A stretch of DNA of 64,000 bases from Acidimicrobiales bacterium. Lineage in GTDB: Bacteria; Actinomycetota; Acidimicrobiia; Acidimicrobiales; GCA-2861595. The notes under the pieces are model-generated. The model did not search any database, was not told where the DNA came from, and was given only the letters and a program-made list of their open reading frames with translations. How positions within the stretch are numbered: the stretch's first letter is position 1; the number at the start of each line of letters is the position of its first letter. Where the stretch lies: contig DATLFN010000146.1 of NCBI GenBank assembly GCA_035540975.1, positions 14,010-78,009 of the forward strand, read 5' to 3'. The position numbers and the translations under genes are program-made. Of this stretch, positions 1 to 64,000 are shown in pieces.

Positions 1-1347
1 CGCAACCCGGCCACCGGTCAGCCCTTCGAGGGCGACGTGCGGGCCATCTTCGACACCTTCATGCATCGCAACGTCCCCATCGAGGGCGAGGTGTACCTGA
101 CCCTCGTCGAGGGGCGCCCCTACGCCACCACCCCCGCCCCGGTGCGCCTCGATCGGGTGCCGGCGCTGGTCGAGCGGTGGGCGAACCTCACCGAGGGAAG
201 CGAGGGCGAGATCCACACCGACGCCGGCCCGGTGCGCTACCTGGCCGTGCCGCTGCGCACCCAGGGCCGCACCGCCGGCGTGTTCGTGGTCGCCAACTTC
301 CTGCGCGCCGAGCGGGAGGAGGTCGAGGCGGGCATCAGGGTGGCGGCCGGCGTGGCCGGGATGGTCCTGGTGGTGGCCACCGGACTGGCGTGGGTGATCG
401 CCGGGCGGCTGCTGCGTCCGGTGCGCCAGCTCACCGACAGCGCCCGGAGCATCTCGGAGACCGATCTGTCGCGGCGCATCCCGGTCGAGGGCAACGACGA
501 GATCGCCGAGCTCACCCGGACCTTCAACGACATGCTCGATCGCCTGGCCGGAGCGTTTGCCGCCCAGCGGGCCTTCGTGGACGACGCCGGCCACGAGCTG
601 CGGACCCCGATCACCATCATCCGGGGCCATCTGGAGCTGATGGGCGACGACCCCCAGGACCGGGAGGAGACGGTGGCCCTGGTGACCGACGAGCTGGACC
701 GCATGGCCCGCATCGTCGAGGACCTGCTCTTGTTGGCCAAGGCCGAGCAGCCTGACTTCGTGCGGCCGCAGCTCATCGAGCTGAGCGACCTCACCACCGA
801 GCTGGTGGTCAAGGCGCGGGCCCTGGGCGATCGGGACTGGCGCCTCGACGCCTGCGCCGAGGGCGTCGTGCGGGGGGACGCCCAGCGCCTGGCCCAGGCC
901 ATGTTCAACCTGGCCCGCAACGCCGTCGAGCACACGACGGCGGGTGCCGAGATCGGCCTCGGAAGTGCCCTGGAGGGCGACGAGGCCCGCATTTGGGTGC
1001 GCGACACCGGTGCGGGCGTCGATCCCCACGACCGGGACCGCATCTTCGACCGCTTCGCCCGCGGCCGCAGCGGCTCCCGCCGGTCCGACGGCGCCGGCCT
1101 GGGCCTGGCCATCGTGCGTGCCGTGGCCGAGGGTCATCACGGGCGGGTCGAGTTGCACAGTCGGGCTGGCCTGGGCGCCACCTTCACCGTGGTGTTCCCC
1201 GCCACTGGCGGCGACCGACCGGAGGAGCTCGACCGGCCACCCCCCGCCAGCGCCGGTCCGCCCCCAGGGCCATCGGCACCGGGGCCCGACGACGACACCA
1301 GGGAGATCCACGTGGTGGAGACGACGAGGCAATGGCCCGCATCCTGA
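1..1347 (+). CDS. Sensor histidine kinase, 5' end cut by window edge (HAMP + HisKA + HATPase_c)
   Basis: Frame 1 is open from nt 1. TM helix VAAGVAGMVLVVATGLAWVIAG, HAMP segment (RPVRQLTDSARSISETDLSRRIP...FNDMLDRL), H-box FVDDAGHELRTPITII, N-box NLARNAVEHT, G-boxes DTGAGV and GAGLGLAIV. Stop at 1345-1347 overlaps the next gene. Confidence 0.9.
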   Translation, partial: RNPATGQPFEGDVRAIFDTFMHRNVPIEGEVYLTLVEGRPYATTPAPVRLDRVPALVERWANLTEGSEGEIHTDAGPVRYLAVPLRTQGRTAGVFVVANFLRAEREEVEAGIRVAAGVAGMVLVVATGLAWVIAGRLLRPVRQLTDSARSISETDLSRRIPVEGNDEIAELTRTFNDMLDRLAGAFAAQRAFVDDAGHELRTPITIIRGHLELMGDDPQDREETVALVTDELDRMARIVEDLLLLAKAEQPDFVRPQLIELSDLTTELVVKARALGDRDWRLDACAEGVVRGDAQRLAQAMFNLARNAVEHTTAGAEIGLGSALEGDEARIWVRDTGAGVDPHDRDRIFDRFARGRSGSRRSDGAGLGLAIVRAVAEGHHGRVELHSRAGLGATFTVVFPATGGDRPEELDRPPPASAGPPPGPSAPGPDDDTREIHVVETTRQWPAS

Positions 1348-1991
1348 TCGCCGAGGACGAGCCCCGCATCGCCACCTTCCTCGAGAAGGGGCTGCGGGCG
1401 AACGGGTACACCACCGTGAGCGTCGATGACGGGAGGCAGGCGGCCTCGCTCGCCCGCGACGGCGACTTCGATCTCGTGGTGTTGGACCTCGGCCTGCCGG
1501 GCGTCGGCGGCATGGAGGCGCTGTCCCGGATCCGCCGGCGGGGCGAGCGGCTGCCGGTCATCATCCTCACCGCCAGAAACGAGTCGTCGATCACGGTGGC
1601 CGGCTTCGAGACCGGCGCCGACGACTACGTCACCAAGCCGTTCCGGTTCGAGGAGCTCCTGGCCCGCATCCGGGTGCGCCTGCGCGCTCAGGCAGGTCAC
1701 GAGACGACGGTCCTGCGGGCGGGCGACGTGAGCCTCGACCTTCGCACCCGGCGGGCCACCGTCGGGCCGGACACGGTCGAGCTCACCGCCCGCGAGTACT
1801 CCCTGCTCGAGGCCTTCCTGCGTCATCCGGGCCAGGTCCTTTCGCGCGAGCAGCTGCTGTCGATGGTGTGGGGCTACGACTTCGACCCGGGCTCGAACGT
1901 GGTCGAGGTCTACATCCGCTATCTGCGCAAGAAGCTCGGCGACTCCGTCATCGAGACGGCCAGGGGGATGGGCTACCGACTGGCCAGGTGA
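1332..1991 (+). CDS. OmpR-family response regulator
   Basis: ATG 1332 (MARILIAEDEPRI). Receiver domain (DLVVLDLGLPG, VTKPF) plus winged-helix output (LTAREYSLLEAFLRHPGQVLSREQLL, VEVYIRYLRKKL, GMGYRL). 16-nt overlap with the kinase gene implies co-translation. Confidence 0.95.
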   Translation: MARILIAEDEPRIATFLEKGLRANGYTTVSVDDGRQAASLARDGDFDLVVLDLGLPGVGGMEALSRIRRRGERLPVIILTARNESSITVAGFETGADDYVTKPFRFEELLARIRVRLRAQAGHETTVLRAGDVSLDLRTRRATVGPDTVELTAREYSLLEAFLRHPGQVLSREQLLSMVWGYDFDPGSNVVEVYIRYLRKKLGDSVIETARGMGYRLAR

Positions 1992-2100
1992 GGAACCCTG
2001 TGCGGGCAGGCCGCCGGCGTTGCCCGCAGGACACCCTGACGGGCGCGATCGGGCCCCCGGTCCGAGGTCCGGGGGCCCGATCTCCTGCCGTCGAGGGCGG

Positions 2101-2625
2101 TCAGTCGGCGCTGTCCGTGCTCCCGCCATCGGGACTGTCGGCGCTGTCGTCGGCCGGAGCCGGGGGGCGCGCCGGCGCCGGCGCCCGGTCGGGGGAGTCG
2201 TCGGGGCTGTCGAACGACGCCGGAGGGGCGGCGGGGGCCGCGGCCGCAGCCGGTTCGGGACTGTCGACCGACGACTGTCCGTCGAAGCTGTCGTCGGCGG
2301 AGGCGGCCGGCGAGTCCACCGACTCGCCGTCGGGCGACTGGCCCGGGCTGTCGAGCGAGTCAGCGCCGTCGGGGGAGTCGTCAGCCGACTGCAGCGGCGA
2401 GTCGAGGGACTCGCCGTCCGGCGAAGCCTGCAGGTCGTCGTCGACGGCCGACTCCACCGGGACGGGGGGCTGGGCGTCGGCCATGGCGGCGGCGTCGCGC
2501 AGCTCGATGCCACGTCGGCCTGCGGGACCCGGTTCGTCCGCTCCGGCCGACAGGATCCCGCCGAGGCTCAGCCCCGCCACCGCCGCCGTCGCCCCGGCGA
2601 TCTTCCACTGCCTGGTGAGCTCCAT
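2101..2625 (-). CDS. Secreted acidic low-complexity protein with D-S-P repeats
   Basis: GAGGAG lies 5 nt upstream of ATG 2625 (MELTRQWKIAGATAAVAGLSLGGILSAG, signal-like). The rest is Asp/Ser/Pro-rich with recurring SPDG(E/A)S(L/V)DSP units. No recognisable catalytic motif. Confidence 0.55.
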   Translation of the reverse strand: MELTRQWKIAGATAAVAGLSLGGILSAGADEPGPAGRRGIELRDAAAMADAQPPVPVESAVDDDLQASPDGESLDSPLQSADDSPDGADSLDSPGQSPDGESVDSPAASADDSFDGQSSVDSPEPAAAAAPAAPPASFDSPDDSPDRAPAPARPPAPADDSADSPDGGSTDSAD

Positions 2626-2716
2626 CGTCACTCCTCGCTTTCGGTCGATGACTTGTGTCGATGGTCACGGTCGCATCTCGCCCTGAGGCGGCGGTGAGGC
2701 GGCGGTGAGACTTCTC

Positions 2717-3955
2717 TCAGGCGATCGGGCTACCGGCCAGGCGCTCGGCGCTGGCCAGCCAGCGCTCGGCCAGGCGGAGGCGCCGGGCCGTGGTCGTGCG
2801 CCAGGCGGGCTCCAACACCCGGAACGGGCCGGTGGCCAGACCGAGGACCACGGCGGCCACGGCCTGGCGCAACAGCACGGGGTCGACCCTGCGGTCGAAG
2901 GTGGAGAGCAGGTTCGCCGCGTAACGCTCGATGGCCCACCGCCGGGGCGAGGTGACGGCCAGGGTGGAGAGATGGCCGATCAGGGTGGCCAGGTCGTCCA
3001 CCCGACGGCCGAGGCCGAAGGTGTCGACGTCGAGCAGCCCGGTGATGCGGCCGCCCTCGACGAGGAGCTGCGCCTCGTGGAAGTCGCCGTGCACCGGCAC
3101 CGCCGGCACCTCCGCCGTGGCCTCGGCCCCCGCCAGCACCTCGCTGACGGCGCCCACCCGCGCCGCCAGCTCGGGCGCCACCGCCGAGATGAGGGCGGCG
3201 AAGCGCCCGGTGTCCCACCCGTTCGCCCGCGGCGTGCCACTTCCCGGTTCGGGGAGGCGGTCGAGCAGGCTGAGCAGGGCCGACCCGTCCGGCAGCCCCC
3301 GGTGCTGGTCCAGGGCACGACGCAGGGTGACGCCCCCCACGGCCTGGAGGGCCACCAGTCCCAGCTCGCCCGACCAGCCCAGCGAACGCGGCACTGGCAC
3401 GTGGTCGGCCAGCAGGCGGTGACGGTCGTGGAGCGCGCCGGCGGAACGGGGGCGTACGACCTTGAGGAACAACCGGGCACCCGGAGCGGCGACCTCGATC
3501 ACCGCCCGTCGCCCGGGGCGGTAGGCGCGCAGGCGTGGGGTGCATTGGGCGACCGGAGCGCCGAGATCGTGCAGCAGCCGGCGGACGGCGGCCGGGTCGA
3601 GGGCCGGCGCGAGCCCCGGCAGGTATGGGTCGCTCGGCACCCGCCACACCGCCACCTGATGGTTGCCGTCGTCGAGCACGAGGCCGCCACCGGGAAGGCG
3701 GCCGCCGGCCGAGGCCACCAGCATTTCGTTGGTGACGGGACCGCCCCGCCAGCGCACCGCGGCGTCGTAACGCACCGTCAGCGACCGTCCCGGGTGGTAG
3801 GTCGTCTGTCGAGCGGTGAGTGAGCGGAGCTCCCCTCCTCCAGCCGCCACCGCCGCCGCCAGGAGGGCGGGCGCGCCGGGGCCGAGCAGGGCGTCGGCCG
3901 GGAGGGAGGGGTCGGCGAGGGCGGGGACGTCCTGAGCTGCTCGTCGCTGGGCCAT
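2717..3955 (-). CDS. Aminoglycoside/choline-kinase-type phosphotransferase family protein
   Basis: APH-like catalytic loop VHGDFHEAQLLV followed by LLDVDTFGLGRRVDDLA (DxD metal site). Start taken at MAQRRAAQ (ATG 3955); the longer ORF to 4051 is possible. Confidence 0.8.
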   Translation of the reverse strand: MAQRRAAQDVPALADPSLPADALLGPGAPALLAAAVAAGGGELRSLTARQTTYHPGRSLTVRYDAAVRWRGGPVTNEMLVASAGGRLPGGGLVLDDGNHQVAVWRVPSDPYLPGLAPALDPAAVRRLLHDLGAPVAQCTPRLRAYRPGRRAVIEVAAPGARLFLKVVRPRSAGALHDRHRLLADHVPVPRSLGWSGELGLVALQAVGGVTLRRALDQHRGLPDGSALLSLLDRLPEPGSGTPRANGWDTGRFAALISAVAPELAARVGAVSEVLAGAEATAEVPAVPVHGDFHEAQLLVEGGRITGLLDVDTFGLGRRVDDLATLIGHLSTLAVTSPRRWAIERYAANLLSTFDRRVDPVLLRQAVAAVVLGLATGPFRVLEPAWRTTTARRLRLAERWLASAERLAGSPIA

Positions 3956-4144
3956 CGGCCCACGGTCGTCGCCTGTCCTGAGCCCACCGTGAAGCGGTGC
4001 TGAGAGAGCTCTCATCCCGGTGGCCCACCGCCTTGGGCCGTGCCGGGACATGGGATGAAGGAAGTCTCATCCCGGTCTCATCGCCCGCCAACGACAGCAG
4101 CGCAGAACTGCGGCGATGCACCCACGTCCTACAAAGGAGATGGC

Positions 4145-4711
4145 ATGAGACCAGGAATGGCATTGCTGGCGCTGGCCGCGGCGGGATCCGCGGTGGCCGG
4201 CTTGGGAGCGGGCCCGGCGGCGGCCGAGGAGACCACCTGCCGAGGCAGCCTCGGCCAGGTGACGGTGGACAACCTCCGGGTGCCCGAGGGAGCGACGTGC
4301 AGCCTCAACGGTACCTACGTCAAGGGAACGGTCAAGGTGGAGCGCGACGCCACCCTGCGGGCCGAGGGCGTCCGCGTCGTGGGCAACGTGCAGGGCGAGA
4401 ACGCGGTATCGGTCGGTGTCGCAGGAGGATCGACGGTCGGCGGCAGCGTCCAGGTCAAGCAGGGCCGGGCCGCCACCGTGACGGATACGCGCGTCGACGG
4501 CGACATCCTCTACGACGAGAACCGGAGCGCCCTGCGGGCCGACCGCAATGTGGTCGGAGGCAACGTGCAGGCGTTCAAGAACACCGGTGGGCTCGCCATC
4601 AGCGGCAATCGCGTCGACGGCAACCTCCAGTGCAAGGAGAACTCACCGCCGCCCACGGGTGGGGGCAACGTCGTGCAGGGCAACAAGGAGGACCAGTGCG
4701 CCCGGCTGTGA
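4145..4711 (+). CDS. Small secreted repetitive beta-strand protein (unknown function)
   Basis: AAAGGAG lies 5-6 nt before ATG 4145. Signal peptide MRPGMALLALAAAGSAVAGLGAGPAAA. Roughly 20-aa periodic V.GNVQ / V.GSVQ / VGGNVQ / VDGNLQ units, with Cys near both ends. Confidence 0.65.
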   Translation: MRPGMALLALAAAGSAVAGLGAGPAAAEETTCRGSLGQVTVDNLRVPEGATCSLNGTYVKGTVKVERDATLRAEGVRVVGNVQGENAVSVGVAGGSTVGGSVQVKQGRAATVTDTRVDGDILYDENRSALRADRNVVGGNVQAFKNTGGLAISGNRVDGNLQCKENSPPPTGGGNVVQGNKEDQCARL

Positions 4712-4966
4712 CCTCGCGCTGACGGTCGTCGAGGAGGGCACCGGGTTGGTTTCACCGGTGCCCTCCTCGGTCGGCCATGCGCGACAGCGATCCGCCGGGC
4801 TGCCCCGGCCACGGCGACGGCTGGACTTCCCGGGGTTCGTCCGCGTGGCGGCGCGCCATCCCCCAATTGTCCGGAAGTTCACCACCGGTACGTCGCGGCG
4901 TCGATTCTCCGCTACCCGCGCTCCGTAGGGTCCGGATCGATCGGACCCGATGCAGACGGAGGCGTG

Positions 4967-6448
4967 ATGACAGGGATGGACCGGCGGTCGTTTCTGAGCC
5001 GCGGCGCGGCTTTGGCCGGAGGAAGCCTGCTGGCGTCGGGCTCGCTGCAGACCCTCACCGCCCGACTGGCGGGCGCCACCCCCGGCGCCGCCCCGGGCCA
5101 GGAGAGGAAGGGCGGCTACGGGCGGCTGCGGCCGGTGGCGGCCGAGAACGAGCGGGGAGGCTTTGCCCACCTGGCGCTTCCCGACGGGTTCGGCTACGTG
5201 GTGCTGTCGCGCATCGGCGATCCCATGAGCGACGGGAACGTGACGCCCGCCCAGCTCGACGGCATGGCCGCCTTCTCCGGCCCCGGTGGGACGGTGCGCC
5301 TCATCCGCAACCACGAGATCCGTTCCGCCGGCCAGGTGCAGGTGGGCGGGCCGGTGGGGACCCGCTACGACGCCGCCGCCGGCGGCGGCACCACCACCCT
5401 CGACTACGACCCGCACCGGCGGCAGCTGGTGCGCGACTTCGTGAGCCTGAACGGCACGGTCGTCAACTGCGCGGGCGGCAAGGGCCTGGGCGATCGCAGC
5501 TGGATCACCGGCGAGGAGATCATCACCACCATCGGGGGCAGGAAGCACGGCTACAACTTCGAGGTCCCCCTCGCCCGCAGCGGCCCGGCGCTCACCCAGC
5601 CCCTCGTGGCCATGGGTCGCTTCGCCCACGAGGCGGTGGCCACCGATCCGGCGTCGGGGATCGTCTACCAGACCGAGGACGCCGGCTCGGGACGGGGCAG
5701 CGGCTTCTATCGCTACCTGCCCGACAGCCCCACCGACCTGCTGGCCGGCGGCCGACTCCAGATGCTGGCCGTGACCGGCCGGCCCAAGGCGGACCTGCGC
5801 GACGGCGAGTCGCCCGGTGCCGCCATGGCCGTCACCTGGGTCGAGATCGAGGCTCCGGACGCCAACCCGCTGACCGCCACCAACGCCGACGGCCTGGCCT
5901 CGGGCACCAGCGGCCCCTTCGCCGAGGGCTACGCCAAGGGGGGCGCCAAGTTCAACCGCCTGGAGGGCATCTGGTACGGCGACGGCAGCATCTTCTTCGC
6001 TTCCACCAGCGGCGGCGACGCCAAGAGCCCGGAGGCACCCAACTCCGACGGGTACCGCGAGGGCTACGGCCAGATCTGGGAGTTCCGGCCCCGGTCCGGC
6101 CAGCTGGTGCTGCTCTACCAGTCGCCCGGGGCCGACGTCCTCGACTCGCCCGACAACCTGGTCGTCACCCCCCGCGGCGGGCTGTTGTTGTGCGAGGACG
6201 ACGCCTCCAGCGACGGCGACACCCACCCGCTCGCCCCCGGCATCGCCGACGTCAACCGCCTGGTGGGCCTCACCCGCTCGGGCGAGGCCTTCGAGTTCGC
6301 CGTCAACCGCTTCAACGACAGCGAGCTGGCCGGTGCCTGCTTCTCACCCGACGGCAGGACCCTGTTCGTGAACATCTTCGGCGACGGCACGGCCGGCAGC
6401 GGGATGACGGTGGCCATCCGCGGTCCGTGGGCCCGGGGTGCCCTGTAG
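4967..6448 (+). CDS. phoX: PhoX-like (DUF839) Tat-exported phosphatase
   Basis: GGAGG lies 5 nt before ATG 4967. Twin-arginine leader MTGMDRRSFLSRGAALAGG. Beta-propeller-type body with NHE, GGTTTL, NCAGG, FEV, FAHEA, and PDN...EDD motifs as recalled for the PhoX/DUF839 family. Confidence 0.85.
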   Translation: MTGMDRRSFLSRGAALAGGSLLASGSLQTLTARLAGATPGAAPGQERKGGYGRLRPVAAENERGGFAHLALPDGFGYVVLSRIGDPMSDGNVTPAQLDGMAAFSGPGGTVRLIRNHEIRSAGQVQVGGPVGTRYDAAAGGGTTTLDYDPHRRQLVRDFVSLNGTVVNCAGGKGLGDRSWITGEEIITTIGGRKHGYNFEVPLARSGPALTQPLVAMGRFAHEAVATDPASGIVYQTEDAGSGRGSGFYRYLPDSPTDLLAGGRLQMLAVTGRPKADLRDGESPGAAMAVTWVEIEAPDANPLTATNADGLASGTSGPFAEGYAKGGAKFNRLEGIWYGDGSIFFASTSGGDAKSPEAPNSDGYREGYGQIWEFRPRSGQLVLLYQSPGADVLDSPDNLVVTPRGGLLLCEDDASSDGDTHPLAPGIADVNRLVGLTRSGEAFEFAVNRFNDSELAGACFSPDGRTLFVNIFGDGTAGSGMTVAIRGPWARGAL

Positions 6449-6525
6449 GCAGCATGCCCGACCGCGGCGGCCCCGAGGTGCTGCGTCTTGACTGGCGGGG
6501 ACTGGATCAGCAAAGCTCCATGTAG

Positions 6526-6843
6526 ATGACGGTTGATACGGAGATCGAGGCCGTGGCCGCCCTGCGGGCGCTGAGCGAGCCCCTGCGGTGGCGGATCGTC
6601 GAGCTGCTGGCCGTCGAGGAGCTGTGCGTGTGCCACATCGTCGAGGAGCTGGAGGTGGCGCAGCCTTTGGTGAGCCACCACCTGCGCGTCCTGCGCGACG
6701 CCGGGCTGGTCGATACGGAGCGCTACCGCTACTGGACCTACTACCGCCTGCGCCCCGGCGCGCTGGCGCCCCTCCGGGACCGCCTGGAGCGCCTGGTCTC
6801 GCCGCCGCCTGCGCCCGGTGAGCGCCGTCGGCCGTGCTGTTGA
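6526..6843 (+). CDS. arsR: ArsR/SmtB-family metalloregulator
   Basis: LSEPLRWRIVELLAVEELCVCHIVEELEVAQPLVSHHLRVLRDAGLV: classic ArsR HTH with ELCVC metal/arsenite site. First gene of a three-gene unit. Confidence 0.9.
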   Translation: MTVDTEIEAVAALRALSEPLRWRIVELLAVEELCVCHIVEELEVAQPLVSHHLRVLRDAGLVDTERYRYWTYYRLRPGALAPLRDRLERLVSPPPAPGERRRPCC

Positions 6844-6844
6844 G

Positions 6845-7636
6845 ATGACGCAGGCCCGCCCGGACCTCTGGCGGCGCCTGCTGGCCGAGTACGTCGGCAC
6901 CGGCTTCCTGGTCGCCGTGGTGGTCGGCTCCGGCATCGCCGCCCAGAGGCTGAGCCCTTCCGATGTCGGACTGCAGCTGTTCGAGAACGCGGCCGCCACC
7001 GCCGCTGCCCTCGCGGCCCTGATCGTGGCCCTCGGGCCGGTGTCCGGAGCCCACTTCAACCCGGTGGTGTCGATCGCCGACGCCGCCTTCGGCGGCCTGG
7101 CGCGTCGCGAGGTCGCCTCCTACCTCGCCGCCCAGCTGGCCGGCGCCGTCAGCGGGTCGATGGTGGCGAACCTGATGTTCGAGCTGCCGGCGGTGGAGTG
7201 GTCGACCACCGGTCGGTCCGGCTCCGGGTTGTGGCTGGCCGAAGTGGTGGCCACCCTCGGGCTGCTGGTCGTGATCTTCGGCGTGGTGCGCTCGGGGCGG
7301 GTGGGCGCGGCGCCATTCGCCGTGGGCGCCTACATCGGCGCTGCGTACTTCTTCACCGCCTCGACCAGCTTCGCCAACCCGGCGGTGTCCGTCGGGCGCA
7401 TGTTCACCGACACGTTCGCCGGCATCGCCCCGTCCTCGGTGCCGGCCTTCGTCGCCTTCCAGCTCGTCGGCGGTGCGGTGGCCGTGTTGACGGTGCGAGC
7501 GCTGTACCCCGGCCTCGCCGCCGTGGCCACCGATGTGGTGGTGCCCGGTGTCGACCAGCCATCCGGAACTGGCGGGCGGGCCAACGGTGGTGCGCCGCCG
7601 CCCGCACGTTCCACCCGAGGAGGTCCGTCGTCGTGA
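6845..7636 (+). CDS. MIP-family aquaglyceroporin (putative arsenite channel)
   Basis: Six hydrophobic segments. Two half-helix boxes: HFNPVVS (NPV variant) and FANPAVS (NPA). Start taken at MTQARPD (ATG 6845), just after the arsR stop. Stop overlaps the arsC start. Confidence 0.85.
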   Translation: MTQARPDLWRRLLAEYVGTGFLVAVVVGSGIAAQRLSPSDVGLQLFENAAATAAALAALIVALGPVSGAHFNPVVSIADAAFGGLARREVASYLAAQLAGAVSGSMVANLMFELPAVEWSTTGRSGSGLWLAEVVATLGLLVVIFGVVRSGRVGAAPFAVGAYIGAAYFFTASTSFANPAVSVGRMFTDTFAGIAPSSVPAFVAFQLVGGAVAVLTVRALYPGLAAVATDVVVPGVDQPSGTGGRANGGAPPPARSTRGGPSS

Positions 7637-8271
7637 CCGAGACCCGCGAACCGAGCGAAGCGTTGTCAGCCATCGCCGGAGAGATGTGCGCCGAGTTCCG
7701 CGGTGTGTTCAGCGCCCAGACGGTCGAGCGGTTCGTGTTCCAGAGCTACCGCGATCTCGCCCGCACCTCCAACGTCCACACCTACCTCAGTGTTCTCACC
7801 CGCAAGTTCGCCCGTGAGCGCCTCCGGGCGCTCGGACAGCTGGAAGGATCGTTCATGAAGGACGTGCCCGAGGTCCTGTTCGTCTGCGTCCACAATGCCG
7901 GCCGCTCGCAGGCGGCCATGGCCCTGCTCGACCACCACGCCCAGGGCCGCGTCCACGTCCGCTCCGCCGGCTCGGCCCCGGGGGAGAAGGTGAACGAGGC
8001 GGTGGTGGCCGTCCTGGCCGAGCGCGGCATCGACATCGCCACCGAGTACCCCAAGCCCTTGACCGACGAGGTCGTACGGGCGGCCGACGTGGTGGTGACG
8101 ATGGGCTGTGGCGACGCCTGCCCCATCTATCCCGGCAAGCGGTACCTCGACTGGCAGCTCGACGACCCCGCCGGGCGCAGCGTCGACGCGGTGCGGCCCA
8201 TCATCGACGAGATCGACGCCCGGGTCCGAGCCCTGCTGGAGGAGCTCGTGTCCACTCCTGCGTCGCCGTGA
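7633..8271 (+). CDS. arsC: LMW-PTP-type arsenate reductase with ~75-aa N-terminal helical extension
   Basis: GTG 7633 overlaps the upstream stop. Core VLFVCVHNAGRSQAAMAL (CX5R P-loop) plus DVVVTMGCGDACP (redox Cys pair) plus DWQLDDP. Confidence 0.85.
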   Translation: MTETREPSEALSAIAGEMCAEFRGVFSAQTVERFVFQSYRDLARTSNVHTYLSVLTRKFARERLRALGQLEGSFMKDVPEVLFVCVHNAGRSQAAMALLDHHAQGRVHVRSAGSAPGEKVNEAVVAVLAERGIDIATEYPKPLTDEVVRAADVVVTMGCGDACPIYPGKRYLDWQLDDPAGRSVDAVRPIIDEIDARVRALLEELVSTPASP

Positions 8272-8544
8272 CTCAGCGCCGGCGGGAGATCCGGACTGAG
8301 GCAGATGGCTGCACCGGTCGCAGGTGCCGCCAGTCCAGGCCGAGATCGCCCACGGCTCGACGATGCGGACCCTTCGCGTCGGAAGGCCGGTCGGCCACAG
8401 GTTTGACCCTGCTCCTGGGATCGCCGCCCGACGGGAGGACCGGGCGGCACGGCCCGTTCTCCAGAGCAATAATGCCCTCGAGCCGGCGCGCGATCCTCAT
8501 CGAGGGATCACGTTCGGGCGGTCCGAAGGAGGCCGACAGAGGCG

Positions 8545-9507
8545 ATGCGACCCACCAAGGAGATCGAGGTTCTCACGGTCGCGGCCGTCCGCGAGCCACG
8601 GGAGGGCAGCCAGGCGATCGAGTGCCTCTTCAACGAGCGCCAGCAGATCTTCTCGGTCACCGGGCAGGCGAAGCGGCGCGACGCCGTGGTCGATGCTCTG
8701 CGGGAGGCACTCGACCGCGGCGCTCCTGTGCGGGCGGTGCTGAACCCTCGGAGGGGGGTCGTCGAGCGGGCCGAACCGCCTGACGAGGGAGAGCGGCGGG
8801 AGTTCCACGCGGCGCGCCCGCTCCTCGACAACCCCGACCGGGCCAGACGCATCCACGTCCCGTCCGTCGACCCGACGACGTTCAACATCGTCGACTACTA
8901 CCTGGACTTCCCCGCGTTCAAGCTCTGTCGCCGCACCATTCCGAGCTACAAGGTCGCCAGGGAGATCTTCGGCTTCTGCGCGGCGCAGTCCTGCCACCTG
9001 CCGGGGCCGCCGGCCATCTCGCACTGCATCCCGTTCCAGTACGTTCGGGACGGCTGCTACGCCCGTGCCCACAAGATGCGGCAGATCATCGAAGAGCAGT
9101 ACCGGTTCTGCTGCGAGAAGGTCTTCAGCTTCGCCAACCAGGACAACGACACCCTCGCCGTCAGGGCTGGCAAGTGGGGAGGCTGCTGCGTCACGTGGTG
9201 GTACCACGTCGCCCCGCTCGTCCGCGTCCGGGTCAGGATCAAGCTCCCGTTCGGGACGTTCGAGCTCACGCTGGCGATGGTCATCGACCCGGGCATGTTC
9301 GACAAGCCGGTGCTGCTCAGCACCTGGCTGTCGGCCCAGGAGTACACCGCGTGTGCCAGCAACGCGAACCTGTCGATGTACTCGGTCCAGCCCGGCTCCG
9401 CCTACACGCCGGCGAACTACGCAGGCACGCTCTTCGCCACGGACCCCACGTACGCTCAGACGCACACCACCTTGACGAACTATCAGAACCTGACGACATG
9501 CCCGTGA
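8545..9507 (+). CDS. Leaderless protein-glutamine glutaminase-like protein (papain-like Cys-His-Asp) with N-terminal accessory domain
   Basis: GAAGGAGG lies upstream of ATG 8545. YVRDGCYARAHKMRQI (Cys171, TGC 9055-9057), CCVTWWYHVAP and MVIDPG match the catalytic Cys/His/Asp blocks of Chryseobacterium protein-glutaminase as I recall them. No signal peptide. Confidence 0.8.
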   Translation: MRPTKEIEVLTVAAVREPREGSQAIECLFNERQQIFSVTGQAKRRDAVVDALREALDRGAPVRAVLNPRRGVVERAEPPDEGERREFHAARPLLDNPDRARRIHVPSVDPTTFNIVDYYLDFPAFKLCRRTIPSYKVAREIFGFCAAQSCHLPGPPAISHCIPFQYVRDGCYARAHKMRQIIEEQYRFCCEKVFSFANQDNDTLAVRAGKWGGCCVTWWYHVAPLVRVRVRIKLPFGTFELTLAMVIDPGMFDKPVLLSTWLSAQEYTACASNANLSMYSVQPGSAYTPANYAGTLFATDPTYAQTHTTLTNYQNLTTCP

Positions 9508-9520
9508 GGCAACGGACGCG

Positions 9521-9784
9521 ATGGAACGAGCCGAGCCGCATCAACACGAGGGGCCAGCCGACCGCGATCTGACTGTCGCCCGAATCCGGACACGGGACGG
9601 CGCCGACCACGTCGAGGTCCTCTTCCTGGAGTCGGCGCGCATCTACCGGCTCCCGAACGACTGTCCGGGCTTCGACCAGCTCCTCCGGAGCCTGCGCGAC
9701 GCGGAGGCCTCGCGACAGCCTGTGCGAGTGGCACTCGCCTCCCCCTACAGCGAGATCATCCGCGACGTGGTCGCAAGTTCCTGA
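9521..9784 (+). CDS. Small protein paralogous to the N-terminal domain of the upstream glutaminase-like protein
   Basis: Starts 14 nt after the upstream stop. LTVARIRTRDGADHVEVLFLESARIYRL...DQLLRSLRDAEASRQPVRVAL is collinear with LTVAAVREPREGSQAIECLFNERQQIFSV...DAVVDALREALDRGAPVRAVL of ORF 8545. Confidence 0.55.
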   Translation: MERAEPHQHEGPADRDLTVARIRTRDGADHVEVLFLESARIYRLPNDCPGFDQLLRSLRDAEASRQPVRVALASPYSEIIRDVVASS

Positions 9785-9816
9785 GCGAACGGAGCTCGGC
9801 TCGCACGTCGACAGCC

Positions 9817-12800
9817 CTACTCCTTGTCGACCACCGCGACGCTCGCGAAGTCCTTGCGAACGAACCGGGTGTTGCAGGTAGGGCTGAAACCGGTCGCCGT
9901 CACGGTGACGGAGTAGCTGCCGGGGACCTTCGTCCGCGCGTAGCGACCGGTCAGGACGCCGACCTGCCTGGGACGCAGCACGAGCCGTGGGTCGATCACC
10001 GCGACGCGGCCGGGGCCCACGCCGGTCGCCCCGCCCGCTCCGCCGCCGATCGGCGTGCCGGTGCTGGCGCCCGAGCCGCCCCCGCCCACGACGGGGCCCG
10101 GAATCCGGCCGCCGCCGGCGACCGTCGACGCTTCGAGTCGCGGCGCGAGCCCCGAGGGCGTCGCGGCGAATTTGGGCAGACGCGTCGGCTTGAGCGTCGT
10201 GGCACCGAGTGCGAGCTCGTCGATCCGCGGCGCGAGGATGTCGTCGCCCTTGGCGGCCACCAGCTGATCCCGCAGCAGTACGAGCTGAGCGAGGTGCATG
10301 CGTGCCTTGTCGGGTTTGCCATCGGCGACGAAGTCCCGTGGCAGCTTGATGCGCGAAAGCCTCCCACGGTACTTGTCGATGAGGTCTGCACTCGACGCGA
10401 CGGGAGCGGCAACCGCGGCCCGGACCTTGGCGCCGTCGATGCCGCCGCGACGGTCGCCGACCGACGTCTTCACGCCGATGACGTCGCCGACGCGGACGAG
10501 CGTCGGAACGTCGAGCACCAGCTTGAGCGGCGAGCGGACGAAGCCGCCGACGGTGTAGGGCGTGTGCTGATGACGGTCGGTGGCGACTTCGATCGTCCAC
10601 AGTCCCGGCTCAGGGTCCTGGATCGTGAAGCTGACATAGCCGTCGCCGGCATTGCGCACGAACTCGGTCGCCGACCGAGGCAGCCAACGGCCGCCGGGCG
10701 AGCGCAGCCGCACCCCGATCTCGCCCGCGCCCTTCGGAGCCCGTGGGACGTACCGCAGTGACCGGTCGTGCCACGCGACGGTGAACAGCACCGACTCGGC
10801 GCATCCGTCGACCCAGCCCGACACGTGCGACACCGACGCCGCCGACGACTCGTTGACGATGACGCCGTCACCCGTCACCTGGCCTCGGATGTAGTTGTAG
10901 ATCTCGAACAGATCGTCGATCGTCGGCATGAAGTAGTACCGGCCGTCGGTGTCGTCTGCCAGCTGTGCGAGCAGGGTCTGGTCCGATGCCGGGCCCATTG
11001 CGCAGCTGTAGATCGGCAGGTCCGCGGGGAGCGCCGCCGCGGCGTCGACCGCCCACGGCTTGGCCGGGTTGCCCTCGTCGCAGCCCTTGTTGTCGTACCC
11101 GTCGGAAAGGAGCACCAAGGCCCGGCGGGAGCCGGCGCCGGCGAGCATGCCGCCCGCCTCCTGGATGCCAGCGCCCATGAAGGTGCAACCGCCGAACCCG
11201 ATGCCGTCGACCGCGGCGGTGGCGGCATCCCTCGTCGACTGGTCCACGATCTGCTGGGGAGCGCCCGTTCCTGGATACTCCTCATCGCCCGAGTCACCGA
11301 AGCTCACCACCCCGATGGAGTCGTCGACGCCCATGAGGTCGATGAACTGCCGAGACGTCTGCCTCGTGACGTCGACGTATCCGAAGACCTGCATCGAGCC
11401 CGACCGGTCGAGCACGGTTACGACGCTGACCGGGTCGGCCGCAGGCACCTCGGCGTTGTCGATCACCAGGGCGAAGTCCTGCCAGGTTCCGGCGATGTCG
11501 GTACGAGCGGATGCTGCGACGTTGGCCGCGACGACGGTGACCTCGTACACCCCAGTGGGGTTCTGGATGACGGCGACCTCGGTGTTGTTGAGGTCGTCGG
11601 CGACTCCGCCGGTCGTCGAGAACGCGCCCGCGAACACGTTGCCGCGGAACAGCTGGCCCGTGTCGACGTGACGGACCTCGAGATCGAGGTCGTTCACGAG
11701 CGCGGGGTTTGCGCCGACGGCGCCCGCGGCATCCGACCACGACAGCGCGACGCGCAGGGGGAGCGTGGCATCGGCGGCGGCCACGCGGATCGTGTACTCC
11801 TGGCCCGTCGCCGAGAACGCCTGCCGCTGATCGACGAAGATCTTGGGCCCACGGTCGGCGGCGGGCGCCTGGAGCAGCGCGTTCTCGACCGAGACGCGAC
11901 CCCAGCCGACGTTGTTGTTCGGACCGGCGGCGATCGCCCCGCCGGCGCCGTCCGTGCCCCCGGCGACCGGCTCGGTGCTCGAGACCATCAACGCCTTGAG
12001 TAGCGCGGGGCTCGGCGTCTTGCCGTTGCGGGTCTGGCGCCACCAGTCGATCAGCAGCGCGGCACTGCCCGCCACGTGCGGTGACGCCATCGACGTCCCC
12101 GACATGGGCGCGTGGACCGGGTGCAGCGTGCCGCCCGTGTCGGTGTAGGGCCCGCTGCGGAACCCCACGGGGCTGTAGGTCGAGATGATGTCGGTCCCCG
12201 GTGCGACGACGGTCGGCAGCATCCGGCCATCGGTCGCAGGACCACGCGACGAGCCCGTCGCGAGCCCGCGGATGTCGTCGTTCGGGTTCATCTCGCCCGG
12301 GCGCCCGTTCAGCGAGTTGCCCACGAGGATCGCGTTCTTCGGGTTCTTCGTGACCGTGCCGGGGCCCGAGCCGCTGTTCCCGGCGGAGAAGACGATGACG
12401 AGCGGCGTCTGGTCGGTGGCGGTCGGGTCGGCGTCGCGGACGCCCAGGTCGACGGTGCGATCGTCGGCGGAGTAGTTCGGGCCGTTCATCGCCCACGAGT
12501 TGTTCATGACGTCGGCACCCTGGAGCGCCGCCTGCTGCACCCGCGCGGCGACCGTTCCACCCAGCGCGATGAGCCCCACATCGGCGCTGGGCGCCACACC
12601 CTGCCCGAGCAGGAACCCCTGCGGGTCGACGTCGCTCGAGTCGCCGTCGCCCGCGACGATGCCGGCGACATGGGTGCCGTGCCCGTCCGTGTCGGCGCCG
12701 ACGACAGCCGCGCCTGCGGAGTCGACGACGAACGCGAGCCGGCCGGCGAGATCGGCGTGGACCGTCATGGGATCGTTGGTGTCGATGCCGGTGTCGCACA

Positions 12801-13674
12801 CCGCGACCGTGACGCCGTTCCCGTTGACTCCGAGCGCCGTCAGGTTGGCGGCGTACCCCGTGTTCGGCAGCGTGTTGGGCGCCGCCGCGGCGTCGAGGTC
12901 TTCCATGACGATCTGCGAACTGCGCTCGTCCTCGAGCACGGGCGCATGCACGGCGTCGATCCAGCGCACGTCGTCATGGGCGGCGAGCGTCGGCAGCGCC
13001 TCGGTGGGCACCTGCGCGGTGACGCTCCGGAACGCGTCGAGCGACTCGGGTGCGACGGCCAGCACGTTCCCGCCGAGCGTGATCACGAGCGTCGCAACAC
13101 CGTCGACGTCGCCCTCGGCGAATACGCCGATGTCTACCGCCTCGATGGGCCCGAGGCCGAGATCGGTGCCGGCCTCCGGATCACCGCTCAGCAGCTCCGG
13201 GTTGACCTTGAGGGCCGGCGCCAGCGGGCCCGTCCACTCGACGAAGGGGAGCGTGGTGGCGGATGCCACCGTCTCGGCGTCGGCGCGCACGTAGTACGCG
13301 TGCGGGCTGACCGCTTCGACGAGCCGGATGCCCCGCTCGGCGAGTGTCGCGAGCCACGACTCCTGAACCGGGCCGACGAGCTGGATCAGGTGGTTCACGC
13401 CGTCGGCGGCTTCGACACCTGCGAAGCCGGGCGGCGTCGGGGGGAGTCCCCCTTCGGCGGTGTCGATCTCGTAGGTGAAGAGCCGGATGGTGTGCGGGTC
13501 GCGCACGGCTTTGACACGCCACCCCGCATTCTCGAGGCGCTCGACCTGAGACTCATCGGCGTCGACGACGAAGCCGCGGTCCAGCGCACTCACGACGCCG
13601 ACGCCGACGACGTCGGCTTCGACGATCGGTCTGTCGACCGCGGTGCGGTGGGTGATGACATAGCGTTCCGACAT
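9817..13674 (-). CDS. 1285-aa subtilase (S8) - vWA fusion protein with tandem I9-like prodomains, no signal peptide
   Basis: Triad blocks VAVCDTGID, DGHGTHVAGIVAG, MSGTSMASPHVAGSAALL (Ser codon near 12090). Then a beta-sandwich, then vWA with MIDAS VLDRSGSM (about 11392-11418) and LLSDGYDN. C-terminal Ig-like region with a Gly-rich linker. The N-terminus MSERYVITHRTAVDRP is not signal-like. Confidence 0.9.
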   Translation of the reverse strand: MSERYVITHRTAVDRPIVEADVVGVGVVSALDRGFVVDADESQVERLENAGWRVKAVRDPHTIRLFTYEIDTAEGGLPPTPPGFAGVEAADGVNHLIQLVGPVQESWLATLAERGIRLVEAVSPHAYYVRADAETVASATTLPFVEWTGPLAPALKVNPELLSGDPEAGTDLGLGPIEAVDIGVFAEGDVDGVATLVITLGGNVLAVAPESLDAFRSVTAQVPTEALPTLAAHDDVRWIDAVHAPVLEDERSSQIVMEDLDAAAAPNTLPNTGYAANLTALGVNGNGVTVAVCDTGIDTNDPMTVHADLAGRLAFVVDSAGAAVVGADTDGHGTHVAGIVAGDGDSSDVDPQGFLLGQGVAPSADVGLIALGGTVAARVQQAALQGADVMNNSWAMNGPNYSADDRTVDLGVRDADPTATDQTPLVIVFSAGNSGSGPGTVTKNPKNAILVGNSLNGRPGEMNPNDDIRGLATGSSRGPATDGRMLPTVVAPGTDIISTYSPVGFRSGPYTDTGGTLHPVHAPMSGTSMASPHVAGSAALLIDWWRQTRNGKTPSPALLKALMVSSTEPVAGGTDGAGGAIAAGPNNNVGWGRVSVENALLQAPAADRGPKIFVDQRQAFSATGQEYTIRVAAADATLPLRVALSWSDAAGAVGANPALVNDLDLEVRHVDTGQLFRGNVFAGAFSTTGGVADDLNNTEVAVIQNPTGVYEVTVVAANVAASARTDIAGTWQDFALVIDNAEVPAADPVSVVTVLDRSGSMQVFGYVDVTRQTSRQFIDLMGVDDSIGVVSFGDSGDEEYPGTGAPQQIVDQSTRDAATAAVDGIGFGGCTFMGAGIQEAGGMLAGAGSRRALVLLSDGYDNKGCDEGNPAKPWAVDAAAALPADLPIYSCAMGPASDQTLLAQLADDTDGRYYFMPTIDDLFEIYNYIRGQVTGDGVIVNESSAASVSHVSGWVDGCAESVLFTVAWHDRSLRYVPRAPKGAGEIGVRLRSPGGRWLPRSATEFVRNAGDGYVSFTIQDPEPGLWTIEVATDRHQHTPYTVGGFVRSPLKLVLDVPTLVRVGDVIGVKTSVGDRRGGIDGAKVRAAVAAPVASSADLIDKYRGRLSRIKLPRDFVADGKPDKARMHLAQLVLLRDQLVAAKGDDILAPRIDELALGATTLKPTRLPKFAATPSGLAPRLEASTVAGGGRIPGPVVGGGGSGASTGTPIGGGAGGATGVGPGRVAVIDPRLVLRPRQVGVLTGRYARTKVPGSYSVTVTATGFSPTCNTRFVRKDFASVAVVDKE

Positions 13675-13826
13675 CCCTATGGCCCCTTTGCTCTAGGCGG
13701 GGTTGCGCCGGCACGGGCGACGTTCGGCAACGACGAAGAGCCGTGGCCGACCCCTGGTGATACATGGACATCCGCAGACGACGTCCCGCCCGTTTTGGGA
13801 ATCGGGGTGACGGGGCGCAGTTCCCT

Positions 13827-14096
13827 TCAGGTCACCTGGTGGTACCGCTGGCGCGTGACGGCAACGTTCGTCGGTTCTCGCCGTGCGCCCGCCGGCCCAG
13901 AGGCGAACAGCGCGACGAGGGTGGGAATCTCCTTGCTGCCCTTGGTCCGCCGGAAGCTGCGCTCGGCTTCGCCGAGCGGTCCGAGGGCTGTCGAGCCGGG
14001 GCCGGTGCGGCAAGCGACACGCCGGGCGTCGACCGCGTCAGCACTCTCTTGTGCTACACGCCGACCGCACATGGCACATCTCCCGAACACCGTCAT
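13827..14096 (-). CDS. Hypothetical small protein (89 aa)
   Basis: An ORF with high third-position GC in its 3' two-thirds, lying between the HEAT gene and the subtilase gene on the same strand. No motif recognised and the start is unclear. Confidence 0.3.
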   Translation of the reverse strand: MTVFGRCAMCGRRVAQESADAVDARRVACRTGPGSTALGPLGEAERSFRRTKGSKEIPTLVALFASGPAGARREPTNVAVTRQRYHQVT

Positions 14097-14265
14097 CGCC
14101 GGCCCCGAGCCGACAAATTCGAGGTTTGCTGGTCGTCTTGAGGCTCGCAGAGGGCCAGGACGATGTCAAGGGGATCGTCATCTATACCTCCTTTGCGTCC
14201 CTCGACCGAGTAGGCCGATTCGCAGTGGCATCGCGTTGCTCGCGGTCGCAGCGGCGACCCTGTGG

Positions 14266-15327
14266 TCAGCGAGCGGCGTCGGCCGTGGTCGGGGTGCCGA
14301 TCCGGCGAGGCGCGGCACGGGCCAAGTCGAGCTCGATGCCCTTGGCGCTGATGCGCCCGGCGAGTCGCACCGGAGCGGTCCCGGGCCGGTCCACCTCGGA
14401 GATGGAGAAGCTGGTCACCGCCCGTTCGACCGTCGCCCGGCCGGTGTAGACGGCCTCGCCGTCGGCGCGCACGACGTCGAGGTGCACGCCGCCGGCATCG
14501 GGCCGCGCCAGGACGGCGTACTGCGTCGCCGCCCGGAGACCGACCGGGTAGCGCAGCGCCAGCAGCGCGGCGATCCACGGCCTGTCGGCGAGCCTGGTCA
14601 GCGCCCGGAACGTCGGCCCCAGCTCGTCGTTGAGGAACACCGTCCACTCGTTGCGCCCGCACCGCAGTGCCAGGCCCCGTTCCGCCGGCGAGATGCCGTA
14701 CGTGGGGCCGTGCAACCGGGCCCGCTCGTCGCTCGTCTCCTGCGGTGACATCTCGGTCAGCGAGAGGTCGGTCGTGCGCGAGCGCGCCGTGAGCCGGGTC
14801 CGCCCGGGCGGCGGCTCGGGCAGGAACGGCCCGTCGGGCAGCCCGTGGCGGTGCGCCACCAGCGACTGCGCGAAGTCGAGCTGGCGGCGTGCGTGGGCGT
14901 CACGGGCCTGGACCTTGGCGAGCTCGCGCGCGACCTCGGGGCCCCCGAAGAGGCCGAGGGCCTTGAACGCCGCCTGCTGGACCCGCGGATCGCCGTCGCG
15001 CACGATGCTGAGGAGCAGGCGCTGGGCCTCGGGCGACGCCACGTGGCCGAGCCCCTCGGCCGCCGCCCGCCGGTGGGCGGCGGGGCGGGCGGCGTCGCCC
15101 GACACCTCCTCCAGCAGCGGCATGGCGGTCTCCGGCCGCCCCGCGGCGAGGGCGACGATCGCCCGGGGGACGCTCACCGGCTCGTCGAACTCCCCGCCGC
15201 GGGCGACCTCGAGCAGCTGGGCGGCCTGGGCGGGCGTGAGCCGGCCGAGGGGAGGACGGCGCAGCCGGTCGGTGGCGACCAGCGCAGCGACCTTCGGGGT
15301 CAGTCTCGGTCGGCCGCGGCTAGGCAT
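14266..15327 (-). CDS. HEAT/PBS-lyase-repeat protein with uncharacterised C-terminal domain
   Basis: GAGGAG lies 5 nt before ATG 15327 (ORF-track start is GTG 15333). N-terminal half has HEAT-like helix pairs (AIVALAAGRPETAMPLLEE, AAEGLGHVASPEAQRLLLSIVRDGDPRVQQAAFKALGLFGGPE). Starts 3-9 nt after the metzincin stop. Confidence 0.7.
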   Translation of the reverse strand: MPSRGRPRLTPKVAALVATDRLRRPPLGRLTPAQAAQLLEVARGGEFDEPVSVPRAIVALAAGRPETAMPLLEEVSGDAARPAAHRRAAAEGLGHVASPEAQRLLLSIVRDGDPRVQQAAFKALGLFGGPEVARELAKVQARDAHARRQLDFAQSLVAHRHGLPDGPFLPEPPPGRTRLTARSRTTDLSLTEMSPQETSDERARLHGPTYGISPAERGLALRCGRNEWTVFLNDELGPTFRALTRLADRPWIAALLALRYPVGLRAATQYAVLARPDAGGVHLDVVRADGEAVYTGRATVERAVTSFSISEVDRPGTAPVRLAGRISAKGIELDLARAAPRRIGTPTTADAAR

Positions 15328-15336
15328 GTCCACTCC

Positions 15337-16110
15337 TCAGCACGGCCCGTGCACGGAGCAGTGGCCACGCATCGTCGTGCCCTCGGCGGCGGAGATGGCG
15401 GTGCTGTTGCTGTTGATGGAGCCGATGCCGTCGCCGTCGGAGTCGTCGCCCATCATGTTGGCAGTCGAGTTGGTGTGGCTCAGCCCGAGGTAGTGGCCGA
15501 CCTCGTGTCCGAGCAGCACGCCGGTGAACCGGCGGGAGCCCGAGAGCTCGAGGACGGCGCCCGTGCGACCGTCCTTCGAGTCCTTGTCGCACGGTCCCTG
15601 CACGTTGGACCACCCGCCGGCGTCGCCGATGCTCTGCACCCAGAACACGTCGATGCCGCCGTTCGGGCCGTTCCAGTCGTCGGTCAGGTCCTCCGCCTCC
15701 GAGCCGTCGCTGATGTTGACGTAGCCACCGGCGTCGGCGGACGGGATGCGCTGCCAGTTGAGCCGGCGCACGCCCACGTCGACCTGGGCGTACAGGTCAC
15801 GGGTGACCTGGATGCAGTACTGCACCTTGGTCACGTCGTCGACGCTGACGGACCCCGAGAAGTCGTTCTCGTGGCCGACGAGGATGATGACGAGGTCGGT
15901 GGCGTCGCCGGAGATGGTCTCGAGATGGCGGCGCAGCGACCGCGTGGTCGGCTGGCCGCTGCCGGGCAGGGTGTCGTTGCCGCCGAGGGTGCCGAAGACC
16001 GACCCGTCGGTGTCGCGGAAGATGTAGCCGTACACGTCGCTGTTGACCGACAGGTCGCCGGTCCTGCCCAAGCAGCTCTGGGCGATCTGGCGGACGCTGA
16101 GCGTGGCCAT
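15337..16110 (-). CDS. Leaderless metzincin-type zinc metalloprotease
   Basis: HEVGHYLGLSH (HExxHxxGxxH; HEVGH encoded at 15493-15507 on the minus strand) followed by MMG (possible Met-turn). ATG 16110 lies 7 nt after the upstream stop. N-terminus MATLSVRQIAQSC has no signal peptide. Confidence 0.8.
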   Translation of the reverse strand: MATLSVRQIAQSCLGRTGDLSVNSDVYGYIFRDTDGSVFGTLGGNDTLPGSGQPTTRSLRRHLETISGDATDLVIILVGHENDFSGSVSVDDVTKVQYCIQVTRDLYAQVDVGVRRLNWQRIPSADAGGYVNISDGSEAEDLTDDWNGPNGGIDVFWVQSIGDAGGWSNVQGPCDKDSKDGRTGAVLELSGSRRFTGVLLGHEVGHYLGLSHTNSTANMMGDDSDGDGIGSINSNSTAISAAEGTTMRGHCSVHGPC

Positions 16111-16117
16111 CGTCGGG

Positions 16118-17551
16118 CTACTGCAGGGTGAGCACGACGGGGATGAGCCCTCGACCGCTCTCCAGTGGACCGAGCGCCTTGCCCATGATCGCCCCGGCGG
16201 CGGCGGCGGGATCCTGGACCCGCATGGCGTGGCCGGCGACGTCGGAGCTGGTGAGGAGGTCGCCGGCGGCGATGGCGCCGTGCGCGGCGTCGGCCTTGCA
16301 GTACACCCGGCCGACCATGGCGACCGGCACGCGGGGCTCACCGGGAACGGGCGGTGCCCCGGGGCGGCTGGCCAGGCGAAGGGCGGGCCGCAGGCCCCCG
16401 GCGCCGGAGGCGACGCCGATGACGCGCCGGTCGCGAGCCGTGTGGGACACCTCGACCTCGTCGGGGCCCACCGCCACGAGGACCGAGCCGGCTTCGATCT
16501 CGGTGGTGGCCGCGAACTCCTCGGCCAGGTCGGCGCCCATCAACCGGATGTCCCCGGAGTTGCCGTCGAGGTGGATGGTGTCGGTGCCGGCGGAGTTGCG
16601 CACGATCACGTCGCCCTCGTTGCCGCTGGCACCGACGTACAGCGCGGCGTTGCTGCCGTTGAGGTGGATGACGTTGCGGCCGTCGCCGTCGCGGACGAAC
16701 AGGTCGCCCTCGTTGCCGTCGGCGCCGAGGTACGCCGCCGCCGTGGCGCCGTCCATGGTGAACACGTCCCGGCCGCCGCTGTCCCGGACCCGGACGTCGC
16801 CCTCGTTGCCGTTGGCCCCGATGTAGAGGGCGGCGCTGTGGCCGTCGAGGTGGAAGACCTGCCGCCCTCCGCTGTCGCGGACGAACAGGTCGCCCTCGTT
16901 GCCGCTGGCGCCGAGGTAGAGGGCGGCGTTGTTGCCGTCCATGTGCATGACGTCGCTGCCCCGGCCGTCGCGGACGATGATGTCGCCCTCGTTGCCCTCG
17001 GTGCCGACGTACAGCGCCGCACTGCCGCCGTCGGCGTGGATGACCTCACGGCCGCCCGTGTCGACGACGATGACGTCGCCCTCGTTGCCGCTGGCGCCGG
17101 CGTAGATGGCGGCGTTGGCGCTCCGCAGCCGGATCACGGCCCGCCCGGCGGAGTCGTTGACGCTGACGTCGCCGTCGTTGCCGAAGGTGCCGACGTTGAC
17201 CGTCGCGCTGGCGGCATGAGCGGTGACGACCGGCTGCCCCGTGGCGTCGTTCACGACGAGGTCGCCCGCCTCGCCGCCGCCGCCCAGCATGACCGTGGCG
17301 TCGCTGGCGCGCAGCACGATCGCCTCGCCGGCGCTGCTGAGCACACGCACGATCCCCGGTACCGCCGCCGCCCCGACCGACAGCTGGGCCGCCGAGCCGG
17401 CGAAGTCGAGGATGGCGTGCAGCGCGCCGAGGAACTCCCGTCGCACCACCAGGTTGCCGTCCTGGTCGAGGCGCGCCACCTCGTCCCCGTTGGCGTCGAC
17501 GAGGCGGAGGTCGTGCGCCTCGATGACGACGTCGCTGTTGAAGTTGGGCAT
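16118..17551 (-). CDS. Repeat (beta-solenoid-like) protein: 8 x 31-aa repeats plus C-terminal barrel-like domain
   Basis: GGGAGGGG lies upstream of ATG 17551. Repeats have consensus AALY.GA.GNEGD..VRD..GR.V.H.DG... They end with GDIRLMGADLAEEF, then ...VAMVGRVYCKADAAHGAIAAGDLLTSSDVAGHAMRV...GKALGPL..GLIPVVLTLQ. No signal peptide. Confidence 0.8.
   Translation of the reverse strand: MPNFNSDVVIEAHDLRLVDANGDEVARLDQDGNLVVRREFLGALHAILDFAGSAAQLSVGAAAVPGIVRVLSSAGEAIVLRASDATVMLGGGGEAGDLVVNDATGQPVVTAHAASATVNVGTFGNDGDVSVNDSAGRAVIRLRSANAAIYAGASGNEGDVIVVDTGGREVIHADGGSAALYVGTEGNEGDIIVRDGRGSDVMHMDGNNAALYLGASGNEGDLFVRDSGGRQVFHLDGHSAALYIGANGNEGDVRVRDSGGRDVFTMDGATAAAYLGADGNEGDLFVRDGDGRNVIHLNGSNAALYVGASGNEGDVIVRNSAGTDTIHLDGNSGDIRLMGADLAEEFAATTEIEAGSVLVAVGPDEVEVSHTARDRRVIGVASGAGGLRPALRLASRPGAPPVPGEPRVPVAMVGRVYCKADAAHGAIAAGDLLTSSDVAGHAMRVQDPAAAAGAIMGKALGPLESGRGLIPVVLTLQ
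16556..17299 (-). repeat. Coding tandem repeat, 8 units of 93 bp (31 aa)
   Basis: aa 85-332 of ORF 16118-17551. The repeat is visible at DNA level through the recurring gtcgccctcgttgcc(g/c) (GNEGD) block every 93 nt. Confidence 0.85.
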
Positions 17552-17711
17552 CGTCCCCTCCCGCGGCCTTGCGCCCCAACGCCCCCGTCCCAGGTCGCCC
17601 GGAGGAGGGGGATCCCGCCGGTGAGTGTACGCAGATCGGGCGGGACGCGCCTGAGGCGGACCGTGCTCGGCGACTGCCGGCACGGTCCGCCTGGGAGCGG
17701 TGCCCCTCGGG

Positions 17712-19007
17712 TCAGAAGCGCCCGTGGGCCTGGTGGTTGCCCCGGTCCAGATGGCCGGTCGACTGCGCCAGGTTGCAGTCGCCGCTGATGGAGATCTTCA
17801 GCAGGTCACCCGAGCCCGGCTCCCCGTCATCGGTGAGCGTGTACGTCGCCGTCGCACTGCCGCCGTTGTTGCAGCGGCCCGTCGCCGAGCCCACCAGGGT
17901 GTCGAAGCCGGCCGTCGGGTTGCCGGGGTCGAGCTTGCGGTTGTCGCTGCACGAGGCCGAGATCACCGACTCGAGGTGGAAGCTCTGACCCGGGCCCCAG
18001 TTCACCTGGAGGTTGTTCGGCCCGTTGGAGGGGGTGCACTCGAGGCGGAAGCCGTGGGTCACCGCGCCGGCGGCGGGGGTTATGCGCCCGCCCCCGGTCA
18101 TCCAGCCCTTGGCCGGCGACGGCGGCGGCGGGGGCGGGGGCGGCCCCGTGGTCGTGGTGCACGGGTTGCCGTGGTAGTCGGCGATCGACTCGGCGACGAT
18201 GACGTTCCCGAGCAGGCGGCTCTCCAGCCACAGCGCCCGCTGGGTAAGCACGCCGTACCCGGGACCGGTGGAGACGCTCTGGTGGTTGAGGTGGAGCGTC
18301 AGCGCCTCCCGCAGCAGGACGTCGAGGTCCGCGTCCAGCACGAGCCCCTTGAACAACGCCTTGACCTCGAGCGACGCCTGCACGGTGGCGTAGAGCGACA
18401 CGTGCTCGTGACCGGGGACCAGCTCGACGACGAGCCCGTTCACACGGAGGCCGACGACCTGCGAGTGCCCGTCGAGGTACGGGGTGGCCGAGGTGGAGCA
18501 CTTCGCCTTGGCGTTGGAGGTCAGGACCGCGACCTCGATGCGGTTGCCCAGCACGGCGATGTCGAGCCGGGCGACGCCCGCCTCGGCCGTCGCCTTGCGG
18601 GCGAGCGCCGGGGACACCTTGAAGTCCTCGAGCAGTTGCGTGCCGCCGTAGAGCACCTTGAGATCGGCGCGGAGAAGCGGCGTCGTCAGCAGGTGCCGGT
18701 CGTACAGGTTGGCCGACACGTTGAGCTTGGCGAGGATGCCGGCGAAGTCCGTCTGGCACGGGTCCTGGGCGGCGTTGGCCGTGAACAGCTCGGCGTCGAC
18801 GCCGTCGAGGAGGCCGGCACCCTCCAGGCGGGCCAGCGCGGCGCGGCAGCTGAACGTGCCGTTCGGGGTGCCCACCGTGGTGGTGCCGCCGCCGCCCGTT
18901 CCCGGCTTCTTGGCCCCGGCCGGGCCGGCCGCGAGCACCGAGCCCAGTGCCGCCAACGCGACGGTGGCCGCCAGCAGACGCCTGCTCCTCGTCCTTGCCA
19001 TGGTCAT
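17712..19007 (-). CDS. Secreted two-domain protein with poly-Pro linker
   Basis: GAGGAGG lies upstream of ATG 19007 (MTMARTRSRRLLAATVALAALGSVLAAGPAGA, signal peptide). N-domain, then TTTGPPPPPPPPSPA linker, then a C-domain starting GWMTGGGRI...THGF.LEC and ending GNHQAHGRF. The track ORF extends to 20279, but that part is antisense to the ATPase gene. Confidence 0.75.
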   Translation of the reverse strand: MTMARTRSRRLLAATVALAALGSVLAAGPAGAKKPGTGGGGTTTVGTPNGTFSCRAALARLEGAGLLDGVDAELFTANAAQDPCQTDFAGILAKLNVSANLYDRHLLTTPLLRADLKVLYGGTQLLEDFKVSPALARKATAEAGVARLDIAVLGNRIEVAVLTSNAKAKCSTSATPYLDGHSQVVGLRVNGLVVELVPGHEHVSLYATVQASLEVKALFKGLVLDADLDVLLREALTLHLNHQSVSTGPGYGVLTQRALWLESRLLGNVIVAESIADYHGNPCTTTTGPPPPPPPPSPAKGWMTGGGRITPAAGAVTHGFRLECTPSNGPNNLQVNWGPGQSFHLESVISASCSDNRKLDPGNPTAGFDTLVGSATGRCNNGGSATATYTLTDDGEPGSGDLLKISISGDCNLAQSTGHLDRGNHQAHGRF

Positions 19008-19301
19008 TCCTCCTCGCGGCGAGACGAGGCGCGAGAAGTAGCGGGCCGGAACCCCGATCCATCCCCCACGACCAGCCGCCGAATCGCTGAACGCCGTAGC
19101 GCTCTCCAGGCTTGCAAGAGCGCCGCCGCCCCGAGTGTGGAGACGGTGACTAGTCATGTCAAGGAGCACTTCGACGCTGGTGTCGGGAGTTGTCGGGGCC
19201 GGCGGAGTTGGGCCGCCGGGCCGGCACGGGGGCGCCGCCCCGGGCAAGAGGTTCTGTAGGCCAGAAGGAAAAACCCTCCGCTTTACAGTAGCCTCTGGGG
19301 T

Positions 19302-20387
19302 GTGGCGCCTTCGCCGTTCCCGTACCACGGCCCCCTCGAGCCGGCCCAGGTCCAGGGCCGCGACGAACTTGTCAGCGACCTGATCGAGCGGGTCGGGAGC
19401 CGCCGGGTGACCGCCCTCCTCGGCCCCCGGCGCTACGGGAAGACGAGCGTCCTGCGCCGGGTGGCCGCCGAGCTGACCGGGACGACGACGGTGTGGGTCG
19501 ACCTGTACGAGGTGACGTCCATGCCCGATGTGGCGGTGCGCTTCGACGACGCCCTGGCCGCCACCACCGGGCGGTTCGCGAGGGCCGCCCGCCACGTGTC
19601 GGCCGGGCTGGCCCTCAACCTCGGCGCCGTCAAGGTCGAGCTCACCGGCCCGGCCCGCAGCCGGCCCGACGCCGACCTCACCTTCCACCGCCTGCTGGAC
19701 GTCCTGGTGGCGACCGCGGCCGAGGAGCCCACGCTCCTCGTGGTCGACGAGTTCTCCTCGATCGCCCGGGTGAAAGGCGCGGCGGGCGCCCTGCGGACCG
19801 CCGTGCAGCACCACTACCGGGAGCTGGGCATCGTCTTCGCCGGCTCGCACCCCTCGATGATGCGGACGCTGTTCACGTCGCGGGCCGAGCCCTTCTACGG
19901 CCAGGCCGACCTGGTGGAGATCGGCGCCCTGGACGCCGCGGCCGTGTCCGGGATCGTGGGCTCGGGGTTCGCGGCCACCGGGCGCGACGCCGGCCATGTC
20001 GCAGGCCTCATCGCCTCGTTCACCGCCGGGCACCCCCAGCGGACGATGCAGCTGGCCGACGCCTGCTGGCGCCACACACCGCCCGGCGGCACCGCCGGCC
20101 CGACGACGTGGAGCGCGGCCCTCGACGAGGTGCGCCGGTCCACCGCCGAGGGCATGGAGCGGCTGTACTCGGGGTTCGAGCGGGGCGAGCGATCGGTGCT
20201 GCGGGCCGTGGCGCGGGGCGGCAGCATCTACGGCGCCGAGGCGGGGCTGCTCGAGCTCTCGACGGGCACGGCCACCCACGCCCGGCGGGCCCTTCTCGAC
20301 AGCGGCGACCTGGTGGACACCGACGCCGGCCTGCGCGTGGTCGACCCCCTCCTGGCCGACTGGTTGCGGGAGCGCTTCCCGATCTGA
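19302..20387 (+). CDS. Arch-type AAA ATPase with C-terminal winged-helix-like region
   Basis: GRDELVSDLIERV, Walker A GPRRYGKTS, Walker B LLVVDEF. The C-terminus (SVLRAVARGG...ARRALLDSGDLV) is wHTH-like. GTG start at 19302. Confidence 0.8.
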   Translation: MAPSPFPYHGPLEPAQVQGRDELVSDLIERVGSRRVTALLGPRRYGKTSVLRRVAAELTGTTTVWVDLYEVTSMPDVAVRFDDALAATTGRFARAARHVSAGLALNLGAVKVELTGPARSRPDADLTFHRLLDVLVATAAEEPTLLVVDEFSSIARVKGAAGALRTAVQHHYRELGIVFAGSHPSMMRTLFTSRAEPFYGQADLVEIGALDAAAVSGIVGSGFAATGRDAGHVAGLIASFTAGHPQRTMQLADACWRHTPPGGTAGPTTWSAALDEVRRSTAEGMERLYSGFERGERSVLRAVARGGSIYGAEAGLLELSTGTATHARRALLDSGDLVDTDAGLRVVDPLLADWLRERFPI

Positions 20388-20411
20388 GGCGCGGCCTGCG
20401 TGACGGGCGCT

Positions 20412-21641
20412 TCAGCCGGCGAGCGCCGTCCGTCGCCGCTCGAGGAACGAGCGCTCGGCGGCGTTGGTCGCCAGCGAGATCGCCGCGGCGTAGGCCTCGT
20501 CCGCTGAGGCGTCGCGGCCGAGCCGGCGCAGCAGGTCGGCCCGGGTGGCGTGGAAGAGGTGGTAGCGGGCGAGGTCGCCGCCGAGCTCGTCGACGGCGGC
20601 CAGCGCGGCGGCCGGCCCGTCGGCCTCGGCCGCCGCCACCGCCCGGTTCAGCGCCACCACGGGCGTGGGCGCCAGCGCCAGGAGCTGGTCGTAGAGCGCC
20701 ACGATCTGGCACCAGTCCGTGTCCGCGGCGACGGCGGCGTCGCAGTGCACGGCGGCGACGGCGGCCTGGACCTGGTACGGGCCGGGCTGGTTGCGCCGCA
20801 GGCAGGCCCGCACCAGCGCGTGCCCCTCGGCGATCAGCTCGCGGTCCCAGAGCGACCGGTCCTGGTCGGCGAGGAGGACCAGCGACCCGTCGGGCGCCGT
20901 GCGGGCGGGGCGGCGGGCGTCGGTCAGCAGGAGCAGGCCGAGCAGGCCCGCGACCTCGGGCTCGTCGGGCATGAGCGAGGCGAGCAGGCGGGCCAGTCGG
21001 ACGGCCTCGTCGCACAGCTCGCGGCGGACGAGGTCGTCGCCCGCTGCCGCCGCGTACCCCTCGTTGAACACCAGGTAGACGACGGCGAGCACGGAGTGCA
21101 GGCGGTCGGGCAGCTCGGCCTGTCGGGGCACGCGGTAGGGGATCCGGGCGGCGGCGATCTTGCGCTTGGCCCGGACCAGGCGCTGGGCCATGGTCGCCTC
21201 GGGGACCAGGAAGGCGCGGGCGATCTCGGGGGTCTCGAGGCCGCCGAGCAGGCGCAGCGTGAGGGCCACTCGCGCCGCGGGGGCCAGTGCCGGGTGGCAA
21301 CAGGTGAAGATGAGCCGGAGCCGGTCGTCGGTCACCGGTCCCACCTCGAGTAGCGGTTCCCGCTCGGCGTGCAGCAGTGCGGCCTGGGCATGGCGGTCGG
21401 GGCGCGACGACTCGCGCCGGAGCCGGTCGATGGCGCGGTTGCGAGCAGTGGCCGTGATCCACGCCCCCGGGTTGGGGGGCAGGCCGGACCTCGGCCACCG
21501 CTCCACCGCCACCGCGAACGCCTCCTGGACCGCCTCCTCGGCGATGTCGATGTCGCCGAAGAGGCGGACCAGGGTGGCGACGGCGCGGCCCGACTCCCGC
21601 CGGAAGACCTCGCCGACGGCCGACGTCTCGACCTCGGGCAC
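20412..21641 (-). CDS. ECF-type sigma-70 factor with long C-terminal TPR-like extension
   Basis: Region 2 [17 protein letters not shown]. Region 4 [27 protein letters not shown]. About 240 aa of extension ([10 protein letters not shown]...). Start chosen at GTG 21641, 8 nt after the YCII stop; this is uncertain. Confidence 0.85.
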
Positions 21642-21649
21642 CGGCGCGG

Positions 21650-22003
21650 CTACCCGGCGTCGTCCTGGAAGGGCCGGACCTCGACGGGGGCCAGGCAGGC
21701 GACGGTGCACCTGCGGGCCCACTCCAGGGCGGCGTCGAGGTCGGGCAGGTCGAGGACCCAGAACCCGCCCAGCTGTTCCTTCGTCTCGGCGAAGGGGCCG
21801 TCGGTGGTGACGACCTCGCCGCCGCGCACCCGCACGGTGGTGGCGGTGCTCGAGGGGTGGAGGCCCCCCGCGAACACCCAGGCGCCGGCGTCCTTGAGCT
21901 GCTGGTTGATGGCGTCCACGTCCTTGTACGCCTTCTCCATGACCTCCGGCGGCGGCGGCTCGGCGCTCTCGTCGATGTGCACGGAAAGCAGGTACTGCGT
22001 CAT
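21650..22003 (-). CDS. YCII/DGPF-domain protein
   Basis: [12 protein letters not shown]...[18 protein letters not shown]. Lies immediately upstream of the ECF sigma gene on the same strand. Confidence 0.85.
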
Positions 22004-22134
22004 CTCGATCTCCCCTCTCGACGGCCGGCCCCGTGCCGGTCCCTCACCACCACGACGAACGGGCACCGCCCCGATCGACATCCGGCGAGGATTTCCTCCC
22101 GCGTTCCTACCAGGACGTCTGGTGGAATGCGGCC

Positions 22135-22572
22135 GTGCGAGCCGTCGTCCAGCGGGTCACCTCGGCCCGGGTGCGGGTCGGCGGGGCGGTGGTCGGCCGG
22201 ATCGGGCCCGGTCTGTGCGTGCTGGTCGGCGTCACCCACGACGACACGGCGGCGGCGGCCGCACGGATGGCGGCCAAGCTGGCTGCGGTCCGGTTGTTCG
22301 GCGACGACGCCGGCGGGATGAACCGGTCGGTCGTCGAGGTGGGTGGCTCGGTCCTGGTCGTGAGCCAGTTCACCCTCTACGGGGAGGCCGGGCGGGGCCG
22401 GCGTCCCTCCTGGTCGGCGGCGGCACCCGGACCGGTGGCCGAGCCGCTGGTGGACGCGGTCGTCGACGGGCTCCGGGCGGTCGGCCTGCACGTGGAGACG
22501 GGCGTGTTCGGGGCGGCCATGGAGGTGGAGCTGGTCAACGACGGCCCGGTGACCCTGATCGTGGAGATCTGA
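22135..22572 (+). CDS. dtd: D-aminoacyl-tRNA deacylase
   Basis: GTG 22135. VRAVVQRV...[10 protein letters not shown]...[11 protein letters not shown]...RPSW...[11 protein letters not shown] are canonical Dtd blocks. Confidence 0.9.
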
Positions 22573-22647
22573 CGGCGCCTCGTCGCCGACGGGCCTGTGC
22601 CAACGTGGCGGATAGCCTTCGACCGCCTGGCCCCGCCGGGGCGGGCC

Positions 22648-23535
22648 ATGGAGATCTCGTCCGGGGACCAGCGGGTGGTCGTCACCGAGTCGGGCGCGAC
22701 GCTGCGGTGCTACGAGGTGGGTGGGCGGGCGGTGGTGGAGCCGTTCGACCGGCCGGAGGCGCCCGTCGTCGGGTGCCAGGGAGAGGTCCTGGCACCGTGG
22801 CCCAACCGGGTGGCCGACGGCCGCTGGACGTGGCGGGGCGACACCCGGCAGCTGTCGCTCACCGAGCCCGAACGCGGGCACGCGCTCCACGGCCTGGTGC
22901 GGTCGCTCACGTGGAGCGTCGTCGAGCACCACGCCGACCGCCTGGCGCTGGAGGTCCTCCTGCTGGCGCACCCGGGCTGGCCGTTCCCGATCCTCGCCTC
23001 CATGCGGTACGCCCTCGATGCCGACGGCCTGTCGTGCGCGTTGACGGCCACCAACATCGGCCGGGAGCCGTGCCCCTACGGCGCCGCCTTCCACCCCTAC
23101 CTGGCGCTGTCCGGCGGAGGGGTGGACGACGCCGTCCTCCACCTCGAGGCGGCGACGTGGCTGGAGACCGACGACCGGCTGATCCCGGTCGCCCGCCGGC
23201 CGACGAGAGGCACGCCGTTCGACTTCGTCGACGACGCGCCGGTGGGCTCCCGGCGCGCCGACACCGCCTTCACCGACCTCGGCCGCGGTGGGGGTGGGCG
23301 GGTGGAGGCGACGGTGAAGGGGCGCGACGGGAGGACGGCGGTGGTCTGGGGGGACGAGTCGGTGCGGTGGTGGCAGGTGTTCACGGGCGACGCCCTGCCC
23401 GAGTGGTGGAGGCGCACGACGCTCGCCCTCGAGCCGATGACGTGCGCTCCCGACGCGCTGAACTCGGGCGACGGCCTGGTCGTCCTGGACCCGGGCGAGC
23501 GTCACACGACGGCCTGGGGCCTCGCCCTGCGCTGA
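22648..23535 (+). CDS. Aldose 1-epimerase-family protein
   Basis: GCQGEVLAPWPNRV, HGLVR, GAAFHPYLAL, and LALEPMT are mutarotase-like blocks. Start taken at MEISSGD; the ORF begins at 22597. Confidence 0.8.
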   Translation: MEISSGDQRVVVTESGATLRCYEVGGRAVVEPFDRPEAPVVGCQGEVLAPWPNRVADGRWTWRGDTRQLSLTEPERGHALHGLVRSLTWSVVEHHADRLALEVLLLAHPGWPFPILASMRYALDADGLSCALTATNIGREPCPYGAAFHPYLALSGGGVDDAVLHLEAATWLETDDRLIPVARRPTRGTPFDFVDDAPVGSRRADTAFTDLGRGGGGRVEATVKGRDGRTAVVWGDESVRWWQVFTGDALPEWWRRTTLALEPMTCAPDALNSGDGLVVLDPGERHTTAWGLALR

Positions 23536-23540
23536 CCGGG

Positions 23541-23571
23541 GGGGGCGAGCGGCACGGCGGCGCTCGCCCCC
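23541..23571. terminator. GC-rich hairpin between convergent genes (possible bidirectional terminator)
   Basis: gggggcgagcg (23541-23551) pairs perfectly with cgctcgccccc (23561-23571), with a 9-nt loop. It sits between the stops at 23535 (+) and 23665 (-). There is no U-tract. Confidence 0.4.
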
Positions 23572-23664
23572 TCCCTCGAACCCGAGGAACCCCTGAGGCG
23601 GACGCGGGAGCGGCCGGGCCCGCCGGCCCGGCCGCTCGCCGAGGGATGCCCTACTGCGTGCGGA

Positions 23665-24186
23665 TCACGGGTCGCAGACGACGAGCAGCAGCGGCACGTC
23701 GACCGAGGTGCCGGCGGGCAGCAGGTGCAGCGCGTCGGTGTCGACCTTGTGGGGGAGGCCGTGGTGGTCGACCCCGGAGACCGAAACGAAGATCCGGCCG
23801 GAGCTCACCGAGGCACCGACGAACACGTTGCCCCTGACGACCGGGCACAGCACGTCGTGGGTGTCGACGCTGGCGTTCACCACGACGGCGGCATCCACGC
23901 CGATGTCGACGCAGACCTTGACCGCGGCCTTGGCGAAGGCGCTCACGTCGATCGTGTGGGTCTTGCCGCCGAGGGTGACCTTCACGGTCGGCGTGGTGGC
24001 GCCGATTACGTACACCGTCTTGCAGACCGTCCTGGTGTCCACCGAGGCGGTCCCCAGGACCTTGGCCACGGTGGTACCACCGGGCAGGTACAGCGTCGCC
24101 GCCGTCGGCCCGGCGCCGAGCCCGAGGAGGCTCACGCCCAGTGCGGTGGCGGCGAGCAGCCGCCGCCTCGTCTTCTGTCCCGCCAT
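23665..24186 (-). CDS. Small secreted hypothetical protein
   Basis: ATG 24186 (MAGQKTRRRLLAATALGVSLLGLGAGPTAA, signal/Tat-like). Beta-rich body with 4 Cys. Confidence 0.6.
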   Translation of the reverse strand: MAGQKTRRRLLAATALGVSLLGLGAGPTAATLYLPGGTTVAKVLGTASVDTRTVCKTVYVIGATTPTVKVTLGGKTHTIDVSAFAKAAVKVCVDIGVDAAVVVNASVDTHDVLCPVVRGNVFVGASVSSGRIFVSVSGVDHHGLPHKVDTDALHLLPAGTSVDVPLLLVVCDP

Positions 24187-24476
24187 GTTGCTCCTTTCGA
24201 GGACCCGTGCGCGCGCACATGGGTCGTTCCGGTACGGACGGGCCCGTTGCATTGGCGCGAGGCGAGTCGACGTCGCGAGCGGCTTTTGCCGCACGCCCTC
24301 CCCGGTCTCGCGTTGCTGGTCCGCCGTACGTGTTCCGCCAGTTGCCGCGAACGGTACCGTTCGCCCAGCCGGCGCGCAATACGTGTTCGCGACATCTTCT
24401 GCGTGTCGGCGGAGCAGAGGGGGATTTGCTTCTCGGGGGCGCCCCTCACCCTGGTGGGTTCGGACCTTTCGGCGCG

Positions 24477-25619
24477 ATGGAGGGGCTGTTTTCAGGGAAA
24501 TGGCGACCGGATGCCCTTCCGCGAAGCGAGGACGCTGGGCCGCCCCCGCTACGCTCGCCCGCCAGTGAGCGAGCGGGTGTCCGGTTGACCCTGGGGTTCC
24601 GCCGCCATCGCGGTCGCCCGGCCGACCCGCGGTGGACCAACGTGCTGCGAGCGGTGGCCCTCCTGTCCGGCGTGCTGGCCGTGGGCACGGGTGGTTACCT
24701 CGCCCTCGGCCTGTCGCCCCTGGACGCCCTCTACCAGTCCGTCACGACCGTGCTGACGGTGGGGTTCCGGGAAGTGGGCGAGCCGACGGCGGCGTTCCGC
24801 TGGTTCACCATCGTGCTCCTCCTGGTCGGGGTCGGCACGGTGCTCTACGCCCTGGGGGTGCTGTTCGAGGCGCTGGTCGAGGGACGGATCTCGGAGCAGT
24901 TCGAAAGGAGACGGATGGAACGTGAGCTGGCCGAGCTCCGAGACCACGTCGTGGTGTGCGGCTGGGGGCGGGTGGGGCAGGCGATCGGCGCGGCGCTCGC
25001 CCGAGGAGACGGGACCCCCGTCGTGGTGATCGAGCGGGACGCCGTCCTGGCCGGCGCCGTGCCCCGGTTGTTCGTCGACGGCGACGCGACCGACGACGGG
25101 GTGCTGCGCCGAGCCGGCGTCGACCGCTGCCGGGCGCTGGTCGTCGCCCTGCCGGAGGACGCCGACAACGTCTACGTCACCCTGTCCGCCCGGCGGGTGC
25201 GGCCCGACCTGTTCATCGTGGCGAGGGCGCACACCGAGGCGGCGGAGCCCCTGCTCATGCAGGCGGGCGCCAACCGGGTGGTGAACCCGCAGGCCCTGGG
25301 AGGCTCGCGCATGGCGGCGTTGGTGGAGCAGCCCCACGTGGCGGACTTCCTCGACGTCGCCATGCACAACGCCGGCCTCGAGTTCCGCCTGGCCGAGCTC
25401 TCGGTGGCGGCCCACTCGCCGGTCGTCGGCCAGTCGCTGCGGGACTCGCACCTGCGTGACGCCACGGGTGCCCTCGTGCTGGCGCTGCGAAGCGCCGACG
25501 GCGAGTTCCGGACCAACCCCGACCCGTCCGACGTCATGGCCGCCGGCGAGGTGCTCATCGCCATCGGCACCGAGACGCAGCTGGCCGCCCTGCGGCGCAT
25601 CGTCGAGGGCGGTCGGTAG
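24477..25619 (+). CDS. Two-TM K+-channel-like protein with RCK/TrkA N and C domains
   Basis: TM1 LRAVALLSGVLAVGTGGYLAL. Pore LDALYQSVTTVLTVGFREV. TM2 WFTIVLLLVGVGTVLYALGVLF. Rossmann VVVCGWGRVGQAIG. TrkA-C at the end. Start uncertain (ATG 24477 or a downstream GTG). Confidence 0.8.
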   Translation: MEGLFSGKWRPDALPRSEDAGPPPLRSPASERAGVRLTLGFRRHRGRPADPRWTNVLRAVALLSGVLAVGTGGYLALGLSPLDALYQSVTTVLTVGFREVGEPTAAFRWFTIVLLLVGVGTVLYALGVLFEALVEGRISEQFERRRMERELAELRDHVVVCGWGRVGQAIGAALARGDGTPVVVIERDAVLAGAVPRLFVDGDATDDGVLRRAGVDRCRALVVALPEDADNVYVTLSARRVRPDLFIVARAHTEAAEPLLMQAGANRVVNPQALGGSRMAALVEQPHVADFLDVAMHNAGLEFRLAELSVAAHSPVVGQSLRDSHLRDATGALVLALRSADGEFRTNPDPSDVMAAGEVLIAIGTETQLAALRRIVEGGR

Positions 25620-25629
25620 GCCGGTCGCT

Positions 25630-26442
25630 TCAGACCGGCCTGGCGCCCGACGCCACCTTGACGGCGACCGGGATCGCGTACCCGTCGCCGTCGGCGTAGC
25701 AGGCGACGAGGCGGTCGAACTCCGCCCGCACCCGCGTACGCACCTCCTCGGGTTGGCCGAGCACGGTCGCCCGGGTCCGCACCGTTCCCTCGAGCACGCC
25801 GTGCCACAGGTCGTCGGGGCTCGGCACCCGGTGCGCGAACGAGTGCGTGGCGACGGACACCTCGGTGAAGCCCGCCCCGGCCAGCAGCGCCGTGAACTCG
25901 GCGTCGTCGGAGAAGCGGAAGAACGGCGGGCCGTCGGGGACGCCAGGCGGCGGCGAGGCGCCGGCTGCGGACACGGCTTCGGCGAAGAGGCCCGGAAGGC
26001 GCCCACGCTCGGGGGAATCCCAGGCGGACAGCGCGGTGTGCCCACCCGGGACGACCACGCGGAACAACTCGCCCGCCGCGTCCTCCGGGCGGCCCAGGTG
26101 GAGGACGACGAAGTTGGCGACGGCGGCATCGAACGACCCGTCCGGGAAGGGGAGGTCGTGGGCGTCGGCCCGGCGGAACTCGACCGCGGGATGCGAGCGG
26201 CGGGCCAGGGCCAGCATCTGCTCGGCGAGATCGACGCCGACGACCGTGGCGCCGCGAGCGACGGCGGCACCGGCGACGACTCCCGGCCCGGAGCCCACGT
26301 CGAGCAGGCGATGGCCGGCACCGACCCGGGCGGCGTCGAGCAGGGCGCCGGCCACCTGCCCGGTGACCGGCGAGAAGAAGCGGTGGTACGCGTGCGCCCG
26401 CTCCTCCCACCCGGCCGCCTCGAAGGCGTCGAAGTCGCTCAC
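25630..26442 (-). CDS. Class I SAM-dependent methyltransferase
   Basis: Motif I LLDVGSGPGVVA, post-I VGVDLAEQML, motif II/III FDAAVANFVVLHL...VVVPGG. Confidence 0.85.
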   Translation of the reverse strand: MSDFDAFEAAGWEERAHAYHRFFSPVTGQVAGALLDAARVGAGHRLLDVGSGPGVVAGAAVARGATVVGVDLAEQMLALARRSHPAVEFRRADAHDLPFPDGSFDAAVANFVVLHLGRPEDAAGELFRVVVPGGHTALSAWDSPERGRLPGLFAEAVSAAGASPPPGVPDGPPFFRFSDDAEFTALLAGAGFTEVSVATHSFAHRVPSPDDLWHGVLEGTVRTRATVLGQPEEVRTRVRAEFDRLVACYADGDGYAIPVAVKVASGARPV

Positions 26443-26486
26443 CCGGGGAGTCTGGCACTCGCCTTCGTCGGTGGAAGAGTGGGCGC

Positions 26487-27068
26487 ATGGCGTTCCGGCG
26501 ACACGTGCGATCTGGGCGGTCCGTGGCCGGGCCGGTGGACGTCGGGGATCGCGCCCCGGAGATCGACCTGCCCGACTCCGTCGGCGACCGGTGGCGGTTG
26601 TCCGACCACCGGGGTGCCGCCGTGGTGCTGCTGTTCCACCGCCACCTCGCCTGACTCCCGTGCCAGGAGCACGCCGTCGCCGTGCGCGACCGGCTCGACG
26701 AGCTGGAGGGGGCGACCGTCGCCCTGGTCACGTTCACGCTCCAGCGCAACCTCCGGGGCTACCGTGGGCGCCTGGCCCTGCCGTACGTCGTCCTGGCCGA
26801 CGAACAGCGGGTGGCCTATCGCGCCTACGGGCTCGGCCGGGGGCCGTGGTGGCGCGTCTGGGGCCCGGCGACGTGGCGGGCCTACCTGCGGCTGCTCCGC
26901 CGGGGGCAGCGGGCGCGGCGCCCGGTGGAGGACACGCTGCAGCTCGGCGGCGACTTCGTGGTCGACGCCGAGGGGTGCGTCGCCTACGCCCACCGATCGA
27001 CGGGACCGGCCGACCGGCCGCCCGTCGACGTCCTCGTCGCCACCGTTCGGGCCCTTCGCCGGGATTGA
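26487..27068 (+). CDS. PRX_like2/AhpC-TSA thioredoxin-fold protein with in-frame TGA (26652-26654) at the redox-Cys position (candidate U-x-x-C selenoprotein, or pseudogene)
   Basis: ATG 26487 ...AAVVLLFHRHLA-TGA-LPCQEHAVAVRDRLDELEGATVALVTF...QLGGDFVVDAEGCVAYAH. A single fold spans the TGA. The track only lists the 3' part (26682-27068). Confidence 0.6.
26663..26693 (+). promoter_or_regulatory. Candidate bacterial SECIS-like hairpin downstream of the in-frame UGA
   Basis: Upper stem GCACG (26669-26673) / CGUGC (26681-26685), loop CCGUCGC. Lower stem CC(A)GG (26663-26667) / CCGG (26690-26693). The loop GU is 25-26 nt from the U of UGA. Confidence 0.35.
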
Positions 27069-27122
27069 CGCGCTCCGCCCCCGTCTGTTCCCGAGCAGCG
27101 GTTCCCCGTACACTGACCGGTC

Positions 27123-27803
27123 GTGGCGGACACGCGGGAAACCCTCCAGTCCTCGATCGCGGGCGCGAACGCCCTGTCACGTTGGGCGCGGCGGATCGGC
27201 GCGGCGGCCGTGGCCGGCGTCGTGGGCGTCGCCCTGTACGGCCCGGCGCCGGTGCAGGCGCAGCTCCCCGAGCTGCTCCCGAGCTCGTCGAGCACCGCCC
27301 CGCCGTCGACGGCGTCGCCGGACTCGACACTGCTGCCGCCCCTCGAGCAGCTGGCCCCCCCGTCCACCGCACCCGGGACGGAGACGACGGCGCTGCTCCC
27401 CCTGCCCACCGCCGCCCCCGGCTCGCCCGGGCCGACCCTCCTGCCGGCGCCGAAGACGACCCGCACCACGACCTTCAACACGCTCCCGGTCCCGCCCCGC
27501 ACTCGGAGCCGGGTCACCACCACCACGCTCCAGCGCTCGATCGCCGCGTCGACGCCGCCAGTCGTCGAGGACGTGGAGGGTGGGGACCGGGAGGGCGGCT
27601 TCGAGGGGACCCTGCCGTTCACAGCCGAGGACGAGCAGATCCAGGCGGCCGGGCTGCACACCGAGCTCGGCGGCGGTGAGGGCGGCTCGCAGGACCCCGT
27701 CACGCTGATGGCGTCGATCGCGGCGGGGCTGATCGCCCTGGTGCTCCTCGGCGTCGTCGGCTGGCTCCAGGCCCAGGTCCGGGGACGCCCGCACCTCTGG
27801 TAG
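27123..27803 (+). CDS. Pro/Thr/Ser-rich membrane-anchored hypothetical protein
   Basis: GTG 27123. N-terminal signal/anchor RIGAAAVAGVVGVALYGPAPVQAQ. A P/S/T-rich low-complexity middle. C-terminal TM LMASIAAGLIALVLLGVVGWL plus a basic tail. Confidence 0.55.
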   Translation: MADTRETLQSSIAGANALSRWARRIGAAAVAGVVGVALYGPAPVQAQLPELLPSSSSTAPPSTASPDSTLLPPLEQLAPPSTAPGTETTALLPLPTAAPGSPGPTLLPAPKTTRTTTFNTLPVPPRTRSRVTTTTLQRSIAASTPPVVEDVEGGDREGGFEGTLPFTAEDEQIQAAGLHTELGGGEGGSQDPVTLMASIAAGLIALVLLGVVGWLQAQVRGRPHLW

Positions 27804-27849
27804 CGGGCCGGTTGTAGCCTCGGCCCATCGCGGCACGCTGACGGCGCAC

Positions 27850-27922
27850 GGGCTCGTAGCTCAGTGGTCAGAGCAGGGGACTCATAATCCCTCGGTCGCT
27901 GGTTCGATCCCAGCCGGGCCCA
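27850..27922 (+). tRNA. tRNA-Met (anticodon CAT at 27883-27885), elongator type; CCA not encoded
   Basis: Acceptor GGGCTCG/CGGGCCC (one G-U pair). D-arm tagctcagtggtcagagc. Anticodon stem-loop GGGGA-CTCATAA-TCCCT. T-arm GCTGG-TTCGATC-CCAGC. Discriminator A. Confidence 0.9.
27878..27921 (+). repeat. attL-side direct repeat (3' 44 nt of tRNA-Met)
   Basis: ggactcataatccctcggtcgctggttcgatcccagccgggccc. Confidence 0.85.
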
Positions 27923-28001
27923 CCGGAAAACGCAGGTCAGGGCGCTATCCGGTGTTGCCGCTTCGGCCGAGCTACCCTCGAACCCAACAGCAGCCCAACA
28001 A

Positions 28002-29220
28002 GTGTTGGAGGGTGCGGTGGCCGGGAGCCTGCGGGAGAAGAGCCCGGGAGTGTGGGAGCTTCGGGTCTACCTGGGCCGCGATGCGGCCGGCAAGGTGCGA
28101 CACAAGCACGCCCGCTTCCGCGGCGGGAAACGCCAGGCCGAACGGGAGCTGGCCCGCCTGGTCGCCGAGTTGGACGCCGGCGACGGCGACATTCGTCCCG
28201 GACTGGGGGCCGGAGACGACGATCAACGACGCCGTCGTCGGCTGGCAGCGGAACGGGTGGGACGACCTCAGCCCGAGCACGGTCCGGCGGTACCGCAGCA
28301 TCTGGAAGGTCCACGTCAAGGACGACATCGGCCGCCGCAAGATCCGGGCGCTCGGCCCGTACGACGTGGAGTGCTACCTGCGAAAGCTCAAGCGGGCGGG
28401 CCAGAGCGAGTCGAGCGTCCACCAGATCCGTGCCATCCTCCACCGAGCCTGCCGCCTCGCCCGCAAGTGGAGCGGCAACCGCCTCCCGAACCCGGTGGCC
28501 GACACCGACCTGCCGGAGTGGGCGCTCCCGGAGAAGGCCGAGCATGTGCGGGCGCCGGAGCTCGGCGAGGTCCGGGCCGTGCTCGCCGCCGCTCGTGGCT
28601 ACGACCGGCGCGTGGCCGCCTTCATCCGCGTGGTCGCCGCCTCGGGAGCCCGACGTGGCGAAGTGTGCGCGCTGCGGTGGTCCGACGTCGACTGGGACCG
28701 GTTTTCGGTGCGGATCGACGAGGCCGTCGTCGCCGACGACGGTGGGGTCATTGTGAAGAGCCCTAAGAACCGGTCCAGCGTGCGGGTGGTGGCGCTCGAC
28801 GCGGCCACCCTTGACGAGCTGCGCGAGCTCAGGGACGAACGCGGCGTGGTGGCCGAGGCGTGCGGAGTGGAGGTGGTGGCCGAGGGCTTCGTCTTCTCCA
28901 CTGAGCCCTCGGGCGAGGCCCCTCCCAACCCCGACAGCTTCACCCATGCGTTCACCCGTTGCCGCGACCTGGCCGGCGTCGCCTCGGACGTTCACCTCCA
29001 CTCGCTCCGTCACTTCCAGTCGACCAGGCTCGACACGGTCATCTCCGAGGCCCAGAAGCAGGCGCGGATGGGTTGGGCCAGCGTGCACATGTCCCGCCAC
29101 TACACCGATGCCATCACCGAGGAGGACCGCCGAGCCGCCGAGCACATCGGCGAGGCGCTGGGTGAGTCAGCGGACGGTGGTGAACCGCTCCGGCGCTCGG
29201 CGGTCCGCTTCCGGCCGTAG
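28002..29220 (+). pseudogene. Tyrosine recombinase/phage integrase, frameshifted near 28175-28200
   Basis: The N-terminal arm-type domain reads in the frame of 28002 (AGSLREKSPGVWELRVYLGRDAAGKVRHKHARFRGGKRQAERELARLVAELDAGDGD). The remainder reads in the frame of 27952 (FVPDWGPETTINDAVVGWQ...ASGARRGEVCALRWSDVD...HLHSLRHFQST...MGWASVHMSRHY: R, HxxR and Y catalytic blocks). Confidence 0.8.
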
Positions 29221-29443
29221 CGGGCTCCGGGTTGTCGTCTGCTCCACCATGGAGGTCACCGGCGATGAGCCGCTCGAGCGAGCGCCGAGCGATCCGGTAG
29301 CGGCCGTTGATGGTGAACACGGGCACGGGGACGTCATCCCGCTCGATGGCCCGGTAGAGCGCCGAGCGGCTCTGGCCGAGGATGTCAGCCGCCTCCTCGA
29401 CGCTCACGAGCGGTGCGTTGTGCTTGTCCCTGGAGATCGGCAT
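29114..29443 (-). CDS. Excisionase-like MerR/HTH_17 DNA-binding protein
   Basis: AAGGA lies upstream of ATG 29443. LVSVEEAADILGQSRSALYRAIERDDVPVPVFTINGRYRI is typical Xis/AlpA-type HTH. The unstructured tail overlaps the 3' end of int (convergent). Confidence 0.7.
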   Translation of the reverse strand: MPISRDKHNAPLVSVEEAADILGQSRSALYRAIERDDVPVPVFTINGRYRIARRSLERLIAGDLHGGADDNPEPATAGSGPPSAGAVHHRPLTHPAPRRCARRLGGPPR

Positions 29444-29689
29444 GTTCCATCCTTCGTGTTGTCTCGTGCGTCCGGACACGGCGGCTTGGCGTGGTGGCGC
29501 TGTCGTCCGTCGGTGTCCCGGTATCCACGTGCTGGATGCCAGTCGAAAGCGCGACGGGCGTCGTTGACACGCGCGAGCGCTCAGCGCCGTTGTCGCTTTG
29601 CGATAACGGCAAGTCTGTGTCGGGTCGGTTGTTGACGCGGGGTGGTTCGTCGACGACGCGGGGGATCTCTGTTCGTACGGTGGTGGATC

Positions 29690-29915
29690 ATGACCAGATG
29701 GACGATCGAGATCGACGAGCAGGTGGCTGAACGGGTCGTGCAAGCCGCGGCCGAGCAGGGTGTCGCGCCCGAGCGATCTCACCGGCGAGGTGCTCGCCCG
29801 GCAGTTCCGGGCCCGCCGCCGGCGGCTCACCTTTGCCGGCGTGGACGCCTCCGGTTCCCGCCGCGGAGCTGCCCATGCCGATGGGATGCTGACTGAAGGA
29901 TTCGGGCGCGGCTGA
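29690..29915 (+). pseudogene. RHH antitoxin (VapB-like) remnant, frameshifted near 29770
   Basis: MTRWTIEIDEQVAERVVQAAAEQGVAPE in one frame. It continues as DLTGEVLARQFRARRRRLTFAGVDASGSRRGAAHADGMLTEGFGRG* in the +1 frame. The stop TGA is followed by G, then TTG of the PIN remnant. Confidence 0.5.
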
Positions 29916-29916
29916 G

Positions 29917-30090
29917 TTGCTCGTCGTCGACACCGGCCTGCTTGTGGCCGCGCCGATCGGGACCAAACACGACACGAGCTGCTTCTCGGCCTCGTTGCCA
30001 TCGCCGGACGGCTGGACGCCAGTCCGCCTCCGACGATCCCAGCCTGACTTGCGACCACACACTTCGATGCCTTCGACCTGCTCCCGTGTC
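29917..30090 (+). pseudogene. PIN-domain toxin (VapC-like) remnant, internally deleted/frameshifted
   Basis: N-terminus LLVVDTGLLVAA (PIN Asp box). A C-terminal-like HFDAFDLLP lies in another frame about 150 nt later. The middle of the domain is missing. Confidence 0.45.
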
Positions 30091-30893
30091 GACGACGGTT
30101 GCGGCGACATCAGCAAGTCCGGCGCTGAGCGGCACAGCAGCTTGCGGCGTGTGGCCGAATTCGGCTCGACGCGTTCCAGTTTGCCAATCAGCGCCGGGCA
30201 GTGAGCGGTTCGGGCCTCGGCACGGTCCTCAGAGCACCACCAGTACCGACCGGTAGCTCTCGGCACGCTGGGCGGCGAGCAGGGGCGATCTCGGATGGTC
30301 GACGGCCAGGTCGGAGCGCTGAGTGTTACCGGGCGGTCGCACCGCAGGAGCTCGCATGAGTATGGGTCGCAAGAAATGCCGGAAAGCCGACGAGCGGGCC
30401 AGGCGGAAGAGAGCGGCCTGCCGAGAGGGGTTTCGTCCGCAGGGGTTCCCGGGGCAGCCGACGCCGGCTGCCCCTTCGACGCGGGATAACGCTCGTCGTG
30501 AGCGCGCTGACTTATCTCCACCGTACGAAGTCCGGACTATTTCGAGCTCATCGCCGTGAAGGGGTAGTATGCTGGATTAGCCAGGTTGACGTGTGAGCGT
30601 CGGCACGAACCGCACACCTTGGTCGGTGAGCTACCCCGGACCCGGTGGCGCAAGTCTCGAAATGGAAGAGGAGCGCCATTCATGCCCAGGTGGTTCGTAG
30701 CCGTTCGGCCCCCATGCAGAGTGATCCGGTGGTCTCCCGCAGCGAATGAGAGAGCGGGAGCACGGCTGCGTCATTCCCATGTCACCGACAGCGCAGCGCT
30801 CGGAGGCGGTGAGATCGTTCCCATCCGTATGCTCGCCGGGGCCGGCGCCCCGGTCGCTCTCAGGTTCACCGCGATCCTCCTTCGGGAGGCAGC

Positions 30894-32066
30894 GTGAGTG
30901 CACCACGGGTGGCCCTGGCCCATGACTTCCTCACCCAGCGCGGGGGAGCCGAGCGGGTGTTCCTGGCCATGGCCCGTGCCTTCCCGGAGAGCCCCATCCT
31001 GACCACGCTGTACGAGCCGTCGGCCACCTACCCCGAGTTCGCCGACCACGAGGTGCGCACCAGCCCGCTCCAGCGGGTGCGCCCCCTCCGGCGCCACTTC
31101 CGGGCCGGCCTGCCGCTGTACCCGTGGGCGGTGCGCCGGCTGGGCCCTGTGGACGCCGACGTGTTGGTGTCGTCGAGCACCTCGTTCGCCCACGGGATGC
31201 GCTCCCAGGGCTGTCACATCGGGTACCTCTACAGCCCACCCCACTGGCTGTGGGACACGGCCCGCTACGTCGGCGCGTCCAGATCGGCCGTCCTCGCCAA
31301 GCGTCTGCTCGGGCGCATGCGGACACTCGACCTGGCGGCGGCCGCCACCCCGCACCTGTTCGTCACCTGTTCGGCCAACGCCGCGGGCAAGATCTACGAC
31401 ACCTACGGCCGCTGGGCCGAGGTGCTGCCCCCGCCGGTTCGCCGGCGGCCGGCGGTGGCCGAACAGGGCGACTTCTTCCTCGTCGTGTCCCGGCTGCTCC
31501 CTTCCAAGGGCATCGACGCGGCTATCGGGGCCGCCGGGCTGCTCGGGGCCCGGCTGGTGGTCGTCGGCCGGGGGCCCGACAGTGGGCGGCTGCACGCGCT
31601 GGCCGGGTCGGGCGTCGAGTTCCGGGAGCGGGTCGTCGACGCCGAGCTCGACGACCTGTACGCCCGTTGCGTAGCCCTGGTCATGCCGGGCGACGAGGAC
31701 CTTGGCCTGGTGCCCATCGAGGCCAACTCGGCCGGCCGGCCGGCCGTCTGCCTGGCCCGCGGCGGCGCCCTCGAGACCGTGGTCCCGGGCGAGACGGGCC
31801 TGTTGGTGGACACCGCCGACGCCGGCACCCTGGCCGAGGCCCTGGCCGCTGCCGCCGGGCGGGCGTGGGACGCCGACGCCCTGCAGCGCCACGCCGACGG
31901 CTGGTCCGAGGAGGCCTTCGCTCGGAAGCTCCGCCTGCTCGTGGAGCACTTTCCGGGCTGGTGCCGCCGCTGCGGCGGCGAGGGGCTCGGGCCCTACCCC
32001 ATGCAGGCCGTCCTCGACCGCTATGGCGACGCGGCCGGCGCCCAAGAGACGGCGGAGGCACATTGA
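30894..32066 (+). CDS. Glycosyltransferase family 4 (GT-B)
   Basis: GTG 30894. RVALAHDFLTQRGGAERV...FFLVVSRLLPSKGID...EDLGLVPIEANSAGRPAV...GGALETVVPGETG (E-x7-E type block). Confidence 0.85.
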   Translation: MSAPRVALAHDFLTQRGGAERVFLAMARAFPESPILTTLYEPSATYPEFADHEVRTSPLQRVRPLRRHFRAGLPLYPWAVRRLGPVDADVLVSSSTSFAHGMRSQGCHIGYLYSPPHWLWDTARYVGASRSAVLAKRLLGRMRTLDLAAAATPHLFVTCSANAAGKIYDTYGRWAEVLPPPVRRRPAVAEQGDFFLVVSRLLPSKGIDAAIGAAGLLGARLVVVGRGPDSGRLHALAGSGVEFRERVVDAELDDLYARCVALVMPGDEDLGLVPIEANSAGRPAVCLARGGALETVVPGETGLLVDTADAGTLAEALAAAAGRAWDADALQRHADGWSEEAFARKLRLLVEHFPGWCRRCGGEGLGPYPMQAVLDRYGDAAGAQETAEAH

Positions 32067-33385
32067 TGCGGCCGGCGCTCTTCGTGGCGGCCGGCGTCCT
32101 CGGCGGCGTCATCAGCGCGCTGGCCAGCGTCGAGTTGGGGCCGATCGCCGTTGTTGCCGGTGCCGCCTTGGTGGCGGTGGTAGCCGCCACGAGGGACCGC
32201 CCGGCCGCCACCGCCCTGCTCCTGCCGCTGTGCCTACTGCCGTACGCGCTCAACGCCGGGGGCCTGCTGGTGAGCCTGAGCGACGGGCTACTCCTCGTGG
32301 TCGGCGCCGTCCTCCTGGTGGACTGGGCCGTCGGCCGCCAGCCCGGCCCGCTACTGGGGCCTTTGGCGGTTCCGGCCGTGGGGTTCGTGGTGTGGACGGC
32401 GGCGTCGGCGGCGTGGGCCGCCGATCCCGGGCGGGTCCTGGTGGAGACTTCCCAGCGGGCCGCCCTGGTGCTGCTGGGCGTCGCCGTCGTCCATGCGATG
32501 CCGGCCGACGGCCGGGCGGTGCGCCGGGCCGTGGTGGGACTCGTCGCCGGGTCCGCTGCGCTCGGAGCGGCCACCACTATCACCGGCGCCATCCAGGGGC
32601 GGTGGTTCGCCGTCTACGCGCTCGGGATGCACAAGAACTGGATCGGCTTCGTCCTGTCGTTCGGGCTCGTCGCCGTGGTTGCCATGGCACTGACGGACCA
32701 CCGCCGCCCACGGGGCCTGATGGCCGCCGCCGCCGTGTCGATCGCCTCCGGCCTGGTGCTCTCCGGGTCGCGCGGCGCGTGGGTCGGGACCCTCGCCGCT
32801 CTGGCACTGCTCGCCGCATTGAACCGTCCCTCGCTGGCGTGGCCGGCCGGTTCGGTGGCGGCCGTGGCCGTGGCCCTGGTGCTGGTCGCCGTGCCCGGCA
32901 ACGTGTTCTCGGGCGTCCACGAACCCGACCCCGACACCAGCGCCGGCACCCGGGTGCTCACCTGGTCGAGCGGACTGGCCACAATCCGCCGCCAGCCGGC
33001 GCTCGGAGTGGGCGCCGGCAATTTCCTGGCCGTCGTGAAGGGCCGGGGGAGCCAGGGCGACCCCAACAACCTGCTCCTCCTCACCTGGGCCGAGACGGGC
33101 GTGTTCGGCGTCGTACTGCTGGGCGGCATAGTGGTGGGCACCTTGAGGCTGGCGACACGGAACTCGGGCCGGTGGGCCGCGGGTGGGCAGGCCCATCTCG
33201 CCAGCCTGGCCGGAGCGGGCATCTTCGTGGCCGCGCTCGCCCATGCCCAGTTCGACATCTTCTGGACCCGGGGGGTCGCGCTGGCCACGTTCATGGGCGC
33301 TGGCCTGGTGCTGTGGGCCCATCGCCACGGTGACGCCACCTCTTCCCCCCGTCCACCCCGACTCACGATGACGAGCGCCCCATGA
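32066..33385 (+). CDS. O-antigen ligase/polymerase-like (Wzy_C) polytopic membrane protein
   Basis: ATGA overlap with the upstream stop. At least 10 hydrophobic segments. A periplasmic-loop block SGSRGAWVG...GVGAGNF is typical of the Wzy/WaaL family. Confidence 0.8.
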   Translation: MRPALFVAAGVLGGVISALASVELGPIAVVAGAALVAVVAATRDRPAATALLLPLCLLPYALNAGGLLVSLSDGLLLVVGAVLLVDWAVGRQPGPLLGPLAVPAVGFVVWTAASAAWAADPGRVLVETSQRAALVLLGVAVVHAMPADGRAVRRAVVGLVAGSAALGAATTITGAIQGRWFAVYALGMHKNWIGFVLSFGLVAVVAMALTDHRRPRGLMAAAAVSIASGLVLSGSRGAWVGTLAALALLAALNRPSLAWPAGSVAAVAVALVLVAVPGNVFSGVHEPDPDTSAGTRVLTWSSGLATIRRQPALGVGAGNFLAVVKGRGSQGDPNNLLLLTWAETGVFGVVLLGGIVVGTLRLATRNSGRWAAGGQAHLASLAGAGIFVAALAHAQFDIFWTRGVALATFMGAGLVLWAHRHGDATSSPRPPRLTMTSAP

Positions 33386-35025
33386 TCACGTCTGCCGCCA
33401 CCCAGCCGTCCTCGCTGGCCCAGTACCTGCGCTTCCTCTGGCGCCGCAAGCTTGCCCTGCTCGTACCCGTCGCCGTCGCCGTGAGCGTGGCCAGCGCCGT
33501 CACCCAGCGCCAGACGCCCGTGTACCAGTCGTCCACCGACCTGCTGTTCTCGGCCAGAACGACCGGCGGGGAGGACGCCGCCAGCGGGGTCGGCGTGCGC
33601 ACCGAGGCGCGTATCGCCACCAGCCCGGCCGTGCTGGCCGAGGCGGCCCGGGCCGTGGGTGGCGGCGCCACCGGCCCGTCCCTGGCCGGTGCGGTGCGCG
33701 CTGGCCAGGTGGAGGACCTGGGCGTGCTGCGCATCACCGCCAGGGACGGGTCCCCCGGCCGGGCCCGGCGCCTGGCCGCCGCCGTTGCCACCGCCTATCT
33801 TGACATCGGCCGCCAGCGGGCCGAGGAGGACGTGTCCCGCCAGACGGCGGCCGTCACCGCCCGCCTCGGCGAGTTGACCGGCGACCTCGACCGCCTGGTG
33901 GGGGAGCTGGCCGCCGCCGAGGCGGCCGGTCAGGACGCCGAGGCCGAGGCACTGCGGTCGCGGCGGGACCTGGTCATCGGCGACCAGGCCGTGCAGAAGG
34001 CCCGCCTGCACGAGCTGCGCCTCACCGCGGCCAGCCCCGCCTGGGAGACCTCGATCCTCGTCCCCGCCGGTGTGCCCGGCTCGCCGGTGTCACCGCGCCC
34101 GGCGCGCGCCGCGGCGATCGCCGGCCTGGTGGGCCTGCTCGCCGGCTTCGGCCTGGCCCTGGCCCGGGAGCACCTCGTCGCCCACGTCCGCACGGCAGGC
34201 GAGGTGGAGGGCGCCCTGCGCTCCCCGGTCCTTGCTGTCGTGCCGCGATTGGGCGGCCGCAGGGCCCGCCGCGACCCGTTGGCGGTGCTCGACCGGCCCG
34301 ACTCCCAGGTGGCCGAGGCGTACCGGATCGTGCGATCCAACCTGGCGGTCGCCGGGGTGGGCGAGGACCAGCGGGTGCTGCTGGTGACCAGCGCCCTGGC
34401 CGGCGAGGGGAAGTCGACGGTCGCCGTCAACCTGGCCATCGCCTTCGCCGAGAGCGGTGTCGACACCATGCTCGTCGACGCCGACCTGCGCCGCCCCCGC
34501 CTGCACCGGATGCTGGGCCTGCCCAACGAGCGGGGCCTGACCACCGTGCTCGACCAGCGCCTCCACCCCGCTGAGGTCGCCGGGGTGGTGGACACCGCCC
34601 ATCTGAGCGGCTCCCTGGGCTGCCTCACGGCCGGGCCCTCCCAAGCTCAGCCGACCAGCACGCTGTCCGGGCCGGCGATGGAGGCTGCCCTGGGGTCGCT
34701 GCGCCAGAGCCACCTGGTGATCGTCGACAGCCCTCCCGTCCTGCCCCTTGCCGATGCAGGAGTGTTGAGCACCCGAGCCGATGCGATCGTCGTCGTGGTG
34801 CGCCCCGAGATGGTGAGCACCGGCCTGCTCGACGAGCTGCGGGCCCGCCTGGCCCAGGCCGGCGCCACCGTGGTGGGCGTGGTCGTCAACGCCGCCGACC
34901 CCGGCACCTTCGAGGCCTCCGGCACCTATGGCTACGGCTACGGCTACGGCGAGGCGCGTGGGCGCCATTCCGTACGTGAGGATGAGCGCTCCCGGTTCTT
35001 CCGCACGACCAGGAACGCCGGCTGA
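33382..35025 (+). CDS. Polysaccharide co-polymerase (Wzz) fused to BY-kinase (tyrosine autokinase)
   Basis: N-terminal TM plus coiled-coil plus second TM. Walker A SALAGEGKSTVAVNLA. A' MLVDADLRRP. Walker B LVIVDSPPVL. C-terminal Tyr cluster GTYGYGYGYG. Confidence 0.85.
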   Translation: MITSAATQPSSLAQYLRFLWRRKLALLVPVAVAVSVASAVTQRQTPVYQSSTDLLFSARTTGGEDAASGVGVRTEARIATSPAVLAEAARAVGGGATGPSLAGAVRAGQVEDLGVLRITARDGSPGRARRLAAAVATAYLDIGRQRAEEDVSRQTAAVTARLGELTGDLDRLVGELAAAEAAGQDAEAEALRSRRDLVIGDQAVQKARLHELRLTAASPAWETSILVPAGVPGSPVSPRPARAAAIAGLVGLLAGFGLALAREHLVAHVRTAGEVEGALRSPVLAVVPRLGGRRARRDPLAVLDRPDSQVAEAYRIVRSNLAVAGVGEDQRVLLVTSALAGEGKSTVAVNLAIAFAESGVDTMLVDADLRRPRLHRMLGLPNERGLTTVLDQRLHPAEVAGVVDTAHLSGSLGCLTAGPSQAQPTSTLSGPAMEAALGSLRQSHLVIVDSPPVLPLADAGVLSTRADAIVVVVRPEMVSTGLLDELRARLAQAGATVVGVVVNAADPGTFEASGTYGYGYGYGEARGRHSVREDERSRFFRTTRNAG

Positions 35026-36165
35026 GTGGGGGAGCGGCGCGCTGACCCCCGTCATGAGCGCCGCCTCCGGGTCCTGCGCATCTACCACAGCGCGGTGGTC
35101 ACGGGCTGGCGGGAGCGCGACCGCGAGCTGCGCCGCCGGGGGGTGGAGCTGCACGTCGTCAGCCCGCGCCGCTGGAACGAGGGTGGGAGGGACGTGACGC
35201 TCGACGTGAGCGACGACGACTTCGTCGTTCCCGTCGGGACGATGGGCCGGCACCCTTTCCGCTTCCTCTACGACCCGAGGCCTCTGCGACGCCTGCTCCG
35301 CCAGACGGCCTTCGACGTGATCGACGTGCACGAGGAACCGGCCAGCCTGGCCGTGGCCGAGCTCCGGCTCCTCCGCCGCCGCTACCGCCGGTCCGCCTCC
35401 CTGCTCTTGTACTCGGCCGAGAACATCCACAAGCGCTACCCGTTCCCCTTCCGCTGGTTCGAGCGCCGGGCGCTGGCCGAGGCGGACGCCGTGTACGTGG
35501 CCAACCAGGAGGCCGGCCACGTCCTGCGGCGAAAGGGCTTCCGCGGGATCGTCCGCCACCTCGGGCTGGGGGTCGACGTCGACCGGTTCGCGCCGGCCGC
35601 GGTCGCGCCACCCGCCGATGAGGGGGCCGGGATCGTGGTGGGGTACGTGGGACGCCTCGACCACCGAAAGGGGGTCCAGGTGATCCTGGACGCGGTGTCG
35701 ACCGAGCCTTCGATGGCACTCGAGGTAGTGGGCGACGGGCCCTACCGCCCGGCCCTCGAAGCTCGCGCAGGTCAGCTCGGCCTGTCGGCCCGCGTCCGGT
35801 TCTCGGGCTTCGCCTCCAACGCCGTTCTGGCGGGCATCTACCCACGGTTCGACGTGGTCGTCATCCCGTCGCTCCCCACGACGGACTGGACGGAGCAGTT
35901 CTGCCGGGTGGCCGTCGAGGCAATGGCGTCGGGGGTCCCTGTCGTGGCGTCGCGTTCGGGCGCGCTGCCCGAGGTGGTGGGCGACGGCGGGCTGATCGTC
36001 CCTCCCGGCGACCCGGCTGCCCTCCGGGCGGCCCTCCGCTCCCTCGCCGCCGATCCTTTTCTGCGCAACAACCTGGCCGAACGGGCCCGGGCCCGGGCCC
36101 AGCAGTACTCCTGGGCGGCCGTCGCCGAGGACCACCGCCAGCTCTACCGCGAGGTGGTGGCATGA
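35026..36165 (+). CDS. Glycosyltransferase family 4
   Basis: LRVLRIYHSAVV...GYVGRLDHRKGV...EQFCRVAVEAMASGVPVVASRSGALPEVV. Confidence 0.85.
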   Translation: MGERRADPRHERRLRVLRIYHSAVVTGWRERDRELRRRGVELHVVSPRRWNEGGRDVTLDVSDDDFVVPVGTMGRHPFRFLYDPRPLRRLLRQTAFDVIDVHEEPASLAVAELRLLRRRYRRSASLLLYSAENIHKRYPFPFRWFERRALAEADAVYVANQEAGHVLRRKGFRGIVRHLGLGVDVDRFAPAAVAPPADEGAGIVVGYVGRLDHRKGVQVILDAVSTEPSMALEVVGDGPYRPALEARAGQLGLSARVRFSGFASNAVLAGIYPRFDVVVIPSLPTTDWTEQFCRVAVEAMASGVPVVASRSGALPEVVGDGGLIVPPGDPAALRAALRSLAADPFLRNNLAERARARAQQYSWAAVAEDHRQLYREVVA

Positions 36166-39100
36166 GCGTCGGGATGAGGGTCGACGTCGTCGTGGTCACC
36201 CACCAGTCGGCCGTGCTGCTCCCTCGCTGCCTCGACGCCCTGCCGCCGTCTGTCGAGGTGGTGGTGGTCGACAACGCCTCCACCGACGCCAGCGCGGAGG
36301 TGGCCGCTTCCCAGGGAGCCACGGTGATCCGCAACACCGCGAACCTCGGCTTCGCCCGGGCCGCCAACCAGGGCGCGGCCCGTGGAGACGGCGAGCTGAT
36401 CCTGTTCCTCAACCCCGACGCCAGCATCGTGGCCCGGGATCTGGAGGAGCTCATCGAGCACCTCGGGGCCGCTCCCGCCCGGGCCGTCGTGGGGCCCCGG
36501 CTGGTGGCGCCCGATGGGCGGGAGCAGCGGGCGTGGTGGCCCTTCCCGTCGGCACCGAGGGCGTGGGCGGAGGCGCTGGGCCTGCTGCGGCTGGGGGGCG
36601 GCCGGCTGGACCGGCACCGCGAGGGCTTCGTGGTCGGCGCCTGCCTCCTCGTCCGCCGGGACGTCTTCGAGCAGCTCGGCGGCTTCGACGAGCGCTTCTG
36701 GCTCTACGGCGAGGAGGCCGACCTGTGCCGGCGGGTGCGCGATGCCGGCTGGGAGGTGGCCCTCGTGGCCGGTGCCGTGGCCGAGCACGTGGGGGGCGCC
36801 AGCGGCGAGGCGGCGCCCGAGCTCGTCTTCGAGCACTTTTGCCGGGGCACCGAGCACTTCGTGGCCAAGCACTCTGGCGCCCCCGCCCTCGTCGGCTACC
36901 GCCTGGCCCTGCTCACCGGCTCGCTCCTGCGCCTGGTTGCCCTCCTGGCCGCCGGCAGGTGGGGGGCGCCCGTGAAGCGGGAACGGGCGCGGATCGTCGC
37001 CCGCCTGGCCCGCGTGCTGTCCCGCCACCCCACCCGGGTCCACCGCGACACGGCAGGATCCCGATCGCCGGGCCCGCCCGGTTCCGAGCTGGTGGTGTGC
37101 TCGCTCGAGGCCTGGGACGAAACCTGGCGGCGGAACCAGTTTCTGGTCCGGGAGCTGCTGGCGCGGGATCCCGGCCTGCGGGTGCTGTTCGTGGAACCGG
37201 CCCACGATGTCGCCGCTCATCTGCTCCATGGCAGGTGGCCCCGAGCCGGCGGACCGCGGCTGCGACGGGTGGACGACGCCGGCCGGGTGCTGGCCCTGCG
37301 GCCGGTGAAGGTCCTGCCCCGGGCGCTCGGCCCCTTCGCCGACCGGTCCCTTCGCCGCCAGGTCCGCAGTGCAGCCCGACGCCTGGGCCTCGCCACGCCC
37401 ACGCTGTGGGTGAACGACTCGACCTACGCCTCCCTGGGCCGGGAGACCGGCTGGCCCAGCCTCTACGACGTCACCGACGACTGGTTGCTGGAGGAGGTCG
37501 GGCCCCGGGAGCGCCGACGACGGGAGCACGACGAGCGCCAGCTCCTGTCCGAGGCCGGCGTGGTGGTGGTCTGCTCACCCGCCCTGCGCGAATCGAGGGG
37601 CGCGATCCGCGAGGTGGTGCTGGTGCCCAACGCCGTGGACGTGGAGCGGTTCCGGTCGCCTCGGCCCCGGCCCGCCGACCTGCCCGCCGGGCGGACCGCC
37701 GTGTACGTGGGCAGCCTCCACGATCAGCGCCTCGACGTGTCCCTGGTGGAGCAGCTCGCCGCCGAACTGGCCGACCTGCAGGTGGTGCTGGTCGGCCCCA
37801 ACGCCATGACCGCCGGTTCCACCGCCCAGCTGGCGGCGGTCCCGAACGTCCATCTGCTCGGCGCCCGTCCGCACGACGCCGTCCCCGCCTACCTGCAGCA
37901 CGCCGACGTGGTCATCGTTCCCCACCTGGTCACGCCCTTCACCGAGAGCCTCGACCCGATCAAGGCCTACGAGTGCCTGGCCATTGGGACGCCCACCGTC
38001 GCCACCCCGCTGGTCGCCTTCGGCGACCTGGGGGAGCCGGTGCGCACCAGCCCGGCCGAGACGTTCGCCGCCGAGGTCCGGCGTGCCCTCGAAGACCCGC
38101 CTTCGGGCTTGCCCGCAACCGACGTCCCGACGTGGGACCAGCGCGCCGGCGCCTTCGCCGTTGCTCTGGAGCAGGCCCGCAGAGCCCGCCACGACCGGCA
38201 GCCGTCGCGCCGGCGCGTCGTCTACCTCGACCACTGCGCCCAGCTGTCCGGCGGGGAGCTGGCGCTGCTGCGCCTGCTGCTGGCCTTGGAGGGGGTGGAG
38301 GCGCACGTCATCCTGGCCCAGGACGGACCGCTGGTGGCCAGGTTGCGCGCCGCCGCCGTCAGCGTGGAGGTGCTCCCCATGGCGGAGAGGGCCCGCTCGC
38401 TTCCCCGCCGCCTGGTCCGGCCGGGCGCCGTGCCCCTCCTGAGCCTGTGGGACACCGCCGCCTACGTCCTCGCCGTACGAGCCCGCCTGCGACAGCTCCG
38501 TCCCGACCTCGTGCACACCAACTCCCTCAAGGCCGCGCTGTACGGGAGCATGGCCGCCCGCTTGGCCGGCATACCGGTCGTGTGCCACGTCCGTGACCGG
38601 ATCGCCGACGACTACCTCCCGGGCACCGCCGCCCGGGTGGTACGCGTCGTCCTGCGGGTGGCACCCAACATGGTGATCGCCAACTCCCGGGCCACGCTGG
38701 CTGCCCTCGGCGCCCGCCGCCGGCCCGGCGTGGTGGTGCCGAGCCCCGTGATGGTGAACCGTGCGCCCTCCCGCTCCCTGAACGGGCACCGCCCGACCCG
38801 GGCCCTTCGCGTCGGGATGGTCGGGCGGTTGGCGCGCTGGAAGGGCCAGCACCTCTTCCTGGACGCGTTCGCCCGTGCCTTCCCCGGCGGTGAGCATCGC
38901 GCGGTGCTCATCGGCGCGCCGCTGTTCGGCGAGGATTCGTACGAGGAGGAGCTCCGCACGGCGGTCGATCACCTGGGCATCGGCGGGAGGGTCGAGTTCA
39001 CCGGGTTCGTCGACGACGTGCCCGCCGAGCTGGCCCGCCTCGACCTGCTGGTGCACGCCTCCGTCCTGCCCGAGCCGTTCGGCCTGGTGGTGGTGGAGGG

Positions 39101-39428
39101 CATGGCCGCCGGGCTGCCCGTCGTGGCCGCCGCCGCCGGCGGGCCGCTCGAGGTCGTGACCGACGGGGTGGACGGGAGGCTGTTCGCGCCGGGCGACGTC
39201 GCCGCCCTGGCCGCGGCCCTGGCCGAGCTGGCGGCGGACCCCCGGCTAAGGGCCCGCCTGGGCTCGGCGGCCAGGGTCACGGCGGCGGCCTTCTCGCCCG
39301 AGCGCGTGGCCGCCGCGACATCGGCCGCCTACGACGACCTGCTCAGTGCCCCGAGGCGCGCCGGCGCCGGCACTCGCCACAGCCATTCCGTCTCGCAGCC
39401 GCATCTCGGGAAGGTGGCGAGCTGGTGA
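36162..39428 (+). CDS. 1088-aa three-module glycosyltransferase (GT2 + two GT-B/GT4-like modules)
   Basis: aa 1-290: VVVVTHQS...VVVVDNASTD...FLNPDA...ACLLVRRDVFEQLGGFDERFWLYGEEADLC (GT2). The middle module has VYVGSLHDQRLD...DPIKAYECLAIGTPTVAT. The C-terminal module has GMVGRLARWKGQ...EPFGLVVVEGMAAGLPVVAAAAGGPLEVV. Confidence 0.85.
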   Translation: MSVGMRVDVVVVTHQSAVLLPRCLDALPPSVEVVVVDNASTDASAEVAASQGATVIRNTANLGFARAANQGAARGDGELILFLNPDASIVARDLEELIEHLGAAPARAVVGPRLVAPDGREQRAWWPFPSAPRAWAEALGLLRLGGGRLDRHREGFVVGACLLVRRDVFEQLGGFDERFWLYGEEADLCRRVRDAGWEVALVAGAVAEHVGGASGEAAPELVFEHFCRGTEHFVAKHSGAPALVGYRLALLTGSLLRLVALLAAGRWGAPVKRERARIVARLARVLSRHPTRVHRDTAGSRSPGPPGSELVVCSLEAWDETWRRNQFLVRELLARDPGLRVLFVEPAHDVAAHLLHGRWPRAGGPRLRRVDDAGRVLALRPVKVLPRALGPFADRSLRRQVRSAARRLGLATPTLWVNDSTYASLGRETGWPSLYDVTDDWLLEEVGPRERRRREHDERQLLSEAGVVVVCSPALRESRGAIREVVLVPNAVDVERFRSPRPRPADLPAGRTAVYVGSLHDQRLDVSLVEQLAAELADLQVVLVGPNAMTAGSTAQLAAVPNVHLLGARPHDAVPAYLQHADVVIVPHLVTPFTESLDPIKAYECLAIGTPTVATPLVAFGDLGEPVRTSPAETFAAEVRRALEDPPSGLPATDVPTWDQRAGAFAVALEQARRARHDRQPSRRRVVYLDHCAQLSGGELALLRLLLALEGVEAHVILAQDGPLVARLRAAAVSVEVLPMAERARSLPRRLVRPGAVPLLSLWDTAAYVLAVRARLRQLRPDLVHTNSLKAALYGSMAARLAGIPVVCHVRDRIADDYLPGTAARVVRVVLRVAPNMVIANSRATLAALGARRRPGVVVPSPVMVNRAPSRSLNGHRPTRALRVGMVGRLARWKGQHLFLDAFARAFPGGEHRAVLIGAPLFGEDSYEEELRTAVDHLGIGGRVEFTGFVDDVPAELARLDLLVHASVLPEPFGLVVVEGMAAGLPVVAAAAGGPLEVVTDGVDGRLFAPGDVAALAAALAELAADPRLRARLGSAARVTAAAFSPERVAAATSAAYDDLLSAPRRAGAGTRHSHSVSQPHLGKVASW

Positions 39429-39991
39429 GCCTGGCGCGGCGGCGCCGGAGAGTCATTGGGCGGGTGCGCGCCCGTGTGTGGGCGATGCGGTGGCGAGGCG
39501 TGACAGTGGGGCGCAGGGCGGTGGTCGGCAGGTGGTGCCGCCTCGTCCTCGAGCCCGGCGCCCGGCTGAGCATCGGCGACGGGTGCGAGGTCGACGACGG
39601 GACGACCCTGGCCGTGTACGGCGGCGCCACCCTCGACCTCGGGAGCTCGTGCTTCCTCGGCCACCACTGCACGATCGCGAGCCGACGCTCGGTCAGCATC
39701 GGCCGGGGGACGTTCCTGGCCGAGCTCGTCTCGGTACGCGACCACGATCACGACCCCGCTTTCCCACCCTCGGCCGGGGCCACCAGGGTGGCGCCGGTGA
39801 CGATCGGGCCGGACGTGTGGCTGGCTTCCAAGGTCACGGTCCTGAAGGGGTCCACCATCGGCGGGCGGGCCGTCATCGGCGCCCACGCCCTGGTTCGGGG
39901 CGAGGTCCCCGCCGGGGCCGTCGCCGTCGGGGCGCCGGCCCGGGTGGTCCGCCACATCGGCGAGCAACCGGTGCCGGAGCGGGCAGGATGA
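39425..39991 (+). CDS. Hexapeptide-repeat (LbH) O-acetyltransferase
   Basis: IGDGCEVDDGTTL, LGSSCFLGHHCTI, IGRGTFLAELVSV, IGPDVWLASKVTVLKGSTIGGRAVIGAHALV are left-handed beta-helix repeats. 4-nt overlaps at both ends. Confidence 0.8.
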   Translation: MSLARRRRRVIGRVRARVWAMRWRGVTVGRRAVVGRWCRLVLEPGARLSIGDGCEVDDGTTLAVYGGATLDLGSSCFLGHHCTIASRRSVSIGRGTFLAELVSVRDHDHDPAFPPSAGATRVAPVTIGPDVWLASKVTVLKGSTIGGRAVIGAHALVRGEVPAGAVAVGAPARVVRHIGEQPVPERAG

Positions 39992-41115
39992 GCCCCGTCG
40001 CGGGGACCCCCTTGAGAGCGCTGCTCGTCGTCTCCTCCTCCCGCCTGGCCGGCACCGAGCGCCACGTGGTGGAGCTGGCCGCCGGCCTTCGGTCGGCCGG
40101 AGTCGAGGCTGAGGTGGTGTGCGAGGCGGGCGGGGAGGGGCTCGACGACGTGCTCGCCGGGCGGGGCGTTCCCGTCCATCACCTCCGACTCACCGATTGG
40201 GCGGCGGCCCGGTCGGTGCTGCGCCTGGCCAGGCTCAGCCGCCGGTTCCACCTCCTCCACGCCCACCTCACCCATGCCACTGCCGCCTCGGTGGCGGCGG
40301 GCGCTCTGGCCCGCCGGCCCGTGGTCGAGACGTTCCACTTCCTCGACCTGGCCCACGAGGGCCGCGGCTCCTGCCGGCGCCTGGCCGGCCGGGCCCGCCG
40401 GTGCATCATCGACGCCGGAGTCACCCGTACGCTCGGCCCGTCCCGGGCCGTGCTGGCCAGGGTAGGGAGGAAGGGCGTCCTCGTGCCCCATGGTGCCCGC
40501 CCTTCCTCCGTCGCTCTCCGGGGCCCCGACGCCATCGGGCGGTTCGTGACCGTGGGTCGCCTGGCAGCCGACTCCCGGAGCCGGGGCCACGAGTTGGCGC
40601 TGCGGGGGTTCGCCACCGCCCTTCCGGGGCTTCCTCCGGGCGCCGAGCTGACCATCGTCGGGGAGGGCACCGAGCGGGTCCGGGTGGAGGCGCTCGCCCG
40701 CGACCTGGGCATGGGCGACCGCGTCCGCTTCACCGGCCGGGTGGCCGACGTGACGCCAGAGCTGGGCCGGGCTGGGGCCTACCTGGCTCCGGCCACGGAG
40801 GCGTTCGGGATGGCCGCTCTCGAGGCCATGGCGTCCGGCCTGCCCGTCGTGGCCGTGGCCCGCGGCGGCCTGCTCGACCTGGTCGATCACGAGCGCACCG
40901 GCCTGCTGGTCGAGCCGGTGCCGGATGCCGTCGCAGCCGCGCTGGTCCGGCTGGCCGGCGACCCGGAAGCCACCCTGGCCATGGGTGAGGCCGCCCGCCG
41001 GCGAGCGGAGGAGGAATTCTCCGTCGAGCGCATGGTGCGCCTGACCATGGAGGCCTACGGGGCGGCACTCGGCCATGCCGACCCTTCCCTGTCCGAGCCT
41101 TTGGGGGCCGCCTGA
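39988..41115 (+). CDS. Glycosyltransferase family 4
   Basis: ATG 39988 overlaps the upstream stop. LRALLVVSSSRLAGTERHVVEL...VTVGRLAADSRSRGHE...EAFGMAALEAMASGLPVVAVARGGLLDLV. Confidence 0.85.
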   Translation: MSPVAGTPLRALLVVSSSRLAGTERHVVELAAGLRSAGVEAEVVCEAGGEGLDDVLAGRGVPVHHLRLTDWAAARSVLRLARLSRRFHLLHAHLTHATAASVAAGALARRPVVETFHFLDLAHEGRGSCRRLAGRARRCIIDAGVTRTLGPSRAVLARVGRKGVLVPHGARPSSVALRGPDAIGRFVTVGRLAADSRSRGHELALRGFATALPGLPPGAELTIVGEGTERVRVEALARDLGMGDRVRFTGRVADVTPELGRAGAYLAPATEAFGMAALEAMASGLPVVAVARGGLLDLVDHERTGLLVEPVPDAVAAALVRLAGDPEATLAMGEAARRRAEEEFSVERMVRLTMEAYGAALGHADPSLSEPLGAA

Positions 41116-42362
41116 TGTCGGTGAGCTCTCACAAGCCTTCGCCCGCACCCCGCGACGTGCGACCGGCGCCTGCGTCGCCGAGGCCGGCGATCGTGGCGAG
41201 CAACTTCTACCCGCACATGGGCGGCGTGGAGGAGGCCGTCCGGCAGCTGGCGCTGCGTCAGCGCGCCTCAGGTGCCAGCCCTCTCGTGGTGACGATGCGG
41301 TGGCCCAAGAGCCTGCCGCCGACCGACCTGGTGGACGGCATAGAGGTCCGCCGGCACTTGTTCCGGGGGGCCGAGCGGCCCCCGAAGCAGTTCCTGGGAG
41401 CGGTGCTGACCCGCGGCGCCATCGCCCGCCGGGTCACCGCCGACATCCGATCCCACGATGCGTCGGTCGTGCATGTCCAGTGCGTGGGTATCAACGGCTG
41501 GTACGCACTCCGCGCCGCCCGCCGTCTCGCACTTCCCCTCGTGGTCACCCTTCAGGGCGAGCTCACCATGGACGCCTCCAGGGTGTACGAGTGGTCCCGG
41601 GTGCTCCCCGGACTGCTGCGTGAGCTGCTGCGCGACGCCGACGCGGTCACCGCCTGCTCCGCCGCCACGCTGGCCGAAGCACAGGAGTGGTCGGGCATCG
41701 ACCTGGGCGGGCGGGGAAGCGTGGTCTACAACGGCGTGTCGCTCGACGACTTCGACGTGCATCCCGCGGGGTCGCCCACCGGTCGTCCCTACGTCTTCGC
41801 GATTGGCCGCCTGGTCCCGCAGAAGGGCTTCGATGTCCTGGTGCGGGCCTTCGCGTCCGCCGTCCGTGACGGGTTCCCGTATGACCTCGTCCTGGCCGGG
41901 GACGGTTCGGAGCGAGCGAGCCTCCAGGCGCTGGTCAGCGATCTTGGCGTGCGGAAGAGGGTTGCCTTCCTCGGCGCGACCAGCCGAGAGGACGTCCCCG
42001 CGCTCTTCACGGGGTCAGAGTTCTTCGTGCTGCCGTCGCTCCACGAGCCCATGGGCATCGTAAACCTCGAAGCGATGGCTGCTCGGCGGGCGGTGGTGGC
42101 GACACGGGTCGGCGGCGTCCCCGAACTGGTCGGCGACGGCGAGAACGGGCTCCTGGTGCCACCGGGTGACACCGCCCAGTTGTCCGCCGCGCTGGTAACG
42201 CTCGCCGGTGACCGGGACCTTGCGCGGAGGCTCGGGGAAGCCGGGCGGGCGCGAGCCGAGCGGGTCGACTGGTCGGACATAGCCCTGGAGTACGACGAGG
42301 TCTACCGGCGGGCGGCGGATCACCTTCGGGAACGGTCGCTCGCGCGGCGCTGGCGCCGGTGA
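41115..42362 (+). CDS. Glycosyltransferase family 4
   Basis: IVASNFYPHMGGVEEAV...FAIGRLVPQKGFD...EPMGIVNLEAMAARRAVVATRVGGVPELV. Confidence 0.85.
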   Translation: MSVSSHKPSPAPRDVRPAPASPRPAIVASNFYPHMGGVEEAVRQLALRQRASGASPLVVTMRWPKSLPPTDLVDGIEVRRHLFRGAERPPKQFLGAVLTRGAIARRVTADIRSHDASVVHVQCVGINGWYALRAARRLALPLVVTLQGELTMDASRVYEWSRVLPGLLRELLRDADAVTACSAATLAEAQEWSGIDLGGRGSVVYNGVSLDDFDVHPAGSPTGRPYVFAIGRLVPQKGFDVLVRAFASAVRDGFPYDLVLAGDGSERASLQALVSDLGVRKRVAFLGATSREDVPALFTGSEFFVLPSLHEPMGIVNLEAMAARRAVVATRVGGVPELVGDGENGLLVPPGDTAQLSAALVTLAGDRDLARRLGEAGRARAERVDWSDIALEYDEVYRRAADHLRERSLARRWRR

Positions 42363-44182
42363 TGACCGTCCCGACTGTTTCTATCCCTTCGGTCGTTCGC
42401 GACGCCATCAGGCTCCTGCCCGGCACGATCCGCCGCAGGCTGGCCTTTGCCGTCGCGCTGTCCGTCGTGTTGGCGGTCGTCGAGGCGGCGGCGATCGGTG
42501 GTCTCTTCAGCGTCATAGCCGTGCTCGTCGACGATCGAGCACAGCAACCGAGTTGGAGCGGCCTGGTCTCCGCGTCGAACCGGGACCAGTTCACGGTCAG
42601 AGCGGCGTCGGCTGTGTTCTTCCTCCTCCTTCTGAGAAGCGGGCTCGGCTTCCTCGCCGCGAAGATGCAGGCGCGCCTGCATGCGGAGAGTGATGCATGG
42701 CTGTCCACGCGGGTTTTCGAGCGTGCCCTCCGTTACCCGTACGCCGCGCACCTCCGGCGCAGCTCGGCAGAACTCATCTCCGTCCTCGGCTGGTGCACGG
42801 CCGACGTGTCTGCCAATGTCGTCGGCGCTGCGGCACTGGCTTCGGTCGACATACTCATGCTGGTCGCTCTCGCCTCTACGCTGACCCTCCTGCAGCCGCT
42901 CGTTGCGCTCGCCATGATCGTGTACTTCGGGCTCGTCGCCGGCGTGCTCCTCATGGGGCTGGCCCCGGCTGTCCGCCGGGCCGCCGACGACGAGCAGGAA
43001 GCGAACATCTTCACCACTCGGGCGATGATGGAGGGATTGCACGGGGTGAAGGCTTTCCAGGTGGCCGTCGCCACCGACGTCGTCTCCGGCGAGCACGCCC
43101 GCCACCGGGCCCAGCTCGCATCGGCGCGCCAACGGAAGGTCTTTCTTGCCGCGACGAGCCGTCAGATCCTCGAGACGTCGGTGACGCTTGGGATCGGCCT
43201 CCTCGCCGCCGGGCTCTTCACCCTCCAGCGCAGCGGGGAGGCGATCGCCACCCTCGGCCTCGTCGTCGCCATCGCCTTTCGCTCGCTCCCGTCGCTGAGC
43301 CGGCTCCTGAGCACCCTTAACGGCGTCCGCTCGGCCTCGGTAAGTTTGCGGAAGATCCAGGACGAGCTCCACCAGCCCACCACGCACGAAGACGGCGTGA
43401 GCCAGGCACCGTTGGCCTTCGAGCGGCAAATCGAGTTCTGCTCCGTGTCCTTCAGCTATGGCGCCGCCGATGTCCCGGCACTGGACGCCGTGACCGTGCG
43501 GGTGCTGTTTGGGTCGTCCCTCGGCATCGTGGGGAGTTCAGGCGCAGGCAAGACGACCCTGGTCGACCTCCTGCTCGGACTGCTCGAGCCGACTGACGGC
43601 ACGATCGAGGTGGACGGGGTCGCCCTCGATCGGGCGAACATGCTCGCCTGGCGCCGGATCATCGGCTATGTCCCCCAGGACGTCTTCATGCTCGACGGCT
43701 CGATTCGCGACAACGTTGTCTTCGGCGGGCGTGGCCTCGCCGTCGACGACGACGAGGTGTGGAGCGCGTTGGAGCAGGCTCAGCTCGCCACCTTCGTGCG
43801 CTCACTGCCGGCAGGCCTCGACACCATGATCGGCGAGAGGGGCGCCCGCATGTCAGGAGGCCAACGGCAGCGCATCGGCATCGCCCGGGCGCTCTACCGG
43901 CGCCCGTCGTTGCTCGTCCTCGACGAGGCGACCTCATCCCTCGACCTCGTGACGGAGGCCGCCATCGCCGAGACACTCGAGTCCCTCGACCGATCCATCA
44001 CCAAGGTGATCATCGCTCATCGCCTCACGACGGTGCGCGGCTGCGATCAGATCCTGTTCCTGGAACACGGCAAGGTCGCCGGAATGGGATCGTTCGATCA
44101 CCTCGTTGCCAACGTTCCGGACTTCACGCGCCTAGCGAGTTTCAGCGGCGTCTCGCATGTTGATCAGCGGCGGCTCGTTTGA
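42359..44182 (+). CDS. Fused TMD-NBD ABC exporter (MsbA/PglK-like), candidate lipid-linked glycan flippase/exporter
   Basis: Six N-terminal TM segments. Walker A GSSGAGKTT, Q-loop, signature MSGGQRQRIGIARAL, Walker B LLVLDEATSSLD, H-loop IIAHRL. Confidence 0.9.
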   Translation: MMTVPTVSIPSVVRDAIRLLPGTIRRRLAFAVALSVVLAVVEAAAIGGLFSVIAVLVDDRAQQPSWSGLVSASNRDQFTVRAASAVFFLLLLRSGLGFLAAKMQARLHAESDAWLSTRVFERALRYPYAAHLRRSSAELISVLGWCTADVSANVVGAAALASVDILMLVALASTLTLLQPLVALAMIVYFGLVAGVLLMGLAPAVRRAADDEQEANIFTTRAMMEGLHGVKAFQVAVATDVVSGEHARHRAQLASARQRKVFLAATSRQILETSVTLGIGLLAAGLFTLQRSGEAIATLGLVVAIAFRSLPSLSRLLSTLNGVRSASVSLRKIQDELHQPTTHEDGVSQAPLAFERQIEFCSVSFSYGAADVPALDAVTVRVLFGSSLGIVGSSGAGKTTLVDLLLGLLEPTDGTIEVDGVALDRANMLAWRRIIGYVPQDVFMLDGSIRDNVVFGGRGLAVDDDEVWSALEQAQLATFVRSLPAGLDTMIGERGARMSGGQRQRIGIARALYRRPSLLVLDEATSSLDLVTEAAIAETLESLDRSITKVIIAHRLTTVRGCDQILFLEHGKVAGMGSFDHLVANVPDFTRLASFSGVSHVDQRRLV

Positions 44183-44191
44183 CGTCGCTGG

Positions 44192-44896
44192 TTGGCCACT
44201 GAACCCGTGGAAAGACAATTGCCACCGAAGATCCTCGATCCAGATGCAAGCGCCGGAGTTGACACGCATCTCCGGGTGGCGCAACTCATCGACCCGCCCG
44301 GTGACCACTATGTAATCGACGCGGGCGCCGGCCACGGCTCCTTTACTGATCGCCTGGTGATCGGCGGCTATCGGGCCGTAGCGGCCGAGTTCAAGCTCGG
44401 AAATTTCTGGTGCGACCGGGCTCCACACGTGATCTGCGACCTAGACGTGTGCCTGCCATTCGCATCGGGAACAGCCGATGGCGTCGTCGCCATCGAGATA
44501 ATCGAGCACATGGAGCGCCCGTTGCTGCTCGTCCGCGAAGCAGCCCGGTGCCTTCGCAACCAGGGATGGTTGGTCGTGACCACGCCCAACATTCTGCATG
44601 TGGCTTCCCGGCTGAGCTACCTTGCGCGCGGGTACCCCAAGGGATTTTCGGAGAACGACTACAGGTCTAACGGCCACATCAGTCCCGTCAGCCTCACTGA
44701 ACTGCGCAGAATCGGCGAGCGGGCTGGGCTGGCCATCGAGGCCGTGACCTACAACGTCGGACGTCTTCCGGTGCCCAAGATCTACGGCCGGGTGCTCCTA
44801 CGCTCCTCCCGGTTCCGAACGGGTGCACTAGGTGAGAGCCTCATAGTGCTGTTCCGCAAGATCGGTGATCCGATTACCAACGTCTACCGCGGCTGA
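44192..44896 (+). CDS. Class I SAM-dependent methyltransferase
   Basis: TTG start. Motif I VIDAGAGHGSFT. DGVVAIEIIEHM...LRNQGWLVVTTPN. Visibly lower GC and different codon choice than neighbouring genes. Confidence 0.75.
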   Translation: MATEPVERQLPPKILDPDASAGVDTHLRVAQLIDPPGDHYVIDAGAGHGSFTDRLVIGGYRAVAAEFKLGNFWCDRAPHVICDLDVCLPFASGTADGVVAIEIIEHMERPLLLVREAARCLRNQGWLVVTTPNILHVASRLSYLARGYPKGFSENDYRSNGHISPVSLTELRRIGERAGLAIEAVTYNVGRLPVPKIYGRVLLRSSRFRTGALGESLIVLFRKIGDPITNVYRG

Positions 44897-45942
44897 TGAA
44901 AGTCTGTATCGTCCCCTACGGGGACACGTGGACCCATCAGGGCGGCCACAAGACCCAGCAATTGCGAACGGCGGCGGCGTTGCGGCGGACCGGCGTCCAC
45001 GTGGTGATCGGCGGTGCCGGCCTGGCGACCACACAACCATTCGATGTCGTGCACTTCTTCGGTGACCCCACCGAGTTGACTCGCCTGGGACGTCCCCGCG
45101 GGCGCCTGGTGGTGAGCCCGGTCTACTTTCCGGCGACGGTCCGGCTCGGGCCGGTCAGGCGCAGGGTGGGCAGGGGCGCATCAATCGTGAACCGTCTTTA
45201 CCATGGGCTGAGCCGGGTCCGCCACCCAAAGCTACGGGCTAGCCAATGGGAGCGGTTTCGCGACTCGCTACGGGCGATCGCCACGGCCGACCTCCTCGTG
45301 GTCAACAGCGTCGCCGAAGGGCGCCTTCTCTCCGACGACCTCGGCCGCTACACCCCCGGAACCCCCGTCCCGCCGGTGGCGGTCGTCCACAGCGGCGTCG
45401 AACCGGTTTTCTTCGGTGGGTCGGCCGAGAGGGGGCGCGCCCTGGTCGGCCATGGGGCCTTCGTGCTCTGTGTCGGGCGCCCCGAGCCCATAAAGAACCA
45501 GCTGGCTCTCAGCCACGCCATGCGGGGCGTACCCCGCCGCCTGGTCCTCGTCGGGGAGGTATTACCCGGCAACGGGGCGTTTCTGGACGCCTGCCGGCAC
45601 GCGCTGCCGTCATTGGTCCACATACCGAACCTGTCGCCGGGGCAGCTGGCCGACGTCTACGCCGCGGCGGACGTCCACGTGCTGGCGTCCCACTACGAGA
45701 CGACGGGGCTCAGCACGGCTGAGGCGCTCGCTGCGGGCACGCCGGTCGTGATCGGCAGGGGGCCGTGCGTGGAGGAGTACTTCGCAGACTGCGCCCGAGT
45801 GGTGGACCCCGACAGCCCGAAGGAGATCCGAGCCGCGATCCTGGCGGCCATCGACGCGCCAATGGGTTGCGAAAGCGAGACCGCGAAACGCTATTCCTGG
45901 GACCGGACGGCCCAGGAGCTGCTGGTGGCCTACGGTGGCTGA
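44896..45942 (+). CDS. Glycosyltransferase family 4
   Basis: MKVCIVPYGD...LCVGRPEPIKNQ...ETTGLSTAEALAAGTPVVIG. Confidence 0.8.
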   Translation: MKVCIVPYGDTWTHQGGHKTQQLRTAAALRRTGVHVVIGGAGLATTQPFDVVHFFGDPTELTRLGRPRGRLVVSPVYFPATVRLGPVRRRVGRGASIVNRLYHGLSRVRHPKLRASQWERFRDSLRAIATADLLVVNSVAEGRLLSDDLGRYTPGTPVPPVAVVHSGVEPVFFGGSAERGRALVGHGAFVLCVGRPEPIKNQLALSHAMRGVPRRLVLVGEVLPGNGAFLDACRHALPSLVHIPNLSPGQLADVYAAADVHVLASHYETTGLSTAEALAAGTPVVIGRGPCVEEYFADCARVVDPDSPKEIRAAILAAIDAPMGCESETAKRYSWDRTAQELLVAYGG

Positions 45943-46091
45943 CCCTGTCTCCCCGTCCCCGACGAGGGTGTGACACCGGCGATGGCCGCATCTGCGGCCT
46001 ACGGGCACACGTCGACGTTCCCCCGATTCGGCAACGCTGCGAAGCGGTGTCGACGCGACCCGGCTCGGGCAGAGCCGAGCCGGTGGGTCCG

Positions 46092-47144
46092 ATGAGCCCC
46101 AGCGTCCACTGGGCGTCGCTGGCCACCTCGAGCCCGATGGGCCAGCAGCACTACGAGAGCAAGATCCAAGAGGCGATGCGCCGGTTGGCGTCGGATGGAT
46201 GGCACTTCGCCGGCACCACGGTCGCCTCGCTCCGCGCCGAGATGAATGTTGACGTACGCCTCCCGATGCGGCTTGTCAGTCGGGCTCCGGCGGGGGTGGC
46301 CGCCTTGGCTGGGCGGGCCCTGTACCCACGGGCGGATCTGATGCACCGCTTCGACCTGCGGGTACCGCCGGGGCGTCTACCCGAGGTCGTCACCGTGCAC
46401 GACCTGCCGCCGGCCAGGTTCGCCGACGAGGGTTCCCTCCCGCGGTTCGCAATCCGGAGCGCCCGCCGGGCGGCGGGGGTGATCTGCCCGTCGCGGTTCG
46501 CCGAGGAGGAGATCCGCCAGCTCTGCGGTGTCGAGCGGATATGGGTGATCCCCTACGGGCTGAGCGAGGAATTCCGTCGTCCGTCACCGCTGGCGGAGGC
46601 AGAGCTGGCCGGGCTCGGCGTCACCGGACGCTACGTCGTCCACGCCGCGGGTGCGACCACACGCAAGAACCTCGCCGCGCTCGCCGACGCATGGCGGATG
46701 CTCGCGTCACGACATCCGGATGTGATGCTGGTTCTCTGCGGGCCGCCCGACCGTCGCCGTACAGATCTGTTTTCGGCGCTGCCTCGGGTCGCCATGCCCG
46801 GCAGGCTTCCGCCCCTTACCGTTGCAGGTCTCATGGCTGGCGCCGCGGCAGTGGCGGTGCCCAGCACCTACGAGGGCTTCGGCCTACCGGCCCTGGAGGG
46901 GATGGCCGCCGGCGCTCCGGTCGTGGCGGCCAGGGCCGGGGCACTGCCCGAGGTGTGCGGGGAGGCGGCCCGCCTCGTCGAGCCGACCGGCGAAGGCCTG
47001 GCCGAGGGACTCGACGACGTACTCTCGGACCCCGACGAGGCAGACCGGCTGGCGGCACCGGGACGCGAGCGAGCCATGGCCTTCGACTGGGCCACGGCCG
47101 CGAGAGCCCACCTGCAGGTGTATCAGGAGATCTTGGGATCGTGA
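46092..47144 (+). CDS. Glycosyltransferase family 4
   Basis: Start chosen at ATG 46092 (the ORF opens at 45765). VVTVHDL...YVVHAAGATTRKN...EGFGLPALEGMAAGAPVVAARAGALPEVC. Confidence 0.8.
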   Translation: MSPSVHWASLATSSPMGQQHYESKIQEAMRRLASDGWHFAGTTVASLRAEMNVDVRLPMRLVSRAPAGVAALAGRALYPRADLMHRFDLRVPPGRLPEVVTVHDLPPARFADEGSLPRFAIRSARRAAGVICPSRFAEEEIRQLCGVERIWVIPYGLSEEFRRPSPLAEAELAGLGVTGRYVVHAAGATTRKNLAALADAWRMLASRHPDVMLVLCGPPDRRRTDLFSALPRVAMPGRLPPLTVAGLMAGAAAVAVPSTYEGFGLPALEGMAAGAPVVAARAGALPEVCGEAARLVEPTGEGLAEGLDDVLSDPDEADRLAAPGRERAMAFDWATAARAHLQVYQEILGS

Positions 47145-47361
47145 GGACCAGACACGACGAAGTCGCTATTTCGCCGTTCCATACCCTCGCGTCGGCGCCC
47201 GAGCGGTGCCCGCCGAGGGGGCACCCATGCTGCGCTCGAGCGATCGTTGTACCGCTGGGCCGGTCCAGGTACGCCCGGTCGCGCCTGCCCCGGCCCCCAT
47301 GGTCTCGTGTCGGAGCGGTGGCAACGTTCTCGCTCGCCCTGCATGGTGCCGAGGCTGACTC

Positions 47362-48102
47362 ATGAGGCGACGAGCCCGGCTGATGGCGCTCGGACGCCGA
47401 GCGCTGAGGGCGCGCGGCATCGAGGTCGTGGCGGCCGAGCGGGCGTCCCTGTTGCCGCTGCACCTGTCCCGGCTATTCGCTCAGGAGAAGATCGACCACG
47501 TCCTCGACGTCGGCGCCCAGATCGGTCGTTACGCGGTGTCGCTCCGCGACATGGGCTACAGGGGTGAGATCTGGTCGTTTGAGCCGGTCAGCATCAGCCA
47601 CGAGGTATTGGCGGAGAAGGCTGCCTCCGACCCGCTCTGGCGGGTGTTCAACCTGGCGCTCGGAGCCGAGGCTGGAGAGGCCTCCATCAACGTCGCCATG
47701 GGTTCGGACTTCAGCTCGTTCCTCTCGCCGACCGAGATGGCACTGTCCGCCCCTCATCTGCGAGCGGTAGCCCGGGCGAGAACCGAGAACGTGCGAGTGG
47801 CCACCCTGGACGAGATCTTCGAGCGGGAGCCTGCCCTGCGAGACCGTCGCATCCATCTGAAGCTGGACACGCAGGGCTTCGACCTCGAAGTGCTGGAGGG
47901 CGCGGCGACGCTGATGCCCTTCGTGCGGTCGATGCAGACGGAGGTGTCCCTGCAGCCGGTCTACGAGGGCATGCCGGATTTCACCGAGTCGCTCGCCGTA
48001 GTGGCCAGCCTCGGATTCGCCGTGTCAGGTTTCTTTCCTGTTGCGGTCAATCCTGACCTGTCGGTGATCGAACTCGACTGCGTGGCCGTACGCCGCCGAT
48101 GA
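47362..48102 (+). CDS. FkbM-family methyltransferase
   Basis: VLDVGAQIGRYA...NLALGAEAGEASINV...HLKLDTQGFDLEVLEGA are Methyltransf_21-type blocks. Confidence 0.8.
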   Translation: MRRRARLMALGRRALRARGIEVVAAERASLLPLHLSRLFAQEKIDHVLDVGAQIGRYAVSLRDMGYRGEIWSFEPVSISHEVLAEKAASDPLWRVFNLALGAEAGEASINVAMGSDFSSFLSPTEMALSAPHLRAVARARTENVRVATLDEIFEREPALRDRRIHLKLDTQGFDLEVLEGAATLMPFVRSMQTEVSLQPVYEGMPDFTESLAVVASLGFAVSGFFPVAVNPDLSVIELDCVAVRRR

Positions 48103-48184
48103 CCGGACCGCTGGCGCTGTCGACAGCAGGTGGGACGAGCGGACTGGGCTTCGCCAGGCACGCGGCGCAGGCACGGTAGTTCGG

Positions 48185-49117
48185 GTGACCCCGATGGAAC
48201 CCGTCGTCGCGGCGGTCATACCCGCGTACAACCCCGGTCCCTTCCTCGCTGAAGCGCTCCGTTCCGTGGTTGCGCAGGACTACCAGGCCTGGGAATGCGT
48301 GGTCGTCGATGACGGTTCCTCCGAGGACCTCTCGTGGGTGGACCGGGAGGACCCGCGGATCTGCCGCCTTTCCCGACCCAACCGGGGCCCGGCCGCGGCG
48401 AGGAACGCCGGAGTCGCGGCCACCGCTGGCAGGTATGTCGCCTTCCTCGATGCAGATGACGCCTGGAGGGAGGACAAGCTGGCTCGTCAGGTGGCGGTGT
48501 TGGAGGCGGAGCCCAGTTCCGTGCTGTGCCATACCGGCGCCGAGCTCATCGACAGCCGTAGCGGTGTCATCGGCCGCTGGCCGTACGCACGCAGGATCGA
48601 TGGCTACGCCGACCTCTTCCTCGGGAACGGGGTCGCGGTCTCCAGCGCGATGGTGCGCCGAGCCAGCCTGATCGAGGCGGGTGGGTGGAACGTGTTCCAG
48701 CGGACGGCCGAGGACCTCGACCTCTGGCTTCGCCTGAGCATGCTCGGAGGCTTCGCCTACGACGACAACCCACTCGCCCGGTATCGTCGGCACGGCGGCA
48801 ACGTGTCGGGGAATGCTGTCCTCATGGCGGCCGGGGTCGACTCCGTCCTGCGCCAGCACGAGGAGCTCGCCCGTCGGCGTGGCGACAAGGTGCTGGAAAG
48901 ATCGGTTCGAGCGGCGCGCCGGGCGGCCCAACTGGGCTGGGGCGCGTCCGCATTCGACCAGGCGCGTGGGGCCCTCGGCGACCATGAAGCGGGCCTGTTC
49001 GTGCGCCGATGGAGCGAGGCGCTCCGGCTCAACCCCCGCTACACGCTGCGTGCGACAGGACGCTACCTCCTGCGTCGAGGTCGCCACTCAGATCCTCGCG
49101 TTTCAATTCGACCATGA
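48185..49117 (+). CDS. Glycosyltransferase family 2
   Basis: VAAVIPAYNPGPFLAEALRSVVAQDY...VVVDDGSSED...VAFLDADDAW...EDLDLWLRL. Confidence 0.85.
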   Translation: MTPMEPVVAAVIPAYNPGPFLAEALRSVVAQDYQAWECVVVDDGSSEDLSWVDREDPRICRLSRPNRGPAAARNAGVAATAGRYVAFLDADDAWREDKLARQVAVLEAEPSSVLCHTGAELIDSRSGVIGRWPYARRIDGYADLFLGNGVAVSSAMVRRASLIEAGGWNVFQRTAEDLDLWLRLSMLGGFAYDDNPLARYRRHGGNVSGNAVLMAAGVDSVLRQHEELARRRGDKVLERSVRAARRAAQLGWGASAFDQARGALGDHEAGLFVRRWSEALRLNPRYTLRATGRYLLRRGRHSDPRVSIRP

Positions 49118-49249
49118 GGATCCACGAATCGGGATGTAGCAGCCTGTCTTGAATGACGAGGTTCACACAACTCAAAGCGGCCGTGATGGCCAAAGAAGGA
49201 TGCGGTTACCGGCAACGAGGCAGCTGCACCTGGGGGTAAGAGATAAGCG

Positions 49250-49690
49250 GCTATCGACCTGCACAAGAAGACGCTGACCGCTAGTGTTCGACTGACGCGG
49301 GAAGGTGGCCACCGAGACGTTCAAGGGGTCCTCCCTCGGCACCCGGTCGTTGAGGACTGGGTGACTGAGAGGCTCCGGCCAGATTGAAAGAGCCCGCTTC
49401 CTTGGCTGGCACATCGCGCTGTCTTGAACGAGCGGGCCCACGGCGGATGTCCAACCCGCACGGCCGACCATTCACGGCGCCGGCGACAGGCAGAGATCGA
49501 CGCCCACTCGGTGCGCACCGCTCGAGAGGCCCAAATCGATCCGCATCTGCCACGGAGGCCCATTAACGCGCGGGGCGACACCGGATCGGACGGGGGTCTT
49601 TTTCAGGTCCTGGTGGGACCGCGTCAAGGCGCTCTTGGTCAACCATAACCAGGTCAAGCACGCCCGCTCGGGTGCTGGTTCTGGCAGGCT
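49250..49690 (+). pseudogene. Possible IS110-family transposase N-terminal remnant (multiple frameshifts)
   Basis: AIDLHKKTLTASVRL (cf. the IS110 GIDxHKxT start) and later LLVNHNQVKH (cf. LVNArxVK), scattered over three frames in a lower-GC, otherwise non-coding gap inside the cluster. Confidence 0.3.
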
Positions 49691-49696
49691 AGGACG

Positions 49697-50515
49697 GTGG
49701 ACCTCGAGAAAGTGCTCCGAGCCAAGCTGCCCCCGCCGGCCTACGCTGGGGCGCGGATGGCGTACAGGTGGCGACGGAGTGCTGTACGCGCTCGCCGACA
49801 ACACCGGCTCGACCTGGCGGCGAGCCGCGCCGTCGCGGAGGCTGCCGTATGGAGGGTGCAGCGCGGCCCGTTCAAGGGGCTTCGCTACGTCGAGGCATAT
49901 GGTGATCTTGGCGCGAAGATTCTTGGTTCCTACGAGCAGGAGCTTCACCCGACAATCGAGCAGTTGATCGCGGTTGGGTACGACAACATCGTCAACGTAG
50001 GTGCAGCCGAGGGTTATTACGCCGTCGGGCTCGCCTGGCGGGTACCCGCAGCCAATGTCATCGCCTACGAGATCAGTGAGAAGGGACGGGTTCTCTGCGC
50101 CGAGCTGGCTTTGCTGAACGGGGTGACGGTGGAGGTCCGCGGGGAGTTCACCCTCGCTGAGCTCAAGCTCATACCGGCTGGTCGGACGCTGGTCATCATG
50201 GACATCGAGGGCGGAGAACTTGCGTTACTCGACCCGGACCTCGAGCCGCGGCTGCTCGACGCCGACCATCTCGTGGAACTGCACGACTTCATCGATCCGA
50301 CGATCAAGCCGACGCTTCTGCGCCGCTTCGGCGCTACGCACGATTGCCGCATCCAGCGCACAGCAGATCGTTGCGCGAATGACTATGCCGAACTGACTGT
50401 CTCGACTAGGCGGGTTTTGAACGAGCACCGTCCAGGCCCCATGGAGTGGGCCATGATGAGCCGCCACTCGTACGATCGATCCGGCCGAAACCAGAGGGGC
50501 CCAGCCGGGACCTGA
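49697..50515 (+). CDS. Putative SAM-dependent methyltransferase-like protein (atypical composition)
   Basis: GSYEQELHPTIEQLI...NIVNVGAAEGYYAVGLA...VIAYEISEKG...LVIMDIEGGELALL resembles FkbM/class I MTase motif I and post-I. Codon usage is less GC3-biased. Start uncertain. Confidence 0.55.
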   Translation: MDLEKVLRAKLPPPAYAGARMAYRWRRSAVRARRQHRLDLAASRAVAEAAVWRVQRGPFKGLRYVEAYGDLGAKILGSYEQELHPTIEQLIAVGYDNIVNVGAAEGYYAVGLAWRVPAANVIAYEISEKGRVLCAELALLNGVTVEVRGEFTLAELKLIPAGRTLVIMDIEGGELALLDPDLEPRLLDADHLVELHDFIDPTIKPTLLRRFGATHDCRIQRTADRCANDYAELTVSTRRVLNEHRPGPMEWAMMSRHSYDRSGRNQRGPAGT

Positions 50516-50585
50516 AGATTGTGACTGCAGCTGTCTGACAGACACGGCCTCGGGCGCCCACGCACTTCCTCTGGTATCCGCCCGC

Positions 50586-51299
50586 TCACGCCCCCGTGCG
50601 CTGGAGGACGACGGGGACGGTACAAGCGAGCAGGACCAGGTCCCCGCCGAACGACCGGTTTTCGACGTAGTCGAGGTCCAGCGACACGTAGTCCTCGAAC
50701 GAGGAGCTGTGGCGGCCGGACACCTGCCAGGGGCCGGTGATGCCCGGCTTGGCCGACAGGCGCCCGGCGGTGCGCGCGTCGTAGGTGGCCACCTCCGACG
50801 GCAGGGCCGGACGGGGCCCGACCAGGCTCATGTCACCCGCCACCACGTTGAGCAACTGGGGCAGCTCGTCCAGGCTGAGTTTGCGCAGCCAGCGCCCGAC
50901 TCCGGTCACCCGGGGGTCGTTCTCGAGCTTGAACAGCGGCCCGTCAGCCTCGTTGGCCGGCTGCAGCAGGTCCCGTAGGGCGTCGGCGCCCACGACCATG
51001 GAACGGAACTTGAGGATCACGAACACCCGCCCGTCGAGGCCGACCCTGCGCTGCCGGTAGAGAACCGCGCCAGGACTGTCGATGCAGACGAACAGAGCGA
51101 TGAGGAGCAGGAGCGGTACGGCAGCGACGAGGACGACGGTGGCGACGACCACGTCGAAGACGCGCTTGGCCGCCAGGCCCAGCCGCCGGTCGCCTCCAAT
51201 TGCCCGGGAGCGGTTGGTGTGGTCCCCGAGCCGACTGCCGCGGGGCATGCCACGCCGCTCGGCGGAGCGCGGGGCAAGAGGCAGAGCGGCGGGGGGCAT
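50586..51299 (-). CDS. Initiating phosphoglycosyl transferase (bacterial sugar transferase, small WbaP/EpsL type)
   Basis: KRVFDVVVATVVLVAAVPLLLLIAL (TM), VLYRQRRVG, ILKFRSM, DELPQLLNVVAGDMSLVGPRP, KPGITGPWQVSGR. Confidence 0.9.
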   Translation of the reverse strand: MPPAALPLAPRSAERRGMPRGSRLGDHTNRSRAIGGDRRLGLAAKRVFDVVVATVVLVAAVPLLLLIALFVCIDSPGAVLYRQRRVGLDGRVFVILKFRSMVVGADALRDLLQPANEADGPLFKLENDPRVTGVGRWLRKLSLDELPQLLNVVAGDMSLVGPRPALPSEVATYDARTAGRLSAKPGITGPWQVSGRHSSSFEDYVSLDLDYVENRSFGGDLVLLACTVPVVLQRTGA

Positions 51300-51461
51300 G
51301 ACCTACGCATCGGAGGCTGCCTAAATCAACTTGAACAACAGCGGCACACTTCTCGATCCGAGCATGACAGCAGAGACGGGCGAAGCCTGCATACGACTCA
51401 AGAGCGGCGAGGTACGCACCGATAAACACCTCTGCGCCCCGTTCAGGCGGCCGCCCCTCCC

Positions 51462-53348
51462 TTGATGACCGCACCGCCCCTTCCGCGCCCCGCTCCCCGT
51501 CGCCGACGCGCCCGTGCCCGCCTGGTGTGGGCCCTCCTACTGGTCACCGCGTCGGCCACGCTGGCCGCTGCCGGTGCCGGCAAGGCCCTGTGGTCGGCGC
51601 GCCCGTCCCTTGCCACCGCCGCCGGGGCCGCCGAAGCGGGGCTGGCCGCCGCCAGGTCGGGCGACCGGGAGGGTGCCGAGCAGGCGCTGGGTGCCGCCGA
51701 AGCGGCCTTCGGGCGTGGCCGGGTTGCCCTGGATGCCTGGTACGCCCGGCCGGCGCTGGCCGTTCCCGTCGTCGCCCAGCAGCTGCGGGCGGCACGGGCG
51801 GTGGCCAGAGCCGGACAGGAGACCGCAGCCGAGGCCCGGGTCGTCGCCGGGGCCGATGCCGCCGGCATCCGGGTCCAGGCCGGGCGTCTCGACCTCGACC
51901 GCGTCAAAGCGGTCGAGGCGCCTCTGGCCGCCCTAGCCGCCACCCTCGGACGTGAGCACGCCCGGGTGGGCGCGGCTCGCTCGCCGTGGCTGCTGCCTCC
52001 CCTGGCCAATGCTGTCGACCGGACCGAGGCTCGCCTGGCCTCGGCCCATCGTGACGCGGACCGGGCCGCCGGGGCCGCTCAGCTGGCTTCTGCGCTGCTC
52101 GGTGGGCATGGCCCACGCCGTTGGTTCCTGGCCGTTCAGAACCCCGCCGAAGCCCGTGCTGCGGGAGGCATCATCGGCAACTACGGCGTGCTGGTGGCGG
52201 AGAACGGCCGCCTGCGTATCGAACGGTTCGGTCGCACCTCGGAGCTCAACGATGCCGCCTCGGCGGCCGAGCCCACACTCGAGGGGCCGGCGGACTTCCG
52301 GGCCCGCTACGCCCGCTTCGCCCCTGAGCGGGTGTGGCAGAACGTGACGATGTCGCCCCACTTCCCGTCGGTGGCCGAGGCGGCCGAGGGTCTCTATCGT
52401 CGCCAGGGCGGCGGGGTGGTCGACGGCGTGGTGAGCGTCGACCCCGCCGGCTTGGCCGCCCTCCTCGCCCTCACCGGGCCGGTGGCGGTGCCCGGCTGGC
52501 CCGAGCCGCTCAGCGCCGCCAACGCCGTTTCGGTCCTGCTCCACGACCACTACCTCCGCTTCGAGGGCGACGAACGCGTCAGGTTCCTTGGCATCGCCGC
52601 CGAGGCGGTGTGGTCTCGTCTGGCCGCCGCCGACATGCCCCCCATGCCTGTCGTCGTCAGCGGCCTGGCCCCTGCGGTGGCCGGCAAGCACATCCTGCTC
52701 CACAGCACCCGCCCCGCCGAGCAGCGGGCCCTGAGCCGCCTGGGCGCGGCCGGCGCCCTGCAGCCCGTGCGGAGCGACGCCTTCGGCCTGGTGACCCAGA
52801 ACGCAGGCGCTAACAAGGTCGACTGGTTCCTCCGGCGCTCGATCTCGTACCGTGCCCGCTTCGACCCGACCAGCGGCCAGATGGACGCAGTGGCCGACAT
52901 TCACCTCGAGAACCGGGCGCCGGCCAGCGGCCTCCCCGCCTACGTGCTGGGAGGGCCCGGCGCCGGCCCCGGCCCGCCCGGCGACAACCGCGTCTACCTG
53001 TCGGTGTACACACCACTGCGCGCACGCGCCGCCACCGCCGACGGGCAGGTCGTCCCGCTCGAGGTCGGGAGGGAGCGGGGCCGCAACGTGTACTCGGCAT
53101 ACGTCACCGTTCCGCCGGGCGCCACGCTGGCGGTGCGCATCACGCTGGAAGGCGAGGTGGCCCCCGGCCCCTACCGCCTCGACATCCTCCGCCAGCCGAT
53201 GGTGGAGCCCGACCGCGTAAAGGTCGAGGTGCGCTCCAGACCCACCGGGAGTTCCTCCCGGCCCACCCCAGACGGAGGTCCCATGATCATCGACGAACTC
53301 CTGCGGCTCGACGCCGACACGGTGCTCACCGCGAAGGACGGCCGATGA
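51462..53348 (+). CDS. DUF4012-like membrane-anchored protein common in actinobacterial glycan clusters
   Basis: N-terminal TM. Block RRWFLAVQNPAEARAAGGIIGNYGVLVAENGRL matches my memory of the DUF4012 signature (QN.AE.R..GG..G). Confidence 0.75.
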   Translation: MMTAPPLPRPAPRRRRARARLVWALLLVTASATLAAAGAGKALWSARPSLATAAGAAEAGLAAARSGDREGAEQALGAAEAAFGRGRVALDAWYARPALAVPVVAQQLRAARAVARAGQETAAEARVVAGADAAGIRVQAGRLDLDRVKAVEAPLAALAATLGREHARVGAARSPWLLPPLANAVDRTEARLASAHRDADRAAGAAQLASALLGGHGPRRWFLAVQNPAEARAAGGIIGNYGVLVAENGRLRIERFGRTSELNDAASAAEPTLEGPADFRARYARFAPERVWQNVTMSPHFPSVAEAAEGLYRRQGGGVVDGVVSVDPAGLAALLALTGPVAVPGWPEPLSAANAVSVLLHDHYLRFEGDERVRFLGIAAEAVWSRLAAADMPPMPVVVSGLAPAVAGKHILLHSTRPAEQRALSRLGAAGALQPVRSDAFGLVTQNAGANKVDWFLRRSISYRARFDPTSGQMDAVADIHLENRAPASGLPAYVLGGPGAGPGPPGDNRVYLSVYTPLRARAATADGQVVPLEVGRERGRNVYSAYVTVPPGATLAVRITLEGEVAPGPYRLDILRQPMVEPDRVKVEVRSRPTGSSSRPTPDGGPMIIDELLRLDADTVLTAKDGR

Positions 53349-53998
53349 CTGCTCGCCGAGTGCTCACCACGCTGGTTGGCCTCGCTGCGGTGCTGATGCT
53401 CGCGTCCCCGGCTGCCGCCCAGTACCCGCCGTCGGACCAGCAGCTGACCGTGACCGACGCCTCCCCTGAGCCTGGTCAGGAGGTCCAGGTCGCCGGAGAC
53501 GGCTTCATGCCGGGGAGCACGGTGTCGATCTACTTCGAGTCGGTCCCGGTGCTGCTGGCCACCGCGACCGTGGACCAGCAGGGCCACTTCGCGGTGTGGG
53601 TGCGCATCCCCCGCGATGCCGAGCAAGGCTGGCACCTCTTCCGGGTCAAGGGCACCGGGACCGACGGCCGCCCTCGCGAGCTGACCATCCCCATCTACGT
53701 GTCCGCCGCATCGGGATCGACCGGTCAGCGGGCTCCGGCCGTCGCTAAATCGTCGCCGCGAACAGCAGTCGGCGTCGCGGCGATCCTCGTGGCCGGCTTG
53801 ATCGCCCTGACGCTGGTCTCCCGGCACCGTCGCCGGGCCCACCTCCAGCCGGCACCGGCCCCGTCGGCTCTGTCGCGACCGGATCCCACGAACCCCTCCG
53901 GCGCCACTGCTGACGACCGCTGGGGCCTCGGGAGAAGGGCGCACGGCCACACGGACCGCGAGCAGGCCGACGAGCAGGTGGAGGTCGAGCCCTCATGA
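53345..53998 (+). CDS. Secreted Ig-like protein with C-terminal TM anchor
   Basis: 4-nt overlap with the upstream gene. Signal peptide LVGLAAVLMLASPAAAQ. Beta-sandwich-like LTVTDASPEPGQEVQVAGDGFMPGSTVSIYF. TM AVGVAAILVAGLIALTLV plus RHRRR. Confidence 0.6.
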   Translation: MTARRVLTTLVGLAAVLMLASPAAAQYPPSDQQLTVTDASPEPGQEVQVAGDGFMPGSTVSIYFESVPVLLATATVDQQGHFAVWVRIPRDAEQGWHLFRVKGTGTDGRPRELTIPIYVSAASGSTGQRAPAVAKSSPRTAVGVAAILVAGLIALTLVSRHRRRAHLQPAPAPSALSRPDPTNPSGATADDRWGLGRRAHGHTDREQADEQVEVEPS

Positions 53999-54166
53999 GG
54001 GAACCTCAGCAGCGGTGACGGGAACGACGTTCCCGGAGCGGACCAGGGGTGATGACCCCGGAGGAGCCGCCATCTGGCGCCGGCCCGGCCATGACTGTCG
54101 GAGGCGTGGCCAAGCCCCGCGGCGGTCGAGCGCCGTGGCTGTAGCTCGACCTACCCGTCCAGTCCG

Positions 54167-54600
54167 ATGCAGCGTTCGCGGGGGAGGGGCAGTGACCGGC
54201 ATGCGGTGGTGATCGCAGGAGGCGGCCCGACCGGGCTGATGTTGGCGTGCGAGCTGGCGTTGGCGGGGATCGACGTCGTCATCGTCGAACGATGCGCCAG
54301 TCAGGGCGTCGACGGATCACGAGCCGGGGGTCTTCACTCCCCGCCCCATCAAGGTGCTCGATCAGCGTGGCATCGTGGAACCATTCTCTCGGGGGGCAAG
54401 AACAGCCGAGCGTGAGCTACTCCATGGTCCTTGGACATCAGCGACTTCTTCACCCGCCACAACTACTTGCTCGCGCTCTGGCAGAGCCGACTTCGAGCCC
54501 TCTTGGCCGGCTGGGTCGGTGAGCTAGGGATTCCGACCCCCCGGGCTGCGGGGTGGTGGCCTTCGCTCAGGACGACACCGGCGCGTGTCCCAACATCCGG
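54167..54600 (+). pseudogene. FAD-dependent monooxygenase remnant (frameshifted and 3'-truncated)
   Basis: VVIAGGGPTGLMLACELALAGIDVVIVER (GxGxxG) in one frame. LDISDFFTRHNYLLALWQS...LAGWVGELGIP is in a second frame and VVAFAQDDTG in a third. It ends about 130 nt before attR. Confidence 0.6.
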
Positions 54601-54730
54601 CCCAACAAACTCGTCCGGCGATGTCCGCCAACGTCCTTGACCTCTCTGGTGGAATCTCACAATGTCCTTTTCCCACATGGGTTCTGCGACACCAGGGGAG
54701 CGGCGAGGAGCGCTCGCAGCGGCTCAGATC

Positions 54731-54774
54731 GGACTCATGATCCCTCGGTCGCTGGTTCGATCCCAGCCGGGCCC
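54731..54774 (+). repeat. attR-side direct repeat (tRNA 3'-half remnant)
   Basis: ggactcatgatccctcggtcgctggttcgatcccagccgggccc. Differs from 27878-27921 at one base (54739 G vs 27886 A). No tRNA 5' half lies upstream. Confidence 0.85.
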
Positions 54775-54807
54775 GCCTCGTGACCCGGTCGTCGTGGTCA
54801 GCGGACG

Positions 54808-55239
54808 TCAGCGGCCGGCGATGTAGGCGTTGCGGAGCACCGATGCCTCCAGCTCCATCTCCTCGAGCCGGTGCTTCAACAGGTCGCCGATGCTGACCAG
54901 GCCGACGAGATGCTCCCCGTCGACGACGGGGAGGTGGCGGTGACGGGTGCGCGTCATCGTCGCCATGGCGTCACGGATCGAGCTGTCCGGGCGGCAGGTC
55001 ACCGCCGGGGACATGACCTTGGCCACGGGCATCTCGATCAGCCGGGGGCCGTGGTGGGCGAGGGCACGGACGACGTCACGCTCGGCGAGGACGCCGTCGA
55101 CCCGCCGCCCGTCGGGCGAGACGACGAGGGCGCCGATGCGCTTGTCGCTCAGCCGGTGGATGGCGAGCCCGACCGGCGCGTCGGGCCGGATCGTCTCGAC
55201 CGAGCCGCCCTTCGCCTCGAGGATGCCGACGACGTTCAT
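54808..55239 (-). CDS. CBS-pair domain protein
   Basis: ATG 55239 (MNVVGILEAKG). Two CBS motifs (IGALVVSPDGRRVDGVLAERDVVRAL; HRHLPVVDGEHLVGLVSIGDLLKH). Confidence 0.85.
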   Translation of the reverse strand: MNVVGILEAKGGSVETIRPDAPVGLAIHRLSDKRIGALVVSPDGRRVDGVLAERDVVRALAHHGPRLIEMPVAKVMSPAVTCRPDSSIRDAMATMTRTRHRHLPVVDGEHLVGLVSIGDLLKHRLEEMELEASVLRNAYIAGR

Positions 55240-55491
55240 GGGCGGACCTCCCTGCTCGCGGACCTGTGCCCATCGTCCCTCGGAACCGGCGCCGCGACAA
55301 TCCCCCTGGCGAGGAAACCCCGCGACGGCGTCGGGCCGCGTGCGACAATGGAGGTGTGAGGCAACGGGGGGTTGCATGTCCCTCCCCCGGGCAACCGGTC
55401 GTTGTATTGTCCTGCCGAAGTTGTTTACTTCCCCCATTCCGGGGGTGACCGCGGAACCGACCGACCACGACCACAAGGACACGCGACCACA

Positions 55492-55929
55492 ATGGCGAAG
55501 AAGGCTGCACCGGCAAAGGCGGCGGCACGACGGACGGGTATGAGCGACCGGCACAAGGCGGCGCTCGCGGAGGGACGCGAGCAGGGGCGCGCCGTGCGGC
55601 GTTATCTCGAGGCGCTCGAGCAGAACCGCCCGAAGCGGGGACGCAAGCGGACGCGGGAATCGGTGGAGCGGCGCCTGGCCGCGGTGGAGGAGCAGCTGGC
55701 TGCCGCCGAGCCGTTGGGGCGGCTCCATCTCATCCAGGAGCGCATCGACCTCCAGGAGGAGCTCTCGGGGATGACCGGCGACGGCGTCGATCTGGGCGCC
55801 CTCGAGGACGCGTTCGTGAAGGCGGCGCCGGGCTACGGGGCCCGTCGGGGGATCACCTATTCAGCGTGGCGGGCGGCGGGCGTGCCGCCCGCCGTCCTGC
55901 GCCGGGCCGGCATCGGTCGCTCCTCGTAG
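55492..55929 (+). CDS. Hypothetical basic/coiled-coil protein
   Basis: ATG 55492 (MAKKAAPAKAAARR). Helical Arg/Glu-rich body. High GC3. No motif recognised. Confidence 0.6.
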   Translation: MAKKAAPAKAAARRTGMSDRHKAALAEGREQGRAVRRYLEALEQNRPKRGRKRTRESVERRLAAVEEQLAAAEPLGRLHLIQERIDLQEELSGMTGDGVDLGALEDAFVKAAPGYGARRGITYSAWRAAGVPPAVLRRAGIGRSS

Positions 55930-55979
55930 CTGGAGGCTTGGGCGTCGCCCGCCGGCGTGACGGTGTTCGCGCCCTCGTC

Positions 55980-56300
55980 TCAGGAAGATGCCGCGTCGCC
56001 TGCCGCCAGGCGCGGCCGGCGACTGCCGACGCGGCCGAGGGCGATGGCGAGCGCCTCGACCGCCCGACCCGTGAGGTCGTTCGGGCGAACGCCGTTGGCC
56101 GTCTCCAGGCGCTCCAGCGCCCGGCGCACGGCGATGGGGGCGGCCGGCGTGGCGCCCGCCATGGCAACCAGTGAGTCGGCGGCGAGGTCGGCGCTGACAT
56201 CGGGCCGCAGCGCCAGGGCGAGGGCCCGCGCCTGAAGTCGGTGGTCGAGGTCGGAGCGGGCTCGGGGCGCACCTCTCGCGTCGTCCAGGGCTCTCGGCAT
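55980..56300 (-). CDS. Hypothetical protein
   Basis: 106-aa ORF with coding-like GC3. Ala/Arg/Leu-rich helices. No motif recognised. Confidence 0.4.
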   Translation of the reverse strand: MPRALDDARGAPRARSDLDHRLQARALALALRPDVSADLAADSLVAMAGATPAAPIAVRRALERLETANGVRPNDLTGRAVEALAIALGRVGSRRPRLAAGDAASS

Positions 56301-56579
56301 CGAGACCTTCCGTGTCGGCCCTGGCGCGGACCAGAGCAGCGCTCATCTGTCCACCAGCGTCCGGGGGCGAATGGGCGGCGGATTGCGACAATGGCGACCG
56401 TACCAAGGCGGTTTGAACGACACAAGTCGACATTGCGGTCACGCCCTATCCAAGTGGATGGATGCCGCGAATGCCGCGGACGCCGTCGCACGACGCCGTC
56501 CGACAGGGAGGGGTCCCGGGAGGCGGTCCGGCCGCCGGCGCCCCGGCGACGGTCGGGCGGCCGCCGCGGCGGCCGGCTG

Positions 56580-56810
56580 TCAGCGCGGGGTCCCCAGTCG
56601 CAGGCTCGGTCGGGTAGGCGCCCGCTCGCAGGTCGACCGCGACGGGCAGCCCGGGCAGGTCGCCGGGTTCACCCGGTCGATCCAGCCGAGCGCCAGGTGC
56701 CAGCAGGAGCCGCAGTCGCGGCAGAGCAGGTTGGTCTCCTCGCCGTCGAAGGTGGGTGACAGTCGGCCGTTGCCGCACGTGGGACAAGGCCCGATCCGTC
56801 CGGCGAGCAT
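56580..56810 (-). CDS. Small zinc-ribbon protein
   Basis: Start taken at MLAGRIGPCPTCGNG. CPTC...CRDC...C..C cysteine pairs. The ORF in the track extends to 56954. Confidence 0.5.
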   Translation of the reverse strand: MLAGRIGPCPTCGNGRLSPTFDGEETNLLCRDCGSCWHLALGWIDRVNPATCPGCPSRSTCERAPTRPSLRLGTPR

Positions 56811-56952
56811 TCGGGGGTTGGTGTCCACGGACCAAGTGTTCCGCGCCTGCGATCTTCCTCCCAGGGCCCTCCGTCGGCTCGGCACAGGACCTTCGGCACT
56901 GGGCCGCCTCCGCATCGGGGGCACAGAATCGTTGGCGGAAAAGGAGCTTCGC

Positions 56953-57672
56953 ATGTCCGACAGCCTCGGCTACCTGATGTTCCTCGCCGCGACGTGGTTC
57001 GCCGTCGGCGTCGCGCTCTCCGTCGCCATGGGCCGGCGCGGGCACAACAGCTTCGGCTGGTTCGTGCTCGGCTCGGTCCTGGGCCCGCTCGCCGTGGTGC
57101 TCGCCCTCGACGCCCGGCGCCACGGCGAGGACTTCGAGCACGGGCCCGTCCACGTGGGCGAGCCCGGCACCGCCGGCTCGGGACCGGTCGACGTCCTCGT
57201 CGGCTACGACGCCTCGTCGGCCTCGTCGGCCTCTCCGGCCTCGTCGGCCTCGTCGGCCTCGTCGGCCTCGTCGGCTTCGTCGGCCTCGGTGGCCGCCCTC
57301 GACGCCGCGGTCGCCCTCCTCGGCGACCGCATCGGCCGACTGACGGTGGCCACCGTGGTGCCGTACGGGGGCGCCAGGGACCAGGAGACGGACGCGACCG
57401 ACCGCCTGCGCCGGCTGGCCCGCCGCAACCCGCAACGGGCGCCGGAGCTGGAGATCCTCCACGGCCATCCCTCGACCGCTCTCGCCCGATGCGCGGTGGA
57501 GAACGGCTACCAGCTGGTCGCCGTGGGCAGGCGCGGCGCCGGGATCACCAAGGCCATCCTCGGCAGCGCGGCTTCGGAACTGGCCCGGGACAGCATGGTG
57601 CCGGTACTCCTGGTCGGGGGCCACCCCGTCGACGTCCCGGACGCCGCCGACTTCGCCGTCGCCGCCTCGTGA
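56953..57672 (+). CDS. Membrane-anchored universal stress protein (Usp) with Ser/Ala repeat linker
   Basis: AAGGAG lies 6 nt before ATG 56953. Two TM helices. (ASS)n linker. Usp C-terminal block LVAVGRRGAGITKAILGSAASELARDSMVPVLLV. Confidence 0.8.
   Translation: MSDSLGYLMFLAATWFAVGVALSVAMGRRGHNSFGWFVLGSVLGPLAVVLALDARRHGEDFEHGPVHVGEPGTAGSGPVDVLVGYDASSASSASPASSASSASSASSASSASVAALDAAVALLGDRIGRLTVATVVPYGGARDQETDATDRLRRLARRNPQRAPELEILHGHPSTALARCAVENGYQLVAVGRRGAGITKAILGSAASELARDSMVPVLLVGGHPVDVPDAADFAVAAS
57211..57291 (+). repeat. 9-bp in-frame microsatellite, 9 units (GCCTCGTCG consensus)
   Basis: 6 perfect units plus 3 variants (gcctctccg, gcttcgtcg, gcctcggtg). Encodes ASSASSASPASSASSASSASSASSASV inside the Usp gene. 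Confidence 0.9.
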
Positions 57673-58221
57673 GCTGAACCGGCCACGGGCCGGTCCTCCC
57701 GGCGCCCGGGCCGCGCCCGCAGCACCCTCGCCGGCGGTGCCGGCCCCGCGTGCGCGCCGGCGCGCCCGGCGACGGTCACGGCGACGGCCGGAGCGCAGCG
57801 GGGGTGCCAGGGGCAATGGCACCCGGGGCGCTCATCGGCCGGCGCCGTGAGCGGGGCACGCCGGGTCGACGGGTCGGGACAGGTGGCCCGAAACGTCTGA
57901 CCGGCGCCCCGCGGACGGGGACGGGCGGCGCCTTCCTGCCCGATGGGTTCATGGCGGTACGCCCCCTCCGTCTCGTCACCTCCATCCTGGGGCGCAGCGC
58001 GGCCCGGTTCGAGTGCCGTTGGTCCGGACGGGCCGGGCCGTACGTCCCGATCCGGCCACTCGGCGGCGTCGGCCGGGTGCCGGCGGGCCGAAGGTCCCGA
58101 GTCGGCCGTGCGCGGGCCCGCCCACGTCGGGACGTTCGGCACTGGGAGGCGGGGGTGCGGGACGGGCACGATTGCGTTCGTGAGACGGACGGTGGAGCTG
58201 TCGACAGGACTTCGGGCACCC

Positions 58222-58731
58222 ATGGCCCGCGCTGGCGAGGTGCTGGTCGCCGAGCCGGCCAGCGTGGTCACCGACGACAGCACGCCCGACGAGCGGCGCC
58301 TGCGCCGCCTGAACACGACGCTCGGCATCGACCTCGGTCCCGCCGGCCGGCTCGAAGCGCGGGTGGTCGTCGAGATGGGCACCGCCCGAGCGGACGTCGA
58401 CCGGACCACCATCGCCGTGCGCTGGCACGCCGCCGGCTGGGAGCGCATGTTCCCGGCGTTCGCCGGGGTGCTCGAGGCCCGCAAGGAGGGCGAGGCCGCC
58501 GCCCTGGTGCTGCGGGGGACGTACACGGTGCCCCTCGGGCCGCTGGGCGGCTTCGGCGACGGCCTGGCCGGCCGCAGGGTGGCCGGCCGGTCCCTGACCG
58601 CCTTCCTGGAGCAGGCCGCCCGCCGCCTCGACGCCGAGGTCGACCGCCGGTACTCGGCGGCGGCAGCCCCGTCGCTCTCGCCGTACCTCGTCGCACTCCG
58701 CGAGCTCGGCTCGGGCTACCCGGTCGGGTGA
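58222..58731 (+). CDS. Hypothetical protein
   Basis: ATG 58222 (MARAGEVLVAEPA). Beta-rich. High GC3. Ends 4 nt before the next gene, so likely co-transcribed. Confidence 0.5.
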   Translation: MARAGEVLVAEPASVVTDDSTPDERRLRRLNTTLGIDLGPAGRLEARVVVEMGTARADVDRTTIAVRWHAAGWERMFPAFAGVLEARKEGEAAALVLRGTYTVPLGPLGGFGDGLAGRRVAGRSLTAFLEQAARRLDAEVDRRYSAAAAPSLSPYLVALRELGSGYPVG

Positions 58732-58735
58732 CGGG

Positions 58736-59164
58736 ATGCCCGTGGCGGACCTCGATCGACCTCCGTGGATCGAGTACCTGGGCCCGGCGGAGTGCTGGAA
58801 GCTGCTGTCGCTGCACCCCGTCGGCCGGGTCGGCGTCATCGTCGACAGCGTGCCGGAGATCTACCCCGTGAACCACGTGGTCGACCGGCAGTCGGTCGTC
58901 TTCCGGACCGACGCCGGCAACAAGCTCCGCGGGCTGGCGCTCACGCCGGCCGTGTGCTTCGAGGCCGACGGGATCAACCTCGACGACTGCACCGGCTGGA
59001 GCGTGCTCGTGAAGGGCCGGGCGGTGGAGGTCACGGCGCCGGAAGAGCGGTCGCAGGTCGCCGCCCTGCCGCTGCGCTCGTGGGCCTCCGACGCCAAGCC
59101 GCACTGGGTCCGCATCGTCGCCCGCGAGATCACCGGCCGTCGGATCCACCGCCACGGCGGTTGA
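58736..59164 (+). CDS. Pyridoxamine 5'-phosphate oxidase-family (FMN/F420 split-barrel) protein
   Basis: ECWKLLSLHPVGRVGV...YPVNHVVDRQSVVFRTDAGNKL...VCFEADG...GWSVLVKGRA is the PPOX-class fold pattern. Confidence 0.8.
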   Translation: MPVADLDRPPWIEYLGPAECWKLLSLHPVGRVGVIVDSVPEIYPVNHVVDRQSVVFRTDAGNKLRGLALTPAVCFEADGINLDDCTGWSVLVKGRAVEVTAPEERSQVAALPLRSWASDAKPHWVRIVAREITGRRIHRHGG

Positions 59165-59225
59165 CCACCGCCGGGTCGCACGCCGGGCGGACCGGCCCGG
59201 CGCACGATCGGCGTGCGCAGGCCGC

Positions 59226-60248
59226 TTACGACTCGGCCCGGCGGGTCATGGCGAAGATGTGCTGGGCGTTGGCGGCGTCGAACGCCAGGTCGACGCCCGA
59301 CCCGTCGGGCAGCGGCAGGCGGGTGATGAACTCGAAGAAGGACCCGGGTACGTGGCGGACGACGGGCGCGCCGTCGTCACCCCGGAGCTCCCGCTCGACG
59401 ATGGCGGCCCGGTGGGCCGTCTGGAGGATGCGTCCCGACCGGGACACCTCCACGTCGTCCTTGACGGGACGGCCGGCCCGGCGCTCGGCGTCGGCCAGCG
59501 CCACCACGTCGGGCACCCGGTCGGTGGCGTGGTTGAACACCGTCCCCTCGGTGGCGATCCACGCCATCTCCGCCGACTCGCCGAGCAGCAGCTCGTAGTC
59601 CGCCACGGCGGGCGCCCGGTGCTGGCGACGGAAGCACGCCAGGAGGAAGGGCAGCAGGGCCCGGGCGCGGTCGAGGCCCAGCGAACCGTCGGTGGCGAGG
59701 GCGGCGAGGTCGGCCGCGTCGTCGTCGGTGAGCGGGTCATGCGACGTGGCGAGCACCCGGGCGGCCGCCTCCTGGAACGGGGCGGAGAACCGGTCGGCGT
59801 GCAGCTCGCTGACGAAGTACTGCGGGACGTCCTCGGGCAGGTCGAGGTGGCACCACGACCGACCCGTCATGCGCAGGGCGTTCAGCTCGTAGGTGTCCCT
59901 GTGGGCATAGCCCAGGGCGGCGAGGGCCCGGGTGACGCTCTCCTGCCCCTCCGGCAGGTCGCCGCATGCGACACCACGCACCGTCCGCACGGCGCCGTGG
60001 TCCAGGAACACCTTGTCGTGCGCCGCCAGCTTGTCGTGCACGTAGGCGGCTCCGGTGGGGACGGCGTGCAGCAGGTCGTCCATCAGCAGCACGGCGAGGG
60101 CCTGGGCGACGACCACCCGGGGCACGGCGCCGTCCTCCTCCGGTGGGACGAGGAGGACGGGGTGGAGCACCATGCCCCGCAGGAGCCCGGTCGCCCGGTC
60201 GTCGCCGATCGAGGCGGCGACCAGCGCGTGGAGGGCGGAGCCGTCCAT
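59226..60248 (-). CDS. DUF1338/HglS-like 2-oxoadipate dioxygenase/decarboxylase family protein
   Basis: ATG 60248 (MDGSALHALV). YFVSEL, WIATEGTVFNHATDRV, and FFEFITR resemble YdcJ/HglS family blocks as recalled. The track ORF (to 61388) is an out-of-frame extension over the next gene. Confidence 0.7.
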   Translation of the reverse strand: MDGSALHALVAASIGDDRATGLLRGMVLHPVLLVPPEEDGAVPRVVVAQALAVLLMDDLLHAVPTGAAYVHDKLAAHDKVFLDHGAVRTVRGVACGDLPEGQESVTRALAALGYAHRDTYELNALRMTGRSWCHLDLPEDVPQYFVSELHADRFSAPFQEAAARVLATSHDPLTDDDAADLAALATDGSLGLDRARALLPFLLACFRRQHRAPAVADYELLLGESAEMAWIATEGTVFNHATDRVPDVVALADAERRAGRPVKDDVEVSRSGRILQTAHRAAIVERELRGDDGAPVVRHVPGSFFEFITRLPLPDGSGVDLAFDAANAQHIFAMTRRAES

Positions 60249-60253
60249 CTCGC

Positions 60254-61345
60254 TCACGCCGCCATCGCCGAGGCGTCGAAGAGCCGGCCGGTGGAGGTGG
60301 CGAGGAAGTCGCCGTAGTCGACATCCTCCTGGCGGATCAGGCCGGCCGCCGGGAGCTTCCCCGCCGCCACCAGCTCGACCACCGCGCATGCCGAGGCGGC
60401 CGTCGTCCACGAGATCGCACGCCAGCGCCGGCCGTCGATCGTCAGCGGCTCGAAGGAGCGCACGAACTGCTCGCGGACGAACCGGCCGTCCCGCGTGCCC
60501 TCGGCCGCCACGTAGAGGTAGACGACGTCGTCGTCGACGGGCGGCTTGGCGTCGACCAGGATCCGGCCCGCCAGCGCCCGGTCCTTGCGCAGGTGCAGCT
60601 CGTCGAAGAAGAACCGCATGAGCTGGCAGTGGCCCGGATAGCGGAGCGTCTTGTAGTCCATGTGGTCGACCCGCCCCTCGAAGGTGCGGCACATCGTCCC
60701 GAGCCCTCCCGACGTGGCGAACGCCTCCAGCTGGGTGCCTCCGATCCACACCGTCTCCAGGTCGCTCATGGCGGGGACCAGTCGGACGGCTCCGTCGCGG
60801 ATCACCTCGCAGTCGTTCAGGTACTCGTTCACCACGCCCTCGGGCGACCAGTTGAAGGCGTAACCCAGCAGGCCGCTCGGGTGGCGGGGAAGGGCGCCCA
60901 CCTTCATCTCCAGCGAGTGGGCCCGGTCCAGGCCACGGGCCAGCGAGGCGCCCACGATGGCGATGAGCCCGGGGGCCAGCCCACACGAGGGCGCGAACGC
61001 CGTGCCGGCCCCGTCGGCCAGCTCCGCCACCCGCGAGGCGCTGGTGGTGTCCTCCGAGAGGTCGAAGTAGTGGGCGCCCACGTCGGCCGCCGCCCGGGCG
61101 ACGGGCAGGTTGAGCCGGTAGGGCAGGGCGGCGACGACGGCGTCGGCGCCGGCCAGCGCGGTGCGCACGGCCACGGGGTCGTCCACGTCGAGCGCCGTGA
61201 CGGGGAACGGCATGCCGGGACGGGGCGACTGGTCGGCGCCGGTGACGCCGTGGCCGGCGCCGTGCAGGAGGCGCGCGAGCAGCTCGCCGACTATCCCGAG
61301 CCCGATCACCACCACCCGGTCGAGCACCGTGCCCACGTCGGCCAT
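60254..61345 (-). CDS. Saccharopine dehydrogenase-family oxidoreductase (possible lysine 6-dehydrogenase)
   Basis: ATG 61345. Rossmann VVVIGLGIVGELLARLL. GLAPGL. FNWSPEGVVNEY. Sacchrp_dh C-terminal-like body. Confidence 0.8.
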   Translation of the reverse strand: MADVGTVLDRVVVIGLGIVGELLARLLHGAGHGVTGADQSPRPGMPFPVTALDVDDPVAVRTALAGADAVVAALPYRLNLPVARAAADVGAHYFDLSEDTTSASRVAELADGAGTAFAPSCGLAPGLIAIVGASLARGLDRAHSLEMKVGALPRHPSGLLGYAFNWSPEGVVNEYLNDCEVIRDGAVRLVPAMSDLETVWIGGTQLEAFATSGGLGTMCRTFEGRVDHMDYKTLRYPGHCQLMRFFFDELHLRKDRALAGRILVDAKPPVDDDVVYLYVAAEGTRDGRFVREQFVRSFEPLTIDGRRWRAISWTTAASACAVVELVAAGKLPAAGLIRQEDVDYGDFLATSTGRLFDASAMAA

Positions 61346-61433
61346 GGTACGGGTGCCCGCCTCCCCTGACGCGAGCAGCCGTTCCCACGGCACGGGGGCC
61401 CGGACGACGGCGGGACTGCCATCATGGAGGGCG

Positions 61434-63005
61434 ATGGCCGTCGGCGCACGCTCTGCCGGGCCGCCAGCCGCGCCACCCCCGACCGACGAGCTGGTGGAAG
61501 CGGCTCGGGCCGCGTTCGGCCAGCTGGGCGTCCCGTGGCCCGATGGGCGCGGTGCGGGCGCCGTCGTGGCCGTCGTCGCCCGCACGCCCGTCACCGGCGG
61601 AGCGCTCGCCCGCCTTCCCGCCGCGACGCCCGACGACGTCGACACCGCGGTGCAGCGGGCGGCGGAGGTCTCCGCCGAGTGGCGGGCGGTCCCCGCCCCG
61701 CGGCGCGGCGAGGTCGTGCGCCTCCTGGGCGAGCAGCTGCGCCGCCACCACGGCCCGCTCGCCGAGCTGGTGACCCTGGAGGCGGGCAAGATCCGCTCCG
61801 AGGCGCGGGGCGAGGTCCAGGAGATGATCGACATGTGCGACTTCGCCGTCGGTCTCTCCCGCCAGCTGTACGGGCTCACCATGCCGTCCGAGCGGCCGGG
61901 CCACCGGATGGCGGAGGTGTGGCACCCGCTCGGCGTGTGCGGGGTCATCACGTCGTTCAACTTCCCGGTGGCGGTGTGGGCGTGGAACGCGGCGATCGCC
62001 CTGGTCTGCGGCGACCCGGTGGTGTGGAAGCCGTCCGAGAAGACGGCGCTCACCGCGCTGGCGTGCGCCGCGCTGGTCGACCGGGCGGCTGTCGCCGCCG
62101 GCGCTCCCGAGGGCCTGTGCCAGGTCCTGCTCGGCGGGCCCGAGGTGGGGGAGCGGCTGGCCTCGTCGCCCTCCGTCCCGCTCGTCTCCGCCACCGGTTC
62201 CACCCGCATGGGCCGGGCCGTGGCGCCCCGGGTGGCGGCCCGCTTCGGGCGGTGCCTGCTGGAGCTGAGCGGGAACAACGGTGCCGTCGTCGCCCCGTCC
62301 GCCGACCTCGACCTGGCCGTGCGGGCGGTGGCGTTCGCCGCCGCCGGCACCGCCGGCCAGCGCTGCACGACGCTGCGCCGCCTCATCGTCCACCGGTCGC
62401 GCCACGACGAGCTGGTCGAGCGGCTGATCGCCGCCTACCGCACCCTCCCGGTGGGGAGCCCCCTGGACGAGGCCACGCTCGTCGGCCCGCTGGTCGACGG
62501 TGCCGCGTACGCGGCGATGGTGTCGGCGCTCGCCCGCGTCGCCGAGGAGGGCGGCACCGTCGTCTCCGGGGGCGAGCGGGAGCTGGAGGACGAGGCCCCC
62601 GAGGCGTTCTACGTCCGGCCCGCCATCTCGTGCCTGCCGCAGCAGTCGGCCGTGGTCCTCCAGGAGACCTTCGCCCCCCTGCTCCACGTCCTGGCCTACG
62701 ACGACTGGGACGAGGCGGTGGCCCTGCACAACGCGGCGAGCCACGGGCTGTCCTCGTCGGTCTTCACGACCGACGTGCGGGAGGCCGAGCGCTTCGTGTC
62801 GGCCGCCGGCTCCGACTGCGGGATCGCCAACGTCAACATCGGTCCCTCGGGGGCCGAGATCGGCGGCGCCTTCGGCGGCGAGAAGGAGACGGGAGGCGGC
62901 CGCGAGGCGGGCTCGGACTCCTGGAAGGCGTACATGCGTCGCCAGACCACCACGGTCAACTATTCGGACGACCTCCCGCTGGCCCAGGGCGTCGAGTTCC
63001 TCTGA
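61434..63005 (+). CDS. ALDH7-like aldehyde dehydrogenase (piperideine-6-carboxylate / aminoadipate-semialdehyde dehydrogenase type)
   Basis: FNFPVAVWAWN, VWKPSE, ELSGNNG, catalytic GQRCTT, and C-terminal GGEKETGGGREAGSDSWKAYMRR, which is typical of the ALDH7 clade as I recall it. Confidence 0.85.
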   Translation: MAVGARSAGPPAAPPPTDELVEAARAAFGQLGVPWPDGRGAGAVVAVVARTPVTGGALARLPAATPDDVDTAVQRAAEVSAEWRAVPAPRRGEVVRLLGEQLRRHHGPLAELVTLEAGKIRSEARGEVQEMIDMCDFAVGLSRQLYGLTMPSERPGHRMAEVWHPLGVCGVITSFNFPVAVWAWNAAIALVCGDPVVWKPSEKTALTALACAALVDRAAVAAGAPEGLCQVLLGGPEVGERLASSPSVPLVSATGSTRMGRAVAPRVAARFGRCLLELSGNNGAVVAPSADLDLAVRAVAFAAAGTAGQRCTTLRRLIVHRSRHDELVERLIAAYRTLPVGSPLDEATLVGPLVDGAAYAAMVSALARVAEEGGTVVSGGERELEDEAPEAFYVRPAISCLPQQSAVVLQETFAPLLHVLAYDDWDEAVALHNAASHGLSSSVFTTDVREAERFVSAAGSDCGIANVNIGPSGAEIGGAFGGEKETGGGREAGSDSWKAYMRRQTTTVNYSDDLPLAQGVEFL

Positions 63006-63070
63006 TCGCCGTCCGAACGGTTCTCTGGACGTCGGGCGCCGGTATGCGGCGATCTCCGTCCACGGAACGG

Positions 63071-64000
63071 TCAGGTCGGGGGTAGGAGGACGTTGGGGTT
63101 GAGGATGCCGTCGGGGTCGAAGGCGTTCTTCACGGCGCGGAAGGCGGCGATCTCGGCGGCGCTGCGGCCGAGGGAGAGCCACGCCCGCTTGGCGGTGCCG
63201 ATCCCGTGCTCGGCGCTGATGCTGCCGCCGAGGCGGGCGACGTGGCGGAGCACGGCGTCGTCCACGGCCGGGTCGTCGGGGGCCACCCCCGTGACGTTGA
63301 CGTGGACGTTCCCGTCGCAGACGTGGCCGAACAGCCACGTCCGTGCCGCCGGTTCCACGGAGGCGACGACGGAGGGAACGTCCTCCAGGAAGCCGGCCAG
63401 GGCACCCGCCGGCACGGTGACATCCAGCTTGTGGGGGGCGCCGAGGGTGGCGATCACCTCGGTGTGCGCCTCCCGGTAGCGCCACAGCTCGCCCGACCGG
63501 ACCGAGCCGACGGCCACCGCCACGTCGGCCACCCCGTCCACGGACTCCACGGCGGCGCCCAGCTCGTCGAGCGGGCTGGTGACGCCGGCCGCCTCCACCA
63601 GGAGGTAGGCCCGGTGGGCGGACGGGAACGGCCGGGCCTGGCCGGTGACGGCGCACACCAGGGCCAGGCCGTCGTCGAGGAACAGCTCCGCCGCGTCGAG
63701 CGAGGGCACGGCCCGGCGTAGGGCCGCTGCGGCGGTCACCGCCGCGTCGAGGCCGTCGAAGGCCAGGAGGGCGGTGACCCGCTCGTCGGTGCGGGGCACC
63801 AGGCGCAGGCGGGCGGCGGTGACCACCGCCAGCGTGCCCTCGCTGCCGCACAGGAGCGACGGCAGGTGGTAGCCGGTGTTGTCCTTCACCAGGCCGCCCA
63901 GGTGCGACACGACCGAGCCGTCGCCGAGGACCGCCTCGAGCCCTAGGAGCTGCGCCCGGGTGTCGCCGTGGCGCAGGACGCGCGTCCCCCCGGCGTTGGT
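63071..64000 (-). CDS. FAD-linked oxidase (GlcD / D-2-hydroxyacid dehydrogenase family), N-terminus beyond window
   Basis: The reading frame continues to nt 64000. KDNTGY, GSEGTLAVVT, HVCDGNVHVN, SAEHGIG, and DPDGILNP are vanillyl-alcohol-oxidase/GlcD blocks. Confidence 0.85.
   Translation of the reverse strand, partial: TNAGGTRVLRHGDTRAQLLGLEAVLGDGSVVSHLGGLVKDNTGYHLPSLLCGSEGTLAVVTAARLRLVPRTDERVTALLAFDGLDAAVTAAAALRRAVPSLDAAELFLDDGLALVCAVTGQARPFPSAHRAYLLVEAAGVTSPLDELGAAVESVDGVADVAVAVGSVRSGELWRYREAHTEVIATLGAPHKLDVTVPAGALAGFLEDVPSVVASVEPAARTWLFGHVCDGNVHVNVTGVAPDDPAVDDAVLRHVARLGGSISAEHGIGTAKRAWLSLGRSAAEIAAFRAVKNAFDPDGILNPNVLLPPT

Follow-up and report, generated by a model that had tools for sequence, protein, structure and literature searches.

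Our results suggest that a protein-glutaminase (PG) family enzyme without a signal peptide is encoded next to a small protein that is related to the enzyme's own pro-domain and that probably blocks or chaperones it. The two genes lie in a 64,000-nt window, which is the whole stretch of DNA analysed here, from an Acidimicrobiales bacterium (GCA_035540975.1, contig DATLFN010000146.1). ORF A (8545..9507, + strand) encodes a leaderless PG-family deamidase of 320 aa with a retained pro-domain; ORF B (9521..9784, + strand) encodes a free-standing paralogue of that pro-domain of 87 aa. Both are present where an earlier, sequence-only reading of this DNA had placed them. The interpretation we favour, with a probability of about 0.55, is that A is a zymogen-like cytoplasmic deamidase and B a propeptide-like inhibitor or chaperone acting in trans, analogous to the pair formed by SpeB and Spi. 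This interpretation draws on sequence comparisons, a structural model and analogy.

ORF A is a member of the PG family with an intact Cys-His-Asp triad. Residues 140-264 match the Pfam family PF18626 (Gln_deamidase_2) with E=1.5e-21 and 77 bits (cut-off 25), a strong outcome for the profile search that the sequence-only reading had put forward as a test. Against the PDB, ORF A alone finds the pro-PG entries 3a54 and 3a56 (E ~1e-21), and the profile of its family finds pro-PG with E=3e-31 and the triad aligned. The catalytic domain, as delimited by Pfam, the pro-PG alignment and the family alignment, covers aa 131-320 (8935..9504, +). The catalytic motifs quoted in the earlier reading are all there, and C171, H221 and D248 (codons at 9055-9057, 9205-9207 and 9286-9288, +, read from the sequence) occupy the aligned positions of pro-PG C156, H197 and D217 (triad numbering of PMC13298967). 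Across a family alignment of 142 sequences H221 is invariant, while C171 and D248 are each at least 90% conserved. ORF A is best explained as a papain/transglutaminase-like Cys-His-Asp enzyme that would convert protein-bound Gln to Glu. Its score against the NCBIfam equivalog for the Chryseobacterium-type secreted PG (NF040782) is 104.9 bits, below the cut-off of 250.

ORF A has no leader. The ATG at 8545 is the earliest possible start downstream of an in-frame stop; hence no signal peptide can be encoded 5' of ORF A, as had been claimed. An alternative upstream start is also absent from most orthologous loci, and in the AF2 model the first beta-strand begins at residue 6. A cytoplasmic location is the best explanation. 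The A family does have ten conserved cysteines, seven of them common to the secreted enzymes. This would be unusual for a cytoplasmic protein, and non-classical export of A is possible.

The N-terminal domain of A (aa 1-90; 8545..8814, +) matches no family in Pfam or NCBIfam. Positions 19-89 of the family profile match residues 34-103 of pro-PG with E=2.4e-4. The AF2 model of ORF A, built on the 142-sequence alignment, has a pLDDT of 96.7 and a pTM of 0.94 (an earlier run on a shallow alignment of 14 sequences had a mean pLDDT of 46.6, with a usable N-domain and a useless catalytic domain). In the model the N-domain consists of three strands, a helix, two strands and a helix. The whole model superposes on the pro-PG structures 3a56, 3a54 and 8z3i over 314-320 columns (TMt 0.77-0.80), and the Foldseek match to 3a56 has an E-value of 5.7e-23 over 320 columns. 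TMq is 0.48 against mature PG alone and 0.68 against pro-PG. Judged from the profile match and the full-length Foldseek alignments to 3a56 and 8z3i, the part that had been called presumptively pro/regulatory is truly homologous to the pro-region of PG. It is modelled as docked on the catalytic domain in the manner of a zymogen. The linker that follows (aa 91-130; 8815..8934, +) is more conserved than the N-domain (0.63 vs 0.51), contains the invariant residues D109, P110, F113, N114 and C128, and ends where mature PG starts (RRTIPSYK aligned with ASVIPDVA).

ORF B also matches no Pfam or NCBIfam family. It was said to be collinear with the N-domain of A and about one-third identical to it, which is borne out by BLASTP (35% identity over 57 aa, E=4e-7). 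With E-values of 1e-8 to 1e-2, the B HMM matches the N-domains of many A orthologues; in turn, B proteins are matched by the A HMM. On these reciprocal matches, the similarity between the two exceeds chance. The second-best match of the B profile in the PDB is the pro-region of 3a56, collinear at E=0.14, which is not significant by itself and is used as collinear support only. The comparisons identify ORF B as homologous to the pro-region of PG, mainly by way of the N-domain of A, of which it is a paralogue.

The two paralogues differ in a conserved loop. A pro-PG loop at Ala47 reportedly plugs the active site, according to the crystal-structure paper of Hashizume et al. 2011. In A, the block F29-N-E-R-Q33-Q34-I-F36 (8629..8652, +), which is among the two best-conserved of the N-domain, places Q33 in alignment with pro-PG residue 47. 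In B, the most conserved block of all is FLESARIY (F35-L-E-S-A39-R-I-Y42; 9623..9646, +), with A39 aligned with Ala47. Q33 and A39 would thus both sit at the catalytic Cys. Among 173 family members, the residue at cis position 33 is most often Q (69%), followed by E (23%), A (5%) and H (3%). The plug position is Ala in 94% of 78 B proteins, whereas it is Gln or Glu in 92% of the cis domains. By alignment, this contrast holds in the present clade and is not universal; we dropped the idea of a general rule, as the residue varies in the wider family (A, P, Q, E, S, H) in cis domains and B proteins alike.

The arrangement of the two genes is compact. A Shine-Dalgarno-like sequence read from the DNA, GAAGGAGG (8525..8532, +), lies 12 nt before the start of ORF A. 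The stop codon of ORF A (9505-9507) is separated from the ATG of ORF B at 9521 by a spacer of 13 nt (9508..9520, +, read from the sequence), and a candidate ribosome-binding site for ORF B, GAGG at 9506-9509, overlaps the ORF A stop 11 nt ahead of that ATG. Neither a sigma-70-like promoter nor an intrinsic terminator is predicted across 8200-9900, including the stretch between A and B. At orthologous loci the gap is typically short or the genes overlap. A and B are best explained as a two-gene operon. A shared promoter has been predicted for the PG of C. proteolyticum and its adjacent small gene (PMC6132073).

Conservation of the gene pair across genomes was another test that had been suggested. 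A scan of 185,579 species genomes yielded 69 loci. This distribution is sparse. An archaeal MAG is among the carriers, which belong to more than 12 phyla, and identity is 50-88%. At about 64 of the 66 genome loci with enough downstream DNA, B is the next gene 3' of A and shares its strand, and it is present in every metagenome context examined. Clustering of the flanking ORFs found no third conserved gene beside the pair, which is a self-contained module. The leaderless clade is found in at least a dozen phyla, in uncultured soil and sediment bacteria.

Localisation follows the same strict linkage. Neither gene has a signal peptide at 51 loci, both have one at ten (nine by script and L064 by eye), and truly discordant signal peptides are absent among the loci scored. 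A and B share one compartment. For the sequence-only reading, relatives with signal peptides and without the small ORF, as ordinary secreted pro-enzymes, would have counted as a refutation. Relatives with signal peptides exist, but they retain the small ORF, which has its own signal peptide. All the refuting conditions set out in that reading were checked, and none of them held.

The pairing extends to Bacteroidota relatives and to a canonical Chryseobacterium PG locus, again with signal peptides on both genes. The PG gene of that Chryseobacterium locus is followed, as A is by B, by a small pro-domain-like gene: a 103-aa lipoprotein matched by a broad B HMM built from 67 sequences (E=1.2e-7), which also matches the pro-regions of Chryseobacterium PG. 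The narrow leaderless-B profile matches this downstream ORF weakly (hhalign, E=0.008), and BLASTP between the ORF and the PG pro-region of the same locus is non-significant. From these profile matches, the pairing is ancestral to the whole PG family. The enzymes of a distant subfamily (L076 and L077) lack a cis pro-domain, which leaves B as the sole pro-like domain; hence the partner of B must there be the catalytic domain.

How could such a pair work? A is built like a secreted pro-enzyme, with its N-domain modelled as docked over the catalytic domain. In pro-PG, the loop aligned with the conserved FNE-R-Q/E-Q-IF segment lies over the active site, and in A this segment would inhibit the enzyme in cis. 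Here the Gln may act as a pseudo-substrate or as a self-substrate. B is an ancient stand-alone paralogue of the pro-domain that carries the same loop with Ala, a non-substrate residue, at the plug position. Most likely B enters the catalytic cleft in trans. By binding there it would inhibit A, and possibly also aid its folding, whenever the cis domain has been displaced or processed, or is missing. Studies of secreted PG show what a pro-domain can do: the cleaved propeptide stays on mature PG until it is washed off with 4 M urea, and it cuts activity about 17-fold (PMC13139226). Hence a free pro-domain can bind and inhibit in trans. The pro-PG of Bacteroides helcogenes retains partial activity (PMC13139226), and pro-domains are therefore not always tight inhibitors. 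One point counts against our interpretation: a cis domain that already fills the cleft leaves the need for B without an explanation.

B could instead be mainly a foldase or stabiliser of the catalytic domain that acts in trans and does not regulate activity. The pro-regions of secreted proteases and transglutaminases are commonly folding catalysts. B is always in the same compartment as A, and in the distant subfamily without a cis pro-domain it is the only pro-like protein available. The tight hold of the cleaved propeptide on mature PG (PMC13139226) would suit a stabiliser as well. On the other hand, A proteins of the present clade already have their own cis pro-domain for the folding job, and in B it is the plug-aligned loop, with its non-substrate Ala, that is most strongly constrained, which points to occupation of the cleft. 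We consider a predominantly folding role unlikely, although the roles of inhibitor and foldase are not exclusive.

A bolder version of cis inhibition is that A activates itself. Gln33 is a candidate self-substrate because it aligns with pro-PG residue 47, and residue 47 is Gln in PDB entry 3a54, titled as the A47Q1 mutant. The engineered Gln of that mutant is said to have reacted with the catalytic Cys. If A deamidated its own Gln33 plug to Glu, the new negative charge would be expelled from the acidic pocket, resulting in a one-shot, irreversible switch with the Ala-plugged B as its sole brake. In lineages that encode Glu at this position (23%), the activated state would then be built in. The cytoplasmic module, having spread horizontally, would be a timed or triggered protein-deamidase switch, possibly similar to a toxin-antitoxin system. 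We regard this scenario as quite unlikely.

A selfish role for the pair, as a horizontally spreading toxin-antitoxin or toxin-immunity module with A as a cytotoxic deamidase and B as its antitoxin, is very unlikely. Some features do fit: the cassette is a compact two-gene unit with unconserved neighbours, its sparse loci have 50-88% identity across phyla that include an archaeal MAG, and the window has a slight GC dip. Furthermore, one locus adjoins a HigB/HigA-like pair, and a PG-like domain is also found within a protein of 3491 aa with a WXG/LXG-like N-terminus. The following points speak against it. First, Pfam and NCBIfam show neither a DNA-binding domain nor a known antitoxin domain in B, and A has no delivery domain; its N-terminus is the pro-domain. 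Second, the genomic context is not that of defence or mobile elements. PADLOC returned noise for A and nothing for B, tblastn found no match in phages and one distant match in plasmids, and the six annotated neighbourhoods all consist of ordinary metabolic genes. Third, exported relatives carry signal peptides on both proteins, unlike effector-immunity pairs, and the same pairing is found at the non-toxic, nutritionally used Chryseobacterium enzyme. Fourth, B is under ordinary purifying selection, with dN/dS of about 0.15-0.3 in most close pairs. The comparison between the window and L005 (0.75-0.97) is an outlier among 30 pairs, and we do not claim diversifying selection on B. Hence, of the two analogies drawn in the sequence-only reading, zymogen and inhibitor fits and toxin and immunity does not.

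Just as improbable is that B is an activator or adaptor of A, which pairs or competes with the cis N-domain and pulls it off or which recruits substrates, or else that B is itself the physiological substrate. Since B and the N-domain are paralogous, a single docking surface might be contested by both, or the two might pair as a pseudo-dimer, and the Gln/Glu of the cis plug versus the Ala of B indicates that the two domains are not equivalent. However, B proteins have no conserved Gln, which makes a substrate role unlikely. The enzymes of L076 and L077 have no cis domain for B to displace, and an Ala plug in the cleft would block the enzyme and not activate it. We reject a staphostatin-like role as a cytoplasmic guard of a secreted enzyme, since A and B always match in the presence or absence of a signal peptide.

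The reading of B as a propeptide-like inhibitor or chaperone has precedents. Spi and the staphostatins stay in the cytoplasm and guard against enzymes that are exported; B, in contrast, is always in the compartment of its enzyme. SpeB-Spi, staphopain-staphostatin and Bfp-Bfi each combine, as A-B does, a papain-like Cys enzyme that has a pro-domain with an adjacent, co-directional small partner gene. Spi is a homologue of the propeptide of SpeB, a cysteine protease of Streptococcus pyogenes, and is encoded beside speB (PMC2873492), and B is likewise related to the pro-domain of A. A differs in being a side-chain deamidase and not a peptidase, and inhibition by B is the part that we infer. The idea that the architecture had not been described holds in part: a 2018 study (PMC6132073) mentioned a small co-transcribed hypothetical gene beside the PG of C. 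proteolyticum without recognising its homology, and SpeB-Spi offers a direct precedent from the cysteine proteases (PMC2873492).

Compared with the C. proteolyticum pre-pro PG (EC 3.5.1.44; 3A56, 3A54, 2ZK9) and its Flavobacterium and Bacteroides relatives (8Z3I, PGB), A has the same fold and triad. The Chryseobacterium-type pro-domain is homologous to the N-domain of A, which has the same pose in the model, and the enzymes have cysteines in common. Unlike the Chryseobacterium-type system, the A-B pair has no signal peptide on either gene, and identity is about 26-35%; the A clade has Gln or Glu and not Ala as its cis plug, a highly conserved linker and three extra invariant Cys, and it is tightly conserved over many phyla and not confined to Bacteroidota. 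More distant parallels exist among proteases. Free-standing propeptide-like inhibitors in MEROPS families I9 (yeast PBI2) and I29 (CTLA-2, BCPI) are duplicated pro-domains that became independent inhibitors of the mature enzyme; they differ from A-B in being eukaryotic, unlinked to the enzyme gene and directed at proteases. In Bacillus, the intracellular subtilisin proteases (ISP) form a cytoplasmic branch, without a leader, of an otherwise secreted pro-enzyme family; an N-terminal extension blocks their active site and keeps them inactive. ISP resembles A in both respects, but has another fold and chemistry and no paralogous partner gene.

PG is a commercial food enzyme, and the dedicated, conserved partner gene beside it has apparently never been characterised. 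The partner is found at a Chryseobacterium PG locus, and C. proteolyticum has been noted to have a matching small gene. Should the partner prove to inhibit or fold PG, it would bear on the recombinant production, activation and control of the enzyme. The leaderless clade suggests that PG-type enzymes work inside cells too, where they are unusually conserved. This would imply that protein deamidation has a specific role inside cells, one for which no one has searched. The theme of the propeptide turned free inhibitor, known from cysteine and serine proteases, would with A-B also take in an enzyme that is papain-like but not proteolytic. With Gln or Glu as the plug in cis and Ala in trans, zymogen control via self-deamidation becomes a directly testable model.

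The segment had been described as visibly less GC-rich than its flanks. The dip is real but modest in size: GC is 0.655-0.67 over 8800-9800 compared with 0.69-0.745 in the flanking DNA.

The 320-aa product of ORF A (8545–9507, forward strand) belongs to the protein-glutaminase (PG) family, as the sequence-only reading had claimed for its C-terminal part. Residues 140–264 match the Pfam family Gln_deamidase_2 (PF18626) with 77 bits (cut-off 25), and the Chryseobacterium equivalog model reaches 105 bits, below its cut-off of 250. A is therefore a family member, not an equivalog. All significant PDB matches of A are protein-glutaminases. The Cys-His-Asp triad is indeed intact: C171, H221 and D248 align with C156, H197 and D217. 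H221 never varies in a family alignment of 142 sequences, and conservation of C171 and D248 is 90% or more. Family profile positions 19–89 match residues 34–103 in the pro-region of the PG zymogen (pro-PG; independent E=2.4e-4). A confident AlphaFold2 model of A (142 sequences, pLDDT 96.7, pTM 0.94) has the pro-enzymes 3a56, 3a54 and 8z3i as its top structural matches in the PDB (314–320 columns, TMt 0.77–0.80), and mature PG alone aligns to the C-terminal part of the model only (TMq 0.48 vs. 0.68). Thus, the profile match and the full-length superposition give A the whole zymogen architecture, minus only the signal peptide. A longer N-terminus is impossible because the ATG at 8545 is the first start past an in-frame stop, and the leaderless start proposed earlier stands. 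Leaderless A has ten conserved cysteines and a conserved linker (residues 91–130).

ORF B (9521–9784, 87 aa) follows A on the forward strand at a spacing of 13 nt. As read from the sequence, GAAGGAGG lies 12 nt upstream of A, and a GAGG overlapping the A stop lies 11 nt before the ATG of B, both on the forward strand. Prediction found no promoter-like or terminator-like sites between the two genes. The pair was also said to be less GC-rich than its flanks, and it is, modestly (0.655–0.67 vs. 0.69–0.745), in DNA that is high-GC overall. An NCBI hypothetical protein from an Acidimicrobiales MAG has the same sequence as B (100% identity). The homology of B to the N-domain of A (the first ~90 residues), noticed by eye, is confirmed by BLASTP (A residues 1–102 against B: 35% identity over 57 aa, E=4e-7) and by profiles in both directions: many orthologues of A match the B HMM in their N-domains, and B proteins match the A HMM. 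Against the whole PDB, the second-best match of the B profile is the pro-region of 3a56 (E=0.14), which is weak alone, but collinear and consistent. Neither Pfam nor NCBIfam contains a family for B or for the N-domain. B is a real gene, given its conservation across phyla (45–57% identity) and a dN/dS of about 0.15–0.3 in most close pairs, similar to that of the N-domain. In the catalytic domain, dN is two to four times lower than in B.

B and the N-domain have their two most conserved blocks in common, an LTVA strand and an F-x-E-x-x-x-I-F/Y loop (FNERQQIF in A, FLESARIY in B). In the alignment, Q33 of A and A39 of B fall on pro-PG residue 47, the plug position, where wild-type 3a56 has Ala and the A47Q mutant 3a54 has Gln, according to the entry titles. 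Hashizume et al. (2011) reportedly found the catalytic cleft covered by the loop around Ala47, and the side chain of A47Q reacting with the catalytic Cys. Among 173 A sequences of the leaderless clade, the plug residue is mostly Q (69%) or E (23%) and seldom A (5%) or H (3%), whereas 94% of 78 B sequences carry Ala there. In the wider family this position can be A, P, Q, E, S or H, and hence the contrast between Ala and Gln/Glu is a trait of the clade, not a law. The cleaved PG propeptide stays bound to the mature enzyme until a 4 M urea wash, and activity of the Bacteroides relative PGB is about 17-fold lower with its propeptide (PMC13139226). It is therefore physically plausible for a free pro-domain to bind and inhibit in trans. 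In the model with the best support, A would be a cytoplasmic zymogen-like deamidase whose cis domain places Gln or Glu in the cleft as a pseudo-substrate. B would then inhibit in trans, resembling the propeptide but with an Ala plug that cannot be hydrolysed, and may double as a chaperone. Self-deamidation of the cis Gln to switch the enzyme on is speculative.

Clustering the PG family at 50% leaves 966 representatives, of which the leaderless clade accounts for about one; signal peptides or lipoboxes are present on most of the other full-length ones. Bacteroidota and deltaproteobacterial relatives (37–55% identity) have lipoprotein-type signal peptides on A and B alike. The localisation signals of the two proteins agree: neither protein has one at 51 loci, both have one at ten (nine by script, L064 by eye), and no locus among those compared is truly discordant. 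One could argue that A and B are an effector and its immunity protein, but this concordance and the lack of a delivery domain in A speak against it. Nor does B have the DNA-binding fold of an antitoxin, and PADLOC, phage and plasmid searches, negative or nearly so, gave neither reading a mobile-element or defence context. We disfavour both, as their defining features are absent where testable; of the enzyme/inhibitor-like pair or toxin–immunity arrangement first proposed, the enzyme/inhibitor part is supported by inference and the toxin–immunity part is not. The deamidase fold may also serve as a polymorphic-toxin module: a 3491-aa protein (P0254), with an N-terminus resembling WXG/LXG-type secreted actinobacterial toxins, has PG-like segments at residues 2199–2275 (three matched stretches).

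The A–B pairing is older than the leaderless clade. At a canonical Chryseobacterium PG locus, a 103-aa lipoprotein gene lies 70 nt downstream, and a broad B HMM (67 sequences) matches it with E=1.2e-7, the next-best matches being PG pro-regions. Beside the PG gene of C. proteolyticum, a small gene (22-aa signal peptide plus 80 aa) was noted by Qu et al. (2018), who predicted a shared promoter and guessed at a role in secretion (PMC6132073). The architecture was thus not wholly undescribed, but homology of the small gene to the pro-region appears to have been previously unrecognised. In a distant subfamily (loci L076 and L077) the enzyme has a signal peptide and no cis pro-domain, and the gene downstream is still a B homologue (E=4e-9 and 1.4e-6). 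Its only possible partner there is the catalytic domain. After the B homologue lies a second conserved small ORF (82 aa; L076:3565–3813, L077:3514–3762) with no signal peptide and no Pfam family. In one Chryseobacterium genome (L074:2693–3651), the PG gene is called as two overlapping ORFs of 106 and 216 aa, so that the pro-region probably contains a frameshift or an error of sequencing.

The enzyme closest to A is pre-pro protein-glutaminase, and the closest architecture is SpeB–Spi, in which a propeptide analogue is encoded beside a papain-like cysteine protease (PMC2873492). Staphopain–staphostatin is a looser parallel. Unlike in the two protease systems, A is a deamidase, the whole A–B system lacks export signals, and B is always in A's compartment instead of guarding the cytoplasm against an exported enzyme. 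In a cytoplasmic form, the pair joins a papain-like enzyme that is not proteolytic with a partner resembling its propeptide.

A has 1273 relatives in a large protein database. Among these, the top 120 are all about 310–320 aa long and align over essentially their full length at 60–92% identity; those few whose source is named span widely different phyla. One genome per species was scanned, which gave 69 loci, nearly all in MAGs, from Acidimicrobiales, Gaiellaceae, Nitrospiraceae, Rhodothermales, Thermoanaerobaculia, Acidobacteriota, Gemmatimonadota, Planctomycetota, Verrucomicrobiota, Proteobacteria, Chlorobiaceae, Cyanobacteria, Bacteroidota and one Bathyarchaeia bin. This patchy, cross-phylum and highly conserved distribution indicates horizontal spread. 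Conservation of the pair, suggested as a check, holds: B lies directly 3′ of A on the same strand in essentially all loci with sufficient DNA, and the pair was seen in six of six metagenome contexts examined. At a seeming exception (L066), B is present but divergent. In a Pyrinomonadaceae MAG (L031:4766–7815), about 2.9 kb including a 796-aa ORF separates A from a B-like ORF that runs off the end of the contig; either the pair may have been split by an insertion, or the B-like ORF may belong to a second copy.

The genes around the pair are ordinary and variable, and clustering of flanking ORFs found no third conserved gene. Here, a PhoX alkaline phosphatase gene (4964–6448, forward) lies upstream, and a reverse-strand gene (9817–13674), encoding a 1285-aa subtilase (Peptidase_S8) whose C-terminus has a VWA domain, is convergent with B, ending 33 nt past its stop; neither is kept beside the pair elsewhere. 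Just upstream of A, translations alone point to an apparent arsenic-resistance operon (6526–8271, forward), with an ArsR/SmtB-like HTH protein carrying an ELCVC motif (6526–6843), a MIP/aquaporin-like protein with two NPV/NPA motifs (6818–7636) and an ORF that ends at 8271 and has a CX5R motif of the low-molecular-weight phosphatase/ArsC type (VCVHNAGRS). Two MAGs each have two copies of the module on different contigs (L038 and L041 in MFD02242.bin.1.340, L058 and L072 in SMAG_U1597). The bin labelled Candidatus Bathyarchaeia archaeon (L039; 54% identity to A, B present) reflects either transfer into archaea or a binning error. In several long-read MAGs (MFD bins; L024, L047, L056 and L067), A is split across reading frames, probably by assembly frameshifts rather than as pseudogenes.

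What the first reader, a model, noticed from the sequence alone, without database searches (positions are those of the whole stretch)
26487..27068. In-frame TGA at the redox cysteine of a thioredoxin-fold (PRX_like2) gene: candidate U-x-x-C selenoprotein
From ATG 26487 the frame reads ...GDRAPEIDLPDSVGDRWRLSDHRGAAVVLLFHRHLA. Then comes TGA (26652-26654), and the same frame continues LPCQEHAVAVRDRLDELEGATVALVTF...QLGGDFVVDAEGCVAYAH to the stop at 27066-27068.

Neither half is a domain on its own. Together they form one AhpC/TSA PRX_like2-type fold: a beta strand VVLLF, the redox motif, a helix, the strand VALVTF, and a C-terminal GG.FVVD block.

The TGA replaces the first Cys of the family's W-C-x-x-C, giving U-L-P-C. 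Seventeen nt from the U of the UGA a hairpin starts (GCACG-CCGUCGC-CGUGC at 26669-26685, extendable by CCAGG/CCGG). Its loop GU lies 25-26 nt from the UGA, close to the spacing I recall for E. coli fdhF SECIS (G23/U24).

Selenocysteine use is uncommon in high-GC actinobacteria, so a Sec-containing peroxiredoxin-like protein here would be notable.
Basis: partly seen in the sequence, partly recalled or inferred. Interest (0 to 1): 0.8.

Follow-up and report, generated by a model that had tools for sequence, protein, structure and literature searches.

The report
Selenocysteine gene of SelL-related redox family
The "stop" codon inside this small thioredoxin-fold gene almost certainly encodes selenocysteine, but the gene belongs to an already curated family (SelL-related / Prx-like UxxC selenoproteins), so it is a routine gene-calling error rather than a new discovery.

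Summary
ATG 26487 to stop 27068 is one AhpC/TSA thioredoxin-fold gene, interrupted only by TGA 26652-26654 at the first position of a U-L-P-C redox motif.

The selenoprotein reading is strongly supported by comparison:
- About 145 of 153 homologous loci from Acidimicrobiia, Thermoleophilia, Nitriliruptoria, Chloroflexota and others carry TGA (never TAA or TAG) at this column. The remaining 8 carry Cys.
- Both halves are under purifying selection.
- Six other independent assemblies of the same species carry the same TGA.
- A downstream hairpin shows compensatory and synonymous-site covariation in three clades.

The supported SECIS is 26673-26694: an 8-bp stem with one bulged C and loop CGUGC.

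The protein passes NCBIfam NF040769 "SelL-related redox protein". It also fits the published "Prx-like thiol:disulfide oxidoreductase, UxxC/UxxU" selenoprotein family, so this is a new member of a known kind.

The main gap is Sec machinery. There is no selA, selB, selD or tRNA-Sec in the 64-kb window, and the rest of the genome could not be reached. One relative (L084) has selD-selB directly downstream of its copy. Substrate and reductant are unknown.

The parts
26487..27068 (+). Complete gene for a SelL-related (Prx-like, UxxC) thioredoxin-fold selenoprotein: 193 codons including Sec56, about 21 kDa. Public gene calls split it into a 55-aa ORF (26487-26654) and a 128-aa ORF (26682-27068).
   Evidence: Translation. 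Pfam AhpC-TSA residues 19-167. NCBIfam NF040769 145.4 bits against a cut-off of 120, residues 22-186. Split gene calls. Invariant residues on both sides of the TGA. dN/dS below 1 on both sides.
26473..26479 (+). Possible Shine-Dalgarno-like GGAAGAG, 7 nt upstream of ATG 26487. Seen by eye only and weak.
   Evidence: Sequence. The JGI gene caller also starts the 55-aa ORF at this ATG. Homologues begin about 10-16 residues further in, so the exact start is not certain.
26652..26654 (+). UGA read as selenocysteine (U56), first position of the U-L-P-C redox motif.
   Evidence: TGA at this column in 75/80 genome loci and 70/73 metagenome loci, never TAA or TAG, with Cys (TGC/TGT) in the rest. Cys-form proteins P0002-P0009 have CLPC here. 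In the AF2 model of the Cys form this residue caps the N-terminus of helix 1.
26661..26663 (+). TGC encoding Cys59, the second (resolving) residue of the UxxC motif. It aligns with the peroxidatic Cys of peroxiredoxins.
   Evidence: Conserved as TGC/TGT in nearly all loci, and TGA (UxxU) in 5 Chloroflexota-type loci. In the alignment to Prx 2ywn, Prx Cys aligns with C59 and Prx Thr with U56.
26673..26694 (+). Bacterial SECIS hairpin inside the coding sequence. 5' arm GCCGUCGC (26673-26680), apical loop CGUGC (26681-26685, G at 26682 and U at 26683), 3' arm GCGAC-(C bulge)-GGC (26686-26694). There are 26 nt between the UGA and the loop.
   Evidence: Local MFE -12.5 kcal/mol. Meets all four published bSECIS criteria (criteria from PMC13188914). 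The 8-bp stem has 86% of cells paired, 20 double-sided changes against 8.1 expected, and 0/500 shuffles reach it. Synonymous-codon resampling gives 7.37 against 5.96+-0.11 pairs, and Ala/Arg third-position covariation has Fisher p=1.4e-8.

Best explanation
This is one intact gene (26487-27068) for a selenocysteine-containing thiol/selenol oxidoreductase of the SelL-related (Prx-like UxxC) family.

Decoding (inferred from comparison and from the established bacterial Sec pathway). The ribosome reaches UGA 26652. The mRNA hairpin 26673-26694, with apical loop CGUGC 26 nt downstream, recruits SelB-GTP-Sec-tRNA(Sec). Sec is inserted instead of termination, and translation continues to 27068.

Chemistry (inferred from fold and motif position). 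Sec56 sits at the N-terminal cap of helix 1 of a thioredoxin fold, the position of the attacking Cys in CxxC oxidoreductases. It attacks an oxidised substrate (a disulfide, sulfenic acid or peroxide; which one is unknown). It is then resolved by Cys59 into an intramolecular selenenylsulfide, which an external reductant recycles.

Possible reductant (a lead only). In about 14 related loci from all three clades, a flavoprotein pyridine-nucleotide disulfide reductase is encoded next door.
For: - Domain integrity across the TGA.
- Passes the curated NCBIfam family cut-off.
- TGA and only TGA at this column in about 145/153 loci across several phyla, with Cys in the other 8.
- Cys homologues read CLPC.
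- Residues are at least 90% conserved on both sides of the TGA: F50, R52, H53, then L57, C59, H62... QLGGDFVV ... DRP.
- dN/dS is 0.12-0.67 upstream and 0.08-0.52 downstream.
- The same TGA is present in 6 other independent assemblies.
- Hairpins covary in three clades, each with its own spacing of 26, 20 and 25 nt.
- Stem-forming synonymous codons are strongly preferred: Val GTC 52 against GTG 0, and Arg CGC 43 against CGG 0, although the genome uses each pair about 1:1. The family mean is 7.37/8 pairs against 5.96+-0.11 with the protein held fixed.
- The window hairpin meets the published bSECIS criteria (PMC13188914).
- L084 has selD and selB immediately downstream of its family member.
- Sec machinery is reported in all 84 complete Actinomarina (class Acidimicrobiia) genomes.
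- The AF2 model (pLDDT 85.6) places the Sec-equivalent Cys at the helix-1 N-cap. The nearest folds are BCP/PrxQ/AhpE and ResA.
Against: - No selA, selB, selD or tRNA-Sec lies in the 64-kb window, and the rest of this genome could not be searched.
- SelA and SelB searches returned many Actinomycetota hits, but none named Acidimicrobiales.
- For the window sequence alone the hairpin is not statistically unusual: z = 0.07 and -0.45, 8/8 pairs has P=0.13 given the peptide, and 29% of background codons pass the bSECIS criteria.
- Some Cys-form relatives (L096, L156) keep the full stem, so the stem is not exclusive to Sec forms.
- There is no Rfam SECIS hit.
- Substrate, reductant and actual Se incorporation are untested.
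Confidence: 0.87

Rival explanations
1. Plain pseudogene. A nonsense mutation (TGC/TGT to TGA) inactivated a Cys-type PRX_like2 gene in this lineage.
For: A single base change converts TGC to TGA. Gene callers treat the locus as two fragments. No Sec machinery is seen in the window.
Against: The same TGA is found in about 145/153 loci from several phyla and is never TAA or TAG. dN/dS is below 1 on both sides. There are no further stops or frameshifts in the window gene. Residues up- and downstream are invariant. The downstream hairpin is under selection at synonymous sites.
Confidence: 0.02
2. UGA terminates here and the locus makes two products, a 55-aa peptide and a 128-aa C-terminal protein started at GTG 26682, as currently annotated in public databases.
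For: Public annotation calls exactly these ORFs. The 128-aa piece alone hits Pfam AhpC-TSA_2.
Against: Neither piece holds a complete thioredoxin fold, and the redox motif straddles the split. GTG 26682 lies inside the conserved hairpin loop. The called starts in homologues vary, giving products of 118-133 aa, so they are not a conserved initiation site. The 55-aa part is conserved as part of the domain, with F50, R52 and H53 at 97-100%.
Confidence: 0.03
3. UGA is read through, but not as Sec. The alternative is near-cognate insertion of Cys or Trp, for instance if this particular genome has lost the Sec machinery while keeping the gene.
For: Sec machinery could not be shown for this genome or for its order. 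Sec-to-Cys switches do occur in the family, with 8 Cys forms, some still carrying the hairpin.
Against: TGA is the common ordinary stop codon of the window's genes, so there is no code reassignment. The SelB-type hairpin is maintained by selection at synonymous sites in the window's own clade, and the window has a perfect 8/8 stem. A lineage without SelB would be expected to fix TGC, as the Cys forms did.
Confidence: 0.06
4. Sequencing or assembly error at 26652-26654.
For: None beyond the general possibility.
Against: The TGA is identical in six other independent assemblies from different samples, which differ from the window gene by only one synonymous SNP.
Confidence: 0.005

Closest known systems
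NCBIfam NF040769 'SelL-related redox protein' (SelL_rel_redox)
   Same: The window protein scores 145.4 bits against the curated cut-off of 120 over residues 22-186 of a 173-position model. It has the same thioredoxin/AhpC-TSA fold and the same U/C-x-x-C redox motif.
   Different: Nothing found that sets it apart. The window copy is simply a Sec-form member from a high-GC, probably Acidimicrobiales, metagenome contig. It is mis-called in public data as two ORFs.
'Prx-like protein' / 'Prx-like thiol:disulfide oxidoreductase' bacterial selenoproteins (pfam00578; UxxC, UxxU)
   Same: A distant Prx homologue whose active site is a thioredoxin-like UxxC instead of the TxxU of Sec-peroxiredoxins. 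That is how PMC1088965 describes the family, and the alignment shows the same thing. UxxU variants also occur here (L054, L059, L154, L158). These families are listed in PMC2398784, PMC9312934 and PMC13188914.
   Different: I could not align the published exemplars (e.g. WP_010940744.1), so identity with a specific published subfamily (Prx-like 1, 2 or 3, or the 'ULPU-containing selenoprotein' of PMC5029168) is not shown. The published sets were mostly marine or deltaproteobacterial. The loci here are mostly Actinomycetota and Chloroflexota MAGs.
Eukaryotic/marine SelL (UxxU diselenide selenoprotein; Shchedrina et al. 2007 PNAS, cited in PMC2397514 and PMC2398784; the paper itself is not held)
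   Same: A Prx-like thioredoxin fold with the selenium redox pair at the CxxC position. The NCBIfam name ties the two together.
   Different: The window protein has one Sec (U-L-P-C), so it would form a selenenylsulfide rather than a diselenide. Its SECIS is an in-frame bacterial hairpin, not a 3'-UTR element.
BCP/PrxQ and AhpE peroxiredoxins; ResA/TlpA thiol-disulfide oxidoreductases
   Same: These are the best structural matches (TM 0.65-0.78, E about 1e-14 to 1e-10) and the best PDB sequence matches (2ywn, E=1.5e-7).
   Different: Identity is only 16-23%. The Prx P-x-x-x-T-x-x-C motif is replaced by R-H-x-x-U-x-x-C. The NCBIfam BCP, PrxQ and ResA models score far below their cut-offs: 32.9 against 140, 18.4 against 260, and 22.2 against 170.

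Membership tests
NCBIfam NF040769 SelL-related redox protein | Whole-protein HMM score at or above the curated cut-off (120 bits) | tested here: met
   145.4 bits, E=1.3e-42, residues 22-186 against model positions 2-172 of 173 (the stop was replaced by C for scoring).
NCBIfam NF040769 SelL-related redox protein | Thioredoxin / AhpC-TSA fold with a U/C-x-x-C(U) motif at the N-terminus of helix 1 | tested here: met
   Pfam AhpC-TSA, AhpC-TSA_2 and Redoxin all above gathering scores. In the AF2 model of the 67%-identical Cys form (pLDDT 85.6), Cys42 (equivalent to U56) precedes helix 43-54.
Bacterial selenoprotein gene (SelB/SECIS-dependent UGA recoding) | In-frame UGA aligned with Cys in homologues and conserved as UGA in orthologues | tested here: met
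   75/80 and 70/73 loci have TGA, 8 have Cys, and none has TAA or TAG. Cys forms read CLPC.
Bacterial selenoprotein gene (SelB/SECIS-dependent UGA recoding) | bSECIS hairpin: 3-9 nt loop, 4-16 bp stem, G in the first two loop positions, 16-37 nt from the UGA, MFE at or below -7.5 kcal/mol (PMC13188914) | tested here: met
   Loop CGUGC (5 nt, G second, then U), 8-bp stem with a 1-nt bulge, spacing 26 nt, -11.1 to -12.5 kcal/mol. Covariation supports it. Caveat: 29% of background codons in this window also pass.
Bacterial selenoprotein gene (SelB/SECIS-dependent UGA recoding) | selA, selB, selC (tRNA-Sec) and selD present in the same genome | not testable with these tools
Indirect support: selD-selB adjacent to the family member in L084, and Sec machinery in Actinomarina of class Acidimicrobiia.
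Bacterial selenoprotein gene (SelB/SECIS-dependent UGA recoding) | Selenium actually incorporated at the UGA position | not testable with these tools
   Needs 75Se labelling or mass spectrometry.
Peroxiredoxin (BCP/PrxQ type) | P-x-x-x-T-x-x-C active-site motif and family-level HMM score | tested here: not met
   In the alignment to 2ywn, Prx Pro is replaced by R52 and Prx Thr by U56; only the Cys (C59) is shared. NCBIfam thiol peroxidase scores 32.9 against 140, and PrxQ 18.4 against 260.
Peroxiredoxin (BCP/PrxQ type) | Conserved catalytic Arg near the ...F-[VI]-[VI]-D strand | tested here: inconclusive
   The family has the invariant Q-L-G-G-D-F-V-V there, which suggests Gly at the Arg position. 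The printed PDB alignment does not cover that residue, so the placement rests on my recollection of BCP sequences.
SelL proper (UxxU diselenide selenoprotein) | Two Sec residues in a U-x-x-U motif | tested here: not met
   The window has TGA...TGC (U-L-P-C). UxxU occurs only in 5 Chloroflexota-type relatives.

The most novel reading that the evidence does not exclude
Two linked claims.
1. Sec-form SelL-related proteins are the near-universal form (over 90%) of this enzyme across soil and sediment Acidimicrobiia, Thermoleophilia and Nitriliruptoria. That would imply a broad Sec-decoding trait in high-GC Actinomycetota classes that is hidden by split gene calls.
2. They work as a dedicated two-component system with the flavoprotein disulfide reductase encoded next to them in about 14 loci from all three clades.
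Probability: 0.2. Interest if true: 0.5.

Novelty: new member of a known kind. Interest (0 to 1): 0.3.

Why it matters
Mainly as an annotation correction. The gene should be one 193-codon selenoprotein, not a 55-aa plus a 128-aa hypothetical protein. About 105 of the 120 best database hits show the same truncation, so the error is systematic in public metagenome and MAG annotation.

It also marks this organism, probably an Acidimicrobiales bacterium, as a likely Sec user.

The family offers a clean natural experiment. Three different in-frame SECIS solutions are laid over one conserved protein, there are Sec/Cys and UxxC/UxxU switches, and a candidate partner reductase is encoded nearby. None of this overturns current knowledge of selenoproteins.

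Tried and rejected
1. Replaced by 26673-26694.
2. Single-sequence folding as evidence: z-scores are about 0, and 29% of background codons pass the bSECIS criteria in this GC-rich DNA. I therefore relied on comparative tests.
3. Rfam: no SECIS or tRNA-Sec hit in the window, and only chance-level hits near the site.
4. Sec machinery:
 - E. coli and actinobacterial SelA/SelB/SelD tblastn against the window and about 165 loci found only L084.
 - ARAGORN found no tRNA-Sec in any held sequence.
 - The weak SelB-like hit in L041 is TypA/BipA.
5. SelB and SelA database searches and cluster names, used to place Sec machinery in Acidimicrobiales: the named hits were Nitriliruptoria, Egicoccus or generic Actinobacteria. 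The selA-selB operon contigs L170-L172 could not be tied to MAGs that hold the family.
6. Other selenoprotein candidates in the window: the only other TGAs with coding signal on both sides are gene junctions.
7. Conserved operon partner: no neighbour is shared by more than about 17 of about 150 loci, and the window's own neighbours (a SAM methyltransferase and an unknown 226-aa ORF) are not among the recurrent ones.
8. The literature search for 'ULPU' was uninformative, and the SelL paper PMC1955791 is not held.
9. A contiguous-stem-only bSECIS scan missed the window's bulged stem. I redid it with one bulge allowed.

Full report
**1. Observation**

The frame from ATG 26487 reads through 55 sense codons to TGA 26652-26654 and continues without further stops to TGA 27066-27068. 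With Cys in place of the stop, Pfam AhpC-TSA matches residues 19-167 (E=2.7e-16). AhpC-TSA_2 and Redoxin also score above their gathering thresholds, so one domain spans the TGA.

The motif is U56-L-P-C59.

In the 64-kb window this is the only TGA with strong coding-type GC3 on both sides inside a single domain. The two other candidates are junctions between adjacent genes.

The window is 72% GC and uses TGA as its commonest ordinary stop, so there is no sign of a reassigned genetic code.

**2. Not an error and not a pseudogene**

The 128-aa C-terminal fragment occurs on 15-16 JGI metagenome contigs. Six of them (L001-L006, from different samples) carry the identical gene with the same TGA and differ by one synonymous SNP at 26765.

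A scan of one genome per species returned 80 loci, and the tblastn matches run straight across the TGA position. At the aligned column 75 have TGA and 5 have TGC; none has TAA or TAG. The metagenome scan gave 70 TGA and 3 Cys among the 73 loci that could be placed. After removing duplicates there are 124 distinct Sec-form and 8 distinct Cys-form segments.

The taxa named in the records are mostly Acidimicrobiia/Acidimicrobiales. Others are Thermoleophilia/Gaiellales, Nitriliruptoria, Chloroflexota, Ca. Dormibacterota, Gemmatimonadota and Planctomycetota.

Full-length database homologues (P0002-P0009 and others) are Cys forms reading HRHLA-C-LPC. About 105 of the 120 best protein hits are 118-133-aa C-terminal fragments, meaning gene callers stopped at the same TGA.

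Residues at least 90% conserved across about 124 distinct members lie on both sides of the Sec codon: A23, P24, G33, G43, F50, R52, H53 | U56, L57, C59, H62, D105, R108, Y111, R118, Y133, D149, Q152-LGGDFVV, D176-R-P.

Pairwise dN/dS against 15 close relatives is 0.12-0.67 for the 33 codons upstream and 0.08-0.52 for 40 codons downstream.

**3. The SECIS element**

I numbered positions from the U of the UGA as 1 and tested candidate stems on ungapped clade alignments.

*Acidimicrobiia-type clade (74 sequences, including the window)*
123 of 500 shuffles reach its score, and its outer pair is broken in 44 of 74 sequences.
- The 8-bp stem 22-29 / 35-42 around loop CGUGC has 86% of cells paired. 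It has 20 double-sided changes against 8.1+-2.3 expected, and 0 of 500 shuffles reach its covariation score.
- The lower three pairs use either a continuous or a one-bulge register. The window uses the bulged one.

*Control for the conserved H-A-V-A-V-R-D-R peptide*
- I resampled synonymous codons with the protein fixed. The family mean is 7.37 of 8 pairs against 5.96+-0.11 (maximum 6.23 in 300 runs).
- Against column-wise synonymous permutation the expectation is 7.06+-0.05.
- Val at 25-27 is GTC 52 times and GTG never. Arg at 34-36 is CGC 43 times and CGG never. The window's genes use each of those pairs about 1:1.
- Ala GCG pairs with Arg CGC/CGT 27 times and Ala GCC with CGG 16 times, with only 4 discordant cases (Fisher p=1.4e-8).

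*Other clades*
- Thermoleophilia/Nitriliruptoria type (32 sequences): stem 16-23 / 29-36, loop CGUGA, 0/500 shuffles.
- Chloroflexota type (14 sequences): a 7-bp stem with loop AGUU, 93% paired, 15 double-sided changes against 4.6 expected, 0/500 shuffles.

*Against the published bSECIS model.* The criteria are a 3-9 nt loop, a 4-16 bp stem, G in the first two loop positions, 16-37 nt spacing, and MFE at or below -7.5 kcal/mol (PMC13188914). The window hairpin passes: 26673-26694, loop 5 nt, G second then U, spacing 26 nt, -11.1 to -12.5 kcal/mol. The family passes in 57/74, 30/33 and 16/17 sequences, with clade-constant spacing of 26, 20 and 25 nt.

*Caveats*
- For the window alone the hairpin is not unusual. 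The z-scores are 0.07 and -0.45, and 8/8 pairs has P=0.13 given the peptide.
- 29% of in-frame codons in the window's other genes also pass the criteria. The weight therefore lies in the comparative evidence.
- Cys forms L096 and L156 keep a full stem, which looks like recent Sec-to-Cys conversion, whereas L048 and L049 have lost it.

**4. Sec machinery**

The window holds only tRNA-Met (27850-27924). It has no tRNA-Sec and no selA, selB or selD. No held flank has tRNA-Sec.

One relative gives a direct physical link. In L084 (a Nitriliruptoraceae MAG) the family member at 180-713 is followed by selD (900-1844, SHGAGCACK motif) and then selB (from about 1890, ATAGHVDHGKS).

SelB and SelA are abundant in Actinomycetota metagenome data, in selA-selB operons next to WhiB. 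None of the named hits is Acidimicrobiales, and I could not tie those contigs to genomes that hold the family. The weak hit in L041 is TypA/BipA.

A 2026 preprint reports selA, selB, selC and selD in all 84 complete Actinomarina genomes (class Acidimicrobiia).

This is the main reason my confidence is not higher.

**5. What the protein is and how it probably works**

NCBIfam NF040769 "SelL-related redox protein" is passed at 145.4 bits against a cut-off of 120. The peroxiredoxin and ResA models fall far below their cut-offs.

The best PDB sequence match is the archaeal BCP-type Prx 2ywn (E=1.5e-7). In that alignment the Prx peroxidatic Cys aligns with C59, the Prx Thr with U56 and the Prx Pro with R52. 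The centre is therefore a thioredoxin-style U-x-x-C, not a Prx T-x-x-C. This matches how the "Prx-like protein" selenoprotein family is described in PMC1088965.

An AF2 model of the 67%-identical Cys form (pLDDT 85.6) has the Sec-equivalent residue at the N-cap of helix 1, right after strand 32-37. The nearest solved folds are BCP/PrxQ/AhpE and ResA-type oxidoreductases at no more than 23% identity.

From established CxxC chemistry I infer that Sec56 is the attacking nucleophile, Cys59 resolves it to a selenenylsulfide, and an external reductant recycles it. The substrate is unknown.

No neighbour is conserved family-wide. Recurring neighbours are:
- a flavoprotein pyridine-nucleotide disulfide reductase (Pyr_redox_2 plus dimerisation domain, CxxxxC), adjacent and co-directional in about 14 loci from all three clades;
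- DUF3179 in about 17 loci;
- an MBL-rhodanese fusion in about 9 loci.

These are leads, not evidence for the window copy. Its own neighbours are a SAM methyltransferase (25630-26442, minus strand) and an unannotatable 226-aa ORF (27123-27803).

**6. Comparison with what is known, and verdict**

Prx-like UxxC/UxxU selenoproteins have been listed since the Sargasso Sea and GOS selenoproteome papers and in recent reviews (PMC1088965, PMC2398784, PMC9312934, PMC13188914). SelL is described as a Prx-like UxxU selenoprotein (PMC2397514, PMC2398784). I could not read the original paper.

The window gene is a Sec-form member of this curated family, so it is a new member of a known kind.

Its hairpin register is wrong, and its novelty argument is weaker than stated.

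Remaining value:
- correcting a systematic split-gene annotation;
- flagging the organism as a probable Sec user;
- modest leads: clade-specific SECIS solutions, UxxU variants and a candidate partner reductase.

Interest 0.3.

Noticed in passing
L054, L059, L154, L158 (Chloroflexota-type loci; the Sec column and +9 nt): These relatives have TGA at both redox positions (U-L-P-U, U-L-Y-U, U-L-F-U), followed by a single AGUU-loop hairpin. This is the diselenide-type motif known from SelL. One further metagenome locus does the same.
   Followed up: partly
L084:180-3713: In a Nitriliruptoraceae MAG the SelL-related selenoprotein gene is followed directly by selD (900-1844) and selB (from about 1890). 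It is the only locus of about 165 with Sec machinery next to the family.
   Followed up: yes
L016, L113, L070, L072, L073, L080, L083 and about 7 more loci, within 2 kb of the family gene: A flavoprotein pyridine-nucleotide disulfide oxidoreductase (Pyr_redox_2 plus dimerisation domain, GGxCxxxGCxPSK) lies adjacent and mostly co-directional in all three clades. It is a candidate reductase partner. It is not present next to the window copy.
   Followed up: partly
L051, L061, L145, L146, L148 and others (about 17 loci): A DUF3179 protein with a T-F/Y-C-P-L-C motif is a recurrent neighbour. DUF3179 is itself listed as a selenoprotein family in PMC9312934. An MBL-fold plus rhodanese fusion recurs in about 9 loci.
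   Followed up: no
window 27850-29220 (and on to about 30500): tRNA-Met (27850-27924) lies about 780 nt downstream of the selenoprotein gene and is followed by a tyrosine integrase (27952-29220) and, in L001, an HTH_17 excisionase-like gene. This is probably an integrated element at the tRNA. An exopolysaccharide cluster follows (glycosyltransferases, Wzy_C, a ParA/CbiA-type protein, Bac_transf, DUF4012; about 30.8-53.3 kb).
   Followed up: no
window 31445-31529 against L001 7829-7837: The otherwise 99.9%-identical contig L001 lacks about 84 bp that are present in the window here, an indel polymorphism between populations.
   Followed up: no
L076:2586-2669 and L143:402-485: L076 has a 9-nt tandem duplication (RAH-RAH) between the UGA and the hairpin. 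It moves the loop 9 nt further away but still within the 16-37 nt range. L143 has a 1-nt insertion just after the UxxC motif, which is either a frameshift or a sequencing error.
   Followed up: no
L096, L156 compared with L048, L049 (Cys-form loci): Some Cys forms keep a perfect 8/8 SECIS stem while others have lost it. This suggests Sec-to-Cys conversions of different ages.
   Followed up: partly
window 27123-27803 (+): A 226-aa ORF with strong coding GC3 immediately downstream of the selenoprotein gene has no Pfam hit. It is conserved in the same-species contigs.
   Followed up: no
window 26487-26654 and 26682-27068; database hits P0001, P0005, P0007, P0010-P0120: Public gene calls split this gene into 55-aa and 128-aa ORFs. 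About 105 of the 120 best database hits are equivalent C-terminal fragments named 'hypothetical protein', 'peroxiredoxin' or 'AhpC/TSA family protein'. The family is systematically mis-annotated.
   Followed up: yes

Follow-up and report, generated by a model that had tools for sequence, protein, structure and literature searches.

The analyzed window was a 64-kb stretch of an Acidimicrobiales bacterium genome (GCA_035540975.1, contig DATLFN010000146.1, positions 14,010-78,009 of the forward strand), and all coordinates below refer to it. An intact tRNA-Met gene, a displaced fragment of the same gene and the intervening integrase, excisionase and glycan genes were arranged as follows.

27123-27803, + strand: Pro/Thr-rich membrane-anchored protein, 226 aa, left host flank, outside the island (ortholog in the relative L195)
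27850-27924, + strand: intact tRNA-Met(CAT), regenerated target, attL (ARAGORN; Rfam RF00005, 70.5 bits)
27983-28000, + strand: tandem CCCAACA-N4-CCCAACA, P' arm, putative arm-type integrase site (motif search)
28017-28193, + strand: N-terminal 59 codons of the integrase (arm-binding region), out of frame with the remainder (tblastn)
28192-29220, + strand: core-binding and catalytic domains of the integrase, PF00589 (Pfam, tblastn)
29114-29443, - strand: excisionase-like HTH_17 protein, convergent with the integrase (PF12728, E = 1.7e-9)
29444-30893, no strand: low-GC stretch (0.67-0.68), no supported gene (composition; Pfam)
30894-32066, + strand: GT4 glycosyltransferase (Pfam; 390 aa in independent contigs)
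32063-33385, + strand: Wzy_C-family polymerase/ligase-like membrane protein (PF04932, E = 6e-17)
33382-35025, + strand: polysaccharide co-polymerase fused to a BY tyrosine autokinase (Wzz, GNVR and ParA-like domains)
35026-36165, + strand: GT4 glycosyltransferase (Pfam)
36162-39428, + strand: fused GT2-GT4-GT4 glycosyltransferase, 1088 aa (Pfam)
39425-39991, + strand: hexapeptide-repeat acetyltransferase (Pfam; 188 aa in independent contigs)
39988-41115 and 41193-42362, + strand: two GT4 glycosyltransferases (Pfam)
42359-44182, + strand: fused TMD-NBD ABC exporter of the HepA/MsbA/PglK type, candidate flippase or exporter (Pfam)
44276-44896, + strand: methyltransferase (Pfam)
44896-45942, + strand: GT4 glycosyltransferase (Pfam)
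46083-47144, + strand: GT4 glycosyltransferase (Pfam)
47383-48102, + strand: FkbM methyltransferase (Pfam)
48185-49117, + strand: GT2 glycosyltransferase (Pfam)
49697-50515, + strand: 272-aa protein, no recognisable family (Pfam, NCBIfam)
50586-51299, - strand: small polyprenyl-phosphate phosphoglycosyl (priming) transferase (PF02397, E = 3e-62; TIGR03025-like)
51462-53348, + strand: DUF4012 protein (Pfam)
53345-53998, + strand: 217-aa signal-peptide/TM protein
54167-54540, + strand: truncated FAD-dependent monooxygenase pseudogene, about the first 125 codons left, with frame changes (PF01494)
54589-54607, + strand: tandem CCCAACA-N5-CCCAACA, P arm (motif search)
54731-54777, + strand: attR, displaced partial copy of tRNA-Met that spans the anticodon stem through the 3' end; tRNA positions 37 and 73 are both G
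54808-55239, - strand: CBS-pair protein, 143 aa, right host flank, outside the island (Pfam; ortholog in L195)

The 3' part of the tRNA-Met gene was repeated directly (27878-27924 versus 54731-54777), with 45 of 47 nt identical and a start-to-start spacing of 26,853 bp. The original prediction had described this repeat as the last 44 nt of the tRNA with one mismatch; the repeat was real, but it was found to be 47 nt long and to carry a second mismatch, A27922/G54775, at the discriminator base (tRNA position 73). The mismatch that had been reported just 3' of the anticodon, A27886/G54739, was confirmed and assigned to tRNA position 37. A 26-nt core of the repeat matched just two places in the window when up to 3 mismatches were allowed (expectation of 0.00 from 100 shuffles), and a sensitive search with the tRNA revealed no third tRNA-Met remnant longer than 12 nt in the whole 64 kb. 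The repeat was not part of a wider duplication. By direct reading of the sequence, G1:C72 and the anticodon stem of the tRNA were not initiator-like. The attR sequence was identical across 10 same-species contigs. Among the relatives, L195 and L101 had A at both positions 37 and 73, and the copies of L098 and L100, which stop short of position 37, had A at position 73.

An empty site, predicted to show tRNA-Met directly before the CBS gene, was found in the related metagenome contig L195, where a left-flank ortholog (66% aa), an intact tRNA-Met and a CBS ortholog (79% aa) follow one another. The CBS gene corresponded to the 143-aa ORF at 54808-55239 and not to a 306-aa ORF; no Pfam family was assigned to the 226-aa left-flank protein. 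When L195 was aligned to the real window, two HSPs were obtained (27214-27927 and 54731-55930) that overlapped exactly on the att core, whereas a window with the island deleted in silico gave a single HSP of 1250 bp. The insertion and its exact ends were regarded as shown, as were the family anatomy and the integrase lesion. In another relative, L101, the CBS gene was adjoined by a stretch of 62 nt or more of the tRNA, with the D arm included, in a syntenic Sacchrp_dh/HGLS context. In L098 (CBS 88%) the site was occupied differently: a chemotaxis operon came after a 26-nt piece of the tRNA.

The insertion can be dated only loosely, L195 being fairly distant (~77% nt in the flanks); the island may have been gained in the lineage of the window, or an ancestral island may have been excised precisely in the lineage of L195. 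An exact search of the JGI metagenomes yielded no closer, species-specific empty junction. All same-species contigs retrieved carried the island, which is fixed in the sampled population, and no genome with an identical glycan cluster lacking the flanking repeat was found.

Alternatively, a local duplication or rearrangement of the tRNA could have left the 47-nt copy behind, with an ancestral glycan cluster and a small int-xis remnant merely lying beside the tRNA. The fixation of the cluster in the population, the host-like composition of its first half and the defective integrase are compatible with such an origin. It was nevertheless judged very improbable. The adjacent flanks in L195 contradict it unless that contig is a chimeric assembly, a family-specific arm motif lies inside attR as well as attL, the anticodon stem is where the fragment starts, as in the commonest tDNA island class (PMC4383910), and the same site is occupied differently in L098.

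The integrase gene (28017-29220) started 92 nt past the end of tRNA-Met. The integrase and the Xis-like HTH protein expected directly after the tRNA were both recovered (PF00589 and PF12728), the former in a frameshifted state. In tblastn searches with 11 family members, residues 1-59 mapped to frame 1 and all later residues to frame 2. The lesion was a 1-nt insertion, TT instead of T at 28192-28193, and the in silico deletion of one T restored a 400-aa ORF collinear with the family member P0233. The same frameshift was present in 6 independent assemblies. TA (VapB/VapC-like) remnants had also been proposed at 29642-30204; the ORFs in this region (29642-29896, 29917-30204, 29688-30521 and 30586-30897) gave no Pfam match, and that call stays a by-eye one.

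Further, 30 loci encoding related integrases (43-64% identical) were scanned. A same-strand tRNA gene was located upstream in 23 of them, with nine tRNA specificities in all, and in 21 of those 23 the tRNA-to-integrase distance was about 95-125 nt; an HTH_17 gene was convergent just downstream of about 30 related integrases. An Acidimicrobiales MAG with an unrelated left flank (L102) carried an identical tRNA-Met followed by an int-xis module 86% identical in nucleotides and 91% in amino acids, and its homology to the window started at the tRNA.

Tandem CCCAACA pairs occurred in the 64-kb window only at 27983-28000, 59 nt past the tRNA end and 17 nt ahead of the integrase start, and at 54589-54607, 124 nt inside attR. 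One pair thus lies just inside each att site, and therefore both ends are tied to one element. A pair was found upstream of int at the matching position in 11 of 24 loci of relatives (L102 and 10 more), whatever tRNA was targeted. A relaxed pattern occurred 30 times in 4.8 Mb of retrieved sequence; among the matches listed, those to the exact pattern were all in att-adjacent arms save one unexplained match in L144. It was proposed from these positions that the pairs, present in both the P and P' arms, are putative arm-type integrase sites. The claim that everything up to the second repeat belongs to an integrated element was supported by the empty site in L195 and by the arm motif at both ends.

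Serotype-converting phages exist, and an integrase with an excisionase adjoins the tRNA, as would be the case for a prophage or its remnant carrying the glycan genes as a lysogenic-conversion module. Yet capsid, terminase, portal, tail and lysis families were all absent among the island ORFs searched with Pfam, a search of 50,697 phage records gave no integrase relative above 30% identity and IMG/VR just two 26% matches, and members of its family were associated with relaxase and primase genes. A prophage origin was thus considered extremely improbable.

Based on all comparisons, the segment 27925-54777 is very probably a genomic island put into the 3' part of the tRNA-Met gene by a tyrosine integrase, with a backbone that has since been eroded. 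An integrase of an Acidimicrobiia-specific family would have integrated the element, with crossover in or beside the anticodon loop ('A'-type tDNA site). The insertion would have rebuilt the tRNA at attL and shifted the original 3' fragment by 26.85 kb to its place beside the CBS gene. Later erosion would have comprised the 1-nt insertion in the integrase, the disappearance of transfer and replication genes, the truncation of a cargo gene that adjoins the P arm and two A-to-G changes at attR.

Pfam, run on the called genes of the island and on the main candidate ORFs in its gaps, detected no relaxase, conjugative translocation (FtsK/Tra-type) or replication genes. With a frameshifted integrase, no transfer or replication genes and an attR that has degenerated within the loop where crossover is presumed, the island, judged from its sequence, is probably immobile and no longer a working mobile element. 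It is an ordinary, degenerate and now-fixed genomic island, and neither a new kind of element nor a new mechanism. It was called degenerate and fixed because of the integrase frameshift, the lack of conjugation, replication and phage genes, the pseudogene at attR, the mosaic cargo and the presence of the island in all same-species contigs.

The anatomy is that of the tDNA islands catalogued by Islander (Hudson, Lau and Williams 2015), specifically the anticodon-centred 'A' attP class, with a regenerated tRNA and a displaced 3' fragment at the exact ends and a tyrosine integrase within. Fragments starting in the anticodon stem were reported for 2083 of the 3919 catalogued islands, and 'islands with damage' were counted separately (148 of 3919) (PMC4383910). 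Unlike the intact islands, the one described here has an integrase pseudogene and an attR that differs within the anticodon loop, and it would probably fall among the damaged ones. A tRNA-adjacent tyrosine integrase with Xis is shared with actinobacterial integrative conjugative or mobilizable elements (AICE/IME) targeting tRNA genes. Relaxase, replication and FtsK/Tra-type genes are all missing from the island, which resembles an integrated relic of such an element and is not one now.

The presence in the island of Wzy-like, Wzz/BY-kinase, ABC exporter, acetyltransferase, priming transferase and DUF4012 proteins was confirmed by Pfam. The counts of the original prediction were revised: 8 glycosyltransferase genes with 10 GT domains (the 1088-aa protein contributing GT2-GT4-GT4) and the priming transferase were found in place of 9 glycosyltransferase genes, and just 2 methyltransferases in place of 3-4, a third being located outside at 25630-26442. 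The description of the cluster as 'entire' was overstated, since it has no genes for nucleotide-sugar synthesis and no flippase of the Wzx type. The pseudogene matched PF01494 at profile positions 3-47 of 349 (E = 1.7e-11), its extent past 54415 being a reading of the translation.

The GC3 values of the three island zones were 0.911, 0.810 and 0.876 versus 0.935 +/- 0.028 in the flanks, and the integrase-proximal DNA had a GC content of 0.67-0.68. Across its first half, from 30.9 to 42.4 kb, the cluster was nearly host-like in both GC3 and codon use. The atypical block at 42.3-50.5 kb (GC3 0.81) opened with the ABC exporter gene (0.847), continued with genes of 0.76-0.85 in 44276-49117 and included the gene of the 272-aa protein, which had the lowest value in the island (0.755).

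The glycan locus had been said to be delivered as an island. Its location within the island was upheld, whereas a single-step arrival competes with one other live scenario, given the mosaic composition of the cargo and the truncated pseudogene at the right end. In the other scenario an int-xis element, integrative mobilizable or conjugative and with other cargo including the FAD monooxygenase, integrated first and its backbone was deleted, after which some or all glycan genes, notably those at 42.3-50.5 kb, entered by homologous or illegitimate recombination; the integrase would then not have delivered the glycan locus. This course of events was given a little under an even chance. The three compositional zones and the truncated FAD_binding_3 pseudogene directly adjoining the P arm speak for it. 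Moreover, among the integrase relatives scanned, L127 and L140 carried a TrwC relaxase and L113 a Toprim primase, and none had glycan genes. In the nearest relatives the Bac_transf-DUF4012-217aa module was found at a non-tRNA locus, with PfkB and peptidase M1 as neighbours and a different cluster, of the ABC-2 type, downstream. On the other hand, an internal att remnant, an IS element and a second recombinase were all absent within the island, the cluster is a nearly uninterrupted array of co-oriented genes, and low-GC central blocks are frequent in polysaccharide loci however these were acquired.

The same module of priming transferase, DUF4012 and 217-aa proteins was kept at 57-68% aa identity at a different locus in other Acidimicrobiales, a divergence about equal to that of the flank genes (66-79% aa). 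Such values would fit long residence or a donor within the order and argue against a recent foreign import.

It was also considered that the tRNA/int/convergent-xis elements with CCCAACA pairs may form a previously undescribed Acidimicrobiia family that has switched its target among nine or more tRNA species. The copy in the window would then be an instance of this family carrying whole surface-glycan loci from one uncultured soil actinobacterium to another. No glycan cargo was found in related elements among the integrase relatives scanned, and the proposal was regarded as unlikely; if true, it would represent a natural glycan-cassette shuttle with recoverable intact relatives.

A precedent for a glycan locus in a tRNA island is SPI-7 of Salmonella Typhi, with the viaB Vi-capsule locus at tRNA-pheU. 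SPI-7 is bounded by direct repeats between complete and partial tRNA copies and is mosaic, which is thought to reflect several events (PMC4100779). The island in the window likewise is mosaic and holds a surface-polysaccharide biosynthesis and export locus between complete and partial tRNA copies. However, SPI-7 is 133.5 kb long, keeps conjugative/type IV pilus functions and excises precisely, whereas the present island is 26.85 kb long, has no transfer genes and a frameshifted integrase, and resides in an uncultured high-GC Acidimicrobiales bacterium; its machinery is of the Wzy/BY-kinase and ABC-exporter type, unlike tvi/vex. It provides a cleanly bounded and comparatively verified surface-polysaccharide locus inside a tRNA island in a lineage with almost no genetics, with exact att ends, an empty site and a defined inactivating integrase lesion available together. 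It supports the view that the same island mechanics as are known for enterobacterial capsules also shape cell-surface glycan diversity among uncultured soil actinobacteria, and the integrase/att/arm-motif signature can be used to find intact relatives.

The core of a Wzx/Wzy-type locus was present, namely the priming phosphoglycosyl transferase, the Wzy polymerase and the PCP/BY-kinase. No Wzx (MOP-family)/Polysacc_synt flippase was detected among the island proteins by Pfam and NCBIfam, the sole exporter being the MsbA/PglK/HepA-like ABC protein, whose best NCBIfam matches (HepA, MsbA and PglK) were each under their own cutoffs. We propose that a lipid-linked repeat unit would be assembled at the cytoplasmic face and flipped by the ABC exporter, standing in for Wzx, and that Wzy would polymerise the units under the control of the BY-kinase. 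The glycan may act as a serotype- or phage-receptor-determining structure. The Wzz/BY-kinase scored 115.3 bits against TIGR01007 (cutoff of 108.05) and ended in a Tyr-rich C-terminal tail, GTYGYGYGYGE.

The insertion of the island (27925-54777, 26.85 kb) and its exact ends were established. The window had a GC content of 72%, its best protein matches were to Acidimicrobiales MAGs, and tRNA-Met(CAT) at 27850-27924 was its sole tRNA (ARAGORN, Rfam). The 3' 47 nt of this gene (27878-27924) were repeated in direct orientation at 54731-54777 with 45 of 47 positions identical, the mismatches being A27886/G54739 at tRNA position 37 and A27922/G54775 at the discriminator base. The repeat of the original prediction was real, but its length and mismatches were corrected from 44 nt with one difference. 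A 26-nt repeat core, with up to three mismatches allowed, was present at only two places in the window, against an expectation of 0.00. A sensitive scan of the window yielded no third tRNA remnant above chance, and a tandem accretion with internal att scars was ruled out on this basis. The attR fragment began within the anticodon stem, which is a signature of the 'A' (anticodon-centred) attP class; among tDNA islands this class is the most frequent (2083 of 3919 Islander islands, PMC4383910).

Gene calls were made with a codon-usage model and annotated with Pfam and NCBIfam. The following features were recorded:

27123-27803, +, host P/T-rich membrane protein, left flank
27850-27924, +, tRNA-Met (ARAGORN, Rfam)
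28017-29220, +, tyrosine integrase
29114-29443, -, HTH_17 excisionase-like gene
~29444-30893, no strand, low-GC DNA of ~1.4 kb without a supported gene
30894-49117, +, co-oriented array, part 1: GT4, Wzy_C, Wzz/BY-kinase, GT4, GT2-GT4-GT4 (1088 aa), hexapeptide acetyltransferase; part 2: GT4, GT4, MsbA/PglK/HepA-like ABC exporter, methyltransferase, GT4, GT4, FkbM methyltransferase, GT2
49697-50515, +, orphan 272-aa protein
50586-51299, -, Bac_transf priming enzyme
51462-53348, +, DUF4012 protein
53345-53998, +, 217-aa secreted/TM protein
54167-~54540, +, FAD_binding_3 fragment, pseudogene
54731-54777, +, attR
54808-55239, -, 143-aa CBS-pair gene, right flank

The CBS gene proper was the 143-aa ORF rather than a 306-aa one.

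Same-species contigs from many independent JGI, ENA and Logan assemblies were 99.6-99.99% identical to the window. The island was carried by all those retrieved, and no exact match to a species-specific empty junction was found in JGI metagenomes. Samples containing this population include JGI 3300072977, 3300072979 and 3300028040 and ENA ERZ27256747/51. Four relatives were recruited via the CBS protein. In L195 (CBS 79% aa), the left-flank ortholog (66% aa) was followed by an intact tRNA-Met and, 4 bp further on, by CBS; hence, the empty site that had been predicted, tRNA-Met followed by CBS, was found. The L195 sequence aligned to the window in two HSPs (27214-27927 and 54731-55930) overlapping on the att core, and to the window with the island deleted in silico in a single 1250-bp HSP of 77% identity. 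L101 (CBS 76%) was syntenic for Sacchrp_dh, HGLS, two small ORFs and CBS. Its tRNA-Met lay 370 bp from CBS and was preserved over at least 62 nt, with the D arm, before the contig ended. In L100 (CBS 93%), the tRNA 3' end lay 34 bp from CBS, at the contig end. The CBS gene of L098 (CBS 88%) adjoined only a 26-nt tRNA-Met 3' fragment (L098:1331-1356, JGI 3300063058), which extended from the T arm to the CCA end with A73. Directly after it came the motif GCCCAACAACAAC, and then a chemotaxis operon (RR-GGDEF, MCP, CheA, CheW, CheY, CheB), suggesting that the hotspot is occupied here by another island or by a deletion derivative. A further candidate, L099 (CBS 74%), was dropped as non-syntenic and probably a paralog.

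Positions 37 and 73 of the tRNA were A in L195 and L101, as was position 73 in L098 and L100, the tRNA copies of which stop short of position 37. The two Gs of the window attR were therefore derived, and may represent decay after integration or heterology of attP.

The left flank was also followed through a TrkA-like protein. A genome-collection scan returned 80 loci, none of them syntenic with the window flanks, and no tRNA was found near the homologs in the 20 closest of them; the gene was thus of no use as an anchor. For the TrkA-type K+ channel gene (24585-25619), the homologs in L004-L008, which are other Acidimicrobiales MAGs, were 73-76% identical (aa), shared no neighbour genes with the window and lacked any tRNA within 10 kb. 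At this evolutionary distance, little synteny is conserved to the left of the island. Five independent same-species assemblies (L104-L107, L111) broke within the left-flank gene at 27414-27617, 230-430 bp upstream of the tRNA, L107 with a 69-bp inverted end artefact, and this region was spanned by a 118-kb contig only. Strain variation or the low-complexity sequence of the P/T-rich gene may account for the breaks.

The tandem CCCAACA-N4-5-CCCAACA occurred only twice in the 64-kb window, both times on the same strand. The first pair (27983-28000) was located 59 nt inward of attL, with int starting 17 nt further on, and the second (54589-54607) 124 nt inward of attR. The tandem was also present between the tRNA and int in L102, an Acidimicrobiales MAG (GCA_036262515.1), and in 10 further relatives, whatever tRNA was targeted. 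A relaxed pattern occurred 30 times in 4.8 Mb of fetched sequence, and among the matches listed those to the exact pattern were all in att-adjacent arms except one in L144. From this distribution, we infer the pairs to be candidate arm-type integrase sites, the first in the P' arm and the second in the P arm. On that reading, the sequence bordering attR on the island side would be the other arm of the same attP, and both island ends would belong to one element.

The L144 pair (L144:4654-4672) was on the opposite strand, 1.8 kb downstream of an integrase without an upstream tRNA, and may mark a second element or the other arm of a small one. In place of the CCCAACA tandem, a tRNA-Ile subclade (L121-L124, L142) had the conserved palindrome GGCCAACAATTGTTGGCC upstream of int, and a tRNA-Ala subclade (L125-L133) had the conserved GTCCCTACAAC ... 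GTAGGGAC. Upstream motif and integrase subclade appear to change together.

All 11 family members tested aligned to the window integrase in two frames, with a break at residue 59. The alignment with L102 revealed one extra T in the window at 28192-28193, and in silico removal of one T restored a 400-aa ORF, the translation of which kept the catalytic motifs ARRGE, HSLRH and RHYTD. The lesion was identical in six independent assemblies and was thus not a sequencing error. The N-terminal 59 aa gave no match to Pfam arm-binding models. In lambda-type integrases, N-terminal residues bind arm sites, and by position and likeness to these enzymes the 59 aa are a putative arm-binding region, uncoupled by the frameshift from the remainder of the protein. 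No transfer or replication genes were recognised by Pfam among the called genes and main gap ORFs of the island, and a truncated monooxygenase gene adjoined the P arm. Based on these three features and the anticodon-loop mismatch, it was concluded that the island is most likely immobile.

The L102 integrase (P0233) was intact, 400 aa long and 91% identical to that of the window, and its gene directly followed a tRNA-Met identical to the window's. The two loci shared 86% nucleotide identity over 1.9 kb, from the tRNA to the point where the L102 contig (DATAIT010000028.1) stops, 565 bp beyond int; the genes upstream were unrelated. The integrase module itself is mobile. A metagenome scan gave 80 loci with related integrases, and tRNAs were searched in 30 of the closer ones (43-64% identical). 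A same-strand tRNA gene (Lys, Thr, Leu, Val, Glu, Ile, Ala, Met or Arg) preceded the integrase in 23 of the 30, ~95-125 nt away in 21. A convergent HTH_17 gene lay just downstream of ~30 related integrases. The cargo of the relatives included a TrwC relaxase (L127, L140) and a Toprim primase (L113); glycan genes were absent from those examined. For 24 related integrases, the 1-11 kb of downstream sequence that could be searched contained no attR copy. A prophage or plasmid origin was rejected on integrase searches: neither the 50,697 phage records nor the 72,556 plasmids searched included a relative above 30% identity, and IMG/VR returned two 26% matches only.

By membership tests the element was neither an ICE nor a prophage, and it passes Islander-type tDNA-island tests, demonstrated excision aside. 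The closest precedent is SPI-7, a mosaic, excisable island with the viaB capsule locus between complete and partial tRNA-pheU copies (PMC4100779). The window island is a degenerate tDNA island, well documented yet unsurprising, from an under-studied phylum.

Where nine glycosyltransferase genes and 3-4 methyltransferases had been predicted, eight glycosyltransferase genes (10 GT domains) plus the priming enzyme, and two methyltransferases, were counted inside the island; the VapB/VapC-like ORFs proposed at 29642-30204 lacked Pfam support. The BY-kinase scored above the TIGR01007 cutoff and had the C-terminus GTYGYGYGYGE. Neither nucleotide-sugar synthesis genes nor a MOP-family Wzx were annotated in the island by Pfam/NCBIfam. 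In the proposed pathway, the small PGT would prime the polyprenyl-phosphate carrier, the glycosyltransferases, methyltransferases and acetyltransferase would make a decorated repeat unit, the ABC exporter would act as the flippase in place of Wzx, and Wzy would polymerise the units under the control of the PCP/BY-kinase. The glycan is plausible as a putative serotype or phage-receptor determinant.

The cargo is a compositional mosaic. Flank genes had a GC3 of 0.935 +/- 0.028 and a flank-trained CAI of 0.756; the respective values were 0.911 and 0.680 at 30.9-42.4 kb, 0.810 and 0.495 at 42.3-50.5 kb, and 0.876 and 0.634 at 50.5-54 kb. Strongly atypical values were confined to the central block, which begins with the ABC exporter and includes the orphan gene; the first half was nearly host-like. 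The Bac_transf-DUF4012-217aa module was 57-68% identical to its nearest relatives, in which it occupied a non-tRNA locus beside PfkB and peptidase M1, behind a different ABC-2 type cluster. Against a one-step arrival with the element, later assembly or swapping in of the glycan cluster was considered a tentative but serious possibility.

Within the cluster, the same-species contig L091 (4708-6809, JGI 3300072777) had the DUF4012 gene called at 497 aa versus 627 and ~600 bp uncalled before Bac_transf, and the length called for the orphan gene (49697-50515) was 219 or 272 aa, depending on the sample. These differences hint at strain-level indels or pseudogenisation.

Outside the island, an ArsR-size ORF, a MIP aquaglyceroporin and an LMW phosphotyrosine-phosphatase/ArsC-type protein formed an arsenic-resistance-like trio at 6526-8271. 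No other candidate for a BY-kinase phosphatase than this last protein was seen in the window, but its gene context points to arsenate reduction. A tandem 9-bp repeat, GCCTCGTCG, of about 8-11 copies was located at 57202-57303 in a Usp-domain protein gene (56932-57672). Same-species alignments broke at 57250-57257, the gene was called at 218, 227, 245, 249 or 251 aa across samples, and the array looks like a variable-number in-frame repeat.
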